Source of the DNA: a virus
Strand: one strand, 5' to 3'
DNA: 64,000 bases
IMG/VR virus record: IMGVR_UViG_3300050196_000225
Span: 1 to 64,000 of that record
Shown: positions 1 to 64,000 of the stretch, in pieces
Layout of the letters: every line of letters starts with the position of its first letter
How positions within the stretch are numbered: position 1 is the stretch's first letter
Position numbers and translations under genes: made by a program
The notes under the pieces: generated by a model
What the model was told of the DNA's origin: nothing
What the model saw: the letters and a program-made list of their open reading frames with translations, nothing else
The model's database searches: none

Positions 1-62
1 TCGACCGTGCCCATCGGGCCGGTAAAGTTTTGGTAGCCGCCGCCAGTCAATCGAAATTTCAT
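1..62 (-). CDS. 5' end of an unidentified virion-module gene (runs off the window start)
   Basis: ATG at 62-60 with a GAAGAGG purine run upstream, right after the capsid terminator. Only 20 codons are visible (MKFRLTGGGYQNFTGPMGTV). Confidence 0.4.
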   Translation of the reverse strand, partial: MKFRLTGGGYQNFTGPMGTV

Positions 63-81
63 GTTTGCCTCTTCAAAATGG

Positions 82-105
82 AAAAAAGGCGGGTCGAAAC
101 CCGCC
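82..105 (-). terminator. Rho-independent terminator after the capsid gene
   Basis: The minus strand reads GGCGGGT-ttcg-ACCCGCC followed by TTTTTT, about 38 nt after the capsid stop. Confidence 0.75.
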
Positions 106-117
106 TCTTTAGTCTAC

Positions 118-133
118 GTCACTTGTGACTGAA
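118..133 (-). promoter_or_regulatory. Degenerate copy of the TAAGTCA-N4-TGACTTA palindrome family
   Basis: Plus strand gtcacttgtgactgaa. The minus strand reads GTCAcaagTGACgTAGACT. It lies between the capsid stop and the terminator. Confidence 0.4.
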
Positions 134-142
134 TCACAAGGA

Positions 143-1075
143 TTAGATGTTGGTCACGCCTTGCAGACGAGCAATCGAGCGAGTGGACTTGAGGGCCAGG
201 CCGCAATACCACTTCACGCGGGTGCGAGTCGCGTCCTTGTTTTGAACGGTGCCGATGTTCTCGACCACCAGGCCAGCGTTGCCACCGCCATACAGACCGT
301 GCAGACCATCCAGCTCGTTCATGCGCAGGGCATACACGGAAGCCGTGTTCGTGTTCGCGCCTTGCGTTTCGGCGCCAGACAGGAACTCGTTCATGATGAT
401 GGGGATGCCGTTGTGGGTCAGCATCGGGCGACCGAAGTTCTCCAGCTGTTGCATCACGGCGTCGGTGCCGTAGGTGGCGCGCAGCAGAGCGCGATAGGCA
501 CGGATGGTGCCGCGGCGCATGACCAGCACGTCGGCGCCATTGGGGATGGCGTCGCACAGCTCGTCCAGCATGGACATGGTCAGGGCATTGCCGTTGGTGC
601 CGGCAGACACCAGTTGCGAGCCGCCCACGGTGGCTGCATAGGCCTGAGCTTGAGCGGCCAGCTGGGGCAGGCCGTCGAACTGCTTGGCGTTGGCGGTGGC
701 ATTGCCAGTAGCCAGAACCTTGTGGAACTCGCGCGCCACAACCTTGGCCTTTTTGGCGATTTGGATGGCCAACTGGTCGTTGGTGTCACCCATCGTTGCC
801 TGCAGGAACTTGTCCACGTCCACGTCGCCAGCGATGATGCGCAGCTTGGCAATCACTTCTTGGAAGTTCGCCGAGCTTTCGTTCACCGTGTCGTTGGGGT
901 CCAGCCAGTCGGCCGTGCCGTTGTATTTTTCACGCTCGTAGACGTAGGCCTTGCTGTTCACGCCCATGAAGGGCAGAACGGCAAACAGGTCGTCACGGTC
1001 GATAATTTCGTCGATGATGCCGGAGATGAGCGTGTTATTGCTCAACTGCTCGGCTTCGGTGCGAAGCAAAGGCAT
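143..1075 (-). CDS. major capsid protein
   Basis: 310-aa ORF, last gene in the terS-terL-portal-scaffold-capsid order. Ala/Gly/Thr/Asn-rich composition. It has its own promoter upstream and a strong terminator downstream. Confidence 0.75.
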   Translation of the reverse strand: MPLLRTEAEQLSNNTLISGIIDEIIDRDDLFAVLPFMGVNSKAYVYEREKYNGTADWLDPNDTVNESSANFQEVIAKLRIIAGDVDVDKFLQATMGDTNDQLAIQIAKKAKVVAREFHKVLATGNATANAKQFDGLPQLAAQAQAYAATVGGSQLVSAGTNGNALTMSMLDELCDAIPNGADVLVMRRGTIRAYRALLRATYGTDAVMQQLENFGRPMLTHNGIPIIMNEFLSGAETQGANTNTASVYALRMNELDGLHGLYGGGNAGLVVENIGTVQNKDATRTRVKWYCGLALKSTRSIARLQGVTNI

Positions 1076-1144
1076 TTCTTATTTCCTTAGAGTAGAGAAT
1101 CAAACTTCTCGGCCCCTAAGTCGCTCTAGTTCACCGATGACGGG

Positions 1145-1188
1145 ACTCTATCCTATTTGAGGACTTTTGTCAAGTCATCGGTGACTTA
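1145..1188 (-). promoter_or_regulatory. sigma70-type promoter with an upstream palindrome (capsid promoter)
   Basis: On the minus strand: TTGACA (1173-1168), a 17-nt spacer, then TAGAGT (1150-1145). The palindrome AAGTCAccgaTGACTT (1187-1172) abuts the -35 and is centred at about -41.5. It sits about 70 nt upstream of the capsid ATG. Confidence 0.55.
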
Positions 1189-1195
1189 CTTCGAA

Positions 1196-2038
1196 TTAGG
1201 AAGTCGATTTCAGCGCTTTCAGGCCAGCCGAAATTTTCGAAATACCATCGGCTGGCACTTCTTGCTTTTGCACGCCACTGGCGCGACTGGTTTGCGAGCC
1301 GGCGCCGGCCTTGACCTTGCTCTTGATCAAATGATCCTTGTCCGGGTCCAGATCAACGATCTTGGCCAGGGCTTGATCAAACGCCACGGGCGTGCCGTAT
1401 TGGTCAACCAGAGCGGTGCGATTGGCTGCGCCGCGGGGCTTGTCATAGCCCACGACCTTGCCGTCTTCCAAGTCGAAGTGGTCTGCGTAGATCACGCGGG
1501 CCTTGGCTGGCGTCAGGGTCAGTTCGTCAGCGATGAACTTGGACTGAGCAAACTGGCTGCCGATCGACAGCTCGTTGATATTGCCGGCCAGCTTGGCGCG
1601 TTCACTGGCTTCTTGCGCCAGCTGATCCTTGAGCGTCTTGATTTCTTTGGCATGCTCTTCAGCCATGCGCGCCTTCAGACGCTCGTAGTCGCCCTTGGCC
1701 TCAAGTGCCTTTTCTTCGGCCGTCTTTTGCTCCGCCAGCAGCTTGCGAACCGCGTCCAGGTCCAGGCCTTCCACCGACTTCTTCAGCGCGGCGATCTCCT
1801 CATCCTTCTTGCGCAGCGCTTCTTTCTTTTGCATGTTCTCCTTCAGGAGACGCGCCTCTTCGTCAGAAGTCTTGCGGGCGCCCTCGCCACTGGCCGCGGC
1901 CGCCGCAGCCTCAGCTTCGGCTTTCGCTTTGGCTGCCGCAGCTGCCGCGGCGTCATCTACACCACCGCCGCCGGTCGAGCCTTCGCCGCCGGTTTCGAGG
2001 TCGCGGTATTTGAGGAAAACTTTGCGGGTCACGAACAT
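1196..2038 (-). CDS. scaffolding protein
   Basis: 280 aa with Ala/Glu/Lys-rich coiled-coil-like sequence (AAAAAAKAKAEAEAAAAAA, EEARLLKENMQKKEALRKKDEEIAALKK). It lies between the portal and capsid genes. Confidence 0.65.
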   Translation of the reverse strand: MFVTRKVFLKYRDLETGGEGSTGGGGVDDAAAAAAAKAKAEAEAAAAAASGEGARKTSDEEARLLKENMQKKEALRKKDEEIAALKKSVEGLDLDAVRKLLAEQKTAEEKALEAKGDYERLKARMAEEHAKEIKTLKDQLAQEASERAKLAGNINELSIGSQFAQSKFIADELTLTPAKARVIYADHFDLEDGKVVGYDKPRGAANRTALVDQYGTPVAFDQALAKIVDLDPDKDHLIKSKVKAGAGSQTSRASGVQKQEVPADGISKISAGLKALKSTS

Positions 2039-2082
2039 TTCAATTGCCTTTCAGACCGTTCTCTCGGCCATCAGTTGTATAA

Positions 2083-2106
2083 GGCGGGTCATTCTCTTGA
2101 CCCGCC
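2083..2106 (-). terminator. Stem-loop after the portal gene (weak terminator or attenuator)
   Basis: GGCGGGTC-N8-GACCCGCC, followed on the minus strand by TTATACAAC, which is only partly U-rich. Confidence 0.35.
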
Positions 2107-2110
2107 AGGG

Positions 2111-3778
2111 TTACTTGGAGTCTTTGGTCACCTGACCTTGACGCTTGTCTTTGGTCGGCTTTTTGCCGGCGCCGCCGGCGGGGGTCGGCGTGTTGCCGCT
2201 TTGGGAGGTCGTCTTGGAGGACACGTCGCCAGAGGCGTTTGCAACCGCCATTTGCGATGCCAGCTCGACAGGGTCGATTGGCCAGTCCTTCAGTTCCGAC
2301 TCCATCTGCTCGCGCAGCTTTTTGCCAAGCTGCGGGAACAGCTTGTCGAGGACCATCTTCATCTGCTCGCGTCGAATCGTGTCCGGCGCTTCGATCAGCA
2401 TCAGACGAGCCGAAATATCAAACTCGTCGTAGAGCCCTCGCGTGTCAAAGTTGTCCGGGTAGGACACGATGTCTTCGACGCTTTCTGCCTTTTCGCCATT
2501 CCACAAAGCAACCAGGCGCGCGATCTTCTTTTCGACCGCCTCCAGGCTGTCGGCCTTGGCCGACAACAGAGCATTCACTCGCTCGAAGTCGTAGGCCTTT
2601 GCCACGCCAGACGAGTTGTCGATGCCGACCGCGTTGTCTTGCTTGGTGCGCTCGCCGGCCAGACCGACGGTGTGGTAGATCTCGCCAATGATCTTGTTGA
2701 TCACGGTGACGATCAACTCGGCCTGCTTGACGTCAGGCGAGAGGTAGAAAGGCTGGCCGCCACCTTCGCCGTCGAACAGGAAGACGCGCTTGGTGCCCAT
2801 CTCCAGCATCTTGGTGTAGGTGTCCTCGCCAGGCAGCACGTTCTGCGCCGGCATGGCCAGCTGCGAGAAAGTCTGGTCCTGGATGATGGCGTCAAGGTTG
2901 GACAGGTAGTTGGCGACGGCGCGGTCCAGGTAGGCGATGTCGTCAATCAGCGCCGGGGCGCAATACTCTTCGTCCGTGATGATGTTGTCGGCCAAAATCA
3001 CCGGCACTTCGCCCAAAGCGTGATCGCCGCTGTCAATTTCCACGATGATCTTTTTGCGCCCCTGCGTGCGCTCCTCGTAGAGCTTCCAGTTCGTTTTGGT
3101 CCACAAACGCCAGCGGTCCATCTCTACGCCAGAAGACTCGAACGGATCAGCGTCATCGCGCGCGCACTCGCGCACCAGCACCCAGTTCAAGGCGCCGTTA
3201 TCGTCAAACGAGTAGTCGAGCAGCTGGCCAGGGCCGACCGTGTAGGCGTAGGTGCGAATGCCAGCTTTTTTCTCGTCAGCCTTGGAAACCACGGCGTTGG
3301 CCGGCGCCGTGGTGTCGACCACAATGCCGATGCGGCCCTGCTGCGAAGTCTTCTTACTGACCTGACGCATGAAGTCTTTGATGGTCAGGCCGCCCTTGGT
3401 TGACTTCTTCCAGAAGTCCTTGACACACTGCGGCGCATCTTCTTCGTTGCGCGTGATGGACTGCTTGAACAGGTATTTGTTGATCAGGTCAACAACTTCG
3501 CGGCTGTGGTTGAAGCGGTAGGCGCGCTGCACGCGGTCGGCAAACTCTTTGTCGCCTTCCTTGATGTAGCGAAACACATTTTCATCAAACCATTCTCGGC
3601 CGCCCTCGTATGTCTCTTCCAGGAAAGCCCAGTGGTCAACGTTGTCCTCGTATTCTGGATGGCGACGCGACACCAGCTTGCGCAGGCGCTTTTGCTCGTC
3701 ATTCATCAACAGCGTGGCCGTCGAGCTGATGTCCTTGGGGTCAATGGTGGCGACCGCGCCTGGCTGTGAGATATTCAT
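2111..3778 (-). CDS. portal protein
   Basis: 555 aa, directly downstream of terL, with a typical portal size. I moved the start from GTG 3799 to the in-frame ATG 3778, which has an AGGA RBS just upstream. Confidence 0.75.
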   Translation of the reverse strand: MNISQPGAVATIDPKDISSTATLLMNDEQKRLRKLVSRRHPEYEDNVDHWAFLEETYEGGREWFDENVFRYIKEGDKEFADRVQRAYRFNHSREVVDLINKYLFKQSITRNEEDAPQCVKDFWKKSTKGGLTIKDFMRQVSKKTSQQGRIGIVVDTTAPANAVVSKADEKKAGIRTYAYTVGPGQLLDYSFDDNGALNWVLVRECARDDADPFESSGVEMDRWRLWTKTNWKLYEERTQGRKKIIVEIDSGDHALGEVPVILADNIITDEEYCAPALIDDIAYLDRAVANYLSNLDAIIQDQTFSQLAMPAQNVLPGEDTYTKMLEMGTKRVFLFDGEGGGQPFYLSPDVKQAELIVTVINKIIGEIYHTVGLAGERTKQDNAVGIDNSSGVAKAYDFERVNALLSAKADSLEAVEKKIARLVALWNGEKAESVEDIVSYPDNFDTRGLYDEFDISARLMLIEAPDTIRREQMKMVLDKLFPQLGKKLREQMESELKDWPIDPVELASQMAVANASGDVSSKTTSQSGNTPTPAGGAGKKPTKDKRQGQVTKDSK

Positions 3779-3791
3779 GTTATTCCTAGTG

Positions 3792-3809
3792 TAAGTCACC
3801 TGTGACTTA
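3792..3809. promoter_or_regulatory. Perfect TAAGTCA-N4-TGACTTA palindrome
   Basis: taagtcacctgtgactta in the short terL-portal spacer. It ends 13 nt before the portal ATG. The minus strand continues TGACTTACACTAGGAATAACATG. Confidence 0.6.
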
Positions 3810-3819
3810 TTGGCAAGGC

Positions 3820-5073
3820 CTATCGAGACAGGCCACCAACGTCAATCTTGCGCACCGGGTATTCCAGCTCGATGCAATAGCCCGCAGCGTCAGCGCTGTG
3901 CTCGACACCGGCGTCTTTGTCCACGTCGCGCGAACCGGGCTTGTAGATGGTTTGCTCGAAGGCGTTGATCAAGTGCTTGCAGCTGGCGTCAACGCGCAGG
4001 CGCACGGTGCCGTCTGCGGCGCGCAGCATGCGGTTGACGGCGTTGACGCGGTCGGCCACAAATGGGTGCTTGCGTCGATACTTGATCTTCTTGAAACCCT
4101 TCTCTCGCAGAATGTCCAAGTCGGTTTCGCCACGTGCGTGCTGGCGCTGGCCGCCGGCGGGGTCAGGGTAGACGACGACCTGGTTTTGGCTGCGCCAGAA
4201 CTTTTTCTCCAGCGCCTCGCAAGTCTCTTCCGTATTCGAGCCAAACTGCACCACCTCCGACACTGCCCACAGCTCGCCATTTGTCTGCGGCTGAAACACC
4301 ACTGCCGACATGGGGTCGATGTTGAAGTCCATGCCGACCCAAATGGGCAGCTTAGAGTTGAACGGATACTGGCCGACGTGTTCCTGGCGGTCAAACGGGT
4401 AGTAGACGCGCCCGGACATCGTCTCGAAGCTGGCCTCAAACTCCTGCTTGAACGACTTTTCGTCCATGTCGGCGCGAGCGGCCGCAATTTCCGACAGCGG
4501 AATGAATGGCGACGTGATGGTCGGGAACTGCCAGGACTCCCACTGCCCTGCCCTGACCTTGCGTGGGTCTTGGCCGTGCTTGTAGAGGGTGTAGAGCTGG
4601 TTATAGGCCTTGGGCGTGCCGATGAAAATGGCATGCCCGCCGGTGTCGGCCAGCGTCGGGCGAAGCACTTGTGTCCAGGTTTCCTCGCTCATGTCCTGGA
4701 ACTCGTCCAGCACCAGGAAGTGAATACCCACGCCGCGCAGTGAGTCAGCCTTATCGGCGCCTTTCAGCTCGATGCGCGTGTTGTTGATCAGCGTGATGGC
4801 CAGCGTTGTCTCGTTGATCTTCTTGATCCACTTTTTTGGGATGGCGTCCAGCAAGTCGGTCCACATGATCTGCTTGGCCATGCGGTAGGTCGGAGCCACA
4901 TACCAGATTTTTTGGCGGGGCTTGCCGGCTTTTGCCACCATGAGCGTGCGCGACAGCGCGGTCTTGCCCCAGCGGCGGCCAGCCACCACGACGCGAAAGC
5001 GCGCCTTGGAGCGGTAAACCACCATCTGCTTGGGGTGCAGGGACAGACTCGTGCGCTTGACCGGCTTGGACAT
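3820..5073 (-). CDS. terL: terminase large subunit
   Basis: 417 aa. Walker A-like VVAGRRWGKT and Walker B-like FLVLDEFQD. Nuclease-half motifs VGMDFNIDP and YPDPAGG. The start overlaps the terS stop (TGATG). Confidence 0.9.
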   Translation of the reverse strand: MSKPVKRTSLSLHPKQMVVYRSKARFRVVVAGRRWGKTALSRTLMVAKAGKPRQKIWYVAPTYRMAKQIMWTDLLDAIPKKWIKKINETTLAITLINNTRIELKGADKADSLRGVGIHFLVLDEFQDMSEETWTQVLRPTLADTGGHAIFIGTPKAYNQLYTLYKHGQDPRKVRAGQWESWQFPTITSPFIPLSEIAAARADMDEKSFKQEFEASFETMSGRVYYPFDRQEHVGQYPFNSKLPIWVGMDFNIDPMSAVVFQPQTNGELWAVSEVVQFGSNTEETCEALEKKFWRSQNQVVVYPDPAGGQRQHARGETDLDILREKGFKKIKYRRKHPFVADRVNAVNRMLRAADGTVRLRVDASCKHLINAFEQTIYKPGSRDVDKDAGVEHSADAAGYCIELEYPVRKIDVGGLSR

Positions 5074-5699
5074 CAGTCTTCCACGACCTCGCCGTCACTG
5101 GGCTCGCCGGCCTCCTCCACGACCACCTCGCCAAGCTCCTCGAACTCGTTAAAGTCGCGATCGCGCAAGTCCTTGACCTGGTCATCTGTCAACTCGGAGA
5201 TCACCAATTCTGGCAAGCCGTCGTCATCGTCGCCGCCTTCTTTGTCCAGGCCCAGAATGGCCCAACGCTCTGAGCGCGCCTTTGTCAGCACGGTCATGGC
5301 CGCGTCCAGCGACTTGAGGTTGCCGGCGATTGCCGACATGGGAATGCCTTCGTTTTTCGCCTTCAGGATCTCGGCCCAAGCGAGCTTGGCCAGGCCAGAG
5401 GCCATCTTGTAGTGGTCCTCTTTCGTCTCGCGGATGCGACCGGCGTAGACCGCCGCGTCTTCTGCCGCAGCTTTGGCCACTTCATCAACCACGCGCGCCT
5501 TGACCTTCGCCGACTTGGAGCCGCGAACCACGCCCGCCCTGGCCATGTGCTTGGACACAGCCGACTCGCTCACGCCCAACTTGGCGGCCAGGCCTTCGAG
5601 CGTAGCGTCACCCATTTCCCACAGGGTTTCCGCCTGAACCCACTGCTTTGGGGTCGGGCGACGTTTGGCTTCTGGCTTTTCTTGTGCCGGTTCCGTCAT
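5073..5699 (-). CDS. terS: terminase small subunit
   Basis: 208 aa. N-terminal HTH-like ATLEGLAAKLGVSESAVSKHMARAG, a very acidic C-terminus, and translational coupling to terL. Confidence 0.7.
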   Translation of the reverse strand: MTEPAQEKPEAKRRPTPKQWVQAETLWEMGDATLEGLAAKLGVSESAVSKHMARAGVVRGSKSAKVKARVVDEVAKAAAEDAAVYAGRIRETKEDHYKMASGLAKLAWAEILKAKNEGIPMSAIAGNLKSLDAAMTVLTKARSERWAILGLDKEGGDDDDGLPELVISELTDDQVKDLRDRDFNEFEELGEVVVEEAGEPSDGEVVED

Positions 5700-5717
5700 C
5701 GTGATTTCTTTTCAGGC

Positions 5718-5746
5718 AAAAAAATGGGCGCAGGAGGTAGGCGCCC
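5718..5746 (-). terminator. Rho-independent terminator 19 nt upstream of the terS start
   Basis: The minus strand reads GGGCGC-ctacctcct-GCGCCC-A-TTTTTTT. It lies only about 26 nt downstream of the predicted start site of the promoter at 5779-5807. Confidence 0.7.
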
Positions 5747-5778
5747 AAAAGAAAGACCCGAAGGAGTTAATGTGGCGC

Positions 5779-5822
5779 AGCATACTTCAGACGCGTCCAA
5801 ATGTCAAGTCATCTGTGACTTA
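5779..5822 (-). promoter_or_regulatory. sigma70-type promoter with an upstream palindrome (in front of terS)
   Basis: On the minus strand: TTGACA (5807-5802), a 17-nt spacer, then TATGCT (5784-5779). The palindrome AAGTCAcagaTGACTT (5821-5806) is centred at about -41.5, the same geometry as the capsid promoter. Confidence 0.55.
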
Positions 5823-6226
5823 GTTTGCAGGGCTGACAAAAGCCCGCAGGCGGCGGCTGAAGCCCTTGTGGGCTGCGGGACGGTGATGTAGATCTCTCCC
5901 CCGAGACTGTAGACCGCAACGTATTCCTGAAAAAAGTCCTTCTTGCTCTTTTTGGTTCGATTGTCCAGCGTCGGACAAATCAGCTGCCAGGCGTCGATCT
6001 TTCCCGCCTCTTTGCGGCACAGCATTTCATCCGTGCTGTAGCTTGGAGCTTTGGAGATCTCCACGCCGACGGTTCGAAAAGCTGAACCGCCTGCATATTG
6101 CGTGTCAAAGCCGAGCAGGCAGTCAATTTCTGCATCTGCGGCGCAGCCTGGCTCGAACTCCATTCCGACTTGGGTGACTTGGGAGTCCAAGCCGCTTTCT
6201 ATATATGTATTAACTTCTTTCTTCAT
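5804..6226 (-). CDS. hypothetical protein
   Basis: 140 aa from ATG 6226, with an AT-rich TATATATAAG stretch upstream. The track ORF extends to TTG 6268. The last codons overlap the palindrome and -35 of the terS promoter. Confidence 0.5.
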   Translation of the reverse strand: MKKEVNTYIESGLDSQVTQVGMEFEPGCAADAEIDCLLGFDTQYAGGSAFRTVGVEISKAPSYSTDEMLCRKEAGKIDAWQLICPTLDNRTKKSKKDFFQEYVAVYSLGGEIYITVPQPTRASAAACGLLSALQTKSQMT

Positions 6227-6280
6227 TTCACTTAACTTATATATATGAAAAGTCGTGGCGATCCCCAAGTCGGTCCCAAG

Positions 6281-6571
6281 TCATTCTTGAGGCTCAACCA
6301 GGGAGACGGGACGGGGAGAGTTAGCGGCCGCGAAGTGCTGCCCCAAGACAGTCACGCCAAGCAGACCACGCTGGCGGCCCCGACGTTTTTCAACGCCACG
6401 CTTTTCCACCAACTCGTGCTTGACCAGCGCTCGGATCGAAAAGTGAATGGAGTCCTTGGACGGCTTGTAGCTCAGGCGCTCCAGCAGCTCGTCCAGGTCA
6501 ATCAAGGAGCCGTCCGGGTTGCCGGCAGCCACCTTGCACACCACTTCGATTTGTTTGTCGGTCAGTCGCAT
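6281..6571 (-). CDS. winged-helix DNA-binding protein (MarR/PadR-like fold)
   Basis: 96 aa. SIHFSIRALVKHELVEKRGVEKRRGRQRGLLGVT looks like a recognition helix plus wing. It starts 2 nt after the stop of the upstream GNAT-like gene. Confidence 0.5.
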   Translation of the reverse strand: MRLTDKQIEVVCKVAAGNPDGSLIDLDELLERLSYKPSKDSIHFSIRALVKHELVEKRGVEKRRGRQRGLLGVTVLGQHFAAANSPRPVSLVEPQE

Positions 6572-6573
6572 GA

Positions 6574-7461
6574 TCAGCGCAGTGCGGAAAGGTTCAGGGG
6601 CGCGTCTACGGGCTGGTTGTCGAACGCCATCAGGGGAATACGATCTGGGAGGTCAACCCCACCTTTGGCTTCGTCATAGTCGGGATTGAGGTAGACGCCG
6701 TAAAGTGGGCTGGCGAAGATCAACTGCTGCAGGTTCTTGAGCAGCTTCTCTACCGGCAGCGCATCGACCCGGCGTGTGCCATTCATGCGGTTGTCGCCGG
6801 ACTTCTCCATCGAGCTGAAGTCGTAGTAGAACTTGCGCATCTCGCCAACGCACTTCTCGCGCGCCGCGGGGGTCATGGCGTCGATCTCGCCCATCACCCC
6901 AACGAAGTCTGTCGGGATGGACTCGAACCAGCGACGAAACCAGGCCAGACCGCGCTCGTAGTTGCCAGAGCGCCGCGGCTTGGTAAAGCGCATGCCAGCT
7001 TTGGCCGCGAACGGGTTGAACTTGGACATCGACGACTGGAACTCGATCAGCTGGCAGCCCGTCATGCGCATCATCAGGTTTTGCATGCGGTAGGCAATGC
7101 CGGCGCCTCGATACATGGTGTCCAGGACCAGGCGAGAGTTGGTGCAGCAGTGGTCGTTGATCCACTCGGCCCGATACTTGTTCATCAGGCGGGTGTCGCG
7201 GCCATTGACGTTGGGGCGCAGGTGCGTGAACAGCTCGTTGCGGCCAGACAGGAGCATCTTGGGCACCGTCATGACGCCCACGCCAATGGTCTGCCCGTCC
7301 AGCACGCAGCGGTAGATGCGCGGGCCGATGCCCAGGTTCTCGGCCTTGTAGTGCAGCTCGTGCAGCAAGTCCCAGTCTTCCTTGGTGCCGCGCTCGACGT
7401 AGATGTCAGGCAGCAGCGACAAGGCGTGCTTGGGCGGCACTTCTCGGCGCTCAATGATCAC
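6574..7461 (-). CDS. GNAT-like acyltransferase with an extra C-terminal domain
   Basis: Beta-strand TIGVGVMTV followed by the acyl-CoA-site-like YRGAGIAYRM. About 150 further aa have no motif I recognise. The GTG 7461 start makes a GTGA overlap with the trx stop. GTG 7470 is an alternative start. Confidence 0.45.
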   Translation of the reverse strand: MIIERREVPPKHALSLLPDIYVERGTKEDWDLLHELHYKAENLGIGPRIYRCVLDGQTIGVGVMTVPKMLLSGRNELFTHLRPNVNGRDTRLMNKYRAEWINDHCCTNSRLVLDTMYRGAGIAYRMQNLMMRMTGCQLIEFQSSMSKFNPFAAKAGMRFTKPRRSGNYERGLAWFRRWFESIPTDFVGVMGEIDAMTPAAREKCVGEMRKFYYDFSSMEKSGDNRMNGTRRVDALPVEKLLKNLQQLIFASPLYGVYLNPDYDEAKGGVDLPDRIPLMAFDNQPVDAPLNLSALR

Positions 7462-7721
7462 AGCAGCCACTCCACCAACTTGGACTCGATGGCGGTGGGC
7501 GTCATGCCACCGCTGAAGCGGTCGACCTCCTGGCCGTCCTCCAGCAGAACGGTCACCGGCACGGCGCGCACGCCAGCCGCGGCGAAGTCGCCCGCCGTGG
7601 CCGACCCCAGCTCCAGCACCGTCAGCTTAAAGCCGCGCTGCTGCGACTGGAACTGCAGCTCGGGCTTGAGTTGGCGACAAGGGGCGCACGTTGGCGAGGT
7701 GTAGGCGACGACTTCACGCAT
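7458..7721 (-). CDS. thioredoxin-like protein
   Basis: 87 aa from ATG 7721, whose first codons overlap the ABC ATPase stop by 8 nt. CxxC site YTSPTCAPCRQLKP. Thioredoxin-sized. Confidence 0.75.
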   Translation of the reverse strand: MREVVAYTSPTCAPCRQLKPELQFQSQQRGFKLTVLELGSATAGDFAAAGVRAVPVTVLLEDGQEVDRFSGGMTPTAIESKLVEWLL

Positions 7722-8367
7722 CTTTATATCCTTCTGGGGCGCGCACGATCTCGATCTTCTCGCGGTAGCGCTTGTTGATGTAGAGGCTCGGCGCCAGGTC
7801 CGCAACCATGTCCGTGTGGGTAGTGGCCACGATCAGCGTGGCGCCAACCTTTCGGGCGACTTTTTGCAAGTTGAACGCGATCACCTTGGCCGTCGTTCGG
7901 TCCAGCACGGCCAGAAACTCGTCTGCCGTCCAGACCTTCGCGCCAGACTCGATAATCTTGGCCAGGCGAAAGCGGTAGCGCTGCCCGTCCGACAGCTCTT
8001 GCGGCTTTCGGATGAACAGGTAGGCGTCGTTCAGACCGGCGATGGACAGGTAGTTCAGCGCGTCGGCTGTGGTCTTGCCGATCTGGTCGATCAGCGGGCG
8101 CGTTTCGTCCAGCTCGATGGCGTCCAGGTCGGTCACGCCCAGGTGCGACATCTGACTGGCCAGCTCGCGCAGGACCGTGGATTTGCCTGAGCCGGACTGG
8201 CCCGTGACGTAAACCACATCGCCTTGCAGGATCTCAAGAGGCTGGTTGTCAAAGACCACGAACTCCTTGTCATCCAGGCCCAGCCCGAAGGCTTCGGCGA
8301 TCTCCAGCACGCGCTCGGTGCGCTCCACTTCCGTGTGAAAGCGCTTGTCGATCAGGTATGTGCTCAT
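7714..8367 (-). CDS. soluble ABC-type ATPase
   Basis: Walker A GQSGSGKST, signature-like LSDGQRYR, Walker B VWTADEF and H-loop ATTHTD. No permease partner nearby. Confidence 0.8.
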   Translation of the reverse strand: MSTYLIDKRFHTEVERTERVLEIAEAFGLGLDDKEFVVFDNQPLEILQGDVVYVTGQSGSGKSTVLRELASQMSHLGVTDLDAIELDETRPLIDQIGKTTADALNYLSIAGLNDAYLFIRKPQELSDGQRYRFRLAKIIESGAKVWTADEFLAVLDRTTAKVIAFNLQKVARKVGATLIVATTHTDMVADLAPSLYINKRYREKIEIVRAPEGYKDA

Positions 8368-8558
8368 CGGCGCGGCACCCCGCGCAGCAAGGGGCTCAGC
8401 AGCGCGCTCAGCAGGGCCAGGCAGCCCACCGCGATCAGCGCAACGCCCGCGACCACCAGGAAGGCAGCGACGGCGAAAATCGTGGTCGGCAGCCAGATGA
8501 TGAAGATGGCGGCGATCATCACGACGGCCGCAAAAATGGACAAGGCTTTGCGCATCAT
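8364..8558 (-). CDS. small membrane protein (2 predicted TM helices)
   Basis: 64 aa from ATG 8558, with ATGA overlaps at both ends. Hydrophobic runs IFAAVVMIAAIFIIW and FAVAAFLVVAGVALIAVGCLALL. Confidence 0.5.
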   Translation of the reverse strand: MMRKALSIFAAVVMIAAIFIIWLPTTIFAVAAFLVVAGVALIAVGCLALLSALLSPLLRGVPRR

Positions 8559-8932
8559 TCCACCGACATGCTGTTGTTGATCACGGTCCACCAGGCGCAG
8601 GCCTTGGGGTTGTCCTGCCAGAACATGCACAGGCCATTGGCGCCTTTGAGCACGAACTCTTCCTCGACGGCATGGGGGTCCAAAGGCTCGTCGTATTTCA
8701 GAAAGTTGCCGGTGGCCATGAAGAAGTGCAGCGCGTGCATCACTTCGTGGATGAAGGTGTTGGCCAGGTTGCGAGGCGTCATGCCGGGGCGCAGGCGGAT
8801 TTTTTGGTTGGAGGGTTGCATGTGACCGAAGGCGCGATCGGTTTCGGCGTCTTCGAAGTCCTGGACCTCGACGCGGAACTCGTAGCAGCCGATGCGCAGT
8901 GTGGTGGGCATGCCCTTGTATGGATTGCTCAT
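8555..8932 (-). CDS. HExxH zinc-metallopeptidase-like protein
   Basis: 125 aa with TFIHEVMHALHF (HExxH). It overlaps the ParB-like gene's stop. Confidence 0.55.
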   Translation of the reverse strand: MSNPYKGMPTTLRIGCYEFRVEVQDFEDAETDRAFGHMQPSNQKIRLRPGMTPRNLANTFIHEVMHALHFFMATGNFLKYDEPLDPHAVEEEFVLKGANGLCMFWQDNPKACAWWTVINNSMSVE

Positions 8933-9609
8933 TTGTGACTTACCTCTCGGGCCGAAGCCGTGGTTGTGATGCGTCGAGCGAACTCGACAAATGCTTCGGC
9001 ACCGGTTTGGCCCGTCAGCTCTTCGGCGTGCGCCATCAGACGCGCGACGTGCCGCTCATCCTTGCCCTGGATGTCCTTGAAGCCCAGAGCGGCCTGGATC
9101 TTCACGGGCCGCTCGTCGGTCTGCTTGATCTTTTCCTGCGTCTCCAGCGCCTGCTGGTCAACGGCGGCATCCAAGTCGTCCACGAAGGCGTCCAACTTCA
9201 TCTCGCTCAGGTCGGCGCTCATGAAGTCCAGCTCCTTCTTGTCGAAGATGCCAGAGAGGTCGAACTCCAAGCTGGCCAGCTCCTTTTGCAGCAGCTCGCT
9301 GTCGATGTCGGAGATGGCCACGCGGTTGTCGGCCAGGCGCGCGGCACGCACCTGCTCAGGCGTCAGATCGTCGCGCACCACCACCGGCACGGACGTGAAG
9401 CCCAGCTTGATGGCAGCCAGGCGCCGGCCGTGCCCCTTGATGACCACGCCGGCAGCATCGACCACGATCGGCTGGTCCCAGCCAAACTCTGTGATGGACT
9501 GACAGATCTTTTCGATCTGCTTGTCGTCGTGGACTTTTGAGTTCAGCTCGTAGGGCGTGACGCGGTCAAGCGGCCACAGAACGACGGTTGGTTTCTTGGG
9601 GTTGCTCAC
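8929..9609 (-). CDS. ParB/sulfiredoxin-domain protein 1
   Basis: ParB N-terminal-domain pattern: LDRVTPYELNSKVH, then PIVVDAAGVVIKGHGRRLAAIKLG. I prefer the GTG 9609 start (GTGA overlap). The track start is GTG 9633. Confidence 0.7.
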   Translation of the reverse strand: MSNPKKPTVVLWPLDRVTPYELNSKVHDDKQIEKICQSITEFGWDQPIVVDAAGVVIKGHGRRLAAIKLGFTSVPVVVRDDLTPEQVRAARLADNRVAISDIDSELLQKELASLEFDLSGIFDKKELDFMSADLSEMKLDAFVDDLDAAVDQQALETQEKIKQTDERPVKIQAALGFKDIQGKDERHVARLMAHAEELTGQTGAEAFVEFARRITTTASAREVSHK

Positions 9610-9764
9610 TGCTCTTCCTTTGCCACCACGCACAGCACGGTAGCCAGCGAGTGCGCCGTGCGCACCATCTGGATGGCCTGGTCGTAAGTTTCGACGTTGA
9701 CGACCTCAAACGAAATCAAATCGCCGTTGTGGTCTTTGGCGTAAGCCATTGTTTTCTTGATCAT
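9606..9764 (-). CDS. hypothetical small protein (52 aa)
   Basis: Hand-translated as MIKKTMAYAKDHNGDLISFEVVNVETYDQAIQMVRTAHSLATVLCVVAKEEQ. Its start and stop overlap the neighbouring genes (TGATG and GTGA). Confidence 0.4.
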   Translation of the reverse strand: MIKKTMAYAKDHNGDLISFEVVNVETYDQAIQMVRTAHSLATVLCVVAKEEQ

Positions 9765-9937
9765 CAGATGTCCCGCACAAACGTGACGATGTCTGCGGCA
9801 TCGTCGTCAAATTCAGAATCCGTTATTTCTTCGGCTTCAAAATTGCTGCCCTTTTTGCAGCCAATACATTGAAATTGGTCAAACTTGGCGTTGATGCAGC
9901 CGTCGCACTCTGGAAACTGGTTCTTGGGCAGCGACAT
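9764..9937 (-). CDS. Cys-rich small protein (57 aa)
   Basis: Hand-translated as MSLPKNQFPECDGCINAKFDQFQCIGCKKGSNFEAEEITDSEFDDDAADIVTFVRDI. It has a CxxC...CxxC pattern and an acidic tail. Confidence 0.45.
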   Translation of the reverse strand: MSLPKNQFPECDGCINAKFDQFQCIGCKKGSNFEAEEITDSEFDDDAADIVTFVRDI

Positions 9938-9939
9938 AT

Positions 9940-10587
9940 TTATTCTTGGCTCGCCTTGAGCAAGTAAACCAGGGCGTCACCCGCGTTGGTCAGGCTGTCG
10001 GACTCAGTGAATTTCTGCACCTTCATCGTTTTCTCGATCAAGGCAGTCACGTCGTCAATATCCTCGACCGGCACTTTGAATCGCATGATTTGGTGGGTCT
10101 GCGACGGCTTTTCCTTGGGAGAGGTTGTGGCGGTATCGTCCACATCGGGCAAATCCAAATCATCGAGGGCTATATTCACCGAAGAGAAGATTGACGCAAT
10201 ATCACCTTCGGAGTAAGGCATGAAGCTGGCCAATTCATCGGCACTGCCTAAACTGTCCAGCAGTTCGGCCAATTGCAGCGTGTTGTCGGCGCCATACCGG
10301 CCGTTGTCCACCAGGCCAATTTCTTTGGCCTTGGCGTCGTCGATCTTGCCCAGGTTGATCACCGGGATCTTGGCCAGCTTCAAGCGCACGGCCGCTGCCG
10401 CGCGGTGCTCGCCACCAATGATCTGCAGCGAGCCGTCAGCCAGCTCACGCGCGACGACTGGCTTGAACATACCCAGGCGACGGATCGACTGGTCCAGCTT
10501 GGCCTCGTTGTCTGGAGACACCACGTTGGTGTTCCAGGGGTTTGGCTTCAGCGACGCTGGGTCGGCCAGGATGGGGGTTGGTGACAT
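9940..10587 (-). CDS. ParB/sulfiredoxin-domain protein 2
   Basis: LKPNPWNTNVV, then PVVARELADGSLQIIGGEHRAAAAVRLKL (GxxR motif). First gene of the minus-strand operon. Confidence 0.7.
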   Translation of the reverse strand: MSPTPILADPASLKPNPWNTNVVSPDNEAKLDQSIRRLGMFKPVVARELADGSLQIIGGEHRAAAAVRLKLAKIPVINLGKIDDAKAKEIGLVDNGRYGADNTLQLAELLDSLGSADELASFMPYSEGDIASIFSSVNIALDDLDLPDVDDTATTSPKEKPSQTHQIMRFKVPVEDIDDVTALIEKTMKVQKFTESDSLTNAGDALVYLLKASQE

Positions 10588-10604
10588 CTTATATGGCTTG
10601 GCAT

Positions 10605-10622
10605 TAAGTCAGTTCTGACTTA
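10605..10622. promoter_or_regulatory. Perfect TAAGTCA-N4-TGACTTA palindrome in the divergent control region
   Basis: taagtcagttctgactta, between the ParB-2 start (10587) and the helicase start (10690). It is followed on the plus strand by CACTGT, giving TGACTTACACT as at the portal copy. Confidence 0.6.
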
Positions 10623-10689
10623 CACTGTGCCACAAGAAAACAACCAAGGCAAGAGCCATGCAAAAAAATTCTACATCACAGGAGCGCAC

Positions 10690-12396
10690 ATGACCGAAGT
10701 CGTCACGATCGCGGCCAATGCCGTGGTTGCCAAACTCCACGAGGCGTCGCGAGAGGTCAAGCTGGAGGTGCAGCGGGTGCTGTCCTACATGGTCGAGGGC
10801 GCCGAGCACTCCACCGCCTTCAAGCAACACAAGTGGGATGGCCGCTCCTCGTTCCTGGAGTTCAAGCCTGGCACTTTTCCGGCCGGCTTCGTTCACTTCG
10901 TCAGCGCCAGCCTGCGCCGCAAGGGTTACGAGGTGCGTCTGGTGCGCAAGCCCTTCCCAGAGCCTCTTGGCCCCGAGAACCCCAAGATTGACGCCTTCCC
11001 CGACGACCCGCGCTACGACTACCAGCCTGAAGTTGTGCGCCGTCTCGTCAAGCACGGTCAGATCATTGCCCAGGTGGCCACCGGTGGCGGCAAGAGCCGC
11101 ATCGCTCGCCTGGCCTACGCCCGCATCAACCGCCCTACCCTGTTTCTGACTACCCGCTCCATCCTGATGTATCAGATGAAGGAGACGTTTGAGAAGGACT
11201 TGGGCGTGCCCTGCTCGGTGCTCGGCGACGGCCAGTTCGGACACGTTAACGACCAGGGCCAGCAGTGCATCAAGAAGATGAGTGTCGGCATGGTCCAGAC
11301 CCTCGTCAGCCGCCTGGAAGAGACGACCCCTGAGCGCGAGTTCGAAGTCCTCTACGCGGCCGCGGACAAGAAGATGGACCAGGAGATCGCCGTCGAAAGC
11401 GACTTCGTCAAGACCCTGCCTGACGCGAAGCAGCGGGTCAAGAAGAAGATCGAGGAATGCCAAGCCAAGCTCAAGAAGCTGGCCCCTCAGCTCAAGGCCA
11501 AAGCTCTGGCCAAGTTCAACGAGAAGACGGCGATCCGAAACCAGACGATCAGCCTGCTTGGCAAGTTCGAGTTCGTGATCCTGGAAGAGGCTCACGAAGC
11601 AAGTGGCAACAGCTACTACGAGATCCTGCGCCACTGCAAGAACGCTCACTACCGTCTGGCGCTGACGGGCACCCCGTTCATGAAGGACTCGGAAGAGTCG
11701 AACATGCGCCTGATGGCCTGCTCTGGCCCGATCGCGATCAAGGTGTCCGAGAAGCTGCTGATCGACCGCGGCATCCTGGCCACGCCCAAGTTCAAGATCA
11801 TCGACCTCAAGAAGTGCCCGGCCAAACTCAACCGCACGACGGCCTGGCAGGCGGCTTACCGCCTGGGCATCGTCGGCAACGAGGAGCGCAACCAGGCCAT
11901 CGTCGCCGAGGTGCTGCGCGCGAGCCGCTACGGCCTGTCGTCAATGGTGCTGATCCAGCAAAAGGCCCACGGGCACGAGCTGGAAGCCCTGCTGCAGAGC
12001 AAGGGCGTGCGGGTTCGCTTCATTCAGGGCGAGAACGATCAAGACGAGCGCAAGCGAGCCCTCAGCGCGCTGGCCAACGGCGAGATCGACGCCCTGATCG
12101 GCACCACCATCCTGGACGTCGGCGTTGACGTGCCTGCGGTCGGCCTGATCGCACTGGCGGGCGGGGGCAAGGCAGAGGTTGCCCTGCGTCAGCGCATCGG
12201 GCGCGGTCTGCGCGCCAAGAAGCGTGGCCCCAACGTCGCCCTGGTCGTGGACTTCAGCGACCCCTTCAACAGCCACACGAAGAAGCACGCTCAGCAGCGC
12301 GCCTCGATCATCAAGGACACCGAAGGCTTCGGCGAGAACATCGTCTCGGGCGACTTCGACTTCGAAGCCCTGGGCTTCGAAAGAAAAGCAGCATGA
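10690..12396 (+). CDS. SF2 DEAD/DEAH-box DNA helicase
   Basis: Motif I ATGGGKS, motif II ILEEAH and motif VI QRIGRGLR. Start set at ATG 10690 (GGAG RBS). The track ORF begins at 10627. Confidence 0.85.
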   Translation: MTEVVTIAANAVVAKLHEASREVKLEVQRVLSYMVEGAEHSTAFKQHKWDGRSSFLEFKPGTFPAGFVHFVSASLRRKGYEVRLVRKPFPEPLGPENPKIDAFPDDPRYDYQPEVVRRLVKHGQIIAQVATGGGKSRIARLAYARINRPTLFLTTRSILMYQMKETFEKDLGVPCSVLGDGQFGHVNDQGQQCIKKMSVGMVQTLVSRLEETTPEREFEVLYAAADKKMDQEIAVESDFVKTLPDAKQRVKKKIEECQAKLKKLAPQLKAKALAKFNEKTAIRNQTISLLGKFEFVILEEAHEASGNSYYEILRHCKNAHYRLALTGTPFMKDSEESNMRLMACSGPIAIKVSEKLLIDRGILATPKFKIIDLKKCPAKLNRTTAWQAAYRLGIVGNEERNQAIVAEVLRASRYGLSSMVLIQQKAHGHELEALLQSKGVRVRFIQGENDQDERKRALSALANGEIDALIGTTILDVGVDVPAVGLIALAGGGKAEVALRQRIGRGLRAKKRGPNVALVVDFSDPFNSHTKKHAQQRASIIKDTEGFGENIVSGDFDFEALGFERKAA

Positions 12397-12569
12397 GCGC
12401 CGGCGACGTCTGGGTGACCAGCCACGCCGAGTGCTTGACCTGCGGGCACATTTGGATCGCCGTTCACCCGCTGAACGCCGACGACCTGGAGTGCCCGCAG
12501 TGCGGGTCCACGGACACGGTTCGCGAGAACACAGTGGAGATTGACGACGATGAGGACAATGACATTTAG
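12393..12569 (+). CDS. zinc-ribbon small protein (58 aa)
   Basis: ATGA overlap with the helicase stop. CLTCGH...CPQCGS and an acidic C-terminus. Confidence 0.55.
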   Translation: MSAGDVWVTSHAECLTCGHIWIAVHPLNADDLECPQCGSTDTVRENTVEIDDDEDNDI

Positions 12570-12576
12570 TGTGTTG

Positions 12577-12587
12577 TTGACTATACT
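12577..12587 (+). promoter_or_regulatory. Plus-strand copy of the TGACTATACT half-element
   Basis: ttgactatact, 34 nt upstream of ATG 12621. Its orientation matches the plus-strand genes. Confidence 0.4.
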
Positions 12588-12620
12588 GCACACATCTATC
12601 AACCTCACAATGGGCACAAC

Positions 12621-12944
12621 ATGAGCAAATCACGCCAAGATCAGGACCAGTCGGCCGAGTTTTACGCCAGCCGTGGCCAGTCCCGCTACATGATCATCAC
12701 CAAACTGGAAGTCAAGGATCGCCTGAAAGAGATCGGCAAGCGCTACGGCATCTCTCAAGGCGACGTGGTCGACGTCCTGGTCGAAAACACGAACTTCGAC
12801 AGCCTGGTCGAGCAGATGGAAGACAAGCGCTCGGTGCGCCTTGCCATCGATGGGCGCGTCAAGACCGACCTGGCCAAGCGCATCAGTCTGCTGAGCCCTG
12901 AGAAGCAAGCCGAGATCGAGCGCATCCTGACAGAGGCAGCGTGA
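12621..12944 (+). CDS. hypothetical protein
   Basis: 107-aa ORF. GTGA overlap with the next gene. Confidence 0.6.
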   Translation: MSKSRQDQDQSAEFYASRGQSRYMIITKLEVKDRLKEIGKRYGISQGDVVDVLVENTNFDSLVEQMEDKRSVRLAIDGRVKTDLAKRISLLSPEKQAEIERILTEAA

Positions 12945-13144
12945 CCTTCGCCGACACCCATTCGGAATACCTGTGGCTGCGGGCGCAGCTCGGGTATGAG
13001 CCAGGCGGCATCGTCAAGGAGGTATGGGACGGGTGTGACGCTGAAAGCCAGCAAAACATGCTTGAGCAGTTCAGGGCACCGCTGCGCGCAATCCAGGCCA
13101 GGGAAGCCGTCTATGCCAAGATTCGTCAAGGAGACGCCTGGTGA
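12941..13144 (+). CDS. hypothetical protein (ends ...QGDAW)
   Basis: 67 aa with GTG starts and GTGA overlaps on both sides. Confidence 0.5.
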   Translation: MTFADTHSEYLWLRAQLGYEPGGIVKEVWDGCDAESQQNMLEQFRAPLRAIQAREAVYAKIRQGDAW

Positions 13145-13539
13145 AGGTCTGTGTCACGGGCGGGCGCGAGTATGGGGACAGGGCACACGTCTACCGCATT
13201 CTCGACGCCGTGCATCGGAAGAGGCCCATCACGCTACTGCTGGAAGGTGGCGCCGCAGGCGCCGACCGACTGGCGCGGGATTGGGCGATTTCCAGAGGTG
13301 TGGATTTCCAGACCTTCGAGGCGAATTGGGCGCTCTATCTTGGTCGCGCTGGCAACATCAGGAACTCGCGCATGCTGCGGGAGGGTCGCCCTGCTTTGGT
13401 AGTCGCGTTCCCTGGTGGCTCTGGCACTCGGGACATGACGGTCAAGACGGTTCGAGCTGGCATTCCAATGCTTCCAGCTTCCAAGTTCCAACTTCCATCC
13501 TCCAGCCTGGCTGACGCTGGGCGTCTTTCCAATGTATAA
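13141..13539 (+). CDS. SLOG-fold protein (DUF2493/YspA-like)
   Basis: VCVTGGREYGD...LLLEGGAAGADRLARDWA...FEANW...AGNIRNSRML...VVAFPGGSGTRDM matches the DUF2493 pattern. Confidence 0.7.
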   Translation: MKVCVTGGREYGDRAHVYRILDAVHRKRPITLLLEGGAAGADRLARDWAISRGVDFQTFEANWALYLGRAGNIRNSRMLREGRPALVVAFPGGSGTRDMTVKTVRAGIPMLPASKFQLPSSSLADAGRLSNV

Positions 13540-13707
13540 GGACCACGTTTCCAAGCTCGGGGCCTGGCTGTCTAAGGACGGTATTGGAGAGGGTCGGAAC
13601 GAGGAAGGGAGGGCCTCCAGCCCTGTCGCGTTTTTCTAAGACTTCGCTATAACGCAAAGCATTCAACCCGCAGCATGTGATGCAATGCGGGTATGTAATG
13701 CTGTCTG

Positions 13708-14013
13708 TTATTCGAATCGCGTCAAGCGCTCAGTGATCAAGCGCACAAAGTGCGCTTGTGCTGACACTGCGTCATTAAGATAGATCGTTTGTTCGACTAT
13801 CACGCTTGCGTGCGATTCTTGACTTGCGCAGCTAAGATTGTAGCAACCCTCAGCGTCATATACGGTGACCGTGTTGTAATGGTTACTATCAGCGCAAGCG
13901 TTGTATGACACCATTTCAAAATGATGTTCTGCGATAACTGCAAAGCGACTGTCTTGCAATTCGCTGCAAGTGTCAAGCAAAGCGAGAATTTCGGGTGTTG
14001 ATTCTATAATCAT
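13708..14013 (-). CDS. hypothetical protein (AT-rich island)
   Basis: 101-aa ORF in a visibly AT-richer segment, with the promoter/leader element directly upstream. Confidence 0.55.
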   Translation of the reverse strand: MIIESTPEILALLDTCSELQDSRFAVIAEHHFEMVSYNACADSNHYNTVTVYDAEGCYNLSCASQESHASVIVEQTIYLNDAVSAQAHFVRLITERLTRFE

Positions 14014-14030
14014 TTTGCTTACCTTATTTA

Positions 14031-14051
14031 ATTCAATGATTGAATTATAGC
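14031..14051 (-). promoter_or_regulatory. -10 plus conserved-leader element
   Basis: The minus strand reads gcTATAATTCAATCATTGAAT. It belongs to the same family as the 12 copies at 15.9-29.8 kb. Confidence 0.45.
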
Positions 14052-14087
14052 ATTAATTCACGGGTGACTTAGCACCCGTGAATTAAT
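14052..14087. repeat. 15-bp perfect inverted repeat embedding the palindrome motif
   Basis: attaattcacgggtg / cacccgtgaattaat with loop acttag. It contains TCAcgggTGACTTA and lies between two genes. Confidence 0.7.
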
Positions 14088-14091
14088 ATTT

Positions 14092-14739
14092 TTATTCTGC
14101 TACGCTTTCTTGTTCTTCTTGTTCGTTTTCTTCTTGCGCTGCAAGTGCTGCAGCTGCTACAGCATCAGCAAATAAGGGTGCAAGAATCTTCTTCCCCTTT
14201 TCGTTCAAGGGAATAGAATCCCCCTTATGTGCTTTTTGAATGTCTGCGAGTTGCAAAACGCGCAACATTTCACGCGTGCTACTACGCTGCGTGCTAGCTG
14301 TAGATTCTGCTTTGCGCATGCGATACTTGATGACTTGCGCAGTGTCTTGTTCGGTGTATTCAATACCATTTGACAAGCAAACAAGGGCAGACTTAGCTAA
14401 CATGGTCCCGTCGTTATGAAAAGCGTTAGCGATGATAGTAACGCTATATTCATCAACCTTACTGAGCATGCGAACACCGATCGCATAAAGCATGTTGACA
14501 ATCTTAACGTTCGCTTTCACTGCGATGAAGTTTTCACCCTTGTTCAATGGGTTTTGCATTTTGCAGTATGCATCGATACAATCGAGCGAAAATCTCATAA
14601 GGGCTTTTTTGATCGCGACTTCACCTGACGCAAGGTGCTTCAATGTGATTTCGTTATCGCGTGAAGGTTGCGCAGCTTGACGCGCAGTCACTGCAGCGAA
14701 AATATTCTTGTATGCGGTCTGCGATTGTTCAACGTTCAT
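14092..14739 (-). CDS. hypothetical protein with an acidic tail (AT-rich island)
   Basis: 215 aa, ending AQEENEQEEQESVAE. The segment STASTQRSSTREMLRVLQLADI resembles GTCNAQAGQMMAMLPMLKIAV in the protein at 25308-26309. Confidence 0.6.
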   Translation of the reverse strand: MNVEQSQTAYKNIFAAVTARQAAQPSRDNEITLKHLASGEVAIKKALMRFSLDCIDAYCKMQNPLNKGENFIAVKANVKIVNMLYAIGVRMLSKVDEYSVTIIANAFHNDGTMLAKSALVCLSNGIEYTEQDTAQVIKYRMRKAESTASTQRSSTREMLRVLQLADIQKAHKGDSIPLNEKGKKILAPLFADAVAAAALAAQEENEQEEQESVAE

Positions 14740-14917
14740 GATGTGCTTTCAAGGTTAGCGGGTTAGGTTTGATGCGTTTTCAGCGCATGAGTTAATGTAA
14801 CCTGTTTTTGTGTGTTGTGCGCATTGTGTGCAAAAAAAAGATGATTATTTTTAGTTGACGTTGCAGAACAACACATTGTAAAGATGACACACGATGAAAA
14901 AGATTTGTGTTAGTCGC

Positions 14918-14931
14918 GCGCATGCATGCGC
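14918..14931. repeat. 14-bp perfect palindrome GCGCATGCATGCGC
   Basis: Read directly from the sequence, in the 490-bp non-coding stretch 14740-15228. Confidence 0.7.
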
Positions 14932-14952
14932 ATCGCGCGTTTTAGTCACCAT

Positions 14953-15031
14953 ACGCAATGCGTTAAACGATGAGCTTTAAGCGCAATGCTTTAAGCGCAA
15001 TGCGTTGAGCACAACGCGTTGAGCGCAGAAC
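14953..15031. repeat. Iteron-like array of 14-bp tandem units
   Basis: tttaagcgcaatgc x2 (14976-15003), then gttgagcacaacgc and gttgagcgcagaac (15004-15031). Related units precede it (acgcaatgc gttaaacgatgagc). Confidence 0.6.
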
Positions 15032-15228
15032 GTGATGCGTTCAGGCGCAGCGAGACAGAAATCCCGCCCAGATAGGGGATGGCGATGGCGCCAGGATGGC
15101 CAAGGAACGCCTCAGCGCCCTTCAGGAGCGTCAAGGATCGATTTGCCTGTCAGGGCCAAGGACCGGTAAAACTTCCAAAAACAGGTCCGCCTGAGAGCTG
15201 TCAACTCTCCAGGTCAGACCCTTTCGGA

Positions 15229-15426
15229 TTACCAGTCCGCCTGGTTGCTCAGTCGTTGGCTGCGCCCTGCACGCATGGTTTGGCACTCGATGAGGTGTTC
15301 CAGCTCAGCTTGCTCCTGCATCGCCATGTAGTCCCGATGGCGCTCCAGCTCGATTTGTTGGCGCACAGTCATAGGCTGACCAAAGTCGGCGTCGATTGGC
15401 GTGGCGTGGATGGGTGCGAGGTTCAT
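15229..15426 (-). CDS. hypothetical protein (ends ...NQADW)
   Basis: 65-aa ORF on the minus strand. Confidence 0.45.
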   Translation of the reverse strand: MNLAPIHATPIDADFGQPMTVRQQIELERHRDYMAMQEQAELEHLIECQTMRAGRSQRLSNQADW

Positions 15427-15464
15427 GGCGTTGCTCTTGAAGTTGGCGAGGGTTGGAGGTGGGC

Positions 15465-15617
15465 TTACTTGGCGAAGCGCTCGGTGGCGAGAATCTGGAC
15501 TGCGTCTTCAATGGGCACATGGCGGTTACGCAGGTAGGCGGCCGCCCGTTGCGTTCCGAGCGTCTTCTTGATGGCGATGGCGCGGGGAACAAGGGCGGTG
15601 ATTTGCAGTGCGGTCAT
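15465..15617 (-). CDS. hypothetical small protein (50 aa)
   Basis: Hand-translated as MTALQITALVPRAIAIKKTLGTQRAAAYLRNRHVPIEDAVQILATERFAK. Possibly HTH-like. Confidence 0.35.
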   Translation of the reverse strand: MTALQITALVPRAIAIKKTLGTQRAAAYLRNRHVPIEDAVQILATERFAK

Positions 15618-15668
15618 GGTTGGCTTTCAGCTGAGTTGAGCGAGGTTTGGGTGAGGTGGATGACATTC

Positions 15669-15680
15669 GTCACCCGTGAC
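15669..15680. promoter_or_regulatory. Palindrome-family copy GTCAcccgTGAC
   Basis: The minus strand reads tatcaGTCAcgggTGACgaatgtc, about 50 nt upstream of ATG 15617. Confidence 0.4.
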
Positions 15681-15707
15681 TGATACCCGTAGGCATCAGA
15701 AAGGAGG

Positions 15708-15899
15708 TCAGACGGGCGCTTGGCAGTAGGTGACGGTGTCGACCGGACTGTCAGAGACAACCTTGAAGATCAGGCCCGTTGTGGGATCGTGGTAGATGTC
15801 AAACGGTGATGCGCTCGATTCTTTCCCGCTACCGATGAACTCACACCCGTGTGAGGACTTCAGGTCGGTGCTGTAGATGGGCTGCATGGTGGTCTTCAT
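15708..15899 (-). CDS. hypothetical small protein (63 aa)
   Basis: Start set at ATG 15899 (MKTTMQPIY...), directly after the conserved leader. The track ORF is longer, reaching 16118. Confidence 0.5.
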   Translation of the reverse strand: MKTTMQPIYSTDLKSSHGCEFIGSGKESSASPFDIYHDPTTGLIFKVVSDSPVDTVTYCQAPV

Positions 15900-15917
15900 G
15901 GTTGTTTCTCGGTTCGC

Positions 15918-15936
15918 TGTTGTCGATGAATGTATT
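15918..15936 (-). promoter_or_regulatory. -10 plus conserved-leader element
   Basis: The minus strand reads cacAATACATTCATCGACAACAgcgaaccgagaaacaaccATG. Confidence 0.5.
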
Positions 15937-16082
15937 GTGCGCACCCGACACAGGCATTGGTTTGGAGCTTGAGCGAGATCCTGGCCTGTTGAAGATTGCA
16001 GGCCGAGCCTTAAGCCTGTGTGCCTGGCCTGCGTGCCTGGCCTGGTCGTTGGCCTGCCTAGGCCCAGCCTGAGAGGGTGAGA

Positions 16083-16100
16083 GAAGGGCCTGCGCCCTTC
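16083..16100 (-). terminator. Stem-loop after ORF 16115-16453 (weak terminator)
   Basis: GAAGGGC-N4-GCCCTTC. No clear U-tract. Confidence 0.3.
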
Positions 16101-16114
16101 CCTTTCCCGTTCTC

Positions 16115-16453
16115 TCACTGAGGTGTGAGCATGAGCATCGGGTAGGACGGGTTTTCGTCGGTGAACAGGTCACCGTAAAACTCAGCGTCATTCACGCTCA
16201 GGACAGAGTCGAGCACCTGCATGGACTTTGCGATCAGGTCGAAAGCGCCCGAACACTGATACAGGTCATGCGCTTGAACCTCGGTGAGCGCTTCGAGCTT
16301 GAACGATGCACCTTCAATCGGTTCAAACGCGCGATCAAGCGTCAAGCGGAAACGGTCGATACCGTCATCAGATGCGATCAAAAACACGTCTTTGTGTTCG
16401 GTTGCGCAGATACCTTGATCGCAAGCGCTGAAGAGGTGCAGAAAATAGTTCAT
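16115..16453 (-). CDS. hypothetical protein (112 aa)
   Basis: Start set at ATG 16453 (MNYFLHLFSACDQG...), after the conserved leader. Confidence 0.55.
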   Translation of the reverse strand: MNYFLHLFSACDQGICATEHKDVFLIASDDGIDRFRLTLDRAFEPIEGASFKLEALTEVQAHDLYQCSGAFDLIAKSMQVLDSVLSVNDAEFYGDLFTDENPSYPMLMLTPQ

Positions 16454-16473
16454 GGTTTTCTCGGTTCGTTGTC

Positions 16474-16493
16474 GTGTTGTTGATGTATGTATT
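16474..16493 (-). promoter_or_regulatory. -10 plus conserved-leader element
   Basis: The minus strand reads cacAATACATACATCAACAACAcgacaacgaaccgagaaaaccATG. Confidence 0.5.
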
Positions 16494-16613
16494 GTGCATG
16501 CCCGACACAGGAGGTGGGTTGGCGTTTGAAAGCGTTCCTGGCCTGTGGTTTGGTGCTTGGCCAGGCCTGACGCTCCATAAGCCTGCATGTGCCTGGTTGG
16601 GCCTAGGAATATG

Positions 16614-16637
16614 CATACAAAAGGGCTTGCGCCCTTT
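16614..16637 (-). terminator. Stem-loop terminator after ORF 16641-17069
   Basis: The minus strand reads AAAGGGC-gcaa-GCCCTTT-TGTAT. Confidence 0.5.
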
Positions 16638-16640
16638 GGT

Positions 16641-17069
16641 TTACGAGATCTGCACCTCTGCACCATTTTGCGTGAAATACAGTTCATCGGTGTCGCTGAA
16701 GTAGAGCGCTTGACCGTGTTTCTCGTCACAATGCAGTTCGTCGCTGCCCGCGTGCTCGTTGATGTATTCGAGCATCAACACCGCTGCATCGTCTTGAATG
16801 AAACGCGGTGCGTAGTGCAGCGACAGCGCGCGTGCAAGCTCGGGCATGTTGTCGAGATTGCTTTTTTCGCTGATCACTTCGCCCGTGATCATATCGACAG
16901 TGCGCGAGAAAATCGCATGGTCGTTGCTGAATACGTCTTCGGTGTTGGTTTGGTCAACCACAACATAAGTCGCGTGAACACGATTGTTCACGCACTTTGC
17001 GTAAAGGGTGTGAAACATTTGCACCTTGTTGAATTGTGCGCATGCGGTAGTAATTTCGTTTTGGTTCAT
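16641..17069 (-). CDS. hypothetical protein
   Basis: 142-aa ORF with a leader element upstream and a hairpin downstream. Confidence 0.6.
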   Translation of the reverse strand: MNQNEITTACAQFNKVQMFHTLYAKCVNNRVHATYVVVDQTNTEDVFSNDHAIFSRTVDMITGEVISEKSNLDNMPELARALSLHYAPRFIQDDAAVLMLEYINEHAGSDELHCDEKHGQALYFSDTDELYFTQNGAEVQIS

Positions 17070-17086
17070 GATGAAAACGTAATATG

Positions 17087-17108
17087 TTTTGTTTCGGTGT
17101 ATGTATTG
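17087..17108 (-). promoter_or_regulatory. -10 plus conserved-leader element
   Basis: The minus strand reads caacAATACATACACCGAAACAAAAcatattacgttttcatcATG. Confidence 0.45.
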
Positions 17109-17172
17109 TTGTGCGCGATCACAGGAAATGTGCAGGAAAGCGCATCAGCGCCTGACCGAGATCCAACTATGT

Positions 17173-17212
17173 TCAAGGCACGCCAAGGAACGTCAAGGAA
17201 CGCCAAGGAACG
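17173..17212. repeat. 10-bp tandem repeat x4 (CAAGGMACGY)
   Basis: tcaaggcacg ccaaggaacg tcaaggaacg ccaaggaacg. Related single copies (ccaaggaacgcc, gtcaaggatcg, gccaaggaccgg) occur at about 15095-15175. Confidence 0.65.
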
Positions 17213-17611
17213 CCACACCGACTGCAGGTCACGATTTCAGGCAAAAGCCAAGTCAAGTTTGGATTGTCAAGCGGTGGACAAAACGTCCAACAAGTCCCAA
17301 GGACAGCGCAAAAGCCTCGCGCGCACGCAGGATCTTTTGAAAAGAAGTTCGCCTGAAAGACCAGGTTTAACTTGAGGTGTATTGGCCCCTCCGATGAGGA
17401 AACCTAGTGGAAGAACAAGCCCCCCTTACCCCCCGTAGCACTTTCCTACAGGAGACAAGGAGGACAAGTTCCGCCAGGTTTCACACATCGGAGGCTATCC
17501 GCGTATGACACACCAACAGGCAAGAACAAGCCCCTAGAAGAAGAAGCGACTCCTGAGAGAACCTAGCCATTTGGCACAGTGATCAGGGAAGCAATTTGCG
17601 ATCACTGTAGC

Positions 17612-17625
17612 TCAGGAGTGACTGA
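17612..17625. promoter_or_regulatory. Palindrome-family copy TCAggagTGACTGA
   Basis: It lies immediately 3' of ORF 17630-17998, at the head of a 560-bp ORF-free stretch. The adjacent hairpin is cagtgatc-N15-gatcactg. Confidence 0.4.
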
Positions 17626-17629
17626 TCTG

Positions 17630-17998
17630 TCAAGAGGCAAACCTGTGCTTGTTGCGCTCGAACCAGTCGCAGGACTCCCATGCCCAGTCTTCACTGCTGG
17701 AAGTCCCACCGCCCTGGTAGTCATCCGAGTTCAGCTTCACCCAGCGGAACTGCCCTGCATACTCTTTGCCCCAGACTGCGCCCATGTCTTCGATGTAGTA
17801 GCCCATGCTCATCAGCTCGGCAATGCGCTCAGAACCGAGCACAGAAAATCCATGAGCCCTGATCAGGGACTTCGCTTCACGCACTGTTTTGGCTTCAAGG
17901 GCTGCGAGCGTGCGGCCGGACTCGATACTGTGGACCGTGACCTCGACCCAGTTGGAGGCGTGAAGAATCACGGTGGTGATGTGAGGAGCGGTTTGCAT
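17630..17998 (-). CDS. hypothetical protein
   Basis: 122-aa ORF with the leader element upstream. Confidence 0.6.
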   Translation of the reverse strand: MQTAPHITTVILHASNWVEVTVHSIESGRTLAALEAKTVREAKSLIRAHGFSVLGSERIAELMSMGYYIEDMGAVWGKEYAGQFRWVKLNSDDYQGGGTSSSEDWAWESCDWFERNKHRFAS

Positions 17999-18013
17999 GT
18001 TCGTCTTCGGTTG

Positions 18014-18035
18014 CTTGTTGCGATGAATGAATTTT
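18014..18035 (-). promoter_or_regulatory. -10 plus conserved-leader element
   Basis: The minus strand reads gaggtcAAAATTCATTCATCGCAACAAGcaaccgaagacgaacATG. Confidence 0.5.
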
Positions 18036-18430
18036 GACCTCTATACTCAGGCTATGGTCACCACCCGCCAGGCACGCCACACGCCTATCCTTGCCGCCTA
18101 TCCTGCTCGCGCCTTGGCAGCCAATGCCTGTAACGCTCGCAGGCCTGCAGGATCGCAACTTCTAGGCCTGGCCAGGATAGCCTGTCAGCCTGTAGGCCAG
18201 GTAACGCCTCGGCAAGCCTCGGCAGCGCCAGGCGCAAAAATTGGCCGTCACTGGATCAGGACAGCCTGGGCGGTGGGTGGCCAGGTGGAAGGGGTAAGAG
18301 AGGGTGGAAAGTTGGCGACGATTGAAGGGTGGAATACCACCCACCCACTTTTTGCTTAGACGTAGGCAACTCGTCACCCACCCACTTTCACCTTACGCCT
18401 ACACCTAGTCTTCCTTCTCTTCTACAAACC

Positions 18431-18571
18431 TCACCCGCCTGACGCGATCTCTATACAGGCGATCAATGCCTCTTCCCATGAGCTGACCGTGATGTAGGTT
18501 GGCTCTTTGAGTTCTGGTATCTTGAACTTGATCGTTCCGTCAGGCTCTTCTGTCCAGTTGAACTTCTTCAT
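18431..18571 (-). CDS. possible small protein (46 aa)
   Basis: Hand-translated as MKKFNWTEEPDGTIKFKIPELKEPTYITVSSWEEALIACIEIASGG. The RBS is weak. Confidence 0.3.
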   Translation of the reverse strand: MKKFNWTEEPDGTIKFKIPELKEPTYITVSSWEEALIACIEIASGG

Positions 18572-18603
18572 CCTGTCGATGAGCGTTTGCGGTATTTGGA
18601 TGG

Positions 18604-18798
18604 TCACGGTGCTTTTGGTTCGGTTGCGACGTGTTGATTGTCTTGTGCTGACGTTGGCTGTGGGTTGGCGCTTTTCTCTTGTTCCTTTGTTCTGACGCTG
18701 TAGATCGCCTGTGTTGTTCCTTTGGAGAACTCGTAGATTGATCCGTTTTCCATTGTCATGGTCAGGATGTCGATGTTGACTTTCATTGGCGTCACCAT
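18604..18798 (-). CDS. hypothetical small protein
   Basis: 64-aa ORF. ATG 18786 is an alternative start. It overlaps or abuts the upstream gene's stop. Confidence 0.45.
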   Translation of the reverse strand: MVTPMKVNIDILTMTMENGSIYEFSKGTTQAIYSVRTKEQEKSANPQPTSAQDNQHVATEPKAP

Positions 18799-19331
18799 GC
18801 TTGGTCCGCTTGTGTTTTGGGTTGATCCTGGTTCTGAGGTTTGCCTGGCAGCTCAGCCTTGTTGATTTTTCTCCTGTAGGTTGAATTTGGTGGCACTTCC
18901 GATCCAGCGCTGGCGGTTTTCCTCCAATTGCCCGATCTCATCAATTTCTCGTCTTCTGGTTCGAGGATGTCGTCTGTGTCCAGACAGATGTAGTCTGGCA
19001 TTGGATCGAATGGGCCGATCTTTCTCCTGTAAAGAATGTCGTCGCGATGGAGCCTGGCTTCCTCCACCCTTTCGCCTTGTGCTTTGCTGTCCTCCCAGCC
19101 GAAGTCGCATCGAAACTGGTCGCCTGGCCTGATGACGTCGTCGGGCTTCAGGAACCGGTATTGCTCTTTTCGGATGACTGACACGTCTCTTGCGTCGAGG
19201 CCGACGGACAGCTCGACCTCACGCCACTCTTTTGAATCTGCGAAGATTTTGTCGCCTGGCTTGATGATCTCGTGTGCTGCCAGCTTTCTGTAGCCTACTG
19301 GCACGGTTATTACGCTTGTTTCGTATGCCAT
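18792..19331 (-). CDS. repeat-module protein with a PKT..D.AW tail
   Basis: 179 aa with three units of about 50 aa: GYRKLAAHEIIKPGDKIF..W, YRFLKPDDVIRPGDQF..W, and DYICLDTDDILEPEDEKL..W. Ends DQPKTQADQAW. Confidence 0.6.
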   Translation of the reverse strand: MAYETSVITVPVGYRKLAAHEIIKPGDKIFADSKEWREVELSVGLDARDVSVIRKEQYRFLKPDDVIRPGDQFRCDFGWEDSKAQGERVEEARLHRDDILYRRKIGPFDPMPDYICLDTDDILEPEDEKLMRSGNWRKTASAGSEVPPNSTYRRKINKAELPGKPQNQDQPKTQADQAW

Positions 19332-19385
19332 TGTTTTGCTCTCGTGAAACTTTCGAAATTGGGTTCGCCTGGCAGCTCAGGCTTC

Positions 19386-19907
19386 TTACCAGGCGTCGTC
19401 GGTGATGGTTTTGGGTTTGTCGGGGCTGAAAGTTGGCCCGCTCTTTCTGGCGAATATGTAGTTGGCGGTGGCTTTGCCGCCTTTCGGAGAGTGCTGACGG
19501 CCGTCCTTGCTTATCGCAAAGTCAGTGACGAAAACTTGCCCACCTTCGTTGATCCACTCATAGTTATTTGGCGGCGCCGGCTCGATCATTGGGTTGGCTT
19601 CTTTGCCGGTTGTCATGCCGAGCGCTGCGAGAATTGGCTTGTCGGTCCATTCGTCGTTCTTCCAAAGAAGCATGCCTTCTTTGACTTGAGCTGGATGATT
19701 GACTGGTCTGTAGCCTGGCGGTGCGCCATCTGGGTTGGGCCTGGCTGTGAGCTTAGCGTTGCTGTCCAGCAGTGATTTGCCCAGTTCCGAAGGCACAGAC
19801 TCACGCCATTGCCCTACATCAGGCAGCCATAACAGGTCCAGCGCCTTCACATAACCGTTGTGGACAATGCGGTAGCCGGGCGGAAGTGTTTTGTGCATCT
19901 TGATCAC
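19386..19907 (-). CDS. repeat-module protein with a PKT..D.AW tail
   Basis: 173 aa with repeats PPGYRIVHNGYV..W..W, PPGYRPVNHPAQVKEGMLLW..W and PPNNYEWINEGG. Ends DKPKTITDDAW. Confidence 0.6.
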   Translation of the reverse strand: MIKMHKTLPPGYRIVHNGYVKALDLLWLPDVGQWRESVPSELGKSLLDSNAKLTARPNPDGAPPGYRPVNHPAQVKEGMLLWKNDEWTDKPILAALGMTTGKEANPMIEPAPPNNYEWINEGGQVFVTDFAISKDGRQHSPKGGKATANYIFARKSGPTFSPDKPKTITDDAW

Positions 19908-20338
19908 CAGGCTTCTCCTTCATCAACGATGGTTTTGGGTTTGTCGGCGCGCTTGCGCTCGATCTCGATCATGACCGGGCACGCCACGCACTTCCACTGG
20001 TAACCGCGGCCGCAGGACAGGTCGGTCGTTTCCGGGCCGCAGCCTTCCTCGACCATGCGTTTCCAGTGACGGCCATCGCGGTTGGTGGGTGGCAAGTGTT
20101 TGGCCTTCCACCAGTTTTCGCCAAGCACGTCGGGATCGACACCCCGGTCAGGGTCAGGCTGGGCCTGCCTGATGATGCCCGCGAAGCTGGAGACTCCCAG
20201 ATTCAGGAAGGTCGATCGGTTGTCGATGTCGCTCCAAGTTTTTTGCGCCTCGTTCCAGCGTCTGTCGCCATGCTTGGGAAAGCCTTCAATGACCTTCACC
20301 CAGCCTGTTGGTATAGCTCCATGTGTGTCTTGTGTCAT
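19904..20338 (-). CDS. protein with a PKT..D.AW tail
   Basis: 144 aa with N-terminal IPTGWVKVIEGFPKHGDRRW..W. Ends DKPKTIVDEGEAW. GTGA overlap with the next gene. Confidence 0.6.
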   Translation of the reverse strand: MTQDTHGAIPTGWVKVIEGFPKHGDRRWNEAQKTWSDIDNRSTFLNLGVSSFAGIIRQAQPDPDRGVDPDVLGENWWKAKHLPPTNRDGRHWKRMVEEGCGPETTDLSCGRGYQWKCVACPVMIEIERKRADKPKTIVDEGEAW

Positions 20339-20642
20339 GGTCTGATTGTGCTGTGCTGACCCAGGCGGCGGGCACGGCCTGGTTGGTGTGCCTGAGCGCT
20401 TGCCTGGTCACTTGGGCCAAAACTCATTAAACGCGTTTTAAGCGCTTACGGGCGCTCGGGTAGGTCGAGGTATTGACGACCTTGTGGAAGTCGATTGTGG
20501 GTCGATCTGACGCGATCCTGAAGGTCTTGCGGGCTCTGACTTAGCCCGAACTTAGCTCAACCAGGCAAGACCGACCGCAAATGGCCAAAAAGCCTTATAG
20601 ATCAACCACTTAGCCAATTAGCTTCCTTGGCAACAATTGATC

Positions 20643-20674
20643 AAAAATACCAGGCACATTTGTCAAGTGCCTGG
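20643..20674 (-). terminator. Rho-independent terminator
   Basis: The minus strand reads CCAGGCAC-ttgacaaat-GTGCCTGG-TATTTTTG, 10 nt after the stop at 20684. Confidence 0.7.
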
Positions 20675-20683
20675 CTATTTAAT

Positions 20684-20935
20684 TTATTCGAGAATGAACT
20701 CGTCGCCAACGACGAAACCGAGCGTTTTGATCGCCTCAATTACCTTTTTGGGCAGCACGCCAACACCGTCGTAATCGACCAATTCATTGGACTCAAACCA
20801 CAGGCCGCCACCTGAGCCTGTATCTGCATGCTCGAAGTAACCATATTTGGCTTTGTTGTCAATTTGAACCTCCCATTTGCCAATGGTGGTCTTCTTATCG
20901 AAGTCGTAGGAGTTCTCGCTCATAGGGCAGCTCAT
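20684..20935 (-). CDS. hypothetical protein
   Basis: ORF with an uncertain start: ATG 20935 or 20923. The track start at 20965 would overlap the upstream gene. Confidence 0.5.
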   Translation of the reverse strand: MSCPMSENSYDFDKKTTIGKWEVQIDNKAKYGYFEHADTGSGGGLWFESNELVDYDGVGVLPKKVIEAIKTLGFVVGDEFILE

Positions 20936-20952
20936 TTCAGGTTGGATTTGCA

Positions 20953-21318
20953 TTACAGGATGCACTTGGCGGTTGCCAAGTTGTTGTGGTTGGCGTGCCC
21001 GAGGTATTCGAGCGCCACTGTGAATCCGCTTGACGCGACACGGGCGACGACTTCGCGCTTGGCGTTGAGGACCACACCCGACAGCTCAGGCATGTCACGG
21101 TTCATTCGGCCCTGCTCGAACCAGGCTTCGCAGCTAGTCACGTAGAACGCTTTGGCTTCGCCAAGGTTGTTACAGCGCACGGGCGCGCGGCCAAAGACGT
21201 AAATCAGCACGGGCTCAGCGTGCTCGGCGTGCGATTCGGGGTGCTCAAGGAACAGATGCACGCCGCGAATGGCGCTTTTTCGGTGGTCTGCCCGTGCGTA
21301 GGCTTCGGTCGGGGTCAT
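20953..21318 (-). CDS. hypothetical protein
   Basis: 121-aa ORF behind a leader element. Confidence 0.6.
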   Translation of the reverse strand: MTPTEAYARADHRKSAIRGVHLFLEHPESHAEHAEPVLIYVFGRAPVRCNNLGEAKAFYVTSCEAWFEQGRMNRDMPELSGVVLNAKREVVARVASSGFTVALEYLGHANHNNLATAKCIL

Positions 21319-21334
21319 GTTATGCGCTCTCGGT

Positions 21335-21372
21335 TGTTTGTTGCGATGAATGTATTATTCACCCGTGACTGA
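21335..21372 (-). promoter_or_regulatory. Palindrome copy fused to a -10 plus leader element
   Basis: The minus strand reads ctCAGTCAcgggTGAATAATACATTCATCGCAACAAACaaccgagagcgcataacATG. It overlaps the last codons of ORF 21355-21579. Confidence 0.5.
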
Positions 21373-21579
21373 GGGGCTGCGCTGGACAATGGGCTCGATC
21401 CAGACCTCTTTGAACCCATAGGCCCACGCAGTGATCTTGCCCGCATTCAGGTTGGCCAGGTGGCGCGCAGACGAACCGGACGCCATTGGAAGCAGCCGGC
21501 TTGCCTCTTTGAGCGCTTGGTCGGCGCTGTCGTAGGTGCCGCCTTGCGCACCTGGTCCTGAGACTTTGAAGCGCGTCAT
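21355..21579 (-). CDS. hypothetical protein
   Basis: 74-aa ORF. ATGA overlap with the upstream gene. Confidence 0.5.
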   Translation of the reverse strand: MTRFKVSGPGAQGGTYDSADQALKEASRLLPMASGSSARHLANLNAGKITAWAYGFKEVWIEPIVQRSPSVTGE

Positions 21580-21782
21580 GTTCTCAGGCTCCCGTCAGGG
21601 TTGTAGTGAGGCACGGTCGGGTGGTTGGCGTGGTCGACCACCTTCTTTGCCTCTTCGTAGCTGGCGTGTCTGGTCCTGATGCCGTTCTGGTCCTCGACGT
21701 AGTATTCGGTGCGACCAGGCAGGTAGCGGGTCAGCACGCAGGCTTTCTCGCGCTTGGCGATGGGTGTCACTGCGTTAATCAC
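21576..21782 (-). CDS. hypothetical protein
   Basis: 68 aa from GTG 21782, an 8-nt overlap (GTGATTAA) with the upstream stop. The track start at 21824 would overlap by 50 nt. Confidence 0.45.
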   Translation of the reverse strand: MINAVTPIAKREKACVLTRYLPGRTEYYVEDQNGIRTRHASYEEAKKVVDHANHPTVPHYNPDGSLRT

Positions 21783-22128
21783 AGTCGGCTCCTTCGTGGT
21801 CGACAATCTTGGCCAGGCGGGCATCCAAGAAACGCTTGGAGATCAGAACCTCGGCGTCGAGTAGGCTCTCTGGACCAGTGCAGTCGCACACCAGGCGCGT
21901 GCGCAGCGGGTTTTCATAGAAGACCCACAGGCGTTGACTGCCGACGTTCTCCAGGTAGAAGTTGCCAAGCGCGCCTTCGGGCGTTCGCGCGACAGCGTTG
22001 GCGTCATAGATCACCAGGACGTCGTCGCTGCCTCTTTGCAGTAGGTGGACCTCATCGGTGTCGCAGTTGATGAAGTGGCGATAGAGAGTGTTGTCAGGAC
22101 CGTGCCTGAAGTGTCTGATGAATGGCAT
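21775..22128 (-). CDS. hypothetical protein
   Basis: 117-aa ORF. 1-nt stop/start overlap (TAATG) with the upstream gene. Confidence 0.55.
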   Translation of the reverse strand: MPFIRHFRHGPDNTLYRHFINCDTDEVHLLQRGSDDVLVIYDANAVARTPEGALGNFYLENVGSQRLWVFYENPLRTRLVCDCTGPESLLDAEVLISKRFLDARLAKIVDHEGADCD

Positions 22129-22406
22129 TACAGCTCCAAGCTAAGGTAGGGCTTGACCATCTGGGCAAAGCGCTTGCTCAGGACTGCGAAGTTCTTCATC
22201 GTTGGCGCCAGGACGTCGCCAACCGCGATGTGGTTTTTGCTGTAGAGCGGATCAGTGGTCGGCAAACGCGTGCCGGTGATCTTGGTGATGGAATATGTGA
22301 TGGGTTCGTCATTCGCCCATGTGGTCGCGAGGACCAGCGTTAGCCCGAACTCATGCGCGAAGTTGGAATACTCCTGGTGAACCGTGACTTCTATTTTGTC
22401 TGCCAT
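22128..22406 (-). CDS. hypothetical protein
   Basis: 92-aa ORF behind a leader element. Confidence 0.55.
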   Translation of the reverse strand: MADKIEVTVHQEYSNFAHEFGLTLVLATTWANDEPITYSITKITGTRLPTTDPLYSKNHIAVGDVLAPTMKNFAVLSKRFAQMVKPYLSLEL

Positions 22407-22420
22407 GCTGCTCTCGCTTG

Positions 22421-22494
22421 CTTGTTTCGATGGGTTAATTGTGACGACCGCATGCAGGCGACGGTCGTCACCGCTGACTTATCCAGTCAGCGCG
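22421..22494 (-). promoter_or_regulatory. Compound control region: two hairpins, a palindrome copy and a -10 plus leader
   Basis: The minus strand reads CTGACTggatAAGTCAGcgGTGACGACCG-N11-CGGTCGTCACAATTaacCCATCGAAACAAGC. Confidence 0.45.
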
Positions 22495-22500
22495 CCAAGA

Positions 22501-23142
22501 TCACTTGGCGTCGAGGGTTTCAACCACCTTGGCGAGCATTTCGGTCAACTCGGTCTTCTTGGCGGCGATCTTCTTGGAGGCGGTCTTGACTTCGCCCAGC
22601 TGAGCGATTTCCGCCTCGATCTTCTTGATGGCGTCGATCAGCTGCGCCTCGGTCAGGGCTTCGACGTCCTGGCCGTAGACGTAGTGCTTGGTGGCAAAGG
22701 CTTGAGTGGAGAGTTGGTTCATGATGTTTCCTTCGATGATTGTGGACAAAGCGTCCTGAAAATTGGTTTCGACACGCTCAAAAATCTGGTTGGCATTGTC
22801 GACGTGGTCCTTGACGGCCATGAGCATCGTTGCGCTTTCGAGTCGAAACTCGAAGTCCTGGCAATCGTAGCGCTGCCAAGTGCGGTCAGGTGGTCCCCCG
22901 CCAGCTTGCTTCCAAAGCAGCATCAGGATAAACGACCTGTGCAGCGTGGTAAGCGGAAGTGCGGTTTCCTCGCGGCCAAGCTCGTGGTAGACACGGGTGA
23001 TGTGGACATTCGTCACGCGCTGAAACTGGCACCATCGTCCGCACCGAATGTCCCGCGAGGTTTTGGCATACCAGGCACCGTCGTTTTGGATGGCCCACAC
23101 ATACTGCGCGGTGAGATAGTCTTGGAGTTGCTCTTGGTTCAC
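22501..23142 (-). CDS. hypothetical protein
   Basis: 213 aa. GTG start with an AGGAG sequence about 10 nt upstream. The C-terminal 70 aa look coiled-coil-like. Confidence 0.55.
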   Translation of the reverse strand: MNQEQLQDYLTAQYVWAIQNDGAWYAKTSRDIRCGRWCQFQRVTNVHITRVYHELGREETALPLTTLHRSFILMLLWKQAGGGPPDRTWQRYDCQDFEFRLESATMLMAVKDHVDNANQIFERVETNFQDALSTIIEGNIMNQLSTQAFATKHYVYGQDVEALTEAQLIDAIKKIEAEIAQLGEVKTASKKIAAKKTELTEMLAKVVETLDAK

Positions 23143-23174
23143 TTCATTTACGCTCCTTTCAAAATGTTTGCTGC

Positions 23175-23199
23175 ATTTGTTTCGACGAATGAATTATTG
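23175..23199 (-). promoter_or_regulatory. -10 plus conserved-leader element
   Basis: The minus strand reads cagtcAATAATTCATTCGTCGAAACAAATgc. Confidence 0.45.
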
Positions 23200-23213
23200 A
23201 CTGCTGATGCAGG

Positions 23214-23417
23214 CTATGTGTTGGAGTTCTTCTGTTGCGCCTTGAGCTTTTCCAGCTGACGCCTGGAGTATTTGCGGGCGCTGGTCACGAGCAAATCGCT
23301 GTGCAGAAAGCCTGCGGACAAAAAGCGCGTCAGACCGTCGACGACTTCCAACAGTCCGAACTGCATGTTGTAGATGCGGCCAGCTGGATTCTTGTTTCTT
23401 TGGAAGGGGTTTTTCAT
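23214..23417 (-). CDS. hypothetical small protein (67 aa)
   Basis: Start set at ATG 23417 (MKNPFQRNKN...), 1 nt after the upstream stop. Confidence 0.45.
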   Translation of the reverse strand: MKNPFQRNKNPAGRIYNMQFGLLEVVDGLTRFLSAGFLHSDLLVTSARKYSRRQLEKLKAQQKNSNT

Positions 23418-23418
23418 T

Positions 23419-23784
23419 TCAGTTTCCCTGTTCGCACATATCCGCCATGAGAAGCAAGGACATGATTCTGTGCTCGCGTCCCGCTGGCGTTGAGTTTTTG
23501 TTCCAAAACGCATGCTCTCCACAGTCCTTAGAGCCAATTGCGTAGGCAGCCCGTGCGGAAATTTGACCATGCGCGATAACTTTTGGCGCTCTGTGCGGCT
23601 CAAATCCAGCGGAGAATTGAGCTATGTAAAAATACAAGTCGCCTATGCTGAACTTCTCGTCAGCCAAGCTAATTGCCGTTTGTATTGCTTTGCAGGTAAA
23701 GGCATGCGTGCCGTCTGCCAGTAATTCTGCCGCATGCCTGTAAATTTCAGGATTTGGGACGGCGGGCGGTTTATAGTCCTTCAT
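23419..23784 (-). CDS. hypothetical protein
   Basis: 121 aa from ATG 23784 (ATGA overlap). Confidence 0.5.
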   Translation of the reverse strand: MKDYKPPAVPNPEIYRHAAELLADGTHAFTCKAIQTAISLADEKFSIGDLYFYIAQFSAGFEPHRAPKVIAHGQISARAAYAIGSKDCGEHAFWNKNSTPAGREHRIMSLLLMADMCEQGN

Positions 23785-24089
23785 GCCATCACCTCGCATT
23801 TGTTCCAATCAACCTTATCGGGGTTGTATGACGCATAGCCACGAATCTTGGAGCGCTTGTCGCCGTGATGCTCGCGGAACTTCACTGTGCGGCCAACTTG
23901 CCCAAAAGCCAAACGCAGTTTGGTCAGGTCAGAATCCTCTTCGAGGTAGGCAAAGCCTCCCCGCATGTAGGAATAGCTGCTGATTTTTTCGGCCAGCCCG
24001 TAAGACTGGATGTCCTTCAGGCTGACTTTCATCCAGGCATGGCCAGGATCAGCGTAGACGTCAAAGGTTTTGGTTCCTGCGATTTTCAT
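23781..24089 (-). CDS. hypothetical protein
   Basis: 102-aa ORF (DPGHAWMKV...YSYMRGGFAYLEEDSD). ATGA overlap. Confidence 0.55.
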   Translation of the reverse strand: MKIAGTKTFDVYADPGHAWMKVSLKDIQSYGLAEKISSYSYMRGGFAYLEEDSDLTKLRLAFGQVGRTVKFREHHGDKRSKIRGYASYNPDKVDWNKCEVMA

Positions 24090-24313
24090 GACTTGACTCC
24101 AACTTTGGGCAGGTAATAGCGCTTGACCCAGGCGATGTCCGTCTCAGTCATTTCGCGGTCCGGCACGTCGTCCTTCTTGCCGAAGCTGGATTTGCACCAT
24201 GTCTTGATGTTGTAATACCAATAGGTATGCACAACGACCGTAAAGGACAAAACGGTCTGGCGAACTTCCAGAATGTCGCCTCTGAGTTTGAATGTAAGCA
24301 TGGTCAGTTCCAA
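24086..24313 (-). CDS. hypothetical protein
   Basis: 75-aa ORF that overlaps both neighbours. Confidence 0.5.
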   Translation of the reverse strand: MELTMLTFKLRGDILEVRQTVLSFTVVVHTYWYYNIKTWCKSSFGKKDDVPDREMTETDIAWVKRYYLPKVGVKS

Positions 24314-24558
24314 TAGTTTTCAACGTAGGGCGATGCCACGCACTTGATCAGCTGATCCATCGTGACGTCAGGCGCCGCCTCAATCAGCTCGTCCAACTGC
24401 TTGACGAACTCTTGCGCGTCAGGCCCGTCCATGTAGATCGAGAACTGATCGCCCGCCAAGTCGTGAATGACCACGGTCGGCAGCGCTCGGCACAGCTTGA
24501 TCCCGACGTCTTGGCAGCGTGACGCCATGTCAGTGATGACTTGTTCGATGCTTGGCAT
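24304..24558 (-). CDS. hypothetical protein
   Basis: 84-aa acidic ORF behind a leader element. Confidence 0.55.
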   Translation of the reverse strand: MPSIEQVITDMASRCQDVGIKLCRALPTVVIHDLAGDQFSIYMDGPDAQEFVKQLDELIEAAPDVTMDQLIKCVASPYVENYWN

Positions 24559-24572
24559 AAAAGGTGCCCTTG

Positions 24573-24634
24573 CTTGTTTCGATAGGTCAAATTGTGACCA
24601 TCAATGTGTGGATTGTATAGTCAGTTCTGACTTA
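24573..24634 (-). promoter_or_regulatory. Palindrome+TATAC element followed by a -10 plus leader element
   Basis: The minus strand reads TAAGTCAgaacTGACTATACaatccacacattgatggtcACAATTtgacctATCGAAACAAGC. Confidence 0.5.
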
Positions 24635-24822
24635 TGCCAAGCAATGCCCCTACGATCGCAAAGAGGGCAGGCCTTGCGTTTGTTTTGCAGTGCATGCTCT
24701 ACCCTTGACCGCATCTCGCCTACGCAAGGCCTGCGGGTTTTAAGGGCAGGCGATTCGGGCGCACTGAGCCCTTCAAAGTGTGATCGGGCGAGCCGTGCCC
24801 GCTCCAAGGACACGGACCTGTC

Positions 24823-24848
24823 AAAAAAGACAGGACCGAAGTCCTGTC
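24823..24848 (-). terminator. Rho-independent terminator
   Basis: The minus strand reads GACAGGAC-ttcg-GTCCTGTC-TTTTTT, about 25 nt after the stop at 24874. Confidence 0.8.
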
Positions 24849-24873
24849 AAATCGCATGGCACTGCGAGAACTC

Positions 24874-25218
24874 TTACCAGACTTCACCAGTCTGTGTCGC
24901 GGGTCTGTGAGGCGCGACCGGCCTGGTTGGTTTGACCGGCGCAATCAGGCGCTCGACCGGCTCGACATTGAGCAATCCAAGCCCGACCTTCCACTTGTGT
25001 CCTGGCACGAGCGAGTCGCCTGTCTCGCTGCAGGAGGCGGTCTTCTGGTTGATCTTGTCGATGTGAACTCGCCTGACGCCGCCTTCGTTGTCTCTGAAGG
25101 TGGCATATCGCCCGCGCATCACGCGCGTGTCCAGGCGCTGATCAAGGAGCTTGTCAACTTCCGCCTTGATCTTCTTCAAGGCGTCTGTCGATAGCAGGGC
25201 AAATTTTGAGAGGTCCAT
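24874..25218 (-). CDS. hypothetical protein (tail ...RPATQTGEVW)
   Basis: 114 aa from ATG 25218 (MDLSKFALLSTDALKKIKAEVDKLL...). The track ORF starts further upstream. Confidence 0.5.
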   Translation of the reverse strand: MDLSKFALLSTDALKKIKAEVDKLLDQRLDTRVMRGRYATFRDNEGGVRRVHIDKINQKTASCSETGDSLVPGHKWKVGLGLLNVEPVERLIAPVKPTRPVAPHRPATQTGEVW

Positions 25219-25241
25219 TGCGTTTCCATTTGACGGGTTGT

Positions 25242-25278
25242 CCAATTTCAAGCAGCCCAACAGACGGCTTGAAATTGG
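25242..25278. promoter_or_regulatory. 11-bp inverted repeat
   Basis: ccaatttcaag-N15-cttgaaattgg, in the spacer between 25308 and 25218. Confidence 0.4.
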
Positions 25279-25307
25279 GTGGAGCTTGCGCCCCACCCCT
25301 CCCCGCT

Positions 25308-26309
25308 TTACAGACCGAGGTCCGCTTTAACCTTCATCGCGATCAGGCTGTCTGCGTTCAGAACCAGGCGGCCCTTCTCGCCCGTGCTGACTGCGATCTT
25401 GAGCATCGGCAACATTGCCATCATCTGACCGGCTTGCGCGTTGCAGGTGCCCTTGGAGTAAGGCTTGCTCAGCAGCTCGGCGTGCAAGTTGCCCTTCTCG
25501 CCACTCGTGATGCAACCATCGCGCAGGAGGACTTTGAACGTGCGCTTCATGACCTCGTTCAAGGAACCGCCTGACTTCATCCAAGTGAAGAGCATGACCA
25601 CCTTCTCGGCGACCTTCTTCTGGGTGGCCGTCGCGCTGCCCGTGCCAGGACGGGTGTTAAGCAGCGCGAGCAGGTCAGCTTGCTTGGCGCGCAGGGCGTC
25701 AGGTTCCAGCTCAATGTCGGCCGTTTCCAGCAGCAGCATTTCGTCACGCTTGTCGCCCAGACGGGCGGTCAGGACGTCGCTGGCCTTGCCCGTGACGTAG
25801 GTCACACGGTGGACCTTCGGTTCTTTGGCCTTCGCGGGCTTTTCGGCCGCTTCGGTTTCGGCGGGCTGCTCGGCAGCGGGCTCAGTCACGCCGCCTGCAG
25901 CTTCGATATCTGCAAGGGCAGACGCGAGGGCAGCGTCGTCCAAGTCAGCGCCTTCGAGCCCTTCGAGCGAGACCTCGCCAACCAGGTCTTCGCTGGCGGC
26001 CAGGACCGGTGCGTCAGCGGGCACAGCAGCTTCAAGGACCGGCTCACTCAGGCCTTCCAGGTCGCTCAGGTCGGCGTCGCTCAGGTCGGCGTCGCTCAGG
26101 TCGGCGTCGCTCAGGTCGATCTCGTCAGCGACAGGCTTGTCGTCCATGTTGACCAGGTCTTCGAGCAGGCCGCCCAGTAGCGCTTCGCTGTTGGCGCTCA
26201 GGTCGATCTCGGCAGTGGTTTGCATGTTCATGGTCAGGCTTTCGGTTTGTGCAGTCTTCTTGGACTTGCGGTTGCGGGTGGGCTTGTTGGCGGTTGCGGT
26301 CATGGTCAA
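25308..26309 (-). CDS. highly acidic repeat protein
   Basis: 333 aa. The N-terminal half is Asp/Glu/Ala/Leu-rich with (DLSDA)x3-4. The C-terminal roughly 170 aa form a distinct domain. Confidence 0.65.
   Translation of the reverse strand: MTMTATANKPTRNRKSKKTAQTESLTMNMQTTAEIDLSANSEALLGGLLEDLVNMDDKPVADEIDLSDADLSDADLSDADLSDLEGLSEPVLEAAVPADAPVLAASEDLVGEVSLEGLEGADLDDAALASALADIEAAGGVTEPAAEQPAETEAAEKPAKAKEPKVHRVTYVTGKASDVLTARLGDKRDEMLLLETADIELEPDALRAKQADLLALLNTRPGTGSATATQKKVAEKVVMLFTWMKSGGSLNEVMKRTFKVLLRDGCITSGEKGNLHAELLSKPYSKGTCNAQAGQMMAMLPMLKIAVSTGEKGRLVLNADSLIAMKVKADLGL
26061..26118. repeat. 15-bp in-frame tandem repeat (about 3.9 copies)
   Basis: gtcgctcaggtcggc repeated. It encodes DLSDA units inside ORF 25308-26309. 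Confidence 0.85.
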
Positions 26310-26345
26310 ATCCTTTCAGGTGAGAATATCTGGTTAGGTTTGTCG

Positions 26346-26372
26346 CTTTGTTTTCGCGATGATTGAATTATG
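26346..26372 (-). promoter_or_regulatory. -10 plus conserved-leader element (proximal copy)
   Basis: The minus strand reads AGCTCCAATATCtgaccttCATAATTCAATCATCGCGAAAACAAAG. Confidence 0.5.
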
Positions 26373-26450
26373 AAGGTCAGATATTGGAGCTACAAGCGAT
26401 TTACTAGGCGTTTGTTTTGCTCTTTCTCTGTCTTTCTTTTCGTTCGTCTC

Positions 26451-26476
26451 GTTTGTTGCGATGTATGAACTATAAC
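26451..26476 (-). promoter_or_regulatory. -10 plus conserved-leader element (distal tandem copy)
   Basis: The minus strand reads AGCTCCAATATCgggtcgtTATAGTTCATACATCGCAACAAAC. No convincing ORF lies between it and the proximal copy. Confidence 0.45.
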
Positions 26477-26653
26477 GACCCGATATTGGAGCTGTAATGT
26501 ATTTGCCAGGAACTCGGCAAGGATATTGTCGCTATATGAGCGCGCGATGTGCGTGCGCGCGAATAACACGCTGTTGTTGGACATGGCCAGGACTTTGAAA
26601 ATTCGCCGACCGATCCTTGGCATGTCTTGGCCATCCACGGACGGGCGCAAGCC

Positions 26654-26677
26654 AAAGAAAAAGCGCCAGCAGGCGCT
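26654..26677 (-). terminator. Rho-independent terminator
   Basis: The minus strand reads AGCGCC-tgct-GGCGCT-TTTTTCTTT, 5 nt after the stop at 26682. Confidence 0.8.
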
Positions 26678-26681
26678 TGGT

Positions 26682-27020
26682 TTAGATCTTGACCTGGAAC
26701 TGATCGGCGAGTGGGTCACCATCATAGTTTCCAACCAGATCAAACTGGTCATATCCTTCCCACTTGAGCTTGGTCAGGAAGCGGTCAATCTCGCCCTGTG
26801 TGATCCAAGGGTTATCTGAGCCCTGGTCAATCAGGTAAGGTCGTCGGAAGCTGGGCGCAGGCTGAGAAGTTGCGTAAAAACCGACAGTTTGCCCATTCTC
26901 TTTGCGGGCTCGCATCACGCGACCTGCTTCGTTGGGGACTGCAGCTTCGAGCCGAAATCCAATAATCTCATCAGAGCGAGGACGACGAGTAATTTTGACA
27001 CGAACGATTGCTTTGGACAT
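26682..27020 (-). CDS. hypothetical protein
   Basis: 112 aa from ATG 27020 (MSKAIVRVKITRRPRSDE...). Confidence 0.55.
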   Translation of the reverse strand: MSKAIVRVKITRRPRSDEIIGFRLEAAVPNEAGRVMRARKENGQTVGFYATSQPAPSFRRPYLIDQGSDNPWITQGEIDRFLTKLKWEGYDQFDLVGNYDGDPLADQFQVKI

Positions 27021-27036
27021 TTGAATACCTGCAAAC

Positions 27037-27060
27037 AAATTGTTTCGACAGGTATATTTT
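27037..27060 (-). promoter_or_regulatory. -10 plus conserved-leader element
   Basis: The minus strand reads atCCAATATgtgacattgaaAATATAcctgTCGAAACAATTTg. It is preceded by GGTGAGTATATCC. Confidence 0.4.
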
Positions 27061-27143
27061 CAATGTCACATATTGGATATAGAGTGGATATACTCACCCG
27101 CCCGTAAAAGTTCCAATATTGAGTTCGCCTGACGGCTCAGGCT

Positions 27144-27608
27144 TTACCAGGCCCCGATCCCGCCATCGTCCACGTCGCCTTTAAGGTTTGCTACGGAGCT
27201 GGTCGGCAAGTCAGAGCTTGGAGGTGGCGGCGGTGGAGGTGGAGGCGCCAGCGTGTTGCCAACTTCCTCGATGTTGCCTTCTTCATCCATCGTCGAGTCT
27301 GTCCACTTGAGGATGAAGTCCTCGTAGAAGGAGGTGGCCATCTTCTCGTCAGGAAAGAATCGGCCGCTGAACGGATCTGGCACAGGCTTGCCCTGGTCGT
27401 TGTAGTTGGACAGCTCCAGGGCGAAGACTTTGTAGGTGCTGCGGAACTGCTTGTCAGCGTCAGGCACCTCGCCCTTCCACACGATGCGAATCAGGACTTT
27501 GCCATTGTCAAACTGACGCACGATCTGGTAGGAGGCGTCTTTCAGCTTGGCCAGGTAGGCATCGCGAGACATTGGCAGACCTTCACGGTCGAAGTATTTG
27601 GTCGTCAT
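27144..27608 (-). CDS. hypothetical protein (poly-Pro linker, ends ...DDGGIGAW)
   Basis: 154-aa ORF with PPPPPPPPP near the C-terminus. Confidence 0.6.
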   Translation of the reverse strand: MTTKYFDREGLPMSRDAYLAKLKDASYQIVRQFDNGKVLIRIVWKGEVPDADKQFRSTYKVFALELSNYNDQGKPVPDPFSGRFFPDEKMATSFYEDFILKWTDSTMDEEGNIEEVGNTLAPPPPPPPPPSSDLPTSSVANLKGDVDDGGIGAW

Positions 27609-27856
27609 GGCGTCGCCTCAATCCAATTGTCTTTCATGTGGAAGCTCCGATTACTGAACCGCGCGGTCACCTCGTAGCCAGGCGGAAAGACGTGCGTGAC
27701 GACGCCTACAACGCTCGTGATGCTTCGCGCCTCGTTGATAAAGATGTCCGATGGATATCCAGGCGTCACGCAGCTGCGATTGCTGCTTTTCATGCGCTCG
27801 ATGCACGCAGGCGTGATGACGACCTTATCGCCAACGTTCCAACGGTGAGGCATCAT
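27605..27856 (-). CDS. hypothetical protein
   Basis: 83 aa from ATG 27856 (TAATG overlap). ATGA overlap with the downstream gene. Confidence 0.5.
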   Translation of the reverse strand: MMPHRWNVGDKVVITPACIERMKSSNRSCVTPGYPSDIFINEARSITSVVGVVTHVFPPGYEVTARFSNRSFHMKDNWIEATP

Positions 27857-28365
27857 TATTTTTGCTCCTTCTTCAAGATGTCGGCCAACTGCCTGGCCAT
27901 GCCTGCGCACTCGTTCTCAACGAATGCCAGGGTGCGGTAGACGCCTTCATTCATGAAGGCAGAGCTTACGCCTGCGGCCGCCATTCTGGTGATGAGGCCC
28001 GGCGACATGTCGCCGTAGTGCGCACAATCAAAGCCAAGCCAATACCCCTGGCTATGACCTTGACGGTGAAAGCGCCCAGAGAAAGTCAGGCCCCCATGCA
28101 CGCGAATGCCACGCACTGCGCTGTGGTTGTAGGCGCACGCACGCACGACGCGACCACGCCAACGAGATTGAATGGTGCGCTCGGACTTTGCCAGGCGCTT
28201 GCGCAGGTTGCTGTGAGGCACACGGACGTAGCCGCACAGCGAGCCGGAATACAGGTTTCGGATGGCCATGCAGACCAAGCCGGTCGCAGGGTCGCGCCAA
28301 CGCTTGAAGTTGGGCTCATAAACAGGCACATCTGTGGCGACGTTTTGGGTTGCTGTCTCTGTCAT
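27856..28365 (-). CDS. hypothetical protein (VHGGLTF...GFDCAHYGD family)
   Basis: 169-aa ORF. The conserved-looking His/Asp motifs suggest an enzyme, but I cannot name the family. Confidence 0.55.
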   Translation of the reverse strand: MTETATQNVATDVPVYEPNFKRWRDPATGLVCMAIRNLYSGSLCGYVRVPHSNLRKRLAKSERTIQSRWRGRVVRACAYNHSAVRGIRVHGGLTFSGRFHRQGHSQGYWLGFDCAHYGDMSPGLITRMAAAGVSSAFMNEGVYRTLAFVENECAGMARQLADILKKEQK

Positions 28366-28607
28366 GGTGTCGGGTTGTTTGAGTCGATATCTGAATTGTG
28401 CGACCCTGAAGCAGGCGCTGGTTTGGCTTTCAGGTAGGCGTCGTAACCTTCCTTCTTGAACAGGATGCGGTTGGCCGTGTAGGGGCTGATCCCGCAGATC
28501 TTGGCGACGCCCTCGATGCCGGCATCAGTTTCCAGGTAGCGCCACCAGACTGCGTAAGTCAGCTCCTCGCGGGTGCTGAAGCGCCCGGTGGTTGGCTTGC
28601 GGCTCAC
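28362..28607 (-). CDS. HTH-domain protein
   Basis: 81 aa from GTG 28607 (GTGA overlap). AGIEGVAKICGISPYTANRIL looks like an HTH. Confidence 0.45.
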   Translation of the reverse strand: MSRKPTTGRFSTREELTYAVWWRYLETDAGIEGVAKICGISPYTANRILFKKEGYDAYLKAKPAPASGSHNSDIDSNNPTP

Positions 28608-28834
28608 CGACGGGCCACCCAGCCGGTCGGCTCGTCGTCCATGTCCTGCAGCTTGGCCAGCTCCACCAGGGCGCGCTCCCTGTCCTCGAAGCACCAGCGG
28701 TAGGCCCAGCCGATGTGGCTCAGGCCCGTGCAGATGGCGCGGGTGAACATCAGTTCGATGGTGCCGGCCCAGGTGCCATCTGCCAACTGCCGGACATTCC
28801 GGTAGCCCTGGGCCTCGAAGTATTCCTTGCTCAT
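28604..28834 (-). CDS. hypothetical protein
   Basis: 76-aa ORF. ATGA overlap with the upstream gene. Confidence 0.5.
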   Translation of the reverse strand: MSKEYFEAQGYRNVRQLADGTWAGTIELMFTRAICTGLSHIGWAYRWCFEDRERALVELAKLQDMDDEPTGWVARR

Positions 28835-28983
28835 GCGTCCTCGTCGAAATAAAAGAAGGTGACATTCATGGTCATTTGGATGTGCTTGACTGCCTTCATG
28901 AAGTCACTCTCGATTTCGCCTTGAATTTCCAGGCGCAGAAAGGCATTGTCCACAATACCGAACACGGCCATTTTCTTGGTCAT
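28831..28983 (-). CDS. hypothetical small protein (50 aa)
   Basis: Hand-translated as MTKKMAVFGIVDNAFLRLEIQGEIESDFMKAVKHIQMTMNVTFFYFDEDA. ATGA overlaps at both ends. Confidence 0.4.
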   Translation of the reverse strand: MTKKMAVFGIVDNAFLRLEIQGEIESDFMKAVKHIQMTMNVTFFYFDEDA

Positions 28984-29294
28984 GGCTCAATCTCCTCGAT
29001 CAGAACGGAGCTGCAGTTCGGACACTCGTCGCCAGCCGTGTTCCCGCGCCAGGCGCAGGCCCGGCACTTGAACGAGTCCAGCACGTCGCTGTGCAGCATC
29101 CAGGGGTGCGGTTGGCTCTCGCTGGCCAGGCACCACAGCGTCGGGTCATCGAGCTGGACCAGGATGCGGTCATCAGGGCGGCCTGTCTCGATCGCGCGCG
29201 AGGCGACCACATCATTGATTTTTAAGATCGCCTCAAAGCCCAGGATGGTTCCCCAGCCGAACTTCTTGAGCAGAACGCGTTGGCCGACGATCAT
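28980..29294 (-). CDS. protein with a C-terminal zinc ribbon
   Basis: 104 aa. CRACAW...CPNCSS at the C-terminus. Confidence 0.5.
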   Translation of the reverse strand: MIVGQRVLLKKFGWGTILGFEAILKINDVVASRAIETGRPDDRILVQLDDPTLWCLASESQPHPWMLHSDVLDSFKCRACAWRGNTAGDECPNCSSVLIEEIEP

Positions 29295-29296
29295 GG

Positions 29297-29740
29297 TCAG
29301 TCCTTCAGCGCCGACAGCGCAACTGGTTCAAAGTGCAGGTCCAACTCGACACCCGCCTCGATCAGCTCTTGGATGCCGATGTAGCCGCGCTCTGGATAGT
29401 TGGGCAGAATCTCAACCTGACCATACGCCTGAATCTGATCGACGCTGGGCGTCCAGTCGCCATCTTCACCCTTGTCCTTCTCGGTGATGTAGGCCGTCAC
29501 CGGCCCGCCGAAATACTTCAGGTAGGCGATCGGGTCTTTCACTCCGTCCTGGCCATAGGTCTGAGGCATCTCCTCGATGCACTTTTTGATGACCTTCAGG
29601 CGCTCGACAAAGAAGTCACCCTCTTCGCCTTTGATCAGCTCCTTGAGCGCAAAGCGCTGCGCGACGGGAATCCACTTCTCGAAGAAGCCCCCATTGGATA
29701 GCGCTTGCTCGATCTTGAAAAAGTCTGTGGCGTTGACCAT
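29297..29740 (-). CDS. DUF2958-like protein
   Basis: 147 aa. AYITEKD...AYGQVEILPNYPERGYIGIQELIEAGVELDLHFEP resembles the DUF2958 pattern as I recall it. Confidence 0.4.
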   Translation of the reverse strand: MVNATDFFKIEQALSNGGFFEKWIPVAQRFALKELIKGEEGDFFVERLKVIKKCIEEMPQTYGQDGVKDPIAYLKYFGGPVTAYITEKDKGEDGDWTPSVDQIQAYGQVEILPNYPERGYIGIQELIEAGVELDLHFEPVALSALKD

Positions 29741-29749
29741 GTCGGTGCC

Positions 29750-29776
29750 CTTGTTTGTTGCGATGATTGAATTGTG
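29750..29776 (-). promoter_or_regulatory. -10 plus conserved-leader element
   Basis: The minus strand reads gggcttcACAATTCAATCATCGCAACAAACAAGggcaccgacATG. Confidence 0.5.
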
Positions 29777-29817
29777 AAGCCCGGCCGCAGGAAGTCAAAG
29801 CGACTTGCCAGGCGAAC

Positions 29818-30453
29818 TCACCAGCGCCTGATCTGCAGCTGTGTCTCGACCTCTTCAACCAGCGTCAAGTCGCCAATGGGGTCTGTCATGACCAGCTGAC
29901 CATTGGCCCGCTCCATGAAGTTCTTCATGTGCAGGTCCAGGAAGTTGCCACCGTTGTAGCTGCAGTATCGGGCCAGGTCTTTGAAGGCGTTGCGCACGCT
30001 GCCTGGCAGGTCTTTGCAGGCGACCATCTTGCGCGCCTCTTCCTCTGCCAGAAACTCTTCGGGAACGTCCGCGTAGGTCAGCCTGCGATCTTTGTGCCGG
30101 ATGATGATGGACCTGGCCAGCTTACATGCCTGGCTGCCGGCCCTGAGCTTGCTCAGACGCTCGACCTCATACAAGTAGATTGGCCAGCGCCTTCCGAGCA
30201 CGCTGATCTCGCCAATGTCCTGATGGTCATCATGCACGCGAGTGAAATGGCGATGCGTCACACGGGTGACCTTGTCGTTGGCCATCCAGTAGCTCGGGCC
30301 ATCCACAGTCAACTTCAAGGCGGTGTTCGGGCGCGTGCCCTCAAAGACGGCCGAGAAGTTGCCTCGACCAAGCAGCTTTTTGCCCTGGAGAAGTGGGTGA
30401 CGAAGTGCCAAACGAGCACCTGGCTCGTCAAAGCGAAATGCTTTGGCGGACAT
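29818..30453 (-). CDS. protein-kinase-like (ePK/APH-fold) phosphotransferase
   Basis: 211 aa from ATG 30453 (GAAAGG RBS). Gly-loop LGRGNFSAVF, Lys in TALKL, catalytic-loop-like LDLHMKNFM and DFG-like VMTDPIG. Confidence 0.5.
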   Translation of the reverse strand: MSAKAFRFDEPGARLALRHPLLQGKKLLGRGNFSAVFEGTRPNTALKLTVDGPSYWMANDKVTRVTHRHFTRVHDDHQDIGEISVLGRRWPIYLYEVERLSKLRAGSQACKLARSIIIRHKDRRLTYADVPEEFLAEEEARKMVACKDLPGSVRNAFKDLARYCSYNGGNFLDLHMKNFMERANGQLVMTDPIGDLTLVEEVETQLQIRRW

Positions 30454-30505
30454 GAAAAACCTTTCATCTGTTGCAGACCAAAATTGTCGCAACGAAAGTC
30501 AGGAG

Positions 30506-30527
30506 TATAGCTCACCTGTGACTGATA
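30506..30527 (-). promoter_or_regulatory. Palindrome+TATACT element
   Basis: The minus strand reads TATCAGTCAcaggTGAGCTATACTcctgactttcgTTGCGACAAtttt, 53 nt upstream of ATG 30453. Confidence 0.5.
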
Positions 30528-30558
30528 GCCGCAGGCGAACCAAAGAGGGAAAGACGCC

Positions 30559-30867
30559 TCAGACGCGCTGAATTTTCAAGTCCAAGTTCGTCGGGCCGCT
30601 CAGACTCAGGGTCGTGTAGTGGCGGCCGCTGATCGTGGTTTTGCCCTTCTTGACCAGCCCGGCGTTCACCATGCGCCCGATGTAGACCATCATTGAAGCA
30701 AATGGGATCATGGTGCCTGCGCAGATTTCCTCATAGAGGCATTCTGGGTGGTTGGCCAGGTATCGCAAGATCGTGTGGCTGCGTCTGGTAAGAACGAAGA
30801 ACGTGCCCGTTCTGGTGTCGAAGGCCACGTTGTAGCTGCTCGCCAATAGCTCGGTCGATTTGGTCAT
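30559..30867 (-). CDS. winged-helix (MarR-like) DNA-binding protein
   Basis: 102 aa. ILRYLANHPECLYEEICAGT...MVYIGRMVNAGLVKKGK fits the wHTH pattern. Confidence 0.5.
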   Translation of the reverse strand: MTKSTELLASSYNVAFDTRTGTFFVLTRRSHTILRYLANHPECLYEEICAGTMIPFASMMVYIGRMVNAGLVKKGKTTISGRHYTTLSLSGPTNLDLKIQRV

Positions 30868-31340
30868 TTTTCCAACTCCTTCAACTCCAGATAAAACTCG
30901 TGATAGCGCACCACGCGCTCCACGTCCTTCTTGGTCACACCCTTGAGACGACGGATGTCGCTGTTGTGGCGCAGGTCCGCCATTTTCACCTTTCGCGCAT
31001 CCGAGTTGCGCTTGACCTGGGCCTTGTAGTCCTCATAGGACAGGCCGGGGCGCTTGGTCAGGGCGTAGATGCCGGCGACGATCCGCTCCGTGAAGCCCTT
31101 GTCCCGCAGGAGCTTGATGCCAACCCGGACATCGTCAAAGCAGTCCTTCAGGATGTCGTGCCCGATGGCAATGCACAGCACTTCCTCATCGTCGGACTTG
31201 GTGTAGTGCATCACCTTCAGGCAGTGCAGGATGTAGGGCTTGCCCGCCTTGTCCTTCTTGCCGCGAAACAGGTTTGTGGTCAGATGGATCATCGAGTCAA
31301 GCATGTCGCCAGGCTGGATGACGGTGTGAGGCTCGTTCAT
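30864..31340 (-). CDS. SpoT/Mesh1-type HD-domain small alarmone hydrolase
   Basis: 158 aa. GKPYILHCLKV, IAIGHDILKDCF (the HD motif), ALTKRPG and KVKMADLRHNSD match the (p)ppGpp-hydrolase HD pattern. Confidence 0.65.
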   Translation of the reverse strand: MNEPHTVIQPGDMLDSMIHLTTNLFRGKKDKAGKPYILHCLKVMHYTKSDDEEVLCIAIGHDILKDCFDDVRVGIKLLRDKGFTERIVAGIYALTKRPGLSYEDYKAQVKRNSDARKVKMADLRHNSDIRRLKGVTKKDVERVVRYHEFYLELKELEK

Positions 31341-31468
31341 TTGTTCACCTTGGCCCGTAGTTCGTTGGCGTCTTTCTCCAGCTCGCGGTATTCAGCCAGA
31401 GTGATGTCTGGATCGCGCCTGGCCGCAGCCATGACACGGTCGATGATCCAGTTGAGGAAGCGCTTCAT
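31337..31468 (-). CDS. hypothetical small protein (43 aa)
   Basis: Hand-translated as MKRFLNWIIDRVMAAARRDPDITLAEYRELEKDANELRAKVNK. ATGA overlaps at both ends. Confidence 0.4.
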   Translation of the reverse strand: MKRFLNWIIDRVMAAARRDPDITLAEYRELEKDANELRAKVNK

Positions 31469-32079
31469 GTGGCCGCCCGCAGTCGGTCAAAGGTGGCCCC
31501 GTCAATGCCCAGGGCCTCCAGCCAGGTGTGGAAGTAGAGGTTCAGCTCCTCGCTGCGCTCGTGAGTGCCGTAGTGGTGAGCCAAGAAGTCCTTGTAGTTC
31601 TGCACCTTGTCGGCCACCAGCATCATGCGAACTTCAGGCAGCACGCCGGGAGTGGGCTCGCCGATGCACTCGTAGTTCTCCACCGCCTTCCGCCTTCCGC
31701 CGTCCTCGTCGTAGCTGTAGGAGCTGGCATCGACCACCTTGTCGGACAGCCACTCGTTCGCTCGGGCGCGGTATTCCATCGCCAACATCACCATGCGCGG
31801 GCTGAACTGATCCATGTTGCCGGCGTAGACCTTGATCAGATCGTCATTGTGTTGGAACAGCGGGTGCAGACAGTAGGCCCGAGCCGCAGTCATTGCTGTG
31901 CTCCAGCCAGCTTTGGAGCCTTCCACTTGCATCAGCTCGAAGATGATGGCGATGCCTTCGTTGATGTGATTGATCAGCGGCACGCCCGAGCGCTTGGCGC
32001 AGCGGTCGCCATAGGCGTGCTGGACGGCCACATATTCGGGGGTCTGCTGGATCAACTCGATGGGTTTCTTGCCGCTCAT
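31465..32079 (-). CDS. hypothetical protein (possible degenerate HD-fold)
   Basis: 204 aa. The spacing of PLINHINEG, AYCLHPLF and LVADKVQN is reminiscent of HD hydrolases, but there is no clear HD dyad. Confidence 0.3.
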   Translation of the reverse strand: MSGKKPIELIQQTPEYVAVQHAYGDRCAKRSGVPLINHINEGIAIIFELMQVEGSKAGWSTAMTAARAYCLHPLFQHNDDLIKVYAGNMDQFSPRMVMLAMEYRARANEWLSDKVVDASSYSYDEDGGRRKAVENYECIGEPTPGVLPEVRMMLVADKVQNYKDFLAHHYGTHERSEELNLYFHTWLEALGIDGATFDRLRAAT

Positions 32080-32137
32080 GGCGTCACTTTCAAAAGATGG
32101 GGTGTTGGGTCGAGCCCGTGAAGCGGCGGGTGCCAGC

Positions 32138-32614
32138 TCATTGGACCTCCTTCAGGGCTTCCTGGGCCAGCTCGACCATGCGGTCGGGGTCCGTGTTGCC
32201 AGCGGCGATGGTTTCCAAAGCAGCCTGGAGGGTCGCGATCTTCTGGTCCTTACCCAAGATCGGCTTGAAGTCGCCAACGCGCTGCAGGTATGGCGCAAGT
32301 GCCCACCCCAGGCGGTAGCTTCGGTTTTCGTCAAGGCGCTTCTGACAGGGTTCGTCTTCGGTCAGCCACAGACGCACAGTGTGGTGAGTCCATCGCGCAC
32401 CTTTCATCCGCACTTCAATGGCTTGTCGCGGCTTCGTCACATCAACAAACAGCAAGTCATCGTGCTCCAGGATGAACTGCTGGCCTTTGGCAAACACTCG
32501 CGTGATCGAGCGCCAGTCGTGACGGGTGCGACGGTCCAGGATTGGGTTGATCACAGCCTCAGTCAGAACATAGAGCCCTGGCTCAAAGGCGCGCTTGATT
32601 CCGGTGTGGCTCAT
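32138..32614 (-). CDS. hypothetical protein
   Basis: 158-aa ORF. ATGA-type overlap with the upstream gene. Confidence 0.55.
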   Translation of the reverse strand: MSHTGIKRAFEPGLYVLTEAVINPILDRRTRHDWRSITRVFAKGQQFILEHDDLLFVDVTKPRQAIEVRMKGARWTHHTVRLWLTEDEPCQKRLDENRSYRLGWALAPYLQRVGDFKPILGKDQKIATLQAALETIAAGNTDPDRMVELAQEALKEVQ

Positions 32615-32979
32615 GCGGGCACCACCTTTCGGGCCTTCTCCACAAAGCGCTGAGCTTCCTTGTAAGCCTGGCCATCGTCGTCCTTGAGAACGTCTTCCAG
32701 ACGGTGCAGGGCCTCGACCAGAAGCTCCTTGTGGGTGGGCATGCCTTGCAGGAGGGGCGGTGGCATCCAGCCCTGCGCTTCCATCCAGCGCACCAACTCC
32801 ACAAAGGCATCCTTGACGCTCTCAGCCATGTCCTCTTCGCAACCGAAGTCGCGGGCCGACAGGCCGTAGTTGGTCAGAATGTCGGGGATCTTCATGATCG
32901 GAGGCATCGGACCCTTGCCGAGCAGGTCGCGGGAGCCGTCGGGCTTCTGACCCAGGATGTCGATCAGTTCAACGGTCAT
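32611..32979 (-). CDS. hypothetical protein
   Basis: 122 aa from ATG 32979 (MTVELIDILG...). The track start at 33033 overlaps the upstream gene. Confidence 0.5.
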   Translation of the reverse strand: MTVELIDILGQKPDGSRDLLGKGPMPPIMKIPDILTNYGLSARDFGCEEDMAESVKDAFVELVRWMEAQGWMPPPLLQGMPTHKELLVEALHRLEDVLKDDDGQAYKEAQRFVEKARKVVPA

Positions 32980-33163
32980 GTTGGTCGTCCTTCTTGTTGG
33001 CTGCGGCGCCGAGCTGAAACCACTTCCAGTCACGGGCCACTGCCGGATTCATGTAGGTGCCGCGATGTGAGCGGCGAAAGCCAAACGAGTCGTTGGCCAG
33101 GCTTTCAAACTTCGCCCGCAGGGTCTTCAGTTCGTCGGATTCATCGGTGTTGCGGTTGCTCAT
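32969..33163 (-). CDS. hypothetical small protein
   Basis: 64-aa ORF in the operon. Confidence 0.45.
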   Translation of the reverse strand: MSNRNTDESDELKTLRAKFESLANDSFGFRRSHRGTYMNPAVARDWKWFQLGAAANKKDDQHDR

Positions 33164-33692
33164 CGTTCCATCCCATCCAGTGAGACATCATTGCCATTGC
33201 ATGATTTCGCGCCGCTTTGCATTGCTCCACGTCGAACATCCCGATGTGACAGTCCTCGACCTTGATGCCCATGCGCTTTGCAAGCTCTGCATAGGCCCTC
33301 TTTCGGGCTGCACCTCGGTTCTTCTGACGCATCCACAGACGGTCGAAAACCTCATGCGCTTTCTGTTTCGCGGACCTCAAAGAAGCGTTTGCAAGCCGCC
33401 CCAATGGGCGCGTGCCGTCGCCGTAACCGATGTTTGGTGCGTGACACCCGACATAGGCATCGCACGGCTGGCACTGCCAGAAATTCTTCTTCTTGAGGTC
33501 GTCGCGATGTGGGTAGATGATGAACCCTGAAACCAGGCGCGCGGGCTGTCCGCAGTAGGAACAAATGACGCTCACGTCACGTCCTTGAACTCTTCCACCA
33601 GGGCAAGGCACCAGGCGAGGCGCCCAGCCAACCTGGTTGGCTCGTCTTGCGAACGGGCATTCAGGGCATGGTTTGGCGCAGGGCTTGTTCAT
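33141..33692 (-). CDS. zinc-finger protein (DUF3268-like)
   Basis: 183 aa. CSYCGQ...FWQCQPCDAYVGCH...PLGRLANASLRSAKQKAHEVFDRLW fits a phage Zn-finger family as I recall it. Confidence 0.4.
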   Translation of the reverse strand: MNKPCAKPCPECPFARRANQVGWAPRLVPCPGGRVQGRDVSVICSYCGQPARLVSGFIIYPHRDDLKKKNFWQCQPCDAYVGCHAPNIGYGDGTRPLGRLANASLRSAKQKAHEVFDRLWMRQKNRGAARKRAYAELAKRMGIKVEDCHIGMFDVEQCKAARNHAMAMMSHWMGWNDEQPQHR

Positions 33693-34279
33693 GCTGCCTC
33701 CTTCACGTCATGACAGTTGCGAAAGTCGGCGATGCCTTTGAGGCCGACAGGCAGCTCGTAGAAGCCGCGCTCCAGGCCGCGAAAGAAGCACTCCGCGGTG
33801 ACCTCACAGTCATACTCTGCACCGTGCGCTTTGGACGTGTCATAAGGGACGCCCAGCGCGAAGCACAGCTCGCCAAGTCGGGGCATTTTGCCGTCAGGGC
33901 ATGCCCATCGCGCGTTCTCCATCGTGCAAAGCGAGTAGACGTCTGGCACCTTGCGACCAACGCGAATCAGCTCACCTGCGATGAAGGGGCCATCGAAGCC
34001 CATGTTGTGCGCCACGGCCAGGTCAAGCGCACTCATGCGGCGCACGATCTCGTCGGCTGTGTCCTCCCATATCGGGCAGCCAACCAACTCCTCATAGCTG
34101 ATGCCATGCACGGCTTGCGCACCTGGCTCGATGGGCTGCTGCGGGTCAAAGCGCTGCACCCACACGTCCTCCAGCTTGCGCGTGGTCAGGTCATAAGTGA
34201 GCAGGGCCAGCTCGATGATCTTGGCGCCCTTCTCTTGCTTGAGGCCCGTCGTTTCAGTGTCGAGTATTCCAATTTTCAT
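33689..34279 (-). CDS. DEDDh 3'-5' exonuclease (DnaQ/epsilon-like)
   Basis: ExoI ILDTETTGL, ExoII VAHNMGFDGPFI and ExoIII HGAEYDCEV. Confidence 0.85.
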   Translation of the reverse strand: MKIGILDTETTGLKQEKGAKIIELALLTYDLTTRKLEDVWVQRFDPQQPIEPGAQAVHGISYEELVGCPIWEDTADEIVRRMSALDLAVAHNMGFDGPFIAGELIRVGRKVPDVYSLCTMENARWACPDGKMPRLGELCFALGVPYDTSKAHGAEYDCEVTAECFFRGLERGFYELPVGLKGIADFRNCHDVKEAA

Positions 34280-34794
34280 GCTGATTGTGCTTCCAGGTCT
34301 TGTTTGATGGCGGCTTGAACGTGGCCGAGCAGCTTCTTCATGTGGGCGTATTCAGGATTCGACTTCTTCGGGTAGCGATACCAAAACTCGTCGCCGAAGA
34401 CCTCAGAGAACAGGCGCTCGCGGCTCCAGCAGTCAACACCGATGGCGTCGTCCCACAAGTCGCGGGCCTGTCGCTTTGTGATGCCACCCTCCTTGCGCTT
34501 GCGGAGGATTTCCTTCTTCAAGACCGGCCACAGGCCGTCTTCGTCATCGTCGTCAATCTCTTCGCGCAGGAAGGGACAGAACTTGTCGATCAGATAGCCC
34601 TTGTCGCACTTCAGGAAGAACTCCTTGATGGGGCGACCAGCGTGGCTCCAGTAGTAGCTCCACGCCTTGTTGAACTGAGTGATCGTGACCTTGCCGGACG
34701 TAGGCGTGTAGGGTTCGATCATCACGGCGATGGCATCGAAGTGCTCCAGGTCCGTGATGGTCAGCTTCTCGATGGTGGACTTGCTGACGTTCAT
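34276..34794 (-). CDS. hypothetical protein
   Basis: 172-aa ORF. ATGA overlap. Confidence 0.55.
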   Translation of the reverse strand: MNVSKSTIEKLTITDLEHFDAIAVMIEPYTPTSGKVTITQFNKAWSYYWSHAGRPIKEFFLKCDKGYLIDKFCPFLREEIDDDDEDGLWPVLKKEILRKRKEGGITKRQARDLWDDAIGVDCWSRERLFSEVFGDEFWYRYPKKSNPEYAHMKKLLGHVQAAIKQDLEAQSA

Positions 34795-35117
34795 TTGGTC
34801 TCCAAGTAGAAGCCGCAGTGGTCATCCGTTTGTTCGTCTGGCGCAGGGCCAGTTGGCGGCACGCGAGGCCACCAGCGGTCGGTCCACCAGATCCTTTCGG
34901 TGCATTTGCCCCAAATTTCTCCAGCACTTATCGCCGCCACAGCTGCCTCCTCCCTGTCGAAGGCATATCGCGACCAGTTATTGCCATCCCACCAGCGAAG
35001 CATGTGAATGTCACGGATACAGCTTGCTGGCCACCAGCCAATCTCAGGAGGCGGGCCAGATCGCCAAACGCAGTTGCGCGACAATGGCGGCTTGATGTAG
35101 TTTGGGTTCTTGGCCAT
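34791..35117 (-). CDS. hypothetical Trp-rich protein
   Basis: 108-aa ORF. ATGA overlap. Confidence 0.5.
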   Translation of the reverse strand: MAKNPNYIKPPLSRNCVWRSGPPPEIGWWPASCIRDIHMLRWWDGNNWSRYAFDREEAAVAAISAGEIWGKCTERIWWTDRWWPRVPPTGPAPDEQTDDHCGFYLETK

Positions 35118-35596
35118 CAGAATTTCTCCACGTCAGCGTAGGGCTCTGGTTTGCTGTCCAGCAATTTGCCAAGCAGAACATCAAGGTCATTGGCCCTGGA
35201 CAGAGGGTTAGCCGCAGCGAGCTGGCGAGCTTCGACCTGCGCTGGCCAACTGTCTGCATGAGGCAAGGCCGGCAAACGAGCGCCTGGGTCCAGCATGGCG
35301 TCAACCCAATCTTTTGCTTCTTTGAGTCCGAGCCCGACAACGGTGCGGACATGCTTGATCTGCGGCACCTTGCCAAGCGAACCCATGTGGCGAACTTCCC
35401 GCACCAACTCAAAGACATGCTCCTCATGAGTCTTGCTGATGCGCGATGACGCCGAGCCCGAGTGCAGTGCCAGAAAGGCCTCTGGTGCCGCTTTGGCCAG
35501 GCCCAGCGCGATCGCTCTGTAGTCAATCACTGCGCTGCCAGTGACAAGGTCGATGACCTTTGCGTAGGCTTCTTTCAAAATTTTCCCCTTAACCAA
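35117..35596 (-). CDS. protein containing a ribosomal L7/L12 C-terminal-domain-like segment
   Basis: 159 aa. [24 protein letters not shown] compares with E. coli L7/L12 [24 protein letters not shown], including nine identical consecutive residues (GLGLKEAKD). The TTG start is uncertain. Confidence 0.6.
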   Translation of the reverse strand: [159 protein letters not shown]

Positions 35597-35597
35597 A

Positions 35598-35639
35598 ACG
35601 GTTTATAGCTCAATCACTAATGACTGAAGTATAAACCGT
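35598..35639. promoter_or_regulatory. 10-bp inverted repeat enclosing a palindrome-family variant
   Basis: acggtttata / tataaaccgt flank gctcaatcactaatgactgaag. It lies between NAMPT and the L12-like gene. Confidence 0.5.
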
Positions 35640-35673
35640 CATGCTTGGATTGCAAGCACAACGGTCAGGACTA

Positions 35674-37077
35674 TCAGAGGTAGCCTGCTGCCTTCGCAGC
35701 GCTTTCGCGGACTTCTGCAAGCGTCGTCCAGTTCGCACCGACGCCGTTCATGTAAACAACCTGCATGGCGTCACCCGTGCCCGTGTCGGACCAGCGGCGG
35801 CCTTCGGACTCGCGCATCGTCATCAGCTGGCCCGCGTCGCGCACCGTGATCAGGCGGCCCTTGAGCGAAGCCTTGCCAGGGTCGGTGATCGGGTCTTTGA
35901 AAACGTCACGCCACTCGCCGTTGACCTTAGCTGCGCAGCACTTCATGGCAAAGCCATAGTTGTCGCGATTGACTTGCTGCAGCAGCCCGCCACCCATGCC
36001 GAAGGCGATGTTGTCGGCAGAGAAGCCATGCTCCTTCAACTTCTGCAAGATGTCGTGAATGGAGTCAGGCCCATCAATGCCGTCGCCCTGGATCAGGCGC
36101 ACATGGTTCAGGACTTTGAAGCCCTTGCTGTTGAGCGTGCAGCCAAAGCGATCGGCCAGGAGGGTGGCGATGCGGGGCAGCACTTCCAGAGGGTCACCAC
36201 TGTCAGGGCGGATCACCACGGTTGCGCCGCTGTCGATCACTTCCTGGCGCAATTCTTGACCCCACAGCGCATCACAGGCATGGTCAATGTCGTAGCTGTC
36301 GGAGACAACAGCCAGCACCTTGCCAGGTTTGGCGAATTGCTTAAGCATGTTGCGATAGGCGGCAACCTCACCCTCGCGACCCCAGGCTGTGATGGTGCTG
36401 TGCTCCGCTGCAGGGATCGAGAAGCCCGCCATGAACTCGCCGTAATACTGACGGGCGGCCACGATGGCTTCGATCGTGTCAGAACCGAGGAAGTTGACCA
36501 AGTGTGCCATCCCGCCCATTTCAGCGGACTCGCCCGATGAAGTGCCGCGGGCGCCGAAGTCGTGCAGCTTGAAGGGCAGACCGCTCATGTCGTCGGCAGT
36601 CTCTTCGAGAAACTCAGCAATCACAGACTTGCACTGCAAGCTCTTGGTGGCAACCGTGGTGGGATACCACACGCGCAGCAGCAGCGTTTCCAGCCAGCCG
36701 CCCACCCAGGCCAGGTCCGGGTCATTAGGCGTCTCGACGATGGCCAGTGCCACACCTTGAGGCACGATCGAGCCTTCGGGCAGCGCCTTGATGGTCACGG
36801 GCATGTAGCCGCCGTGAACTTCCACGATCTTGAGCCAGCCATCGGTATTGAAGGGCACGCCATAGTTACCGTAGAACTCAGACGCTTCACGCACCTGCTC
36901 GGCCGTCACGGGCTTGAGCAGGTATTTCTGGATGATGGCTTGCAGACCAAACCACAGGACTTCACCACCCTTGCGCGCCACGATGTAGCTTTGCTTGGCC
37001 GTGGTGTCAGGTGGATCTTGCAGGTAGTGGCTGGGCTTGTAGCCGTCGGTGGCGTAGAGGATGTTTTTGTCGGTCAT
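35674..37077 (-). CDS. nadV: nicotinamide phosphoribosyltransferase (NAMPT/NadV)
   Basis: 467 aa from ATG 37077 (GAAAGGAAC RBS). N-terminal YATDGYKPSHY, and NAMPT-like in overall length and pattern. Confidence 0.85.
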   Translation of the reverse strand: MTDKNILYATDGYKPSHYLQDPPDTTAKQSYIVARKGGEVLWFGLQAIIQKYLLKPVTAEQVREASEFYGNYGVPFNTDGWLKIVEVHGGYMPVTIKALPEGSIVPQGVALAIVETPNDPDLAWVGGWLETLLLRVWYPTTVATKSLQCKSVIAEFLEETADDMSGLPFKLHDFGARGTSSGESAEMGGMAHLVNFLGSDTIEAIVAARQYYGEFMAGFSIPAAEHSTITAWGREGEVAAYRNMLKQFAKPGKVLAVVSDSYDIDHACDALWGQELRQEVIDSGATVVIRPDSGDPLEVLPRIATLLADRFGCTLNSKGFKVLNHVRLIQGDGIDGPDSIHDILQKLKEHGFSADNIAFGMGGGLLQQVNRDNYGFAMKCCAAKVNGEWRDVFKDPITDPGKASLKGRLITVRDAGQLMTMRESEGRRWSDTGTGDAMQVVYMNGVGANWTTLAEVRESAAKAAGYL

Positions 37078-37253
37078 GGTGTGGGTTCCTTTCGGTTGTC
37101 GATGGACAGGTGCTCGGTGGTTTTCAGCCACCTGCGCACGGTTGAAGCGCTTTTTCCAGCGGATCTGGCAATCTCAGCGACGGACTGCCCAGAGTTGAAG
37201 CAGTTCCTGGCCGCCAAGAGAGCGCAAACTCGTTTGAAGCTCAGCGACGCCAT
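37074..37253 (-). CDS. small HTH protein (59 aa)
   Basis: Hand-translated as MASLSFKRVCALLAARNCFNSGQSVAEIARSAGKSASTVRRWLKTTEHLSIDNRKEPTP. It has a classic HTH and an ATGA overlap with nadV. Confidence 0.5.
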   Translation of the reverse strand: MASLSFKRVCALLAARNCFNSGQSVAEIARSAGKSASTVRRWLKTTEHLSIDNRKEPTP

Positions 37254-37256
37254 AGC

Positions 37257-38330
37257 TCAGGCGGGCTGGTTGTTGAGCATCTGCTGGACGAGATGCCAGT
37301 GGTCCGAGAAGAACTCGGGCTTGAGCTTGTCGAGGTCGGCGATGGCGACCCAATCAGCCCATTCGGCGTCATCGCCAGCGACGGGCTTGATCTTTTCTTC
37401 GGCCTTCGCGATGTAGTAGCCAAAGACGTGCGACACCGTGCGAACGCCAAGCGAGCGGCCGGGCGCGTCAGCAAGGAAGTAACCGAACGGGTTGGCTTTG
37501 AACTCGCGCCACTCGACGTTGATGCCGGTCTCTTCGATGCCTTCGCGAACGGCGCATTGACGCAAGCGCTCGCCCTTGTTCAAGAACCCGCCAGGCAGGG
37601 CATACGTGCCATTGCCGATCTTGCCCTTGCGGCGAATGAGCAGAATGTGCGTGCGACTTTGGATGAAGAGGTCGGCGGCCAGGCTGGGTTGCCAGCCGTA
37701 AAGGCGGGTGATGTCGTTCTCGGACTGCTTGAAGCGCTCCTGCACTGCGCTCATTTCTTCGCACAGGCGATTCACGCGCTCGTGGTCTGTCTCCAAAACG
37801 ATGGAGTAGACCTTCGGGTCGAGCATGTTGATCCAGGCGTCGTTTTCGCCAGACGGGTTCTCGGCGAAGAGAGCCTTGCGAATGTCGGTGGCGTCAGGGC
37901 GAACCTTGCCGACATCAGCGCTCATGCCAGGCGGCGAGTCGATGACCAGCGCCGGGATTTCATGCAGCGGCCAATGGAACAGGTTCAGGTAGTAGCTGGA
38001 CTCGTCTTTGTTGTGCCCGACCAGAATGATTTCCGAGTTCTTGTCGGCGTAGAGACTTACCATGCCCTGCACGCTGGCCGCCCACTCATGATCGTCGTAT
38101 GGAGCGTCCAACACCGACGTGATGTAGCACTTCCAACCCAGCTCCGGCATGGCGTGCATGATCATTTCCTTGCGCTCAGCGACGGTCCAGGGGTCTTTGC
38201 AGGTGCGGGCGCAACCCGTGTCGCCAATGACGATGATCACCTTGTCAGCAACCTTGGCCGCTTCGTTGATCACGTGCAGGTGGCCGTTGTGAAAGGGCTG
38301 GAAGCGCCCGATGACGATGGCTGTTTTCAT
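37257..38330 (-). CDS. bifunctional NMN adenylyltransferase / Nudix hydrolase (NadM-Nudix, NatV-like)
   Basis: N-terminal IGRFQPFHNGH nucleotidyltransferase motif. C-terminal Nudix box GGFLNKGERLRQCAVREGIEETG. Confidence 0.85.
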   Translation of the reverse strand: MKTAIVIGRFQPFHNGHLHVINEAAKVADKVIIVIGDTGCARTCKDPWTVAERKEMIMHAMPELGWKCYITSVLDAPYDDHEWAASVQGMVSLYADKNSEIILVGHNKDESSYYLNLFHWPLHEIPALVIDSPPGMSADVGKVRPDATDIRKALFAENPSGENDAWINMLDPKVYSIVLETDHERVNRLCEEMSAVQERFKQSENDITRLYGWQPSLAADLFIQSRTHILLIRRKGKIGNGTYALPGGFLNKGERLRQCAVREGIEETGINVEWREFKANPFGYFLADAPGRSLGVRTVSHVFGYYIAKAEEKIKPVAGDDAEWADWVAIADLDKLKPEFFSDHWHLVQQMLNNQPA

Positions 38331-38504
38331 GGTTTCTCCTTAATGGCCAAAGCTGGCCGAAAATTGAAGAGAGACTGCCGGCGCATCAGCAGCGTTGTCG
38401 TTTGAGCAAGTCTTATGGAAGAAATGTTGGTTGCGGCGCTGACCCACGAACCATCGACTGCCTCTCAGAGCTTCGCCCGTGGTCACGACGACCAGAGGCG
38501 AAAG

Positions 38505-38530
38505 TCTGAAAGGCCTGGCCGAAGCCAGGC
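38505..38530 (-). terminator. Stem-loop terminator
   Basis: The minus strand reads GCCTGGC-ttcg-GCCAGGC-CTTTCAG, 8 nt after the stop at 38538. Confidence 0.5.
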
Positions 38531-38537
38531 ACTTCAA

Positions 38538-38831
38538 TCAGGCTTGAGCCTGGGCGACTTCTTCAGCCTTGACCTTGGGCTTGCGGCCGCGCTTGACGAC
38601 CACGGCGTCGTTCAGCACTTCGCGCAACACTTCGGCATTGGCGGCGATGAACTTCTTCACATCGGCGGCATGCAGGACTTGGTTGTCGCGGTCGTCAAAC
38701 TCGAAGCCAACGAGCAGCAGGTCAACGCCGGTCAGGGTTGCTTCGGTCTTGATGGCAGCTTCGGCGGCCGAGTAGGCGGCGTGGGTTTCGTGCAGTTGGC
38801 CTTTGGAGTCTTTGTAAAAGGAGACTTTCAT
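38538..38831 (-). CDS. hypothetical protein
   Basis: 97-aa ORF. Confidence 0.55.
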   Translation of the reverse strand: MKVSFYKDSKGQLHETHAAYSAAEAAIKTEATLTGVDLLLVGFEFDDRDNQVLHAADVKKFIAANAEVLREVLNDAVVVKRGRKPKVKAEEVAQAQA

Positions 38832-38888
38832 TTGAGGTTTTCCAGTGTTGAAGGGTTGTTGATGGCCGCCGAAACGGCCAAGTTGAAA

Positions 38889-39317
38889 TCAGGCGGCTTC
38901 GCGCAGGCAGCGATTGGCCAACAAGTCGGTGATGGCTTCATTGACGGCGCCCTGGGCGTCGCGCGCCAGGTTGCGGCTGATGGCGTTCTCGATCAGGTCC
39001 ACACGAATGCCTTCGTTGGCCGCAATCACGAATGCGCCGATGACCACAGCTGCGATCTTTTCAGCGAACTCTTCGGACTCGACATTGGGGCCATTGAGCA
39101 CGGCATTGCCCAGCTCGCCAGTAGAGATGGACAGAGCGACAGCGGACGCGGCCGGCTCGGCATTGACCAGCTTGGAGAATTTGTGCGTTGCCAGCGCAAC
39201 GTCGGCCAGCGTGCGCACCTCAGCAAACTTGACGACGGCGCTGCCAGTGACAGTCACCGTTGGGCGAAAAGCGGGATTGAGGTTGGAATCGGGCGTGCAG
39301 CCATTGGTGTTGTTCAT
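38889..39317 (-). CDS. hypothetical protein
   Basis: 142-aa ORF, 30 nt downstream of a palindrome+TATACT element. Confidence 0.55.
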   Translation of the reverse strand: MNNTNGCTPDSNLNPAFRPTVTVTGSAVVKFAEVRTLADVALATHKFSKLVNAEPAASAVALSISTGELGNAVLNGPNVESEEFAEKIAAVVIGAFVIAANEGIRVDLIENAISRNLARDAQGAVNEAITDLLANRCLREAA

Positions 39318-39346
39318 GTGGTTAACCTTTCGTTTGGTTGTCTAAG

Positions 39347-39365
39347 TATAGTCAGTGATGACTTA
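39347..39365 (-). promoter_or_regulatory. Palindrome+TATACT element
   Basis: The minus strand reads TTAAGTCAtcacTGACTATACTTAGACAAcc. 26 nt are identical to the copy at 48423-48448. Confidence 0.55.
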
Positions 39366-39416
39366 ATACGAATGATAAAAGAAGAACTCAGGAGACGGTG
39401 CGAGTCGAGCAGGCGA

Positions 39417-39638
39417 TCACGAACCTGCCAGCTCGTTGATGGCGTTGAAGACGGTGCGCACAGTGCCGCGGTCCAGCTCTTTAGCCTGCTCGGACAGCTG
39501 CTCGTAGGGCACCATCAGTTCTTCGCCGGACTCCAGCTTGCGCGAGGTCACGCCAGCGGCCAACTTCATGTCGATCCAGTTTTGGTGGACCTTGGCTGAA
39601 ACGAGTTCGATATCGGGGAGATTCACAGCTCCACCCAT
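39417..39638 (-). CDS. RyR-domain-like protein
   Basis: About 73 aa. LVSAKVHQNWIDMKLAAGV...LMVPYEQLSEQAKELDRGTV fits the RyR-domain pattern. The start is ATG 39638 or GTG 39626. Confidence 0.45.
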   Translation of the reverse strand: MGGAVNLPDIELVSAKVHQNWIDMKLAAGVTSRKLESGEELMVPYEQLSEQAKELDRGTVRTVFNAINELAGS

Positions 39639-40060
39639 CCTTTCTTGAGAAACGCCTCTCCGAGACGCTCCATAGTTGCAAAAGCCTCTTGAGGCGACTG
39701 AGATTCTTTGTTCGATGCGCCGAACTTGACGCCGCTCCAGCGGCGCGTGCTGACCTCGACCTTGGTTTCGCCAGGCGACCACTGCAGGGTGGCAATGTTG
39801 CCCGACGTGGTGTCAAGAAAGTGGCGGCGCACCGTCTTTGACACGAAGCCCACCTTGTCCTGCATGTCGGTCAGGCAGTCGATGAAGTCCTTGCCCACCA
39901 GGCCGGCGACGGCCATGAACAAGGTGTCCAGGCCCATCGACAGCTGGTCCTTTGTGACGCGACCTTTTTCGTGACCGACGATCATCCATTGCAGCGTTTC
40001 GCCCACCTTGCGCTCAAGCTCATCCTTGAGAGTTGGCAGGTCGCCAGCGAGTGCGCTCAT
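39623..40060 (-). CDS. hypothetical protein
   Basis: 145-aa ORF. Confidence 0.55.
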   Translation of the reverse strand: MSALAGDLPTLKDELERKVGETLQWMIVGHEKGRVTKDQLSMGLDTLFMAVAGLVGKDFIDCLTDMQDKVGFVSKTVRRHFLDTTSGNIATLQWSPGETKVEVSTRRWSGVKFGASNKESQSPQEAFATMERLGEAFLKKGWVEL

Positions 40061-40146
40061 TGTTTTCTCCAGATGGGCAAACGCCCGATGTGTGAACTGT
40101 AGAAACCGAAAGCAGGCACCGCTCAGGCACCTGCTTTCAATTCCAG

Positions 40147-40767
40147 TCAGTGCATGACAGCGCCTTCGCGCTCGCCCTCTGCCCGCTTGATCACTCGGGC
40201 ACCGGCAGCGTCAAGGGCTGCAACGCGGTCGTCCAAGTTGATCAGGTAACGCGGGACGTAGTAGTGGGGAACCTTCAGACGCTCGTCCACGCTCAGCCCC
40301 AGGATGATCGAGTTCAGGTGCTCGATGTAAGCCTGGTTCATGGCGGCCTTGCCTTCTTCGGCAACCAGGGCAATGCCAGGCTGGACGACCAGCAGCATGC
40401 CAAAGTGCTTGTTCAGGCTTTCAAAGCATTCGGCCACATATTTCGCGAAGCGCGCCTGGTCTTCTTCCTTGACCGCAGTGCCAATGGCTTCGGCGAGCGT
40501 GTAGCCCATGAAGTCCAAAGGCGTGCGGTCAGTGATGGCGTCAACGCAGGCATGCTTCTCGTAGATGGCATTCAAGCGCTTCAAGATCTCTTCCTGGATA
40601 TTCAGTCTGGTCGAGAAGTCATAGGTGACTGCCGGGTCAAAACCCATGTCCTTGAAGATGGCGCTCACCGACGTTTCCACGAAGGTGAAGTCACGTCTGC
40701 TTGCGAACGTCTTGGCCAGCGTTGTCTTGCCTACCCGATGGGCACCTGCGAGTCCAATCACTTGCAT
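40147..40767 (-). CDS. P-loop kinase/ATPase of the AAA_28 (NadR-like) type
   Basis: Walker A GLAGAHRVGKTT. DRTPLDFMGY and the later LLVVQPG segment fit the AAA_28 pattern. The substrate is unknown; it could be a nucleoside or nucleotide kinase. Confidence 0.5.
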   Translation of the reverse strand: MQVIGLAGAHRVGKTTLAKTFASRRDFTFVETSVSAIFKDMGFDPAVTYDFSTRLNIQEEILKRLNAIYEKHACVDAITDRTPLDFMGYTLAEAIGTAVKEEDQARFAKYVAECFESLNKHFGMLLVVQPGIALVAEEGKAAMNQAYIEHLNSIILGLSVDERLKVPHYYVPRYLINLDDRVAALDAAGARVIKRAEGEREGAVMH

Positions 40768-41405
40768 TCGCCCAGGGAGCCACGGGGCGTCACCAGGGCT
40801 TCTTGCTTGTCGGCGCGGGCTTGAGCTTGCGCGTCCGAGAAGCTGCCTTCAGCGTAGCGCGCCTTGTTTTTGGCGTTGCCCAGGTAGAGCTTTTCGATGT
40901 TGGCTTCGAGCGTGGTCTGACGCTCAATGTCCAAAAGACGGCGCACGCCTTCCAGATGCAGTTCCAGCTTGGTCAGCTGACCGACCAGAGCCTCGCGGTC
41001 CAGAGCCTTGTTGTAGACCACGAACTTCTTGACAGTGTCCAGCACGTCGCAAGCTGCGATCTGCGCTACGCTGGCTTCTTCGCCAGCGTAGTCAAAGTGA
41101 GGCACGCTGCCAACCAGAATCACGCCGGTCGTTTCGCCACGATCGATGCCAACGCGCTGGCGCAGACCTTCCAGGTAGAACTCCAGGTCGCCCAACTCCT
41201 CGATCACGTTGACGAGGTCGATGTCCTGATATTTCAGGGCCGACTCAACGAAGGCCGCCAACAGCTCGCCAGCCTCGCCAGCAATACCTGTTGCCATGTG
41301 CCAGGCGTCGGCCTTCTCGGGCGTCAAGCTGGCCAGGATGTCTGCGCCAGGCTTGACAAGCGCCTTGACCATCAGCTCATAGTTGATTTCGGATGCGCGG
41401 CTCAT
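40758..41405 (-). CDS. MazG-like nucleotide pyrophosphohydrolase
   Basis: 215 aa. IAGEAGELL...IEELGDLEFYLEG is a MazG-type EExxE/ExxD helix pair. Confidence 0.6.
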   Translation of the reverse strand: MSRASEINYELMVKALVKPGADILASLTPEKADAWHMATGIAGEAGELLAAFVESALKYQDIDLVNVIEELGDLEFYLEGLRQRVGIDRGETTGVILVGSVPHFDYAGEEASVAQIAACDVLDTVKKFVVYNKALDREALVGQLTKLELHLEGVRRLLDIERQTTLEANIEKLYLGNAKNKARYAEGSFSDAQAQARADKQEALVTPRGSLGECK

Positions 41406-41692
41406 TGGATTTCCTTTTTGAGTTGGTCCACAGTTGTGCCGACCACCGGTGTCAACATTTCAGTGAACTTGGTTTGAATGTCGCGAGCCAAAGCGGCTTC
41501 GGCGACGGATGCGTCATGGGCGGCGCGCGCCTCGACGATTGCTTGAGCCTGGCGTGTCGCTTCGGCTTCGTGATGGGCCTCCACATGCTTGAGGTCGTCC
41601 ATCGTTTTGGTGAATGCGGCCAGAACGCCGGAGACAGTGAGACGACGCGCTGGAGCGGGGGAAGAAATTCGCAAAAATGGCATTGCTGGCAT
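41402..41692 (-). CDS. hypothetical protein
   Basis: 96 aa from ATG 41692 (AAAGGAAC RBS). The track ORF starts at 41806, inside the thyX 3' end. Confidence 0.5.
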   Translation of the reverse strand: MPAMPFLRISSPAPARRLTVSGVLAAFTKTMDDLKHVEAHHEAEATRQAQAIVEARAAHDASVAEAALARDIQTKFTEMLTPVVGTTVDQLKKEIQ

Positions 41693-41720
41693 GACGTTCC
41701 TTTCGGTGGTTGATAAATAC

Positions 41721-41742
41721 CTCAGTGATGACTGAAGTATAG
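41721..41742 (-). promoter_or_regulatory. Palindrome-family element
   Basis: The minus strand reads CTATACTTCAGTCAtcacTGAGGTATTTATCaacc, 29 nt upstream of ATG 41692. Confidence 0.5.
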
Positions 41743-41753
41743 AGACGAAGAGC

Positions 41754-42683
41754 TTACTTTTTGAAGGACAGTTCGAGGAGCTTGCGGTGCTGAATCCAGC
41801 CGACAAGGTTGCCGTGCAGACCAGGCTTGTTCCAGTCCTCGATCACGTCAAAGTCGCCACTGTCATTGCCGATGTGATAGTTGACGATGGTGTCGGGCGT
41901 CGCTTGATGCTCGAATGGCGAGGCATGGATGGGGCGCGAGCCGGCCAGACGGTCGCACAGGTCCAGCTCCTCTTGCAAGGTGGCCTTGTTGCCATCGTGC
42001 TTGAGGTAGCTCACGCGGCAGCAGCGGGCGGCCGAAATTTTGCGCAACAGGTCGTTGCGCATTTCGTCAGTCCAAATGCACAACCCGTCAGGTCCACCCC
42101 GCAGGTGAACTTGAACGGCGGCGCGGTCCTCGTCGGTGACGTAGGGCAGGTGCCACTGGTCTGGCTCCAGAATGTCGGGGATTGACGCATCCATCGCCTG
42201 CTTCATCAGCACGGCCAGGTGACGAATCTCCGGCTGAGCGTCCTTGTGGTCACGCAGCCCAAAGAAGTTGTCCCACTCGGTCGCCGTGACGATCACGCTG
42301 ATCCACTGGAAGGGCTCCAGGATACGGTTGGCCACCTGCTTGTGAGCGCCGAGGGCAGCCATCTCTTCGGCGTTATTGGCGGCCTGCCAGGCTGCTCGGC
42401 ACCAGGCCGAGATTGCCAGGTCGCGCTCAAGGGCGTCCAGGCTCACGTCGGCCTGCATGCCGGGCTGGTTCTTGCCCCAATGGATCGGCATGGCGGGGTC
42501 GTTGCGCACCTGCTCGATCATCTTTGCCACCGGGATGGCGCGGGACGAACTGGCGTTGCGGCTGAACACCCGATGCGTCATGAACTCGGCATGGACGAAG
42601 CGGGGGTAGCGCAGCTGCATCGTGGCGATGCGCTTGCCAGTGTTCGAGCTGATCGAGTCAGCAATGATTTTGGCTTGAAACAT
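41754..42683 (-). CDS. thyX: flavin-dependent thymidylate synthase
   Basis: 309 aa with the ThyX signature MTHRVFSRNASSSRA (the RHRxxSxxxxSxR type). Confidence 0.8.
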   Translation of the reverse strand: MFQAKIIADSISSNTGKRIATMQLRYPRFVHAEFMTHRVFSRNASSSRAIPVAKMIEQVRNDPAMPIHWGKNQPGMQADVSLDALERDLAISAWCRAAWQAANNAEEMAALGAHKQVANRILEPFQWISVIVTATEWDNFFGLRDHKDAQPEIRHLAVLMKQAMDASIPDILEPDQWHLPYVTDEDRAAVQVHLRGGPDGLCIWTDEMRNDLLRKISAARCCRVSYLKHDGNKATLQEELDLCDRLAGSRPIHASPFEHQATPDTIVNYHIGNDSGDFDVIEDWNKPGLHGNLVGWIQHRKLLELSFKK

Positions 42684-43183
42684 CAGAATGACTCCGAGTG
42701 AGAGGCGTGCTTGTCCCAGTCGGCCAGGTATTTCTGGGCCAAAGCGGGGTCACGAATGACCAACACGTTTTCAGCGTTGGCTTTTTCAGCCGCGTTGCTG
42801 AAGTTGAAACTGCCGGTGATGACCGTCTTGCCGTCGATCAAGATCACCTTGTTGTGTTGGATCGGATGCTTGCGGTCCATCAGCGCGTGCGTCGCCGCAG
42901 CAACTTTGGCAGCGCAGCAGTATTGGTCAATGGTGGACTTGGATTGACTTTTGTCCACGATCACGTTCAGCGTCACGCCGCGTGCTTTGGCCGCAATCAG
43001 GGCTTCAGCGATCGGCTTGGATGTCAGCTGATAGGTCATGACACGAATGTCGGTTTTGGCAGCGTCGATCTCGCGCACCAGGGCAGCAGTTGCGCCGCCA
43101 TTGGGGCTGAAATACACGTCGATGGGCGCGGCGTTAACGATGCCGAAGACGGTCAGCAGCGCCAACGTGAAGAACTTTTTCAT
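42683..43183 (-). CDS. secreted PLD-family (Nuc-like) endonuclease/phosphodiesterase
   Basis: Sec signal peptide MKKFFTLALLTVFGIVNA/AP. Single HKD motif HNKVILIDGKTVITGSFNFSNAAEKANAEN. Confidence 0.8.
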   Translation of the reverse strand: MKKFFTLALLTVFGIVNAAPIDVYFSPNGGATAALVREIDAAKTDIRVMTYQLTSKPIAEALIAAKARGVTLNVIVDKSQSKSTIDQYCCAAKVAAATHALMDRKHPIQHNKVILIDGKTVITGSFNFSNAAEKANAENVLVIRDPALAQKYLADWDKHASHSESF

Positions 43184-43186
43184 GAA

Positions 43187-43693
43187 TTACTTTCGGCGAG
43201 AGAATGAGCCAGGGCGAAATGTCGGGGCTGGCGACGGACGGGGCGCTGCTGCAGGAATCGGGCGAGGGGCCTGATAGACGTGATTCACCACCGTGCGGTT
43301 GATAATGGGTCGCGGAGGTGGCGGCGCGTAATGAGGAGCTGCCGGCGCGGGGCTTTGGCGGCCGTTCATCATGTTGGTCACAGCATGGCCAACCAACGCG
43401 CCTGTGATCATGTCGCTCATGCCAGAGTGACCCGAGCCGCCCTGCACGACGACTGGCGCTTGAGCCGGCTGTGCGTAGACCACCGGGGCCTGCTGCGCTT
43501 GCTGCGCAGCCTCTTGGTATTGAGGCTGCTGTTGCGCTTGCGCCTGGTATGCAGGCTGGTCGAACGCGGTGACTGGACCGCGGCCGACATTGCTCGGGGC
43601 TGAACACGAGTGAATCAGCAGGATCAGCGCGAGCAAAGACAGCGCTGCGATGGCCACGATCAGGTGGCGAGGGTTGAGGTCTTCAAATTTCAC
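43187..43693 (-). CDS. membrane-anchored or lipoprotein-like Gln/Pro-rich protein
   Basis: 168 aa with a GTG start. N-terminal hydrophobic helix ending LLIHSC, which may be a lipobox. Q/A/P-rich low-complexity body. Confidence 0.5.
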   Translation of the reverse strand: MKFEDLNPRHLIVAIAALSLLALILLIHSCSAPSNVGRGPVTAFDQPAYQAQAQQQPQYQEAAQQAQQAPVVYAQPAQAPVVVQGGSGHSGMSDMITGALVGHAVTNMMNGRQSPAPAAPHYAPPPPRPIINRTVVNHVYQAPRPIPAAAPRPSPAPTFRPGSFSRRK

Positions 43694-43838
43694 GGTTAAA
43701 CACCTTTTTGAAGCTGGACTGGCGATAAGAGAGCGATCGCTTCCAGCTGCGTTGAATGGACAGGGTCAGGGCAACGCCCAACCCCGCGCTGACGCTCGTC
43801 CAAACGAGCATGCCCAGGGGCGACAGGGTGATATACAT
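43683..43838 (-). CDS. small membrane protein (51 aa)
   Basis: Hand-translated as MYITLSPLGMLVWTSVSAGLGVALTLSIQRSWKRSLSYRQSSFKKVFNREI. One TM helix. Confidence 0.4.
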   Translation of the reverse strand: MYITLSPLGMLVWTSVSAGLGVALTLSIQRSWKRSLSYRQSSFKKVFNREI

Positions 43839-43841
43839 GGA

Positions 43842-44357
43842 TCAGCCAGAGATTGGCTTCAGTGGCGACGGCAAGTTCTCATTGCAGCGCGCAGCCTCTT
43901 TGAAATGCGGGCCTGCCTTGAAGTCGTTCTCGACGTAGCAGCCAAGGGCCGAAGAACTGGTGGAGCAATAGACCCGGATCTTGGTCGGCTGCCCACTCTC
44001 GTCTTTGAGTTTGGCGTTCATGATGTTGGCCCATCCCCAACCAGAGCCTTGAGGGCAGGCGGGGTCGATGTAGTCATCGGTGTGCGGGATCACGCGCCAG
44101 TCAGACGCCGGCTGAAAGCGCGGGTTGAGCGCAAAGTAGCCAGACACGTTGGCAACGATGTTGTTCATGGCCGTTTGTCGGTTTTGCTCCAGCATGTTTT
44201 GAACCTTCTGGTTCTCTTCGGCATGCGACAGGCGTTCCGTGCGCAGCTCAGACTCGGTCGGCGGGCGGGGCGCGGGCGGCTCAGGTTGCGGCGAACATGC
44301 GGCCAGAGCCACAAGCAGGCCCAAAGAGGCTGCGAACAATGCAAAAGTTTTCTTCAT
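43842..44357 (-). CDS. lipoprotein
   Basis: 171 aa from ATG 44357 (AAAGGAG RBS). Signal peptide plus lipobox MKKTFALFAASLGLLVALAAC. Confidence 0.65.
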   Translation of the reverse strand: MKKTFALFAASLGLLVALAACSPQPEPPAPRPPTESELRTERLSHAEENQKVQNMLEQNRQTAMNNIVANVSGYFALNPRFQPASDWRVIPHTDDYIDPACPQGSGWGWANIMNAKLKDESGQPTKIRVYCSTSSSALGCYVENDFKAGPHFKEAARCNENLPSPLKPISG

Positions 44358-44419
44358 GGATAGCTCCTTTGTTGAGAGAAAAGTGACCCTGGCACGGGAG
44401 CGGCCAGGGTCAGGGAAAA

Positions 44420-45421
44420 TCACCACTCCAGGGCGCCACCAACGGCGTAGGAGGAAACCTTGCCTTCGAAGAAGTTGGTTTCAACGCCATTGACGGCGCT
44501 GAACTTCTTGACCCAGGGCACCGGGTTTTTCACGCCTGGGTATGGCGGGAACATGCCGACCAGGGCTGCACGCTCGTTCGCCAGCGTTCGGATATAGTCG
44601 TCAACGATCTGGTCTGTGGCGCCCAGCACGCCGCCCTTGATGATGTAGCGGCCCCAGGCCGACTCCAAGTCAACAGCGTCACGGAACAGCTTGCCGGCCT
44701 CTTCGTAGAACTCGGCGTCGAAGACTTCCGGGTGCTCGACCTTGAGCGTCTCCAGCATGGCCACGAACAGCTTCAGGTGCGTGCCCTCTTCATCGCGCTG
44801 GATCAGGCGGATCATGTCGCACGAGCCCAGCATCTTGCCGTTGCGGGCCAGCAGGTAGAAGGCCAGGAAGCCACTGAAGAAGTAGATGCCTTCGAGCAGG
44901 ATGTTGGACACCACCGCCAGGGCAAACGCGCGTGGCGAGAACTCGGTGCCCAGCGCTGCGCTTTGGCGCAAGATGTGCTCGTTCTTGGCCGCCAGCAGAC
45001 CGTCTCGCTCGAAGGTCATGTAGACGCTCATCGGGTCCAGGCTGATCGCCTCGATCATCGAACTGTAGGCATCGACGTGCAGGGCCTCTTCGAAGGCCTG
45101 GCGCGCGATCAGCATCGACACTTCAGGCGAAGTGATGTGGTGCCCGATGTTTTGCGTCAGGTTGTTGAACTGGATGCCGTCCAGGTTCGACAAGAAGGCC
45201 AGCGCCTTGTCATACATGAAACGCTCGGCGTCGGTGAGCTTTTCCTTGTAGCAAGCCACGTCGCGAGACAGGTCCACTTCTTGAGCGGTCCAGTTGTTTT
45301 GCAACATGATCTGCCAGATCTCGCGCGCCCACTTGTGCTTCATGGGGCTGATCGCCATCAGGTTGTCTTTGGGGCCGAGAATGAGGCGACGCTCGTTCAC
45401 TCGGCTGCTGTAATCGGTCAT
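44420..45421 (-). CDS. nrdB: ribonucleotide reductase class I beta subunit
   Basis: Di-iron ligand motifs FEEALHVDAY and RDEEGTHL, plus LLEGIYFFSGF. 333 aa. Confidence 0.9.
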   Translation of the reverse strand: MTDYSSRVNERRLILGPKDNLMAISPMKHKWAREIWQIMLQNNWTAQEVDLSRDVACYKEKLTDAERFMYDKALAFLSNLDGIQFNNLTQNIGHHITSPEVSMLIARQAFEEALHVDAYSSMIEAISLDPMSVYMTFERDGLLAAKNEHILRQSAALGTEFSPRAFALAVVSNILLEGIYFFSGFLAFYLLARNGKMLGSCDMIRLIQRDEEGTHLKLFVAMLETLKVEHPEVFDAEFYEEAGKLFRDAVDLESAWGRYIIKGGVLGATDQIVDDYIRTLANERAALVGMFPPYPGVKNPVPWVKKFSAVNGVETNFFEGKVSSYAVGGALEW

Positions 45422-45439
45422 AGGTAAACACCTTTTCAG

Positions 45440-45463
45440 AAAAAGGCGGGACTGTTGCCCGCC
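45440..45463 (-). terminator. Rho-independent terminator 19 nt upstream of the nrdB start
   Basis: The minus strand reads GGCGGG-caacagt-CCCGCC-TTTTT. It lies between the palindrome+TATACT element and nrdB. Confidence 0.65.
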
Positions 45464-45478
45464 CTTGAATGCCCTTAG

Positions 45479-45498
45479 TATAGCTCAGTGATGACTTA
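45479..45498 (-). promoter_or_regulatory. Palindrome+TATACT element
   Basis: The minus strand reads gaTAAGTCAtcacTGAGCTATACTaaggg. Confidence 0.55.
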
Positions 45499-45521
45499 TC
45501 AAGTCAGGAGAACAGAGCGCG

Positions 45522-47753
45522 TCATTGGCACGATTCACAGTCCGGGTTGTCGATGGCGCACTGCTTGACTTCCGCGATGGGCTGCGGGCCGGCGGGCTGA
45601 CCCTTGACCTCGGCAGACTGGCTGCGCAGGTAGTAGGTCGTCTTCAGGCCCAACTTCCAGGCGTTCATGTAGATGGCGGCCAGGTCTTTGCCCTTGACGC
45701 CAGCTTTGACGAAGATGTTCACAGACTGGGCCTGGTCGAGCCACTTTTGGCGAACGGCCGCAGCTCGGATGATCCACGTCGGGTCGATCTCGAAGGCCTC
45801 CTTGCACAGCTCAGGGCGGCCGTGGCGCAGCGCCGGGTCCACCACCACGAAGCTGCCAGACAGGTTGGACTTGGTCACTTCACGCTCAAACACTGGCTCG
45901 ATCGTGGCGGTGGTGCCGACGATGTTGCTGATAGTGGCGGTCGGGGCGATGGCCATCACGTTGGAGTTGCGCATGCCATACGTGCGGATCTTCTCGCGCA
46001 GACCAGCCCAGTCCATCGTGGTGGCAATTGGATTGCGCGCCGTGTCGATGGGCAGGATGCCGCGCGACCACTTGGAGCCATCAAACGAAGCGTAGGCGCC
46101 GCGCTCTTTGGCCAACTCGCAGCTGGCGTCAATGGCGAAGAAGCTGATCTTCTCAAACAGCTTGTTCACTTCGGCCAAGTGCTCGAAGGACTCCCAGTCG
46201 ATGCCGCGTTGGACCAGATACTCGGTGTAGCCCATGACACCCAGGCCGATCGGGCGGTGCTTCATGTTCGACGCTTCGGCGCGGTCTGAGGGGTAGAAGT
46301 TGATGTCGATCACGTTGTCCAGCATGCGCACAGCAGTTTTGATGACAGCCTTGAGCTGGTCATCGCCCTTGATGTGCGACAGGTTGATGGACCCGAGGTT
46401 GCACACGGCGGTTTCGGTGCTGGACGTGTTCAGAGTGATTTCCGTGCACAGATTGGAGCTGTGGATCACACCGACGTGGTCTTGAGGGTTGCGGCGGTTG
46501 CACTCGTCCTTGAAGGTCACCCAGGGGTGGCCAGTTTCGAACAAGCTGGTCAGCCATTTGCGCCACACTTCGACAGCAGGCTTTTGAAAGCGGAACTTGC
46601 CCTGACGCTCCAGCTCGACGTAGCGGGCCTCGAAGGCGTCGCCATACAGCTCGTGCAGTTCGGGGAAGTCGGCGGGACTGAAGAAACTCCACACGCCCTC
46701 CTCTTCCACGCGCTTGAAGAACAGGTCGGGCGCCCAGACGGCCGGGTAAATGTCATGCGCGCGCCGACGCTCTTCGCCGACGTTCTTTTTGAGGTCGCAG
46801 AAGTCGTAAAAGTCCGGGTGCCAGGGCTCCAGGTAGGCGGCGAAGGCACCATTGCGCTTGCCACCTTGGTTCACGGCCACCGCGGTGTCGTTGAACAGCT
46901 TGAGGTAGGGCACCACGCCAGAGGACTTGCCATTGGTGCCCTTGATCAGGTCGCCAGCGCCACGCACGGGCGTCCAGTCGGTGCCAATGCCGCCCGCATA
47001 CTTGCTCAGGTTGGCGCACTCCTCGACCACGCCGAAGATCGAGGCGTATTTGTGCTCGCCGGGGCCGGCAGAGATCGTGTCGGCTGCCTGGTTCAGGTAG
47101 CAGGACGACAGCTGTTGGTGCAGCGTGCCAGAGTTGAACAGCGTCGGGGTGGACGACATGAAGTCGAAGGACGACAGCAGCTCGTAGAACTCAATGGCGC
47201 GCTCGGTCTTGTTGGACTCGCGCTGGGCCAGGCCCATCGCCACACGCATGAAGAAGTGCTGTGGCAGCTCGATGATGTTGCCGGCCTTGCCCGCGCCCAC
47301 ATTGGCGCGCAGCAGGTAGCGGTCCACTACAGTCTGCAGGCCCACGTAGGTGAATTGCAGGTCGCGCTCTGGCTTGATAGCGTCATTCAGCCGGTTCAAG
47401 TCGAAGCTGAGCATGTCAGGCGTCACGAGGCCGTGCCCGATCGCGACGGCAATGTAGGCGCCCAGGCGCGGATACTCCGTCGAGCCGGCCACTTCCTTGT
47501 AGAGCTTTTGCAGCAGCAGGCGGGCAGCCGTAAAGGTAGCGTCCTGGCACTCGACGCTGATCATGCCCGAGGCGGCATGGATCATCGCGTCATGAAAGTC
47601 GCTGGTCTTCATGCCGTCAAAGACGAGCATGCCCGTCTCCAGCTCCAGCTGCGATTGCGACACGTTCAGACCGTCGGTGGCCCACTTCGTCATCTTGTGG
47701 ATTTTTTCGATCTGATATGGCTCGCTGGAGCCGTCGCGCTTGGTGACGTTCAT
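45522..47753 (-). CDS. nrdA: ribonucleotide reductase class I alpha subunit
   Basis: 743 aa. N-terminal ATP-cone (VTKRDGSSEPYQIEKI), active-site SSNLCTEITL and C-terminal Cys pair CESC. Confidence 0.95.
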   Translation of the reverse strand: MNVTKRDGSSEPYQIEKIHKMTKWATDGLNVSQSQLELETGMLVFDGMKTSDFHDAMIHAASGMISVECQDATFTAARLLLQKLYKEVAGSTEYPRLGAYIAVAIGHGLVTPDMLSFDLNRLNDAIKPERDLQFTYVGLQTVVDRYLLRANVGAGKAGNIIELPQHFFMRVAMGLAQRESNKTERAIEFYELLSSFDFMSSTPTLFNSGTLHQQLSSCYLNQAADTISAGPGEHKYASIFGVVEECANLSKYAGGIGTDWTPVRGAGDLIKGTNGKSSGVVPYLKLFNDTAVAVNQGGKRNGAFAAYLEPWHPDFYDFCDLKKNVGEERRRAHDIYPAVWAPDLFFKRVEEEGVWSFFSPADFPELHELYGDAFEARYVELERQGKFRFQKPAVEVWRKWLTSLFETGHPWVTFKDECNRRNPQDHVGVIHSSNLCTEITLNTSSTETAVCNLGSINLSHIKGDDQLKAVIKTAVRMLDNVIDINFYPSDRAEASNMKHRPIGLGVMGYTEYLVQRGIDWESFEHLAEVNKLFEKISFFAIDASCELAKERGAYASFDGSKWSRGILPIDTARNPIATTMDWAGLREKIRTYGMRNSNVMAIAPTATISNIVGTTATIEPVFEREVTKSNLSGSFVVVDPALRHGRPELCKEAFEIDPTWIIRAAAVRQKWLDQAQSVNIFVKAGVKGKDLAAIYMNAWKLGLKTTYYLRSQSAEVKGQPAGPQPIAEVKQCAIDNPDCESCQ

Positions 47754-47792
47754 TCAATGTCCTTGTTGATCTTTGAGAAAGGGAAAGGAGTC

Positions 47793-47812
47793 TAGCTCAG
47801 TGGTGACTGAAG
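47793..47812 (-). promoter_or_regulatory. Palindrome-family element
   Basis: The minus strand reads CTTCAGTCAccacTGAGCTAGACTcc, 40 nt upstream of the nrdA ATG. Confidence 0.5.
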
Positions 47813-47828
47813 TCAATATAAGAGCCAA

Positions 47829-48113
47829 TCACCACTGGTCTGTCCGTGTCTTGGGCTTGTCGCTGTCACTTGACTTAGACGAAATTGAGGCTATGGTGAT
47901 GGTGGGTTTTGGCATCAACGGCGTCAAGATGGCTTTGTAATTGCCAGCCGCTAAGTGCTCCGTCAGCTCCTGACTTAGATCATCAGCCTCAATTTCCATC
48001 GTGACGAATCTCCTACCCACCGCAGGCACTGGATACATGGTCCCAAGCACACGAATTGGCACACGGTCCTCGTGGATCTCAAAGCTCTTAATTCGAACCT
48101 CAGTAATCACCAT
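47829..48113 (-). CDS. hypothetical protein with a PKT..D.W tail
   Basis: 94 aa, ending DKPKTRTDQW. Confidence 0.55.
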   Translation of the reverse strand: MVITEVRIKSFEIHEDRVPIRVLGTMYPVPAVGRRFVTMEIEADDLSQELTEHLAAGNYKAILTPLMPKPTITIASISSKSSDSDKPKTRTDQW

Positions 48114-48397
48114 GCGTCCTTATCGACGGTTTTTGGAATGTCGACGTTCGTCTTTTTAGTTGCCATCGCCGCGTAGGCATTGGCATTGGCGTCTACGATA
48201 TGGCTTTCATCGAAAACGATACTGTCAAATGCCTTGCCTCGAATCTTCCCGTCAGACGCCGGTATAAATGGCAGATCTGTGAGAATTGAGCTTTTTTCAG
48301 TGAGCATGTCGATCATTTCCTGCGTCAAGGTCACTTTGCCAATGCGACGGCCACCAGTTGTCACTGTGCCCCTGAGTCGCTTTTTGTCATCTGTCAT
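48107..48397 (-). CDS. hypothetical protein with a PKT..D.AW tail
   Basis: 96 aa from ATG 48397, ending DIPKTVDKDAW. Confidence 0.55.
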   Translation of the reverse strand: MTDDKKRLRGTVTTGGRRIGKVTLTQEMIDMLTEKSSILTDLPFIPASDGKIRGKAFDSIVFDESHIVDANANAYAAMATKKTNVDIPKTVDKDAW

Positions 48398-48429
48398 CAC
48401 TGAAATTCCAGTAGAAGCGTTTGTCTAAG

Positions 48430-48448
48430 TATAGTCAGTGATGACTTA
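48430..48448 (-). promoter_or_regulatory. Palindrome+TATACT element
   Basis: The minus strand reads gaTAAGTCAtcacTGACTATACTTAGACAAac. Confidence 0.55.
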
Positions 48449-48453
48449 TCGTA

Positions 48454-49026
48454 TTAGGCAACCTTCATCGACTTGAACATTGCGATGGCGCCCTTGAACT
48501 CGGCCGTTGCGATGCCCGCTTTGATGGCAAAAAGCGCGTCCGCCAAGTGCTCGTTGTCGCCAGTCAGCAGCAGTTCGCCTTTGAACTTGCGCGTCAGCCA
48601 TTTGGCATAGGGGTGCGCTTCAACCGCCGCGTCGATCATTTCGCTCTTGGTGGCCGTGGCGAAACCTGTCCCAGCCTTCTTGACTTCAGTCGGCGTGACC
48701 TGGATCATCGGGATGGGGTGAGAGGCCAAAACACCAAGACACATCCCGTAGGATGCCATTGCACGCGCGGACTGCGAGCCCACTGGCACCTCAACAAAGG
48801 CGAAGGATGCGTCTTTGCAGGCGTCCTGGAAGCCCTCGTAGAGCAGCCGCGCCCTGCGCAAGTCGTCCGAGTTCTTGCGCACGGTCTTTTGCTTCTTGGC
48901 GTCGTCCTCAGACTCGACCAGAATCATGTCGTCCACTTTGAATTTCAGCGACTCGATGTCCAGTGTGGCCTTGACGAGGCCGAAATTGCGCAGGCTGGGA
49001 TCGCAGCCAACTACTTTGATATCCAT
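48454..49026 (-). CDS. RuvC-like Holliday junction resolvase
   Basis: 190 aa. VVGCDPSLRNFG (Asp 1), FAFVEVPVG (Glu) and NEHLADALFAI (C-terminal acidic motif). Confidence 0.6.
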   Translation of the reverse strand: MDIKVVGCDPSLRNFGLVKATLDIESLKFKVDDMILVESEDDAKKQKTVRKNSDDLRRARLLYEGFQDACKDASFAFVEVPVGSQSARAMASYGMCLGVLASHPIPMIQVTPTEVKKAGTGFATATKSEMIDAAVEAHPYAKWLTRKFKGELLLTGDNEHLADALFAIKAGIATAEFKGAIAMFKSMKVA

Positions 49027-49038
49027 GATGGTTCCTTT

Positions 49039-49656
49039 TTACCAACTGCCATAACCGAGCGCCTGATACTCGGGGCGAGCCAGGCGTTCGTCGTTCTCTT
49101 TCTTGCTCTGAACTTCAACATGCGCTGCGGCGCGTGCCGCAAGAATGGGTCTGATGCCTGAGCTGGCCATGAACCCGTCAAACTCGCCAAGAAGAGCGCT
49201 AGCCTCTTGCAGACCCATCTCCACGCTCTTGTAGTCGGACGCAGCTACAGGCTCAAAGACAAAGACAGGCTGGTCTTTCTTGCCGATGTAGCAGCTGACC
49301 AGGGCAAACTCTTCGCCGCCGATATGTGGCCGCTTGGCGTATTGACCTGTTTTCTTGACGATGGTCAGCGACTTTGGCTCCATCAGCTCAAACCGACCTC
49401 GGCTTGTCAGGATGCAGTGGTTGAGCGCCTCGACAAAATCGTCGCGCGTCCAGTCGCCTGGTGGAGGGAAAGAGGTCTTAAACTTGGCGTCAACCGACTT
49501 TTTCATGTTCATCGTCAAATAACCGCTCGCCAAAGCGGCAGCTTTTCGCTCTGCTGCCCTGTGCGACTTCCAGGTCGATGGCTCATCAGAATGAAAGCCT
49601 GGCTCCAGAACATCTTTCATGGTGGGGCCAGATTTTGTGTATTCAGAAATGGCCAT
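49039..49656 (-). CDS. hypothetical protein (ends ...GYGSW)
   Basis: About 205 aa from ATG 49656. ATG 49620 is an alternative start. Confidence 0.5.
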   Translation of the reverse strand: MAISEYTKSGPTMKDVLEPGFHSDEPSTWKSHRAAERKAAALASGYLTMNMKKSVDAKFKTSFPPPGDWTRDDFVEALNHCILTSRGRFELMEPKSLTIVKKTGQYAKRPHIGGEEFALVSCYIGKKDQPVFVFEPVAASDYKSVEMGLQEASALLGEFDGFMASSGIRPILAARAAAHVEVQSKKENDERLARPEYQALGYGSW

Positions 49657-51592
49657 GCTCTGTCGCTCCAGCCGCAGTTGCCAAACCGCCCGACTTGGTG
49701 ACGGTGATGACGTTATCAATCCAGTCAGAGAGTGAGTTGTGGCTGATCACCAGCACGGTGCCTCGCTCCCGAGCCTTGCGCTCCAGCACGCCCATCAGGC
49801 GCTCCAGACCACTCTCGTCAAGGGCATGGTCCACTTCGTCGGCGATGAAGATGTTGATGGGCTTGGTGGCGCGCGAGGCGACCATGTCCTGCAGGGCCAT
49901 TGCGGTGGCCAGGCGCACCTTGCGCTTCTCACCACCCGACAGACCAGCGAAGGATTCGGCGCCCTTGTCGTTCATTACGTCAATGTTGAACTTCTCGCGC
50001 AACTCGCCTTTGGCCGTCTTGCCCAAGGTTGACCACTCGGCGTGGATGTTGCCGTCGGCCAGGGCGCCCAGGTATTCCTGCGTGCGCTCATTCAGGTAAG
50101 GCGTGACGGTGTCCAGGACGTGCGCACGCACGCCGGCTGGGCCAAACACCTTGACGGCGTCTTCCAGCATCAAAACGGCCGCATTGGCTTCCTGGGTCTT
50201 GTCGGTCAGGTTGACCTTGTGCTCGATCGCCTTCTCGTGATCCTTGATCGCCTTGTCCACCATTGCCACATACGGGTTGGGCTCTGTCAGCTTGGTCTTG
50301 GCAGCGGCCTTGATCGACTCGATTTGCGCCTCGCACTGCTTGATGACCAAGCGGTGCCGATCAGCCTGGTTCAGCGCCTCTTGCGCGGTGCGCGCAAACG
50401 CAGCCACTTCGCTCACATCGGGCATCTGATCTTCGAACTCGGTGGCGGCTTCTTGCGCAGCTTTGAGCGTCGCATCCAGCGTCGCTTGCTTGGCAACCAG
50501 CGGGCGCAGAAGGTCTTTCTGCTTTTGGATGGCAGCTTGTCTGACGGCGCGGGCATCGTCCAGGTCGTGCTCGCAGTAGGTCTTGCCGCACTCGCCGCAG
50601 GGTTTACCCACCACGCTGTCAATGTCGGCCAGGGCCTGCGTTGCTTCCTTGAGCACCTTGGCGCCAGCTACCGTCGCTGACTTATTGGCGTCTGCATCGC
50701 GCTGCGCCACCATAGCAAGGCGCCGAAGCTCGGTCAGTTTTTTGACCTCATCATTGTGAGAGCCCAGGGTGACCTTGGCCCGGTCGACCACACCCTGCGC
50801 GCCAGCCGTGTCGATGCCGGCCAGGGTCGCCTCAACAATTTTTTGCTGCGAGGCGACCTTGCCCGCTTCGGCCAACTCGGTGCGGGCGCGGTCTTTGCGG
50901 CCATCCTCAAAGCCCTGCACAGTCTCCTTGAGCCGCAGCACCTCACCGGCCATGTGGCTTTCGGTGTTCTGAGCCGCGACCAGGGACGCCTTGAGACTTT
51001 CGAAGGTGGTCTTGGCGGTGTTCAAGCGCTTGCTGGCGATGCTGTAGGCAGCCGTGAGCACCTCGACGCCCGCAGCTTCCTCGATCAGGGTCTTGAGCAC
51101 CTTGTCGGTCATGCCTGGCAGATCGGGCATGCGCTCCTGGCCAGCGTAGACGGCGGCCATGAACACGTCCAGACTGCAGCCAATGATGCTCTCCACCACC
51201 TTCTGCGTCTCGTCGTCCGTGCCCTTGCTCATGTCAACAGCCAGCGCGCCTGGCGTCACCTTCGTGACATGCAGAGCGTTTTTGTGCGTGGCGTGCTTGC
51301 GGTGACGGGCGATCAGGTAGTGATCAGCGCCATCGATGATCGTGACGCGCACGTCGCAGTTCTTTTTGGCCGTCTTGTTGACCACCGCATCGCCTTTGAC
51401 GCCACGTGCCGTCACGCCATAGAGCGCCCAGCACAGCGCATCAACAATGGACGACTTGCCGGCGCCGTTGGATTCGGCAGATGGGTCGTCGCCATTGACG
51501 CCCTGGATCAGCAGCAGACCGCGCTCGTCAAGCTCGATCTTGGCCTTACCGATAGTCAAAAAGTTTTCAATTTCCAGTTCTTTGAAGTTCAT
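49643..51592 (-). CDS. SbcC/Rad50/gp46-type recombination ATPase
   Basis: 649 aa. Walker A NGAGKSS, long coiled coil with a central CGECGKTYC hook, signature LSGGEKRKV and Walker B IFIADEVDHALD. Confidence 0.85.
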   Translation of the reverse strand: MNFKELEIENFLTIGKAKIELDERGLLLIQGVNGDDPSAESNGAGKSSIVDALCWALYGVTARGVKGDAVVNKTAKKNCDVRVTIIDGADHYLIARHRKHATHKNALHVTKVTPGALAVDMSKGTDDETQKVVESIIGCSLDVFMAAVYAGQERMPDLPGMTDKVLKTLIEEAAGVEVLTAAYSIASKRLNTAKTTFESLKASLVAAQNTESHMAGEVLRLKETVQGFEDGRKDRARTELAEAGKVASQQKIVEATLAGIDTAGAQGVVDRAKVTLGSHNDEVKKLTELRRLAMVAQRDADANKSATVAGAKVLKEATQALADIDSVVGKPCGECGKTYCEHDLDDARAVRQAAIQKQKDLLRPLVAKQATLDATLKAAQEAATEFEDQMPDVSEVAAFARTAQEALNQADRHRLVIKQCEAQIESIKAAAKTKLTEPNPYVAMVDKAIKDHEKAIEHKVNLTDKTQEANAAVLMLEDAVKVFGPAGVRAHVLDTVTPYLNERTQEYLGALADGNIHAEWSTLGKTAKGELREKFNIDVMNDKGAESFAGLSGGEKRKVRLATAMALQDMVASRATKPINIFIADEVDHALDESGLERLMGVLERKARERGTVLVISHNSLSDWIDNVITVTKSGGLATAAGATEHGHF

Positions 51593-51849
51593 CAGCAGTC
51601 TCCATCCCAGCCTGTTTCAGGCATGGACAAGTCGTAGTAGAGGCCCAGCGTCTCGTAGGAGAAGTCGCCAAGCTCGGTGCCGTCGCCTGGGTATTGCGAA
51701 GGGTGGCCGTTCAGTCGCGGGAAGCCACCGTTCGTCGCATTGCGAATGAAAATGCAACGGTCTTTGACCCATACGCTCAGCCGCGTGCCGTCGCCATAGA
51801 AGTGGTCGGCCAGCTTGCGCGCGCCGGCTGGCAAATCACGCGCGCTCAT
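51592..51849 (-). CDS. hypothetical protein
   Basis: 85-aa ORF between the sbcD-like and sbcC-like genes. TGATG overlap. Confidence 0.5.
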   Translation of the reverse strand: MSARDLPAGARKLADHFYGDGTRLSVWVKDRCIFIRNATNGGFPRLNGHPSQYPGDGTELGDFSYETLGLYYDLSMPETGWDGDC

Positions 51850-51877
51850 CAGTCCTCTCCTTTGGAAATCTGCTTGC

Positions 51878-52948
51878 TCATACCGTCACCGCCTGTGCTT
51901 CGCTGAGAATGTCCTGGCACAAGGTGGCCAGGTCTTCGGGTCGGCGCATCGCCTGCGCCTTGATGTAGCTGCCCACACTGGCTTCGAGCGTTTCGCCCGA
52001 CTTGACCAGGGCAGTGCCTGCGCGCGGGGTGGCTGCGGCCGTCTTGTGGTGCAAGATCGTGACGCCCGCCGCACCGCAGTCGGTCAGGTAGGCGCGCAGA
52101 TCCTCGACGTCCTTCTGGTTGGACGAGCTAATCTTGGCGCGAGCGTAGTTCCCATCCACGATCAGCGGGATGTCCGCAGGGTCGGTGCTGGCGTCGATTT
52201 CAACGAAGGCCGGCGCGTGGCTCTTGAACCAGCGCACATTGCTGTCCGTGACAACCAGGAAGCCAGCCTTGCTGTTCACGTCGCTCCAGCTGTGGTGCGA
52301 CAGGGCGCCAACTGAGTAGACGCCGTTGCCGAAGTCCTTGTGGTGGTGGTAGTGGCCCGAGAAGACGCGCTTGAAGCCAATACTGCCCAGCCAGGCCGCA
52401 TCAAGCCCGTGATCTGGCAGGCCTGGAATCACCCCGTCAATCGGGGCGTGAATCATCAGGTCCACGTCGCCCGGCTTGGACTCCGAATCTCGGGCTGTCT
52501 CGATCTCCCGCTTCAACTGAGCGATGTCCTGAATCCACGGGATCATGATCACCCGATCGCCAGCGTCTCGCAGCCCTTGCATGGCTGTGTGGATGACCCT
52601 GCAGCCAATGTCTTCAAGCGAGGTCACCGCGCTGCCCAAACGCGTGGACTCTTTGCTTTCAAGATCATGGTTGCCTGGCAGCAGCACGATCTCAAAGCCA
52701 TCCATGATGAGCTTCTTGTAGAGGTCCTTCGTCGGGTTGAGGACCGATGGCGCGATCGAGCCACGCACATGGAACAGGTCGCCCGTGTGATAGATCGTCT
52801 TGCCGCCAGCTGCCCGGACCTCCTGTGCGCAACGCTCGGTTTCGTCCAGAATGGTCTGCAGGCGCGAGTTCACGCCGTTGGCGTTCACCGTGGCGAACGC
52901 AGACCACGCATGGTTGTGGGTGTCCGAAATGATGCCGTAAGGTTTCAT
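51878..52948 (-). CDS. SbcD/Mre11/gp47-type nuclease
   Basis: 356 aa from ATG 52948 (AAAGGAGAAGG RBS). Phosphoesterase motifs ISDTHNH, HTGDLFH, LPGNHD and SGHYHHH. Confidence 0.85.
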   Translation of the reverse strand: MKPYGIISDTHNHAWSAFATVNANGVNSRLQTILDETERCAQEVRAAGGKTIYHTGDLFHVRGSIAPSVLNPTKDLYKKLIMDGFEIVLLPGNHDLESKESTRLGSAVTSLEDIGCRVIHTAMQGLRDAGDRVIMIPWIQDIAQLKREIETARDSESKPGDVDLMIHAPIDGVIPGLPDHGLDAAWLGSIGFKRVFSGHYHHHKDFGNGVYSVGALSHHSWSDVNSKAGFLVVTDSNVRWFKSHAPAFVEIDASTDPADIPLIVDGNYARAKISSSNQKDVEDLRAYLTDCGAAGVTILHHKTAAATPRAGTALVKSGETLEASVGSYIKAQAMRRPEDLATLCQDILSEAQAVTV

Positions 52949-52961
52949 GCCTTCTCCTTTA

Positions 52962-52976
52962 TTCAGTCGTGACTTA
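52962..52976 (-). promoter_or_regulatory. Palindrome-family copy next to the RBS
   Basis: The minus strand reads TAAGTCAcgacTGAATAAAGGAGAAGGCATG. Confidence 0.4.
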
Positions 52977-53396
52977 TCACGAGACGTAAAATTTATGGCG
53001 CCCAATGGTGGACACCAACTTCATGCTGTGACGCCAGACCGGGCGAACAGTCTTGACGTGATAGAACTTGGCCCCGCCCACAAAGTAGTCGGGTTCGGAC
53101 TTGCGCGCGAGGGTGACCACAGCAACGCGCCAGGCCGTGTTCCAAGCCTTCTCGTCTTTGGGCTGGCCCTTGACCGTCAGCGCGTAACCGGCGCTCGTCT
53201 TGCGAACCATGCCAAAGCCGGGATTGACCCAGGAGAACTGTTTGGGCTTGGTGACCACTTCACAGACCTTGCGCGGATCACGCTCGGCCCTGTTCAGCGT
53301 CACTTGCGCCACAGCATGCTGGCCGACGATGGGCTCGCCGCGGGCCTCCATATAGACATTCATGGCCATGCACATGATGGCGGTGGTCATCAGCAT
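52977..53396 (-). CDS. SleB-type cell-wall hydrolase
   Basis: 139 aa. NVYMEARGEPIVGQHAVAQVTLNRA...KPKQFSW matches the Hydrolase_2 (SleB) core. Confidence 0.6.
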   Translation of the reverse strand: MLMTTAIMCMAMNVYMEARGEPIVGQHAVAQVTLNRAERDPRKVCEVVTKPKQFSWVNPGFGMVRKTSAGYALTVKGQPKDEKAWNTAWRVAVVTLARKSEPDYFVGGAKFYHVKTVRPVWRHSMKLVSTIGRHKFYVS

Positions 53397-53626
53397 GGGA
53401 TCACCACCCCGGCGCGCTTAATCTGACAGACCCAGTTTTGTGCCGAGCGGTTGTCGCTTGGCGTCAGGGGCACCGTCACGGTCTTGTTGGCCGCCACGTT
53501 TACCAGCTTCAGATGGCGGTTGCGAGACTTGATCTCCCACCCGTCATCCAGCAGTAGCTTGACCACCTTTAGGACTAGTTCACTCTTGATCGTCTTGGAC
53601 AGGTTCATGTGTTGCTTGTTGCTCAT
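53390..53626 (-). CDS. hypothetical protein (faint HicA-like resemblance)
   Basis: 78 aa. LLLDDGWEIKSRNRHLKLV...TVPLTPSD is only weakly HicA-like. Confidence 0.45.
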   Translation of the reverse strand: MSNKQHMNLSKTIKSELVLKVVKLLLDDGWEIKSRNRHLKLVNVAANKTVTVPLTPSDNRSAQNWVCQIKRAGVVIPC

Positions 53627-53655
53627 GTTGCGTTCAAGGTTAGATTGTAAGGTGC

Positions 53656-53672
53656 TAAGTCAGGAGTGACTA
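53656..53672 (-). promoter_or_regulatory. Palindrome-family element
   Basis: Plus strand taagtcaggagtgacta. The minus strand reads TAGTCActccTGACTTAgcacc. 30 nt upstream of ATG 53626. Confidence 0.5.
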
Positions 53673-54062
53673 CCGCAACTTCATCGCCTTCGCAATACTG
53701 CCGCTGCTGATCGATGTGTTCACGAGGAACTTGTCTCGCCCGAGTCTACGTTGCGGCGTAGTGCCTTCGGGGTGTGGCTCGCTTGGCGGGCTCCAAAAGT
53801 CCTGCAGCCTCGTAATATAGTAGTGGACGTTTTTGCCAACACGGTGGGCAACCCCTATTGCAGTAGCGCCTCTTCTTTCAGCTTCCCGCAGTGTTGCGAT
53901 GTCCAAACACCAGGCGTTCTTGCGAAAGAACAGCGATCTGGACTTTTCGCCCGAGCGCCACGCCAGGTAGAGGCACCTGCCGTCATCAAAGTGGTAGAAC
54001 ATGCCATATTTCTTGCCGTTGACGGAGTGAGGAACGCGCGTGATGCTCACCACGATCCCCAC
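53670..54062 (-). CDS. hypothetical protein
   Basis: 130-aa ORF. Confidence 0.55.
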   Translation of the reverse strand: MGIVVSITRVPHSVNGKKYGMFYHFDDGRCLYLAWRSGEKSRSLFFRKNAWCLDIATLREAERRGATAIGVAHRVGKNVHYYITRLQDFWSPPSEPHPEGTTPQRRLGRDKFLVNTSISSGSIAKAMKLR

Positions 54063-54376
54063 TCCCCGACATAAGCCAACATGCGGCGCGCGTCAACCTC
54101 GTCAATTACGGCGAGTTTGGCAACATTGCCCTTGATGACTTCTTCCATATTAACTTTTTCGACATTCCAGGACTTGAACTTCTTTTGAAGCGTCCTGCTG
54201 TTTGCAATGGCGTTGTCCAGAAAGTCATGGACATCTTTTTTGAACATGCCTGACTGGCCGGCATCTTTTCGAGATTGGCGCAGCCAGCAGCCGTAAGATG
54301 GGTCTGCGCCAAGAACAGACCTCACCACTTTCATTTTGTGCTGCCCGAACGGGAAGGTATCGTCTAATCCAATCAT
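54047..54376 (-). CDS. DUF3820-like protein (ends ...EWGSW)
   Basis: 109 aa. N-terminal FPFGQHKMKVVRSVLGADPSYGCWL resembles the FPFGKHKG...Y..W motif. Confidence 0.45.
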   Translation of the reverse strand: MIGLDDTFPFGQHKMKVVRSVLGADPSYGCWLRQSRKDAGQSGMFKKDVHDFLDNAIANSRTLQKKFKSWNVEKVNMEEVIKGNVAKLAVIDEVDARRMLAYVGEWGSW

Positions 54377-54723
54377 TCAATTCTCTTGAGGTAAATCACT
54401 GCCGTCTTCTTCGTCACGGTGGCAATGTGAGGCCCATAGATCTTGCACAGCAAGGCATAGAGCCTGGCGTGCGCGTCGGCTGGATCGTTCGCGATTTCAG
54501 TGTGGTTCTTGGCCCCGTGGATCAAACACATCTCGCCAAGCGGCCCCACCTCGACGCTTTGAACTTGCGCCCGACCAATAATCATTTTCGCTTTTTCATC
54601 CAGGAGATAAACCTCTTCACCAGGATTCAAGCATTTGGGATAGAAACCGCCAAGACGAAAGGTATTGAACTCGCTCTCGATGCCGACAACCGGCGGAATA
54701 AAGCCAATGACTCGCTTTTGCAT
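54373..54723 (-). CDS. possible ASCH/PUA-like domain protein
   Basis: 116 aa. The beta-rich pattern with GEEVYLLDEKAKMIIGRAQV is a weak call. Confidence 0.35.
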   Translation of the reverse strand: MQKRVIGFIPPVVGIESEFNTFRLGGFYPKCLNPGEEVYLLDEKAKMIIGRAQVQSVEVGPLGEMCLIHGAKNHTEIANDPADAHARLYALLCKIYGPHIATVTKKTAVIYLKRIE

Positions 54724-54766
54724 AATTTGCCCCTACACGTTAAAACTAAAGTGTAGGGGCAAATGC

Positions 54767-55789
54767 TTAGACTGGAGCAGTTGGCAGCAAGGCGACCAGT
54801 TGGTCGTAGGCTTTTTCCTGGGTGAGTTTTTCAGCCAGGGCTTTGACGAAATACTGCTTGCCGTCAGTCCACTTCACGCGCGGCTTGGAATACTCAATCA
54901 ACTTGTTGTCGATCAGGTATTGGAGCAAGCTGGTGACCGTATCAAACAGTGCCGCGCCATTCTCGTCAAACGACATGCGCAGGCTTGTTTCCTGGAACGG
55001 CTTGGTGAACTTGGACTTGGTGCATTGGATGGAGATGTTTTGGCCGACAAACTCTTTCTCGCCATCCACCAGGTCCATGATCTTCTGACGGCCCAGGGCC
55101 AGACGGGCAGAAGCGTAGAACTCCATTGCCTTGCCGCCTGGCGTTGTGCGCGGGTCACCATAGACCACACCGGGCTTCAGGCGCATCTGGTTGAGGTAGA
55201 GGAACGTGGCGTTCGACTCCTCGCAGTAGTGCGCCATCGACTTGAGCGTGGTGCTGGTCACGCGAGCCAGGGCCGTGGTGTCGTTCATGGACAGCTCATC
55301 CAGCTCCTTGTCAGCCACCGACTTTGGCAAGGCCGCCGCGATCGAGTCGAACACGAACAGGATGGGCGCGTCTTCCGAGATCACCTTGGAGGCACGCACG
55401 GCGCGCGCCGCTTTGGCCGCGATCATGTTGCCCTCTTCCCAGGTCTTCGGCTTGGCGTAGATCCAGTAAGGGCGATCCGTGCGCAGGCCAAAGCCTTCGG
55501 CCAGGTGGACGTCAAAGCTGCGCTCCCAGTCCATGAAGCCGGCCACGCCACCCATGCGCTGCGCCTTGACCATCCAGGCGGTGGCCAGGGCCGTCTTACC
55601 TGTGGACGACTCACCGAACATCTCCACCATGCGCCCAAAGGGCAGGCCGCCGTCGTAGCGGCCGGACATGATCTTGTTGAGAGGCGGGTAGCCGGTGTCA
55701 ATGAACTGCGTGACGGCCTGGGCGCCGTGGTTGTCACCGATCGCCTTGAGCAAGGTGTCGGCCAAATCTGCTGCTGATGCCATGATCAA
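54767..55789 (-). CDS. RecA/UvsX-family recombinase
   Basis: 340 aa. Walker A FGESSTGKTALA, Walker B LFVFDSIAA and the LNQMR loop. Confidence 0.8.
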   Translation of the reverse strand: MIMASAADLADTLLKAIGDNHGAQAVTQFIDTGYPPLNKIMSGRYDGGLPFGRMVEMFGESSTGKTALATAWMVKAQRMGGVAGFMDWERSFDVHLAEGFGLRTDRPYWIYAKPKTWEEGNMIAAKAARAVRASKVISEDAPILFVFDSIAAALPKSVADKELDELSMNDTTALARVTSTTLKSMAHYCEESNATFLYLNQMRLKPGVVYGDPRTTPGGKAMEFYASARLALGRQKIMDLVDGEKEFVGQNISIQCTKSKFTKPFQETSLRMSFDENGAALFDTVTSLLQYLIDNKLIEYSKPRVKWTDGKQYFVKALAEKLTQEKAYDQLVALLPTAPV

Positions 55790-55995
55790 CTGCCTTTCTT
55801 GATTTCAGTGAGTTGGACTTCAACTACCTCGTATTCGTCAGGCTTGTGAAGCGTCTTGCGACGCCCGTCTGCCTTGCCAAAAGAGGTGAAGAGGTGCGGT
55901 GCGCCGCGCTGCGTTCCCGCTGGCGAGTTGGGGCGCTGCGATTCGATGTCTCGGACGAAAAAGTAAGATGCGTCAGTGGTGACTGATCCACTCAT
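55786..55995 (-). CDS. hypothetical small protein (69 aa)
   Basis: From ATG 55995 (ATGA overlap with the FEN stop). ATGA overlap with the recA-like start. Confidence 0.45.
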   Translation of the reverse strand: MSGSVTTDASYFFVRDIESQRPNSPAGTQRGAPHLFTSFGKADGRRKTLHKPDEYEVVEVQLTEIKKGS

Positions 55996-56918
55996 GCGGC
56001 CTCCTTGAAGCGGTTGGCGAAGCTCTCGACGTTGCGCAAGATGGACACAAAGCCAAGCTCGGCGCACAGGTCGGCAAACGCCTCTGGGTCGTGCCGACCG
56101 GCGTCGATGCGCACATCGGTCTTTGCGGGCGCGGCCACTTTGAGCAGCTGCATCAGGCGCAAGTTGCGCCCAAACACTGCCCGACCTTCGGCGCTGCACA
56201 AGCGCAGATGTGCTTTCTTGGCTGGCTTGAAGTCGTCGCTATCGCAGCGCTGCCAGAACTTGCGCACGCTGCCGAACTCGGCGATGAACTCTGGTGCGCC
56301 TTTTTCGCCAATGCCGCCCACACCAGGAATGCAGTCGGAGCTGTCGCCCTGCAGTGCCTTACCTTCGAGGTAGGCGTAGGGCGTTGGAAAGCCTGTCGCG
56401 TCCATCAGCGTGTCGATGGTCACCACCCGCGAGTCATCCCGAGGGTCGTGCCAACTCACACCTGGCCGCACAAGCTGAATCCAGTCGCGATCGCCCGTCA
56501 TCAGCTTGATCAGGTGCTTTGGCGTTGCGAGCCCAGCGTTTTGCTGCGTGAGCTTTTCGACAAAGTAGCCAGCCATGTCGTCAGCCTCATGGTGCATGGC
56601 AGTGAGCTGACGCACGCCCAGGGTGTTCAAGGCCCGAGCAATGAGAGGACGTTGAGCCACATAGGCCTCTTTGTCCTTGACCTTCTTGGGGTCGTTGTCG
56701 CGGTTGGATTTGTAGTCGGGGTGCAGGTCATAGCGCCACTGCGCTTTGCCGTCCCACAACACCATGAGACGCCAGTCAGGATTGTCCTGACGCAGCTGAC
56801 GCATGGTTTTGATGAAGCCGAAAATTGCCTGGGTCTGCATGCCGCCCGAGGTCAGCTTCGTGGCGTGGTGCGCGGCGTGCCCAATGGCATTGCCGTCCAC
56901 GATCAGTGTCTTGCTCAT
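55992..56918 (-). CDS. 5'-3' exonuclease / flap endonuclease
   Basis: 308 aa. LIVDGNAIGH, TGDRDWIQL and the H3TH motif IPGVGGIGEKGA. Confidence 0.9.
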   Translation of the reverse strand: MSKTLIVDGNAIGHAAHHATKLTSGGMQTQAIFGFIKTMRQLRQDNPDWRLMVLWDGKAQWRYDLHPDYKSNRDNDPKKVKDKEAYVAQRPLIARALNTLGVRQLTAMHHEADDMAGYFVEKLTQQNAGLATPKHLIKLMTGDRDWIQLVRPGVSWHDPRDDSRVVTIDTLMDATGFPTPYAYLEGKALQGDSSDCIPGVGGIGEKGAPEFIAEFGSVRKFWQRCDSDDFKPAKKAHLRLCSAEGRAVFGRNLRLMQLLKVAAPAKTDVRIDAGRHDPEAFADLCAELGFVSILRNVESFANRFKEAA

Positions 56919-56935
56919 GATGAGTCTCCATGATT

Positions 56936-56957
56936 GAGAAACCCCCTTTCGGGGGCC
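56936..56957 (-). terminator. Rho-independent terminator after the SSB gene
   Basis: The minus strand reads GGCCCCC-gaaa-GGGGG-TTTCT. Confidence 0.6.
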
Positions 56958-56978
56958 TCTCGTTTCAGTTCAACCCGA

Positions 56979-57800
56979 TCAGTCGGTGCCAGTGCCCAGA
57001 TCACCCAGCAGGTCGTCCAGCTCGTCATCGAGGGCAACGTCAGCAGCAACCGGCTTGGCCGCGGCCGCAGCACGGCGTGCGTGGGCCAGGTCGTCGTCGG
57101 CAGCGGCGTCAGCCGGCGTCTTGGGGCGGTCAGCGGAGGGCGGAGGAGGCAGCAGACCAGCAACGGAGTTGATGGCCGTCAGCGCCCGGCGCTGCTGCTC
57201 TTCGCTTTCCTGCTTGACGTAGTCGTCCAGGTTGTTGATCTTGGCCATCACGCCCTTGGGCAGAACGTGCTTCTTGGCGCTGATCTGGACCGAATACTTC
57301 GTGCCCAGGCCCTTGCCGTCGCGCTTGATCACCAGGATCATGGGCTCGACCGGATCGAACATCGCAGCGCCCCAGTCTTCCATCAGGTCCACAATTTGCG
57401 TGTAGACCGACTTGCGCACTTCGAGGATCTGCGGGGTGTCCGCTTCGGACGTGTCCAGGGCCAGAACGTTGAACAAGTAGGACTGACCAGAGGCAGCTTC
57501 CTTGAGCAAGGCCTTCGTCTCGTCATCGACCGAATGCATGGCTTTGGCCAGGCCGTCGCACACGGGGCACTGGTGGCCATAGGTCTTGTCCAGGCAGGGG
57601 TAGACAGCCTGAATTTCGCCAGCGGCATTCTTGATGTAGTGCTGACCGAAGTCGTGCCACCAGATGTGCTCGCTGCCCTTGGCCCAACCGGGCAGAAGAA
57701 CGTAGCGACTGTCGCCAGGAGCAGGCTTGAGCGTCTTGGCCTTTTGCTTCAGGGCGCTCTTCTTGTCCTTCATCGCTTGCATGAGTTTGTTGATGTCCAT
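56979..57800 (-). CDS. gp32-like ssDNA-binding protein
   Basis: 273 aa. Cys/His cluster YGHQCPVCDG, an Ala-rich linker and the acidic tail DDELDDLLGDLGTGTD. It sits in the recombination/replication block. Confidence 0.6.
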   Translation of the reverse strand: MDINKLMQAMKDKKSALKQKAKTLKPAPGDSRYVLLPGWAKGSEHIWWHDFGQHYIKNAAGEIQAVYPCLDKTYGHQCPVCDGLAKAMHSVDDETKALLKEAASGQSYLFNVLALDTSEADTPQILEVRKSVYTQIVDLMEDWGAAMFDPVEPMILVIKRDGKGLGTKYSVQISAKKHVLPKGVMAKINNLDDYVKQESEEQQRRALTAINSVAGLLPPPPSADRPKTPADAAADDDLAHARRAAAAAKPVAADVALDDELDDLLGDLGTGTD

Positions 57801-57880
57801 TTGTTTCTTTCGTTTGGTTGAGGTTTGAGCCTTTGGACTTGGCCGGGACTATCCCGGTTACATCGGTTCAGCTTCTTCAG

Positions 57881-57919
57881 TATAGTCATCCGTGACTTAG
57901 TAAAATGGTCACGGATGAG
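57881..57919 (-). promoter_or_regulatory. Palindrome+TATACT element within an 11-bp-stem hairpin
   Basis: tatagtcatccgtgactta, plus tcatccgtgac-N11-gtcacggatga. The minus strand reads CTAAGTCAcggaTGACTATACTgaag. Confidence 0.55.
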
Positions 57920-57924
57920 GCTAT

Positions 57925-58860
57925 TTATGCGGCGCGGCGGGCTCCAGACAGCGCAGCGCGGCCAGCGGCAGCGGCAGCGGCGGCGGTAGAGTCGCGCTCG
58001 TTCTGGGCGGCCATGACGCGGGCCTGGCCCTTATATTCGTCGCGGCGATCGGCGCCAAGCTGGATGATCATGTCCCGGCGATCCTTCAGGGATTCGACCA
58101 TGCTCTTGTTGATGGCGGCAATGGACTCGGACTCGATGACCAAGTTCTTGGCGCGCAGCCAGCGGGAGTCGACCTTGACGGCGTTTTCCACCATCTTCTC
58201 GGTGACCTTCTCGCCACTGGCGACCAGGCCCTTGCGGTGCTCGTCATAGAGCTTGGCTTCGATGACTTCAAACTTGGACTTCATGCGCGAGGCTTGCGCT
58301 TCGGCTTGAGCGGCCTGTGCGCCATAGAAGGCGCGCAAGCCGTTTTGCTCGATCATGCAAGAGTCCAGCGTGGCTTCGCTGACTTTGGTGTCGCGCATGA
58401 ACTGGTTCACGTCCACATAGTGCTGGAGCGTGCCGATGCTCGACGACGCCACGGGCGGGGGCTCATAGACGGCCGTGCTGACGCTGACGCGCCTGGGCTT
58501 TGGCTCGGGCTCAGGTTCAGGCTGCGACTCTTCCCACGGCGCAGCGGCTACAGGCTCGGGCGCAGTTTCTTCCGGCTCGGCCGCTGCTTCGGCTTCAAGC
58601 TCGGCCAGATCTGCCTCAAGCTGATCTGTCGTGTCGGCTTCAGCGACAGCAACAGGCTGCGGCACTGACAGTTCATCAGGAACCGCCGCGACAGGCTCAG
58701 GTTCAGGTTCAGGCTCAGGTTCCATTGCCGCAATTTGCGCAGCCGAAGGCTGTGACGCAGGCTCATCTTGAGCAACTTGAGCCGTAAGGCCAGCTGTTTG
58801 AGCCTCAAGCTCAGCCATGAGCAGTTCAATTTCTTCATTGGACGTGTCGATGTCAGTCAT
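57925..58860 (-). CDS. acidic (EP)n-repeat protein with a UvsY-like C-terminal half (tentative)
   Basis: 311 aa. The N-terminal half is acidic with PEPEPEPEP blocks. The C-terminal roughly 150 aa show a spacing pattern similar to T4 UvsY, and the gene lies between the SSB and DnaE genes. Confidence 0.4.
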   Translation of the reverse strand: MTDIDTSNEEIELLMAELEAQTAGLTAQVAQDEPASQPSAAQIAAMEPEPEPEPEPVAAVPDELSVPQPVAVAEADTTDQLEADLAELEAEAAAEPEETAPEPVAAAPWEESQPEPEPEPKPRRVSVSTAVYEPPPVASSSIGTLQHYVDVNQFMRDTKVSEATLDSCMIEQNGLRAFYGAQAAQAEAQASRMKSKFEVIEAKLYDEHRKGLVASGEKVTEKMVENAVKVDSRWLRAKNLVIESESIAAINKSMVESLKDRRDMIIQLGADRRDEYKGQARVMAAQNERDSTAAAAAAAGRAALSGARRAA

Positions 58861-58903
58861 GTGGATTCTCCAATTTGTCGCAACATCTGCGAAACGTGGT
58901 AAG

Positions 58904-58930
58904 TATAGATCAGCGGTGACTTATCACCGC
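58904..58930 (-). promoter_or_regulatory. Palindrome+TATACT element
   Basis: The minus strand reads GCGGTGATAAGTCAccgcTGATCTATACTtaccacgtttcgcagatgTTGCGACAAattgg. It overlaps the hairpin GCGGTGA-N4-TCACCGC. Confidence 0.55.
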
Positions 58931-58937
58931 AGGAGAA

Positions 58938-61900
58938 CTATTCGAGGATTTCGGCGACCTTCTCGAAAACGGCGTCGAGGATGAGTTGCTTGTCAGGGTC
59001 GAAGTGGACCTGTTGCGCATTGATGCCGCAGACGATGGTGGCGTCCAGCTTCGGGTCAAAGATCGCTTTGCCGGCCAACTCGGCTGTGCCGCCCTTGATG
59101 CCTGGCACGAAATACTTGATGGCGGCCGAGCCCAGGGCCACGACCACCGAGGGCTTGATCAGCTCCAGCTCGCGCTCGATGAACTTGCGGCAGCCATTGA
59201 GTTGACCGTTGGTCAAGAACTTGTCGTTTTTCCTGGCCTTGACCAAGGTCGTGAAATACCCTTCAGACGCAGCCAGGTTTGCTGTCTTGATCGCTGACTT
59301 CACGCAATTCGCGGCGTCGCCCTCAAGCAGCTTGTCGGCCTTTTCTTCCTGCCAGGTCGGGCAGTCCGACACCACCATGAACTTCACGTTGGTCTTGAGA
59401 CGAATCGTCGGGTGGGCCTGGCCAGCCAGGTCGCAGGCGTCGCACTTCTTGTATTCCTGAACCAGCGAGATCACTTTGGCGCGCAAGAACTTGTCACCCA
59501 CGTCGGTTTGGCGATCAGCCTTCACGGCGTCAATGATCAGGCCGGGCATCAGCTCCATCTGCGCCTTGCGACGGTCAGGGTGGCGCGGGGGCTTGGAGCC
59601 AGGGATCAGGTGCGCCAGGGCACCAACCTCTTCCAGGTTCTCGACGCACTTGATGCTGACCTTGGAGCCCATTTCGGCCGCGGCGGTCTTGAACTCTTCA
59701 GCCGTATCGAAGCGGCCCTTGACTGGCGCCGTGTCGTCAGACGCCCAGACCTCCTCAGTGGTGCCGTCGCGCTTCTTCTTGATGCGAGCGACCTTCCAGC
59801 CTCGGTTCTTGTTGCGCAGCGCCACAATGCGCTCCGCTGTGTTTTCGGAGATGCCCTTGACGGCCGAGAATGGCGCCAGGATGTGCTCGTCGTCAGGAAT
59901 GGTGAACTTGCTACCAGACAGGTTGATGTCGGGCGGCAGCACTTCGATGCCACACTCGCGCGCATCGTTGACCAGGCCGGGCAGCTTGTCCTCCTTCACA
60001 ATCGACATGCAGGCGGCGAAATACTCGGCTGGGTAGTTCACGCGCACCCACATGGTCCACAGCGAGATCACGGAATACTCGACAGCGTGGCTGCGATTGA
60101 AGCCGTAGCCAGCGAAGGCCTCGATCTTGTCGAACAGGTTGCCAGCGCGGCCGGCGTTCATGCTCGACTTAGTTTCGCACCCGTCGATCCACTTCTGACG
60201 CATTTCGGCCATCTTGTCCTTGTCCTTCTTGCCCATCGCCTTGCGCAAGTGGTCAGCTTGTGCGCGCGTGAAGCCCGCGACGTCAACGGCCAGCTGCATC
60301 ACCTGTTCCTGGTAGACGATGACCCCATACGTGTCCTTGAGCGCGTCCTCCATGTTCGGGTGATCGTAGGTGATCGCCTTGAGCCCTTGCTTGATGGCCA
60401 CGAAGTCGTCCATCAGGCCCGAGTCCATCGGCCCTGGACGGTAAAGGGCGGTGGCTGCCGTGATGTCTTCGAACGTGAGCTGGCCGCCCTTGGCCAGGTT
60501 GCGCAGCAGGTTTTTCATGCCGCTGGATTCGAACTGGAAGACGCCCGTGGTGTCGCCCCGCCCGAAAGCATCCATGACGCGCGGGTCGTCAATCTTCAAC
60601 TTCAGGTAGTCGATGGACTTGCCGTGACGCTCCTTGATGTAGGTCTTGGCAATTTCCAGCACATCAAGGGTTGACAGCCCAAGCAAGTCCATCTTGATCA
60701 GGCCCCAATCCTCGACCACCTGCTTGTCCCAGTTCACCACGGGCGAGCCAGCGCGAGTTTCCACCACGGCGCGCTCAGTCAGCGGCTCGCCGGCCACGAT
60801 CACACCGGCCGCGTGCTGGCTGAACGAGCGCATGGCACCTTCGAGCTTGAGCGCGTGACCCCAGACCTCCTGATTGTCGTCGCGGAATTGCTCCAGCTCG
60901 GGCACAACCTTCGCGGCCTCTGCCAGGGTGAAAGACTGCCCGTGCTCTTTTGGCACCAGCTTGGTTGCGACCAGATCGATGCCAGTCATGCCATAGACGC
61001 GCCCCGTGTCGCGCAGCGCAGAGGCGCTGGCCAGGGTCGAGTAGTTGGAGATGCCCGCAACGTGGTCGGTGCCGTATTTCGCAGCCAGGTATTCCACGAC
61101 CAGGTGGCGCTTGCTCGACATGAAGTCCAAGTCAGCGTCGGGCAAGTCTTGGCGCTCGGGATTGATGAAGCGCTCGAACAGGAGGTTAAAGCGGATCGGG
61201 TCCACATCGGTGATGCCCAGCAGGTAAGCGACCAGACTGCCGCCGACCGAGCCGCGACCAGGGCCGACGATGATGTCGTTTTGCTTGGCCCACATGACCA
61301 AGTCCTCAACCAGGAGGAAGTAGCCTGAAAAACCCATGCTCTTGAGCACGCCAAGCTCATAGCTGAGCCGTTCCTTGTAGGTCGGGATCAGCGCTGGCGG
61401 CGGCAGGTAGCCCAGCACAGGCTGAGTGAACCGGCGCTTCCAGCCCTCGATGCACTTTCTGCCCAGCTCCATAAACTCGTTGGGCGCCATCTGAGGCAGA
61501 CACACGGGCTTCTTCTCGAAGGCGTAGTTGCACATGTCGGCCAGCACTTCGGTGTTCGCCAGACCTTTGAGCCATGCCGTTTTGTTGGCCGATGCGGGCG
61601 CCCACTTGATCTGTCTGGCCAGCGCCTGCTTGACGCGAGCCACAAGAGTGGCTGGATCGCCGAACACAAAGTCCTTGACGAACTGCTTGGAGCGGTAGCC
61701 AACGGACATTTGCGTGTTGGTCGTGATGGCGCCCAGCACGTCCAGGGTGGCTGCGTCATCACCCTTGTAGCAGGCGGGGTAGGTCACCAGTGTTTCGGCG
61801 CCCAGCAGCTTGGCTGAGTCGCACGCCAGGGCGTTGAGCGTGTCGAACAGCGGTGTGTTGACAGGCACCAGCTCCACGAAGACTTTGTCCTTGCCGAAGG

Positions 61901-62390
61901 TGTCGATCAAAGAGCCCAGGATCGAATGAGCATTCTCCACATGAAACAGACCAAACAGGTCACCCGTGGAGATGGCCACACCTTCGAGGGCCAGCACGTC
62001 AGCCAGCCCGCAACGGGCGTGGTAGTAGAAGTATTCCGGCGATGTGGCTTTGGACAGCAGCTTGAGCAGGCCTTTGACGCCGCGCTCGTCGGTGGCGTAG
62101 ACCTTGAGAACGTAGGATGGGTTGGGCTTTTCCTCCTCGCCAGAGGCTTTGGACGGCTTGCGATAGGTGGGGTCTTCAGCTACACGCACGCGGCAGCCAA
62201 TGATGGGTTTGATGCCAGCCTTTTTGGCTTTGTTGCTGAACTCCACCATTGCGTGCAAGCTCATGGTGTCCACCAGGGCCACTGACTCGTAGTTCAGTTC
62301 TTTGGCTTTGTCGATGATGTGCTGAATCTGCAGCATGGACTCGCCAATGCTGAAGTCGCTTCTCACGCTGAGCGCATGATTGAGGTTCAC
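58938..62390 (-). CDS. dnaE: DNA polymerase III alpha subunit (C-family replicase) with a C-terminal UDG-family-4-like domain
   Basis: 1150 aa. PHP N-terminus, GRGSVGGSLVAYLLGITDVDP, catalytic PDADLDF and an HhH region. The last 170 aa (58941-59450) carry CDACDL...FMVVSDCPTWQEE...CRKFIERELELIKPSVVVALGSAA. Confidence 0.9.
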   Translation of the reverse strand: MNLNHALSVRSDFSIGESMLQIQHIIDKAKELNYESVALVDTMSLHAMVEFSNKAKKAGIKPIIGCRVRVAEDPTYRKPSKASGEEEKPNPSYVLKVYATDERGVKGLLKLLSKATSPEYFYYHARCGLADVLALEGVAISTGDLFGLFHVENAHSILGSLIDTFGKDKVFVELVPVNTPLFDTLNALACDSAKLLGAETLVTYPACYKGDDAATLDVLGAITTNTQMSVGYRSKQFVKDFVFGDPATLVARVKQALARQIKWAPASANKTAWLKGLANTEVLADMCNYAFEKKPVCLPQMAPNEFMELGRKCIEGWKRRFTQPVLGYLPPPALIPTYKERLSYELGVLKSMGFSGYFLLVEDLVMWAKQNDIIVGPGRGSVGGSLVAYLLGITDVDPIRFNLLFERFINPERQDLPDADLDFMSSKRHLVVEYLAAKYGTDHVAGISNYSTLASASALRDTGRVYGMTGIDLVATKLVPKEHGQSFTLAEAAKVVPELEQFRDDNQEVWGHALKLEGAMRSFSQHAAGVIVAGEPLTERAVVETRAGSPVVNWDKQVVEDWGLIKMDLLGLSTLDVLEIAKTYIKERHGKSIDYLKLKIDDPRVMDAFGRGDTTGVFQFESSGMKNLLRNLAKGGQLTFEDITAATALYRPGPMDSGLMDDFVAIKQGLKAITYDHPNMEDALKDTYGVIVYQEQVMQLAVDVAGFTRAQADHLRKAMGKKDKDKMAEMRQKWIDGCETKSSMNAGRAGNLFDKIEAFAGYGFNRSHAVEYSVISLWTMWVRVNYPAEYFAACMSIVKEDKLPGLVNDARECGIEVLPPDINLSGSKFTIPDDEHILAPFSAVKGISENTAERIVALRNKNRGWKVARIKKKRDGTTEEVWASDDTAPVKGRFDTAEEFKTAAAEMGSKVSIKCVENLEEVGALAHLIPGSKPPRHPDRRKAQMELMPGLIIDAVKADRQTDVGDKFLRAKVISLVQEYKKCDACDLAGQAHPTIRLKTNVKFMVVSDCPTWQEEKADKLLEGDAANCVKSAIKTANLAASEGYFTTLVKARKNDKFLTNGQLNGCRKFIERELELIKPSVVVALGSAAIKYFVPGIKGGTAELAGKAIFDPKLDATIVCGINAQQVHFDPDKQLILDAVFEKVAEILE

Positions 62391-62428
62391 TTGTTCTCCT
62401 TGACCACCCTGTCAGGTGAGTCTGAATG

Positions 62429-63085
62429 TTATGCAGCGGGCGCAGGAGTCACAACGATGCGCCCGTCGGTTTCCTGCGTGGCGCCAAATGTCGGCAGCAA
62501 AGCCACCACCATTGACACGTGTGAGGCGGCCGTGCTGTCAGTCCAGCCCAGCTCGGCGATCAGCGCCGCACGCAAAGAAGCGCGCGTGAAGCCGCCAGAG
62601 CACAGGGCTGACAGTGCGATACGCAACCACGCCGGCACGCTCTTGACGCCCGATGCGTCTTTCGTCTGCAGTGCCTTGCGAAGCTCAGCGGTTGCACCGC
62701 TTGAGATCAGCGTGATGGCCAAAGGCCTGATCTTGACAGGCAGCGTGGCCACCACCGACTCGTCCTGGGCCGACAGTTCGATCTTGACTTTGGTCAATGG
62801 CGTCTTGCGCTCAGTAGGCTCCAAAGTCACGGGCTTTTCAATGTTGCCAGGCGGCGCTTCTTTGGCCGCGCGCTCGTCCTCAGCCTTCAAGACGGCCTGG
62901 GCTTTGCGCTTGGCCACCTTGTGACGCGTGAGCAGGTCGGTGACGCAGATCACATCCTTGATGGCTGCCAGCGTTTCGACGGCCTTGTCAGCGCATGCAG
63001 CAAACGCCGGGCAGCGCTTGCAGATGTCCGAGTCGTGGCTGAAGACGCTGGCGGCGCCGAAGCAGCCTGGTGCATTAGTCGTCAC
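62429..63085 (-). CDS. hypothetical protein with an N-terminal Cys cluster
   Basis: 218 aa. CFGAASVFSHDSDICKRCPAFAAC at the N-terminus. Coupled to the sigma gene by an ATGA-type overlap. Confidence 0.55.
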   Translation of the reverse strand: MTTNAPGCFGAASVFSHDSDICKRCPAFAACADKAVETLAAIKDVICVTDLLTRHKVAKRKAQAVLKAEDERAAKEAPPGNIEKPVTLEPTERKTPLTKVKIELSAQDESVVATLPVKIRPLAITLISSGATAELRKALQTKDASGVKSVPAWLRIALSALCSGGFTRASLRAALIAELGWTDSTAASHVSMVVALLPTFGATQETDGRIVVTPAPAA

Positions 63086-63732
63086 GCCAAATTCCTCCCA
63101 AAGACCTCGATGACTTCGCGGCGCGCGTCCTGCAGGTCAAGCGGTGACACGCCAAGCGCCTTGCGCAGCACCGAGCACACGAAGTCCATGCCCAAAGGCG
63201 ATGGCTTGCGAAAGCGCGCGTCCGGGTCTTGCTCGCGTGCATAGTCGATGTGCGCATTGGCAGCTTCGAACTCGTTTTCGATGAACTGCGGCGGGTTGAC
63301 CGTCATAGAAATGACCGTCGTGGCCAGCGGTGACAGTTCGCTGAGCGCGTCCACGACCGACTGTCGGTGCGCGAGCACGTCTTCTTGTGTTGGCTGCACG
63401 CACGGGATCATTTCACTGACGTCCATTTCATCGTCAGACCATGAAGACATTTCTTCAACTGATCTGGACATGAACTCAATCGAGCGCTCGTGGCGCTCGG
63501 CCAGCTTGTTCACATGGTTGTAGGCCGAGCGCATGAAGTAGGTCGAAAACTTGCCTTGCTCATGGTCAAACAGGTCGTAGGACTTGACAAAGACGATGGT
63601 CAATTCACTGACCACGTCCTCAAACTCCATACCTGTGCCAATTGCGCGCAAGCGGCCGACGCACTTGGCCGCAACCATGCGAATCAACCCAATGTTGTCG
63701 GCGTAAAAACGCCCCAGGTTTGCGCGGTCCAT
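63082..63732 (-). CDS. phage-encoded sigma-70-family factor
   Basis: 216 aa from ATG 63732. Region-2-like NIGLIRMVAAKC...FEDVVSELTIVFVKSYDLFDHEQGKFSTYFMRSAYNHVNKL. Region-4-like LSELSPLATTVISM...VLRKALGVSPLDLQDARREV. Confidence 0.65.
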   Translation of the reverse strand: MDRANLGRFYADNIGLIRMVAAKCVGRLRAIGTGMEFEDVVSELTIVFVKSYDLFDHEQGKFSTYFMRSAYNHVNKLAERHERSIEFMSRSVEEMSSWSDDEMDVSEMIPCVQPTQEDVLAHRQSVVDALSELSPLATTVISMTVNPPQFIENEFEAANAHIDYAREQDPDARFRKPSPLGMDFVCSVLRKALGVSPLDLQDARREVIEVFGRNLA

Positions 63733-63748
63733 GATCGTGCCCTCTCTA

Positions 63749-64000
63749 TCAGGTCGGGAACACGCGGGTAGCCAGGCCGTCAACCACCTCTCGGTCAACC
63801 TTGGACAGCTTATTGATAAAGGACAGCGTCAAGCCCTGACGGAAGCTCATGCGCTTGATGCCGATTTTGCCGGCGCTGATCAAGGCGCGCGGGCTGATCA
63901 CGTCGCTGATCTTGGCCGCGTCGTAAGCCTGGCGCACCAGACCGGCGAACTCGACCATCTTGTCGGCGTCTTCCTTGACCATGCCCACCTTGTTTTGCAA
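63749..64000 (-). CDS. CobS-like AAA+ ATPase, C-terminal part (gene runs off the window end)
   Basis: DKMVEFAGLVRQAY...ISPRALISAGKIG...FRQGLTLSFINKLSKVDREVVDGLATRVF matches the CobS C-terminal pattern as I recall it. Confidence 0.5.
   Translation of the reverse strand: MQNKVGMVKEDADKMVEFAGLVRQAYDAAKISDVISPRALISAGKIGIKRMSFRQGLTLSFINKLSKVDREVVDGLATRVFPT

Follow-up and report, generated by a model that had tools for sequence, protein, structure and literature searches.

A recurrent 7-4-7 dyad adjoining -10 hexamers is a candidate regulator-binding site in promoters of a phage-plasmid family

Introduction

Several phage and bacterial systems place a short conserved element next to, or in lieu of, the -35 hexamer. 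In T4 middle promoters, which are served by an AsiA-remodelled sigma-70, a phage protein reads a phage element (the MotA box) that takes the place of the -35. MerR operators carry a 7-4-7 dyad between the -35 and the -10, where the dimer sits alongside RNA polymerase. The late promoters of P1 are annotated in NC_005856 as AAGT(G/T)ACTT-N4-TAnAAT; their box is a small palindrome that starts 13 nt before the -10, without a -35, and serves as the binding site of Lpa (PMC10695390). This arrangement (AAGTGACTT-N4-TAnAAT, bound by Lpa) is the closest known architecture to the one described here, in which the dyad TAAGTCA-N4-TGACTTA recurs in 64 kb of a viral genome (positions 1 to 64,000 of IMGVR_UViG_3300050196_000225, hereafter the window). 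About two dozen predicted promoters in a family of phage-plasmids of ~110-112 kb have it in common as their upstream half, and, on the best reading, dyad and adjacent TAnAcT -10 would together define the main promoter class of the lineage.

Occurrence and placement of the dyad

Allowing up to two mismatches, TAAGTCA-N4-TGACTTA has 14 matches in the window versus 0.03 expected, while AGTCA-N4-TGACT with at most one mismatch has 20 versus 1.7. The looser core AGTCA-N4-TGA yields 28 distinct dyads, and AGTCA-N4-TGA(CT) occurs in 28 copies, ~10 times the chance level. Non-coding DNA, defined as what our own gene calls leave uncovered, makes up 23% of the window and holds 22 of the 28 dyads; the motif is thus not equally frequent in coding sequence. 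One further dyad (21363) lies inside a doubtful ORF, giving an intergenic total of 22-23. Asymmetric copies, which match on one strand only, follow the gene strand in 16 cases and the opposite strand in two, both within genes.

The repeated palindrome reported in a first-pass annotation is therefore real. Each copy listed there is genuine, with offsets of at most 1-4 nt, the copy at 14058 does lie within a 15-bp inverted repeat (14052-14087), and the direction-coupled flanks are borne out by the 16:2 strand bias. One intergenic copy (55969-55986), the orphan perfect copy inside a gene (40617-40630), and three weaker partner copies (~1127-1144, 48390-48407, and 57904-57921) are additions to that list. 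At 12577-12587, which had been counted as a plus-strand copy, the right half-site and its -10 are present but the left arm is missing.

Table 1. Dyad copies in the window, grouped by register, and candidate binding proteins. Hexamer pairs are given as -35, spacing, -10.
Class	Positions	Strand	Sequence	Context
A	30504-30525	-	TCAGTCA-CAGG-TGAGC-TATACT; no -35 (2/6)	
A	39345-39365	-	TAAGTCA-TCAC-TGAC-TATACT; no -35 (3/6)	~30 nt ahead of ATG of MazG-like gene
A	45477-45498	-	TAAGTCA-TCAC-TGAGC-TATACT; no -35	intrinsic terminator immediately after, next RNR small-subunit gene
A	48428-48448	-	TAAGTCA-TCAC-TGAC-TATACT; no -35	weaker inverted partner 41 bp downstream (~48390-48407)
A	57879-57899	-	TAAGTCA-CGGA-TGAC-TATACT; no -35	upstream of gp32-like SSB gene; inverted partner 23 bp upstream (~57904-57921)
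A	58902-58923	-	TAAGTCA-CCGC-TGATC-TATACT; no -35	just past DnaE stop codon
B	111-139	-	TTGTGA-17-TAGACT; spacer filled by TCAGTCA-CAAG-TGACG	after major capsid gene, directly before terminator 83-110
B	3788-3816	-	TTGCCA-17-TACACT; perfect dyad in spacer	ends 9 nt before portal ATG
B	10598-10626	+	TTGGCA-17-TACACT; perfect dyad in spacer	ahead of UvsW-like helicase block, its putative target; site kept in relative L006
B	17604-17633	-	TTGACA-18-TACAGT; TCAGTCA-CTCC-TGAGC in spacer	
B	24612-24640	-	TTGGCA-17-TACAAT; dyad in spacer	followed by early-type CACAAT/leader element
B	47789-47816	-	TTGACT-16-TAGACT; dyad in spacer	upstream of RNR large subunit
	12559-12587	+	ATGACA-17-TATACT; right half-site only (TTGACTATACT)	no left arm
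C	1145-1188	-	TAAGTCA-CCGA-TGACT at -41.5, overlapping TTGACA-17-TAGAGT	predicted major-capsid promoter
	1127-1144	-	weaker inverted partner cGTCA-TCGG-TGAac	just downstream of capsid promoter -10, 44 bp from first dyad
C	5779-5822	-	TAAGTCA-CAGA-TGACT at -41.5, overlapping TTGACA-17-TATGCT	upstream of TerS-like/terminase genes; identical geometry in relative L006 (TGACTTGACT-17-TATCCT)
D	14052-14087	-	pair of overlapping dyads, together a 36-bp palindrome	8 nt upstream of TATAAT
D	15666-15683	-	TCAGTCA-CGGG-TGACGAA	no adjacent TAnnnT
D	21355-21372	-	TCAGTCA-CGGG-TGAATAA	adjoins early-type AATAATAcattcatcgcaacaaac element
D	22464-22481	-	TAAGTCA-GCGG-TGACGAC	centre ~-41 from early-type CACAAT hexamer
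D	35610-35627	-	TCAGTCA-TTAG-TGATTGA	followed by GCTATAAA
D	41718-41735	-	TCAGTCA-TCAC-TGAGGTA	followed by TTTATC
D	52959-52976	-	TAAGTCA-CGAC-TGAATAA	AGGAG and ATG immediately after, hence no space for -10 and leader
D	53656-53673	-	GTAGTCA-CTCC-TGACTTA	TACAAT 9 nt further downstream
D	55969-55986	-	TCAGTCA-CCAC-TGACGCA	
	40617-40630	.	perfect AGTCA-TAGG-TGACT	orphan inside coding region; no -10
	6281-6571	-	small wHTH protein (phrog_900)	directly upstream of class C packaging promoter
	63082-63732	-	sigma-70-family protein, 216 aa	region-2 domain and C-terminal helical domain

Registers relative to promoter hexamers

The dyad occupies fixed registers relative to promoter hexamers (Table 1). 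Most commonly, it abuts a TAnAcT -10, with its centre at ~-18 and its span from -28 to -11; twelve copies adjoin a TAnnnT hexamer in this way, strictly 1-3 nt away. In six (class A), the hexamer is a perfect TATACT unaccompanied by a -35, and the sequences, read directly, contain no correctly placed extended -10 TG, so these promoters should need a positive factor. The other six (class B) combine a weaker -10 with a -35-like hexamer that precedes the dyad and is spaced 16-18 bp from the -10. The class B -35 scores 5/6 or better in five cases and at least 4/6 in all (chance rate 0.017, p ~1e-6). Such a trade-off, in which a perfect TATACT goes without a -35 and a weaker hexamer goes with one of at least 4/6, usually at least 5/6, is the behaviour expected of real sigma-70-type promoters.

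In a second register (class C), the dyad has its centre at -41.5, in overlap with a TTGACA-type -35. The overlap, TGAC-TTGnnn-17-hexamer, is exact at three loci, preceding packaging, capsid, and CobS-like genes, and is retained at orthologous sites in the relatives L006 and L056, a conserved geometry consistent with DNA binding by a separate protein. Some nine intergenic copies lack a neighbouring -10 altogether (class D). The two discrete geometries proposed earlier are confirmed by these data, including TTGACA-17-TAGAGT at 1172 and TTGACA-17-TATGCT at 5806. The companion statement, that elsewhere the dyad sits on a -10 with no -35, needs amendment: its first part holds for twelve copies but not for the roughly nine without a -10, and its second for six of those twelve but not for the six with an upstream -35. 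Overall, the arrangement supports a role in transcription control, linked to promoters and following the direction of the genes.

Distribution among relatives

The block TAAGTCA-N4-TGACTATACT recurs in related uncultivated phage-plasmids of ~110 kb, and one dyad-bearing relative is a contig of Magnetospirillum molischianum. Relatives at 65-75% nucleotide identity conserve the form TAAGTCA-N4-TGACTATACTT, which is also found in carriers of homologues of the window's sigma factor down to ~36% identity, whereas the sequence flanking the conserved block in the relatives, including the -35 position, is not conserved (<0.6 bit per position). The palindrome is accordingly a family trait, contrary to the earlier view that it is phage-specific. 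It is absent from the more distant relatives nickie, BUCTxx99, and SSU5. Because distant relatives without the dyad use the same TATACT-type -10, its reader is likely to be lineage-specific and, hence, to belong to the phage rather than the host.

Putative regulator and candidate binders

We consider the chances about even that the dyad is the double-stranded-DNA binding site of a phage-encoded dimeric transcription regulator acting in sigma-70-type promoters. Binding by a protein dimer, phage encoding of that protein, and the sign of regulation are all three what we infer from the pattern; the regulator is probably an activator. In the ~-18 register, the dyad would stand in for the absent -35 in half of the copies. 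Positive control, the most likely mode, would have the regulator recruit or stabilise RNA polymerase, carrying either the host or the phage sigma, at intrinsically weak promoters, the role that Lpa plays at the -22 box of late promoters in P1. The plasmid prophage would then keep most of its lytic genes switched off until production of the regulator.

Counting against a phage regulator, neither the genome studied here nor SSU5-type phages have a detectable Lpa homologue, and the wHTH protein suggested by its position (6281-6571) is also encoded by SSU5 and BUCTxx99, both of which are dyad-free. Proposed earlier as a binder, this wHTH protein is a weak candidate, by position only, as is the MarR-like protein (30559-30867), for which no homologue was found in the isolate-phage collection. 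Another proposal, the sigma factor (63082-63732), stands in part: the protein is genuine and is found alongside the motif, but its regions 2 and 4 cannot span the dyad because no more than 9-10 bp separate the upstream arm from the -10. It may possibly be a partner of the dyad promoters.

Alternative readings

The alternatives differ in whether the element is read as a duplex and by what. Covariation between the arms is absent (75.8% of cells paired versus 76.2% in shuffles), the left half-site keeps the consensus where the right drifts, and many copies have no stable fold. The lack of covariation and the many unfoldable copies point to a duplex-DNA protein site, and the pattern as a whole appears to be the signature of two half-sites recognised sequence-specifically in duplex DNA. 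A hairpin, whether a site of RNA processing, stability, or translational control or an extruded single-stranded form like the promoters read by the phage N4 virion RNA polymerase, is therefore very improbable, and the RNA-level role once kept open is largely dismissed. The best copies do form a stem of 5-7 bp with a tetraloop (-4 to -5.6 kcal/mol, z ~-2.5 to -3.3), stems and loops of N4 early promoters are similar in size, and some copies end 9-15 nt ahead of a start codon beside a Shine-Dalgarno (SD) sequence. However, TGAGC, TGAAT, and TGATC variants at equivalent positions are no more foldable than shuffled sequence, what the family conserves in the arms is their sequence, and the dyad would lie outside the transcript if transcription starts past the hexamer; there is no sign of a giant virion RNA polymerase, and Rfam contains no family match. 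Less credible still is a set of dispersed parS-like centromere sites for a ParB-like protein. The window does encode two ParB-like proteins (8929-9609 and 9940-10587), with ParA beyond it, and the linear plasmid-prophage N15 scatters centromere repeats through its genome, but more than 25 copies in fixed register with a -10 and coupled to gene direction are unlike centromeres, and the same two genes occur in the dyad-free SSU5 and BUCTxx99. It is also improbable, though less so than either of these, that RNA polymerase with the phage sigma reads the whole block without a separate DNA-binding protein, the right arm and TATACT forming an extended -10 and the left arm being touched by the sigma C-terminal domain. 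That protein is a genuine two-domain sigma (Pfam Sigma70_r2 at 27.9 bits, PDB sigma matches, an AF2 model with pLDDT 80, and top Foldseek matches that are all sigma factors), its orthologues occur in every dyad-bearing locus covering the region, down to ~36% identity, nickie lacks both sigma and dyad, and placement of the gene within the early operon makes a temporal cascade logical. Yet a monomer leaves the two-fold symmetry and the independently conserved left half-site unexplained, and 9-10 bp separate the left arm from the -10, as opposed to the 16-18 bp dictated by how far apart sigma regions 2 and 4 sit on the polymerase. The dyad also occurs at -41.5 beside host-type TTGACA hexamers, the -10 has the housekeeping TAnnnT form, nickie uses TATACT hexamers without such a sigma, and BUCTxx99, although it encodes a distant sigma homologue, is dyad-free.

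The main rival, which we regard as possible but doubtful, agrees that a dimer binds the duplex and reverses the sign: a global prophage repressor, such as the XRE-type HTH_3 protein, would use the dyad as its operator and silence lytic genes from two dozen promoters and some non-promoter sites, after the models of P1 C1 at its dispersed operators and mycobacteriophage L5 gp71 at its stoperators. The genome has a plasmid-prophage gene set (ParA, a small tyrosine recombinase, VapBC, an HTH_36 Rep-like protein, and the XRE HTH_3 protein, whose gene is divergent from the early operon and adjoins ParA just beyond the window), P1 has many annotated C1 operators that overlap promoters, and an 18-bp 7-4-7 palindrome is of typical operator size for a helix-turn-helix dimer. 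Several observations count against activation. Six copies fill the spacers of complete promoters seemingly competent for host sigma-70, where a bound protein would more naturally repress. The -35 hexamers of class C match the consensus, a feature that class II activation does not normally require, and several dyads are paired around a promoter, 44 bp apart at the capsid gene, an arrangement typical of repressors. The copies without a -10, one of which is positionally conserved between a terminator and the SD in four genomes, could be roadblocks, and two promoter-like copies run straight into terminators. On the other hand, half of the -10-abutting copies have neither a -35 nor a proper extended -10, so there would be little intrinsic activity to repress; the strict register with the hexamers is unneeded by a repressor; and repression alone leaves the family-wide conservation of the composite TGACTATACTT unexplained. 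Weak dyads do lie within the divergent switch region, but beside the XRE gene these are only degenerate copies, and a different, stronger palindrome (TGTGAC-N7-GTCACA) covers the early-promoter -35 there.

Comparison with known systems

The putative regulator sites share single features with several described systems. Like P1 C1 operators and L5 gp71 stoperators, they comprise at least 20 copies of one short intergenic site across the genome of a plasmid prophage, many but not all overlapping promoters, with an orientation tied to transcription. Those sites are themselves asymmetric, whereas the asymmetry here comes only from the adjoining -10, and the strict -10 register and the absence of a -35 at half of the copies set the dyad apart. 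MerR-family operators likewise place a 7-4-7 dyad in the promoter spacer, but theirs is over-long (19-20 bp) and untwisted by the activator, in contrast to the optimal 16-18 bp here; half of the copies here lack a -35, and no MerR-family protein was found among the proteins scanned. The 5-4-5 dyads of class II CRP/FNR promoters (FNR box TTGAT-N4-ATCAA at -41.5) resemble the dyad in being centred on 4 bp at -41.5, where it overlaps the -35 at three promoters and keeps its position in relatives. Here, however, the -35 hexamers are consensus or near-consensus, most dyads lie at ~-18, where CRP/FNR proteins do not activate, and the proteins scanned include no member of that family. T4 middle promoters share a sigma-70 -10 with a phage-specific upstream element at fixed spacing, but the MotA box is asymmetric, 9 bp long, centred at ~-30, and read by a monomer, as opposed to a dyad at ~-18; general searches, not aimed at MotA or AsiA, turned up no homologue of either.

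The P1 late promoters differ in having a 9-bp box and a 4-nt gap, where the present dyad (7-4-7, 18 bp) abuts or overlaps the -10, and in their confinement to late genes; the dyad also precedes replication and nucleotide-metabolism genes and is found in the spacers of complete -35/-10 promoters and at -41.5, and its genome has no detectable counterpart of Lpa. What the two have in common is a housekeeping-type -10 (TAnnnT) without a -35 and, just upstream, a short conserved inverted repeat that binds a phage activator (Lpa, gp10) in P1 and a putative one here. Both occur in at least a dozen copies across a phage-plasmid genome, before packaging, head, tail, and lysis genes, and both share the outer half-site letters AAGT...ACTT, with AAGT placed 13 nt before the hexamer in P1 and 14-15 nt before it here.

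Dyad abundance and placement

The palindrome TAAGTCA-N4-TGACTTA (the dyad) is strongly enriched in the window, with 14 matches at up to two mismatches against 0.03 expected and 20 matches to AGTCA-N4-TGACT at up to one mismatch against 1.7 expected. The core AGTCA-N4-TGA delimits 28 distinct dyads. The first-pass annotation had placed the dyads mostly between genes and coupled their asymmetry to gene direction, and both claims hold: 22 of the 28 lie in the non-coding 23% of the window (own gene calls), and 16 of 18 single-strand matches are on the gene strand. The coordinates it listed are all right to within a few bases; a few copies were missed, as was one perfect intragenic copy.

Promoter geometry

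Twelve intergenic dyads lie immediately beside a TAnnnT hexamer, 1-3 nt away; assuming a transcription start 7 nt past the hexamer, their centre falls at about -18. These twelve form two non-overlapping sets of six. Class A promoters have a perfect TATACT and a -35 match of 3/6 or worse, while class B promoters have TACACT, TAGACT, TACAGT or TACAAT together with a -35-like hexamer that lies upstream of the dyad with 16-18 bp spacing. Five of the class B -35 hexamers match at five or more of six positions (chance rate 0.017, p about 1e-6). This trade-off between -35 and -10 quality is the behaviour of sigma-70-type promoters and places the dyad in the promoter spacer. The earlier view that such dyads lack a -35 is thus correct for class A and wrong for class B.

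In class C, the right arm is fused to TTGnnn, followed by 17 bp and a hexamer, so that the dyad is centred at -41.5, as originally described for the copies at 1172 and 5806. The fusion recurs at orthologous sites in two relatives (L006 and L056), and this register accounts for only 3 of about 26 copies. Class D comprises about nine copies without an adjacent hexamer. One of these, which lies between a terminator and the CobT-like gene's ribosome-binding site, keeps its position in four genomes and has no promoter.

Two intergenic regions run from a stop codon through a dyad/-10 and a strong intrinsic terminator to the next gene; a transcript from their promoter-like copies (111-139 and 45477-45498) would reach the terminator within ~10-35 nt. 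Four further regions hold inverted dyad pairs. The 4-nt centres of paired dyads are reverse-complementary, and each pair is therefore a longer inverted repeat with 11-15 bp arms, a pattern that points to a putative origin in local inverted duplication. Four to six dispersed dyads share the centre TCAC or CCAC with up to 28 identical bases, which suggests that promoter cassettes may have been copied around the genome.

Coordinates of dyad-associated and neighbouring features (window positions unless a locus is named; L034 is the locus running past the window end)
Feature	Position	Strand	Remark
Class C dyad	1145-1188		capsid promoter
Class C dyad	5779-5822		packaging promoter
Class C dyad	L034 8666		just outside the window, before the CobS-like gene
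Dyad/-10 before terminator	83-139; 45435-45498
Inverted dyad pairs	1127-1188; 48390-48448; 57879-57921; 14052-14087		centre-to-centre 44, 41, 23 and ~14 bp
wHTH protein	6281-6571
MarR-like protein	30559-30867
Low-GC region	12945-15228		~54% GC
YspA/SLOG-family ORF	13141-13539		in low-GC region
Other ORFs	14092-14739; 13708-14013		in low-GC region
DnaE-type polymerase	58938-62390		UDG-superfamily domain at residues ~1000-1099
218-aa phrog_3616 protein	62429-63085		overlaps stop codon of sigma gene
Phage sigma	63082-63732
Early-type element	upstream of genes starting 15899, 16453, 17069, 17998, 21318, 22406, 23142, 24558, 26303, 29740	minus
Plasmid-prophage module	L034 1-10000		past window coordinate 63732; VapBC, HTH_36 Rep-like, ParA, 189-aa tyrosine recombinase
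148-aa XRE HTH_3 protein	L034 1-10000		divergent from early operon
Early operon	beside the plasmid-prophage module		62-aa ORF, CobT-like, CobS-like, sigma, DnaE
Nickie loop hexamers (examples)	L031 7944-8010, 13552-13622, 18071-18160, 37475-37596		L031 = MG018927, 33996-77379

The element and its gene content

Nearly all window genes are on the minus strand, apart from a short plus-strand block at 10.6-13.5 kb. The gene set is that of a large siphovirus (major head, scaffold, portal, large terminase), together with a UvsW-like helicase, NAMPT, an NMNAT/Nudix protein, both RNR subunits, SbcC, a gp32-like SSB, a DnaE-type polymerase with a C-terminal UDG-like domain, and a sigma-70 region-2 protein. 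The isolate-phage collection contains no close DNA relative of the window, and the plasmid collection contains distant phage-plasmids only. At ~40-43% identity, DnaE groups the element with the ~110 kb Rhizobium RHEph10, Stenotrophomonas BUCTxx99, Pseudomonas nickie and SSU5-type elements, and an identical sigma protein is present on a 112 kb metagenomic contig. Genes for ParA, VapBC, a small tyrosine recombinase and two HTH proteins (one HTH_36 Rep-like, one XRE HTH_3) in the 10 kb past the window identify the element as a phage-plasmid.

The UDG-superfamily domain of the polymerase (Pfam UDG, E = 2.5e-08) is retained as a DnaE fusion in L034 and L056. The neighbouring 218-aa protein has no assigned function in phrog_3616; its place next to dnaE is conserved as far as nickie and BUCTxx99, where the annotation reads 'recombinase', and it may act together with sigma or with the replication module. 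The low-GC region has few confident genes, the switch from plus- to minus-strand genes and a 36-bp palindrome at 14.05 kb, whose flanking ORFs give no domain matches.

A second upstream element occurs on the minus strand between ~14000 and 30000. It consists of a -10-like hexamer (CACAAT, TATAAT or CATAAT) and the conserved leader tCA(t/a)TCATCG(C/A)AACAA(A/G)C, which sits 20-35 nt before the ATG and is present in at least 12 copies in this small-gene region. The element is also found in L056. Its copies probably represent early promoters of host type, or else a promoter-leader cassette that has been duplicated.

Conservation across the family

An exact search of viral contigs for TAAGTCA-N4-TGACTATACT returned 29 stretches, most of them relatives at 65-75% nucleotide identity and several on 111-116 kb contigs. 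The palindrome, initially called phage-specific, is instead a family feature. The conserved block over 44 non-redundant sites is TAAGTCA-N4-TGACTATACTT, and these sites show no conservation upstream of the block, where a -35 would be. Across the family loci, AGTCA-N4-TGA is in register at 25 of 36 CTATACT sites and TGACT lies four bases past TAAGTCA at 61 of 107 sites, counts to be read with the caveat that these loci were retrieved with the full motif, so that only the window copies are free of ascertainment.

One family member resides in Magnetospirillum molischianum DSM 120, on a 112,764-bp contig. The motif scan of bacterial genomes, for which ~70 chance matches are expected, gave 15 matches that are mostly noise; only three loci (L041, L047 and L050) are family members. 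Contigs with sigma homologues at just 36-38% identity retain the dyad, and a drifted form, CTAGTAA-N4-TTACTAG, occurs in one lineage.

The dyad is absent from the distant relatives nickie and BUCTxx99, although the same TATACT-type hexamers precede genes in both. Alternative motifs in these two were read from the annotated intergenic gaps, since whole-sequence k-mer counts are swamped by codon bias. In many intergenic regions of nickie, a GC-rich inverted repeat, often preceded by CCCC, carries a TAnAAT-like hexamer in its loop. The stems vary in sequence from site to site with pairing kept (e.g., GTGCGCTC-TTACAAT-GAGCGCAC); this putative element is of a structure type and would present the -10 as single-stranded DNA. 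SSU5 (L053/L052, NC_018843) has different intergenic dyads: AAACAA-N1-3-TTGTTT is present 8-11 times just upstream of ribosome-binding sites, and TAAGT(n)ACTTA, which precedes TATCAT-like hexamers, resembles the P1 Lpa box very closely. At the wHTH/TerS junction, one copy of the latter (TAAGTGACTTA) is embedded in a larger palindrome. An Lpa homologue is not detectable in SSU5.

Hairpin or protein-binding site

The first-pass annotation had also allowed an RNA-level role for the 7-bp stem, a reading that finds no backing in covariation, folding or Rfam, which has no match in the window. Over 23 window copies, the stem is paired in 75.8% of cells versus 76.2% with shuffled partners; 371 of 500 shuffles equal or beat the observed pairing, and a single cell is compensatory. 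The four outer stem pairs are broken in 26-65% of copies, and the left half-site keeps TAAGTCA or TCAGTCA where the right one is TGAGC, TGATC or TGAAT. The best dyads fold at only -4 to -5.6 kcal/mol, with variant copies no better than shuffles. A hairpin element, including a hairpin promoter of the N4 type, is rejected on covariation and folding energy. The arms are conserved as sequence and independently of each other, which is the signature of a dimeric protein on duplex DNA, and the dyad is best described as a putative site of such a protein.

Candidate readers

The sigma protein, proposed earlier as a reader, is a genuine sigma factor that follows the dyad lineage. It has Pfam region 2 above the gathering threshold and PDB sigma matches, the top Foldseek hits of its predicted two-domain model (pLDDT 80) are all sigma factors, and orthologues occur in all dyad-bearing loci covering its region. 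A pattern-based search of viral contigs for its gene gave no match; homologues were recovered by local tblastn/phmmer and from the protein database. Four observations argue strongly against sigma as the sole reader: (i) the upstream half-site, conserved and two-fold symmetric, lies only 9-10 bp from the -10, versus ~16-18 bp for sigma region 4/2 geometry, and sigma is monomeric; (ii) the dyad also lies beside host-type TTGACA hexamers; (iii) nickie has the same hexamers without such a sigma; and (iv) BUCTxx99 has a remote sigma homologue and no dyad.

The case for the wHTH protein, another early candidate, is weakened because SSU5 and BUCTxx99 encode homologues of it yet lack such a dyad at the packaging promoter. 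The MarR-like protein has no homologue in the isolate-phage collection and lies in a region that none of the family loci covers. The ORFs beside the 36-bp palindrome likewise yielded nothing in favour of a reader. The conserved 62-aa first protein of the early operon was dismissed as a reader for want of a DNA-binding domain. No CRP/FNR-family regulator (cNMP-binding-like domain plus C-terminal HTH) is present among ~50 proteins scanned with Pfam or PHROGs; a reader of this type may be a host factor.

Activation, repression and the proposed mechanism

A phage-encoded regulator may act on the dyad promoters, mainly positively, a reading with about even chances. In its favour, class A promoters, lacking both a -35 and a properly placed extended -10, are expected to be weak by themselves; both geometries keep a strict register; conservation extends to the composite as a whole; and P1 provides a precedent. 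That the dyad is instead the operator of a global repressor is possible, if somewhat doubtful: the promoters of classes B and C seem competent, some promoters are flanked by paired dyads, other dyads have no promoter, and the lifestyle is that of a plasmid-prophage, with ParA, a tyrosine recombinase, VapBC and XRE HTH_3 beside the early operon. The switch region by the XRE gene has only degenerate dyads, and its main palindrome, TGTGAC-N7-GTCACA, overlaps TTGTCA-18-TACAAT (L034). Of the -10-abutting promoters, half are without a -35 and the other half seem competent. A dual-function regulator, both activator and repressor, is quite possible.

Direct reading of the promoter by the phage sigma holoenzyme is in line with the co-occurrence of a sigma-70-family protein and the dyad; the symmetry of the upstream element, its distance from the -10 and the unconserved -35 position in the family make this very improbable. 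Little weight is left for hairpin or centromere roles, and a parS function is rejected on copy number, register and the distribution of ParB-like genes. One specific and unlikely scheme is that a phage-encoded dimer, bound at about -18 in the spacer and reaching over the start of the -10, takes the place of -35 recognition, cooperates with a minimal phage-encoded sigma and acts from -41.5 too. This would be an undescribed mode of promoter recognition, in which one small protein reprogrammes nearly all transcription of a widespread phage-plasmid family across proteobacterial classes.

Significance and relation to known systems

Resistance and metabolic genes are carried by SSU5-type and related ~110 kb phage-plasmids, which are frequent in Proteobacteria but whose transcription programme is essentially unstudied; no paper on promoters of this group was found in the literature. 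The present result provides a testable regulon map for one lineage, with ~26 sites in four geometry classes, the early-type promoter/leader class, the phage sigma and the plasmid-prophage switch region. Were the dyad reader an activator, it would be the master control over whether the plasmid is maintained or virions are produced, and a handle to induce or lock such elements, and it would extend P1 Lpa logic beyond P1-like phages. The 21-nt signature is usable for spotting family members in metagenomes.

Among known systems, class II CRP/FNR sites resemble the class C copies in being centred at -41.5 and overlapping the -35. A MerR-like mechanism is rejected because spacers are 16-18 bp rather than 19-20 bp. 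The closest parallel is with the late promoters of P1, which in the P1 record consist of a -10 and, separated from it by a 4-nt gap, a 9-bp '-22 region'; the extracted sequences read AAGT(G/T)ACTT-N4-TAnAAT. Both systems place a small inverted repeat at a fixed distance upstream of the -10, and both class A and the family consensus share with P1 a TAnnnT -10 without a recognisable -35, unlike class B. The outer letters AAGT...ACTT are the same, with AAGT 13 nt before the hexamer in P1 and 14-15 nt in the dyad. However, the P1 box is 9 bp centred at -22, whereas the window dyad is 18 bp centred at about -18 and reaches the -10. Searching the window and family loci with P1 Lpa by tblastn gave a best E-value of 1.1, and Lpa homologues in the phage collection are confined to P1-like phages. 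In P1, lpa occupies the place just upstream of the packaging promoter, which in the window is taken by the wHTH gene. The P1-type regulon covers only late operons (morphogenesis, lysis, packaging) and depends on host SspA, whereas dyads also precede SSB, RNR, helicase and other replication and nucleotide-metabolism genes. By analogy, the dyad promoter would work like a P1 late promoter, yet outside the P1 regulon.

Follow-up and report, generated by a model that had tools for sequence, protein, structure and literature searches.

Small proteins with unrelated sequences, encoded at separate places in a phage genome, are not expected to finish in the same peptide. In the stretch of viral DNA analysed here (the window, 64,000 nt, positions 1 to 64,000 of IMG/VR record IMGVR_UViG_3300050196_000225) an initial annotation pointed out that several small proteins end in a shared PKT-containing tail with a terminal Trp. 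Two questions arise: whether the shared ending is real, and what it may be for. With respect to the first, the observation holds. The six listed open reading frames are all present on the minus strand and end as described. Independent JGI gene calls on the source contig give the same genes, with lengths of 144, 170/173, 179, 96, 94, 109 and 205 aa. Features are listed in Table 1.

Table 1. Genes with aromatic C-terminal tails, and other features of the window referred to in the text.
Position	Strand	Gene or product	C-terminal sequence	Remarks
18792-19331	-	Gene A, 179 aa	DQPKTQADQAW (18795-18827), class 1	Three copies of the ~45-aa repeat module; last codons GCA TGG TGA contain the ATG of the next gene (18604-18798)
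19386-19907	-	Gene B, 173 aa from the GTG at 19907 (JGI: 170 aa from the ATG at 19898)	DKPKTITDDAW (19389-19421), class 1	Two clear repeat modules; tail region of low confidence (possibly disordered) in the AlphaFold2 model
19904-20338	-	Gene C, 144 aa	DKPKTIVDEGEAW (19907-19945), class 1	One repeat module; inserted E-G-E (GAAGGAGAA, 19913-19921) is the ribosome-binding site for gene B
47829-48113	-	Gene D, 94 aa	DKPKTRTDQW (47832-47861), class 1	Orphan body; in the variable slot directly upstream of nrdA
48107-48397	-	Gene E, 96 aa	DIPKTVDKDAW (48110-48142), class 1	Orphan body; codons GAT AAG GAC GCA TGG TGA carry the AAGGA ribosome-binding site and the ATG of gene D
24874-25218	-	Gene F, 114 aa, PHROG 10017	RPATQTGEVW, degenerate class-1-like	The one homologue found, in a relative, also ends in W (...DYGQIAW)
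49039-49656	-	Core gene, 205 aa (post-SbcC protein)	YQALGYGSW (49042-49068), class 2	Start overlaps the end of sbcC; homologues in this group (16 in the BLAST cluster, 13 aligned) and the Rhizobium-phage homologues keep a tail (FGSW, YGSW or NPNFGRF)
54047-54376	-	Core gene, 109 aa	YVGEWGSW (54050-54073), class 2	Between recA and sbcD; orthologues end W-G-[SAMV]-[WFY]
12941-13144	+	67 aa	QGDAW	Downstream of the helicase; homologues in relatives end ...YGVAW and ...GEDHW; TGGTGA end overlaps the GTG start of the downstream YAcAr gene
15229-15426	-	65 aa	NQADW, loose W ending	No homologue found
27144-27608	-	154 aa, PHROG 5241	DDGGIGAW	Followed by the same hairpin element as gene B
29818-30453	-	211 aa	IRRW	Weak PHROG match to the T7 gp0.7-type protein kinase; not listed in the initial annotation
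44420-45421	-	NrdB	YAVGGALEW	Terminal Trp is a subfamily feature, not part of the portable tail
56979-57800		gp32-like SSB	DLGTGTD	Lacks the tail
25308-26303		Conserved unknown protein		
57925-58860		Conserved unknown protein		
62429-63085		Conserved unknown protein		

A gene call based on codon usage gives 104 genes in the window, of which 13 end in W; these are the 12 of the initial annotation plus the 211-aa gene. Trp makes up 1.43% of residues, which gives a binomial P of 4e-9, and within-protein shuffles yield a mean of 1.66 W endings with a maximum of 8. Genes A to E end in D-x-P-K-T-x(2-6)-W. The pattern [DE].P.T.{1,7}W, anchored at the C-terminus, matches these 5 C-termini and no internal site in 18,458 residues, while shuffles give a mean of 0.005.

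The initial annotation further held that the A-B-C trio and the D-E pair look unrelated in their bodies, and that the trio carries an internal repeat. Both statements are borne out. Trio and pair bodies show no significant similarity to each other. A profile built from six copies of the repeat finds 148 proteins at E<=1e-3 among 1.84 billion cluster representatives, with up to 16 repeats per protein. However, two points require correction. The terminal Trp of NrdB, which had been counted with the looser endings, is an ordinary feature of its RNR subfamily: the second-closest solved NrdB, 7ail (E = 7.5e-58), also ends ...ELKW and aligns to the last residue. In addition, the length variation in the tail of C is the Shine-Dalgarno sequence of the downstream gene B. 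Part of the nt detail of the tails serves translational coupling, a feature that had been missed.

Conservation is in the peptide and not in the DNA. Pro is encoded by CCC/CCG/CCA/CCT, Thr by ACC/ACA/ACG, Asp by GAC/GAT and Ala by four codons, and every conserved tail position uses several synonymous codons. All three stop codons occur (TGA 11, TAA 8, TAG 4). Translational coupling accounts for some codon choices and for the E-G-E insert, and the last codons of B pair into a hairpin (z = -2.8), but neither accounts for the motif. There are no Rfam families and no tRNAs in the window.

The tail is not confined to this one phage. Uncultured relatives with 57-79% DnaE identity carry the same tail, generalised to D-x-P-x-T-x(1-3)-[DE]-[ATS]-W (class 1). 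Together with the five in the window this makes 24 distinct proteins, which fall into at least 18 unrelated BLAST body clusters. Bodies A to E have no homologue in the relatives' loci. In the relatives there are 13 C-terminal against 12 internal matches in 332,903 residues, an enrichment of about 240-fold per position. W at -1 in 24/24 follows from the selection rule, and P at -8/-9 and D at -10/-11 were partly required by the selection pattern, but A/T/S at -2 in 19/24 and D/E at -3 in 20/24 were not forced. A scan of 2.9 million viral contigs in IMG/VR with a DNA pattern for DxPxTxxDAW followed by a stop found real copies only in this group; the six real hits all lie on contigs of 56-62% GC, five of them contigs already retrieved as relatives of this phage. 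Of the named phages, the nearest share only about 43% DnaE identity, and megablast of the 17-22 kb region and tblastn of protein B against GenBank phages found nothing.

The looser W endings mostly belong to a second defined tail, Y-x(3-6)-[FWY]-G-x-[WFY] (class 2), which sits on two window proteins. That these endings form a second tail, and that the phenomenon extends across a whole phage group, had also not been recognised. There are 36 class-2 tails, and the class-2 pattern gives 32 terminal against 5 internal matches. The second tail recurs in lineage-specific forms in distant relatives, GGWA in Pseudomonas phage nickie and NFGRF in Rhizobium phages. On one homologous protein, the post-SbcC protein, the ending is YGSW here and NPNFGRF in Rhizobium phages (body homology E = 1e-10). 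The protein in the same position after SbcC ends DFGGWA in nickie and IWGTW in E. coli phage Cyrano, although body homology was not detectable there. Other proteins share the local form, 13/87 genes in nickie and 8/125 in RHph_N1_15. In the 13-sequence alignment of the post-SbcC family, the tail is among the best-conserved segments while the preceding linker varies.

Of importance, homologues of protein B carry the second tail where B has the PKT tail. Three of these, P0056, P0073 and P0101 (34-39% identity, P0101 in a syntenic relative), end AAWGTW, NPAWGSW and YTEWGSF. Thus the two tails are interchangeable.

Searches for known families and folds were uninformative. Pfam and PHROGs searches of the tail-bearing proteins gave no informative family, nor did ten tail proteins from nickie and the Rhizobium phage. 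Word-indexed protein searches with B and with the 205-aa protein each returned only the query itself, whereas a profile search recovered the Rhizobium-phage orthologues. AlphaFold2 models of the 205-aa protein (pLDDT 73) and of B (pLDDT 71) had no Foldseek match in the PDB. In the B model, residues 155-167, just before the end, have pLDDT below 50, but the composition of the 20 residues before the tail does not differ significantly from that of the body. PDB sequence searches with the three conserved unknown proteins of Table 1, considered as candidate partners, found nothing. All tail genes lie in the early/DNA-metabolism region, and none of the 23 further genes of the same phage (structural and plasmid-maintenance) ends in W. 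Full-text literature searches found no description of these tails.

As to function, the initial annotation proposed docking to a shared hub, a degradation tag or a packaging tag, and this interpretation is supported in part. The conditions that it had named as able to overturn the idea were examined, and none applies: enrichment survives shuffling, the tail is present in relatives and in the orthologues that could be found, and synonymous codons vary freely. Of the three options, docking fits best, since different bodies carry the tail, an orthologous body swaps one tail type for the other, and each phage lineage has its own form shared by many of its proteins. In this view the PKT...W ending is a short linear motif at the extreme C-terminus, a presumably flexible peptide in which the terminal aromatic residue and neighbouring acidic or small residues would serve as an anchor. 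It is one of two interchangeable tail types in this group of ~110 kb DnaE-encoding phages, some of which are phage-plasmids, with both types on a few core proteins of the recombination/replication module and on many fast-turning-over small early proteins. The analysis itself establishes the enrichment, the conservation of the peptide, its portability across unrelated bodies, the tail swap on one orthologous body and the lineage-specific forms. That the tail binds a partner at all, and that the partner is a conserved phage protein of the DNA-metabolism module or a conserved host protein, is inference only; no partner was identified, and nothing directly distinguishes docking from a degradation signal or another tail-dependent process. 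The trio are paralogues, and therefore the five window tails are not five independent events. Within the group, the terminal residue of one family varies W/F/Y without matching changes in other tails of the same genome. Lineage-level co-variation is therefore clear only between distant groups, and it rests on four genomes. With these reservations, docking is held with moderate confidence, as somewhat more likely than not.

A broader reading is tentative but remains compatible with the evidence. A whole group of ~110 kb DnaE-encoding phages and phage-plasmids, infecting Beta-, Gamma- and Alphaproteobacteria, may use a C-terminal aromatic tail as an address label that sends a large share of the early proteome, including newly acquired orphan genes, to one partner in the phage replication/recombination machinery. 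That share is about 6-15% of the genes examined in three of the four phages sampled, but only one protein in Cyrano. Each lineage would have its own co-evolving form (PKT...W and FGSW here, GGWA in nickie, NFGRF in Rhizobium phages), and new accessory genes would become functional simply by acquiring the tail.

Most small early genes of large phages have no known function and no homologues. A shared tail would give the first experimental handle on a dozen such proteins per genome, could lead through the peptide to their common partner, and could be used to find further members by sequence. It would show how phages make new accessory genes useful, by attaching a short address label rather than evolving a new interface, and would provide a natural example of a motif and its receptor drifting together between lineages. 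Cultivable relatives exist, namely Pseudomonas phage nickie, the Rhizobium RHEph10-type phages and E. coli SSU5-like phage-plasmids.

Among the alternatives, a degradation tag is unlikely but not excluded. An aromatic C-terminus might mark early proteins for timed removal by a host or phage AAA+ protease. The tails are C-terminal, exposed and possibly disordered, they sit mostly on small early proteins, and many different bodies share one signal, as expected of a degradation signal. However, the window endings, [DE]-[ATS]-W or G-[SAT]-W, do not resemble the known ClpX C-terminal signals of the ssrA type (...LAA), although the nickie variants ending W-A or F-A come slightly closer. The tail forms differ strongly between phages of Pseudomonas, Rhizobium and Betaproteobacteria, although ClpX specificity is conserved among proteobacteria. 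Conserved recombination-module proteins also carry the tail, and no protease gene was seen in the 84 kb examined.

Less likely again is an aromatic tail with no specific partner, a general sticker or cap that might drive partitioning into a replication-factory condensate or onto the membrane, or stabilise the protein end. Class-2 tails are rich in aromatic residues and Gly (Y...FGSW), like sticker motifs, W, F and Y are interchangeable at the terminal position in one family, and the terminal Trp of McdB is a possible precedent for recruitment to a protein shell (PMC8359340). Against this, the class-1 tail has a defined 10-13 residue pattern with fixed spacing (D at -10/-11, P at -8/-9, T at -6/-7, D/E at -3), more than a sticker needs, and the class-2 matches are terminal in the proportion given above.

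A packaging tag, which would target proteins into the procapsid for delivery with the DNA into the next host, is doubtful but also not excluded. C-terminal peptides that bind HK97-fold shells or capsid proteins provide precedents. A paper on McdB states that McdB proteins have an invariant C-terminal Trp, speculated there to recruit them to the capsid-like carboxysome shell, and that many capsid-assembly proteins end in Trp (PMC8359340). However, the tail genes lie in the early/DNA-metabolism region and include recombination-module genes, not the structural module, none of the structural genes examined has the tail, and 10-15% of early genes would be a very large cargo set.

Mimicry of the RNR beta tail, which the initial annotation named as a precedent for docking, is disfavoured and appears improbable; in this reading the tails would compete with or copy the NrdB C-terminus to bind NrdA. 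NrdB of this phage also ends in Trp, D and E lie directly upstream of nrdA, most relatives keep 1-3 tail genes in that slot, and class-2 tails share with NrdB a Tyr 7-9 residues before the end. However, NrdB tails in this group keep Leu at -3 (LEW, LAW, LDW), where class-1 tails have D/E, with a small residue at -2. In Cyrano, NrdB has an E. coli-type tail (...SQFADL) while the post-SbcC protein ends IWGTW, and in RHph_N1_15 NrdB and glutaredoxin end DDDEF and EDDDF while the portable tail is NFGRF. Most tail genes are far from nrdAB.

The weakest reading, that the tails are remnants of one duplicated gene or by-products of overlapping ribosome-binding sites, start codons or hairpins, draws on the tandem paralogy of the trio, on the ending GCATGGTGA of A and E, which contains the next gene's ATG, on the ribosome-binding site in the tail of C and on the hairpin of B that recurs after gene 27144, but it is already largely refuted by the codon analysis, and only 5 of 13 W endings overlap a downstream start, orthologues replace W by F or Y with different codons, and the tails occur on at least 18 unrelated bodies and on homologues of a widespread repeat protein most of which lack any tail.

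Short C-terminal docking peptides are already known, and several systems invite comparison. The bacterial SSB tip D-D-D-I-P-F and the T7 gp2.5 and gp4 tails ending in Phe (for T7, PMC12339929) are flexible, acidic tails whose last aromatic residue is the anchor for protein docking in DNA metabolism. In those systems one protein carries the tail and many partners have pockets for it, whereas here many different proteins carry the tail. The sequence also differs, D-x-P-x-T...W with the Pro 8-9 residues from the end and no I-P-F. The tail-bearing proteins have no Pfam or PHROG SSB match, and the phage's own gp32-like SSB does not end in an aromatic residue. Sliding-clamp binding peptides, bacterial QL[SD]LF and the T4 gp43, gp33 and gp55 C-terminal tails that bind gp45, follow the logic proposed here, in which many unrelated client proteins share one short, often C-terminal, peptide that docks them onto a single partner. 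However, none of the 24 class-1 or 36 class-2 tails has the Q/L pattern, position -2 is small rather than hydrophobic, and no clamp gene was recognised in the 84 kb examined. Resemblances can also be drawn, as background only, to the ClpP-docking IGF loop, the proteasome HbYX motif, the colicin TolB box DGSGW, Argonaute GW hooks and the Nbs1 NFKxFxK motif.

The C-terminal tail of the class I RNR beta subunit docks beta onto alpha, and NrdB of this phage ends in Trp with a Tyr 9 residues upstream. However, only one tail protein is NrdB, the others have no family match, and the portable tails do not track the NrdB tail type across phages. Encapsulin C-terminal cargo peptides, T4 capsid-targeting sequences and the shared C-terminus of the 80alpha scaffold and CpmB are likewise portable terminal peptides that direct unrelated proteins to one structure, but their sequences differ from those found here and the tail genes are early/DNA-metabolism genes. 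Finally, McdB proteins of carboxysome positioning are highly divergent proteins united by a Trp within the last four residues, which is thought to mediate association with the cargo (PMC8359340), and the tails described here share this Trp. McdB pairs with a ParA-type McdA and has a charged N-terminus, whereas the tail genes are not next to the phage's ParA-like gene, which lies about 9 kb beyond the right-hand (64 kb) end of the window and more than 18 kb from the nearest tail gene, and they carry a longer defined motif.

The 112,005-bp contig, of which the window covers 64 kb, derives from a JGI metagenome, was recovered repeatedly in one sample series, and belongs to a phage that encodes DnaE. 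The genes identified in the window include a gp32-like SSB, RecA, SbcCD, a RuvC-like resolvase, NrdAB, ThyX, a sigma factor and a head module (terminase, major capsid protein), and tail genes follow just outside it. JGI's precomputed Pfam hits list a UDG-family domain on the 1150-aa DnaE in addition to the usual Pol III alpha domains. A ParA-like, two ParB-like and integrase-like genes suggest a phage-plasmid lifestyle. A nicotinamide phosphoribosyltransferase gene lies next to a gene for a fused NMN adenylyltransferase-like/NUDIX protein, an NAD+ salvage pair of the kind phages use to counter NAD+-depleting defences. One stretch of the window displays a lower G+C (0.50-0.54 against about 0.59), with sparse, weakly scoring small ORFs and several gaps of 200-500 nt. 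The nearest named phages are Rhizobium RHEph10/RHph_N1_15, Stenotrophomonas BUCTxx99 and Pseudomonas nickie, which share only 40-43% DnaE identity. IMG/VR holds about 40 uncultured relatives at 57-79% DnaE identity. Two relatives lie in Paraburkholderia and Betaproteobacteria metagenome-assembled genomes, which tentatively points to a betaproteobacterial host.

The initial annotation reported a shared tail ending in Trp on several small proteins, and this observation is confirmed. All the open reading frames it listed are present on the strand given there and end as described, and JGI's own gene calls agree. A codon-usage model trained on the long genes of the window gave 104 genes. Thirteen of these end in Trp, which makes up 1.43% of residues (binomial P = 4e-9); within-protein shuffles give a mean of 1.66 Trp endings and a maximum of 8. 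The pattern [DE].P.T.{1,7}W matches five C-termini, those of genes A, B and C (the trio) and of genes D and E, and no internal position in 18,458 residues, with a shuffle mean of 0.005. None of 23 further genes of the same phage, which are structural and plasmid-maintenance genes outside the window, ends in Trp.

Positions of features in the window and in one locus of a related phage (L103, Rhizobium phage RHph_N1_15); other L numbers denote loci
Position	Strand	Feature	Tail or context
18792-20338		genes A, B and C	~45-aa repeat bodies
49039-49656		class-2 protein	YQALGYGSW; start overlaps the end of sbcC
54047-54376		class-2 protein	YVGEWGSW; between recA and sbcD
19355-19395 and 27115-27150	minus	repeated element	directly after the stop codons of two genes ending GCC TGG TAA
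18839-18858		diverged copy of the element	inside the coding sequence of gene A
about 47795-47812		conserved palindrome	between gene D and nrdA; same position in relatives L050-L062
35674-37077 and 37257-38330		NAD+ salvage pair	
13500-18400		stretch of lower G+C	
58938-62390; L101		DnaE with UDG-family domain; ParA-, ParB- and integrase-like genes	
L103 4986-5951 and 7650-7898		NrdB and adjacent glutaredoxin	...DTSDDDEF and ...SSEDDDF

Some nucleotide detail of the tails does serve neighbouring genes. Genes A and E end GCA TGG TGA, which contains the ATG of the next gene. The extra E-G-E in the tail of C is GAAGGAGAA, a ribosome-binding site 7 nt upstream of the GTG start of B. The last codons of B pair with a downstream CCAGGCG in a hairpin (z = -2.8) that recurs after gene 27144. 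The repeated element is GCCTGAGCYGYCAGGCGAAC, and after gene B the hairpin it forms includes the Ala-Trp codons. However, these overlaps do not explain the motif. In 23 of the 24 class-1 tails from the window and its relatives (one could not be placed in register), every conserved residue uses several codons: Pro uses CCC 9, CCG 9, CCA 4 and CCT 1, Thr uses ACC, ACA and ACG, Asp uses GAC and GAT, and Ala uses four codons. All three stop codons occur. Only 5 of the 13 Trp endings overlap a downstream start, orthologues replace the terminal W with F or Y, and no Rfam family matches in the window.

Genes were called in 90 loci (1.38 Mb) anchored on DnaE, NrdA and the helicase of relatives. Of 1,512 distinct proteins, 81 end in Trp, i.e. 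5.4% against a Trp composition of 1.2%; shuffles give a mean of 21.5 and a maximum of 36. These endings fall into defined groups. Class 1 is the initially annotated tail in a generalised form, D-x-P-x-T-x(1-3)-[DE]-[ATS]-W, e.g. DTPKTMQEDAW, DRPQTAMDAW, DVPMTTDDAW and DKPKTLEKETW. With the five of the window there are 24 distinct class-1 proteins, in at least 18 BLAST body clusters. Bodies A-E have no homologue in the relatives' loci. One to three class-1 genes are situated in a variable slot directly upstream of nrdA in most relatives, and others follow the helicase. A conserved palindrome of the type AGTCA-N4-TGACT, followed by an AT-rich box, also lies upstream of nrdA in this phage and its relatives and may be an operator or promoter. 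An exact DNA-pattern scan of IMG/VR for DxPxTxxDAW-stop returned 12 places. Six were real tails in long open reading frames, five of them on contigs already retrieved as relatives of this phage and the sixth on a contig of similar GC content; the other six were one spurious 4-codon ORF. A further Trp ending is found on the CbbQ/MoxR-type AAA+ protein (CobS-like) of most relatives (loci L012, L014, L020, L021, L038, L046, L049 and L118), which ends ...LRGSxLAxKLW, whereas the orthologue in this phage ends ...ATRVFPT.

A second portable tail, class 2, is Y-x(3-6)-[FWY]-G-x-[WFY]-COOH. The window and its relatives carry 36 distinct class-2 proteins in 12 body clusters, and in the relatives the motif occurs 32 times at the C-terminus against 5 times internally. 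The two class-2 proteins of the window both belong to conserved families, and within each family the tail is among the best-conserved segments while the linker before it varies. The forms are lineage-specific, FGSW/WGAW in the group of this phage and its relatives. The post-SbcC protein (49039-49656 in the window) ends NPNFGRF in the Rhizobium phages, with body homology to the window protein at E = 1e-10. The protein in the same position ends DFGGWA in nickie and IWGTW in E. coli phage Cyrano, where body homology was not detectable. In nickie, 13 of 87 genes examined share the local form [hydrophobic]-G-x-[WF]-(A/S), written more closely as [FIM]GG[WF][AS]. In RHph_N1_15, 8 of 125 end [FY]-G-R-F, the form of the Rhizobium phages being N[FY]GRF. 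Cyrano has only the one example.

The trio's body is built from a ~45-aa repeat, P-x-G-Y-R-x-L..G-D..W, which in larger homologues ends ..YRRK. A profile of six copies found 148 proteins at E<=1e-3 among 1.84 billion representatives, with up to 16 repeats each. None of the ten top hits scanned matched a Pfam family above its cut-off and there is no PDB fold match; this is an undescribed repeat family. Most of these proteins show no aromatic ending. However, three clear homologues of B (34-39% identity), one of which lies in a syntenic relative, end AAWGTW, NPAWGSW and YTEWGSF, and a fourth small repeat-module protein ends NPGYGSW. Thus one orthologous body carries class 1 in this phage and class 2 elsewhere. 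In the alignment, P(-8)-x-T(-6)...A-W of B lines up with the part of the homologues' tails that precedes G-[ST]-W. Class 1 may thus be a shortened relative of class 2, although this is an inference.

Several lines point to a C-terminal docking peptide read by one shared, putative partner. The tail is strictly terminal, has a defined pattern 10-13 residues long, and ends in an aromatic residue, the proposed anchor, preceded by a small residue and in class 1 also an acidic one. It is present on unrelated bodies, the two tail types interchange on one body, and lineage-specific forms are shared by many proteins of one phage. The two core tail-bearing families flank the RecA-SbcCD-RuvC module, and the overlap of the post-SbcC gene with the end of sbcC suggests translational coupling. 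A conserved protein of that module, or a conserved host protein, is therefore considered the most likely partner. The enrichment, the conservation at the peptide level, the portability, the exchange of tails and the lineage forms are shown by the analysis, but binding itself and the choice of partner are inferred only. Fold and sequence searches of tail-bearing proteins and of three conserved unknown proteins gave no lead. The predicted model of B has a pLDDT below 50 for residues 155-167, where the chain may be flexible.

The interpretation in the initial annotation, which offered docking, a degradation tag or a packaging tag and cited the RNR beta tail as a precedent for docking, is partly supported, docking being the option that fits best. 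A degradation tag remains possible, but the strong differences in tail form between phages of different proteobacteria fit poorly with a conserved host protease, and core recombination proteins also carry the tail. A non-specific aromatic sticker does not explain the fixed upstream positions. A packaging tag is less likely, as the tail genes are early/DNA-metabolism genes and the structural proteins examined lack the tail. RNR alpha as the partner is disfavoured. The terminal Trp of NrdB is a subfamily trait (7ail ends ELKW), NrdB keeps Leu at -3 where class-1 tails have D/E, and the portable tails do not follow the NrdB tail type in Cyrano or RHph_N1_15. In RHph_N1_15, NrdB and the adjacent glutaredoxin, two RNR partners, share nearly the same acidic, Phe-terminated tail. 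Pure paralogy or a DNA signal is largely refuted by the codon and body analyses.

Full-text literature searches found no description of these tails. Shared C-terminal docking motifs are already known, and what appears to be new here is these tails themselves, whose scope is unusually wide, up to about 15% of the genes examined in one relative. The logic proposed for the tails operates in clamp-binding peptides and, in reverse, in SSB tips. The closest precedent found is the invariant C-terminal Trp of McdB (PMC8359340).
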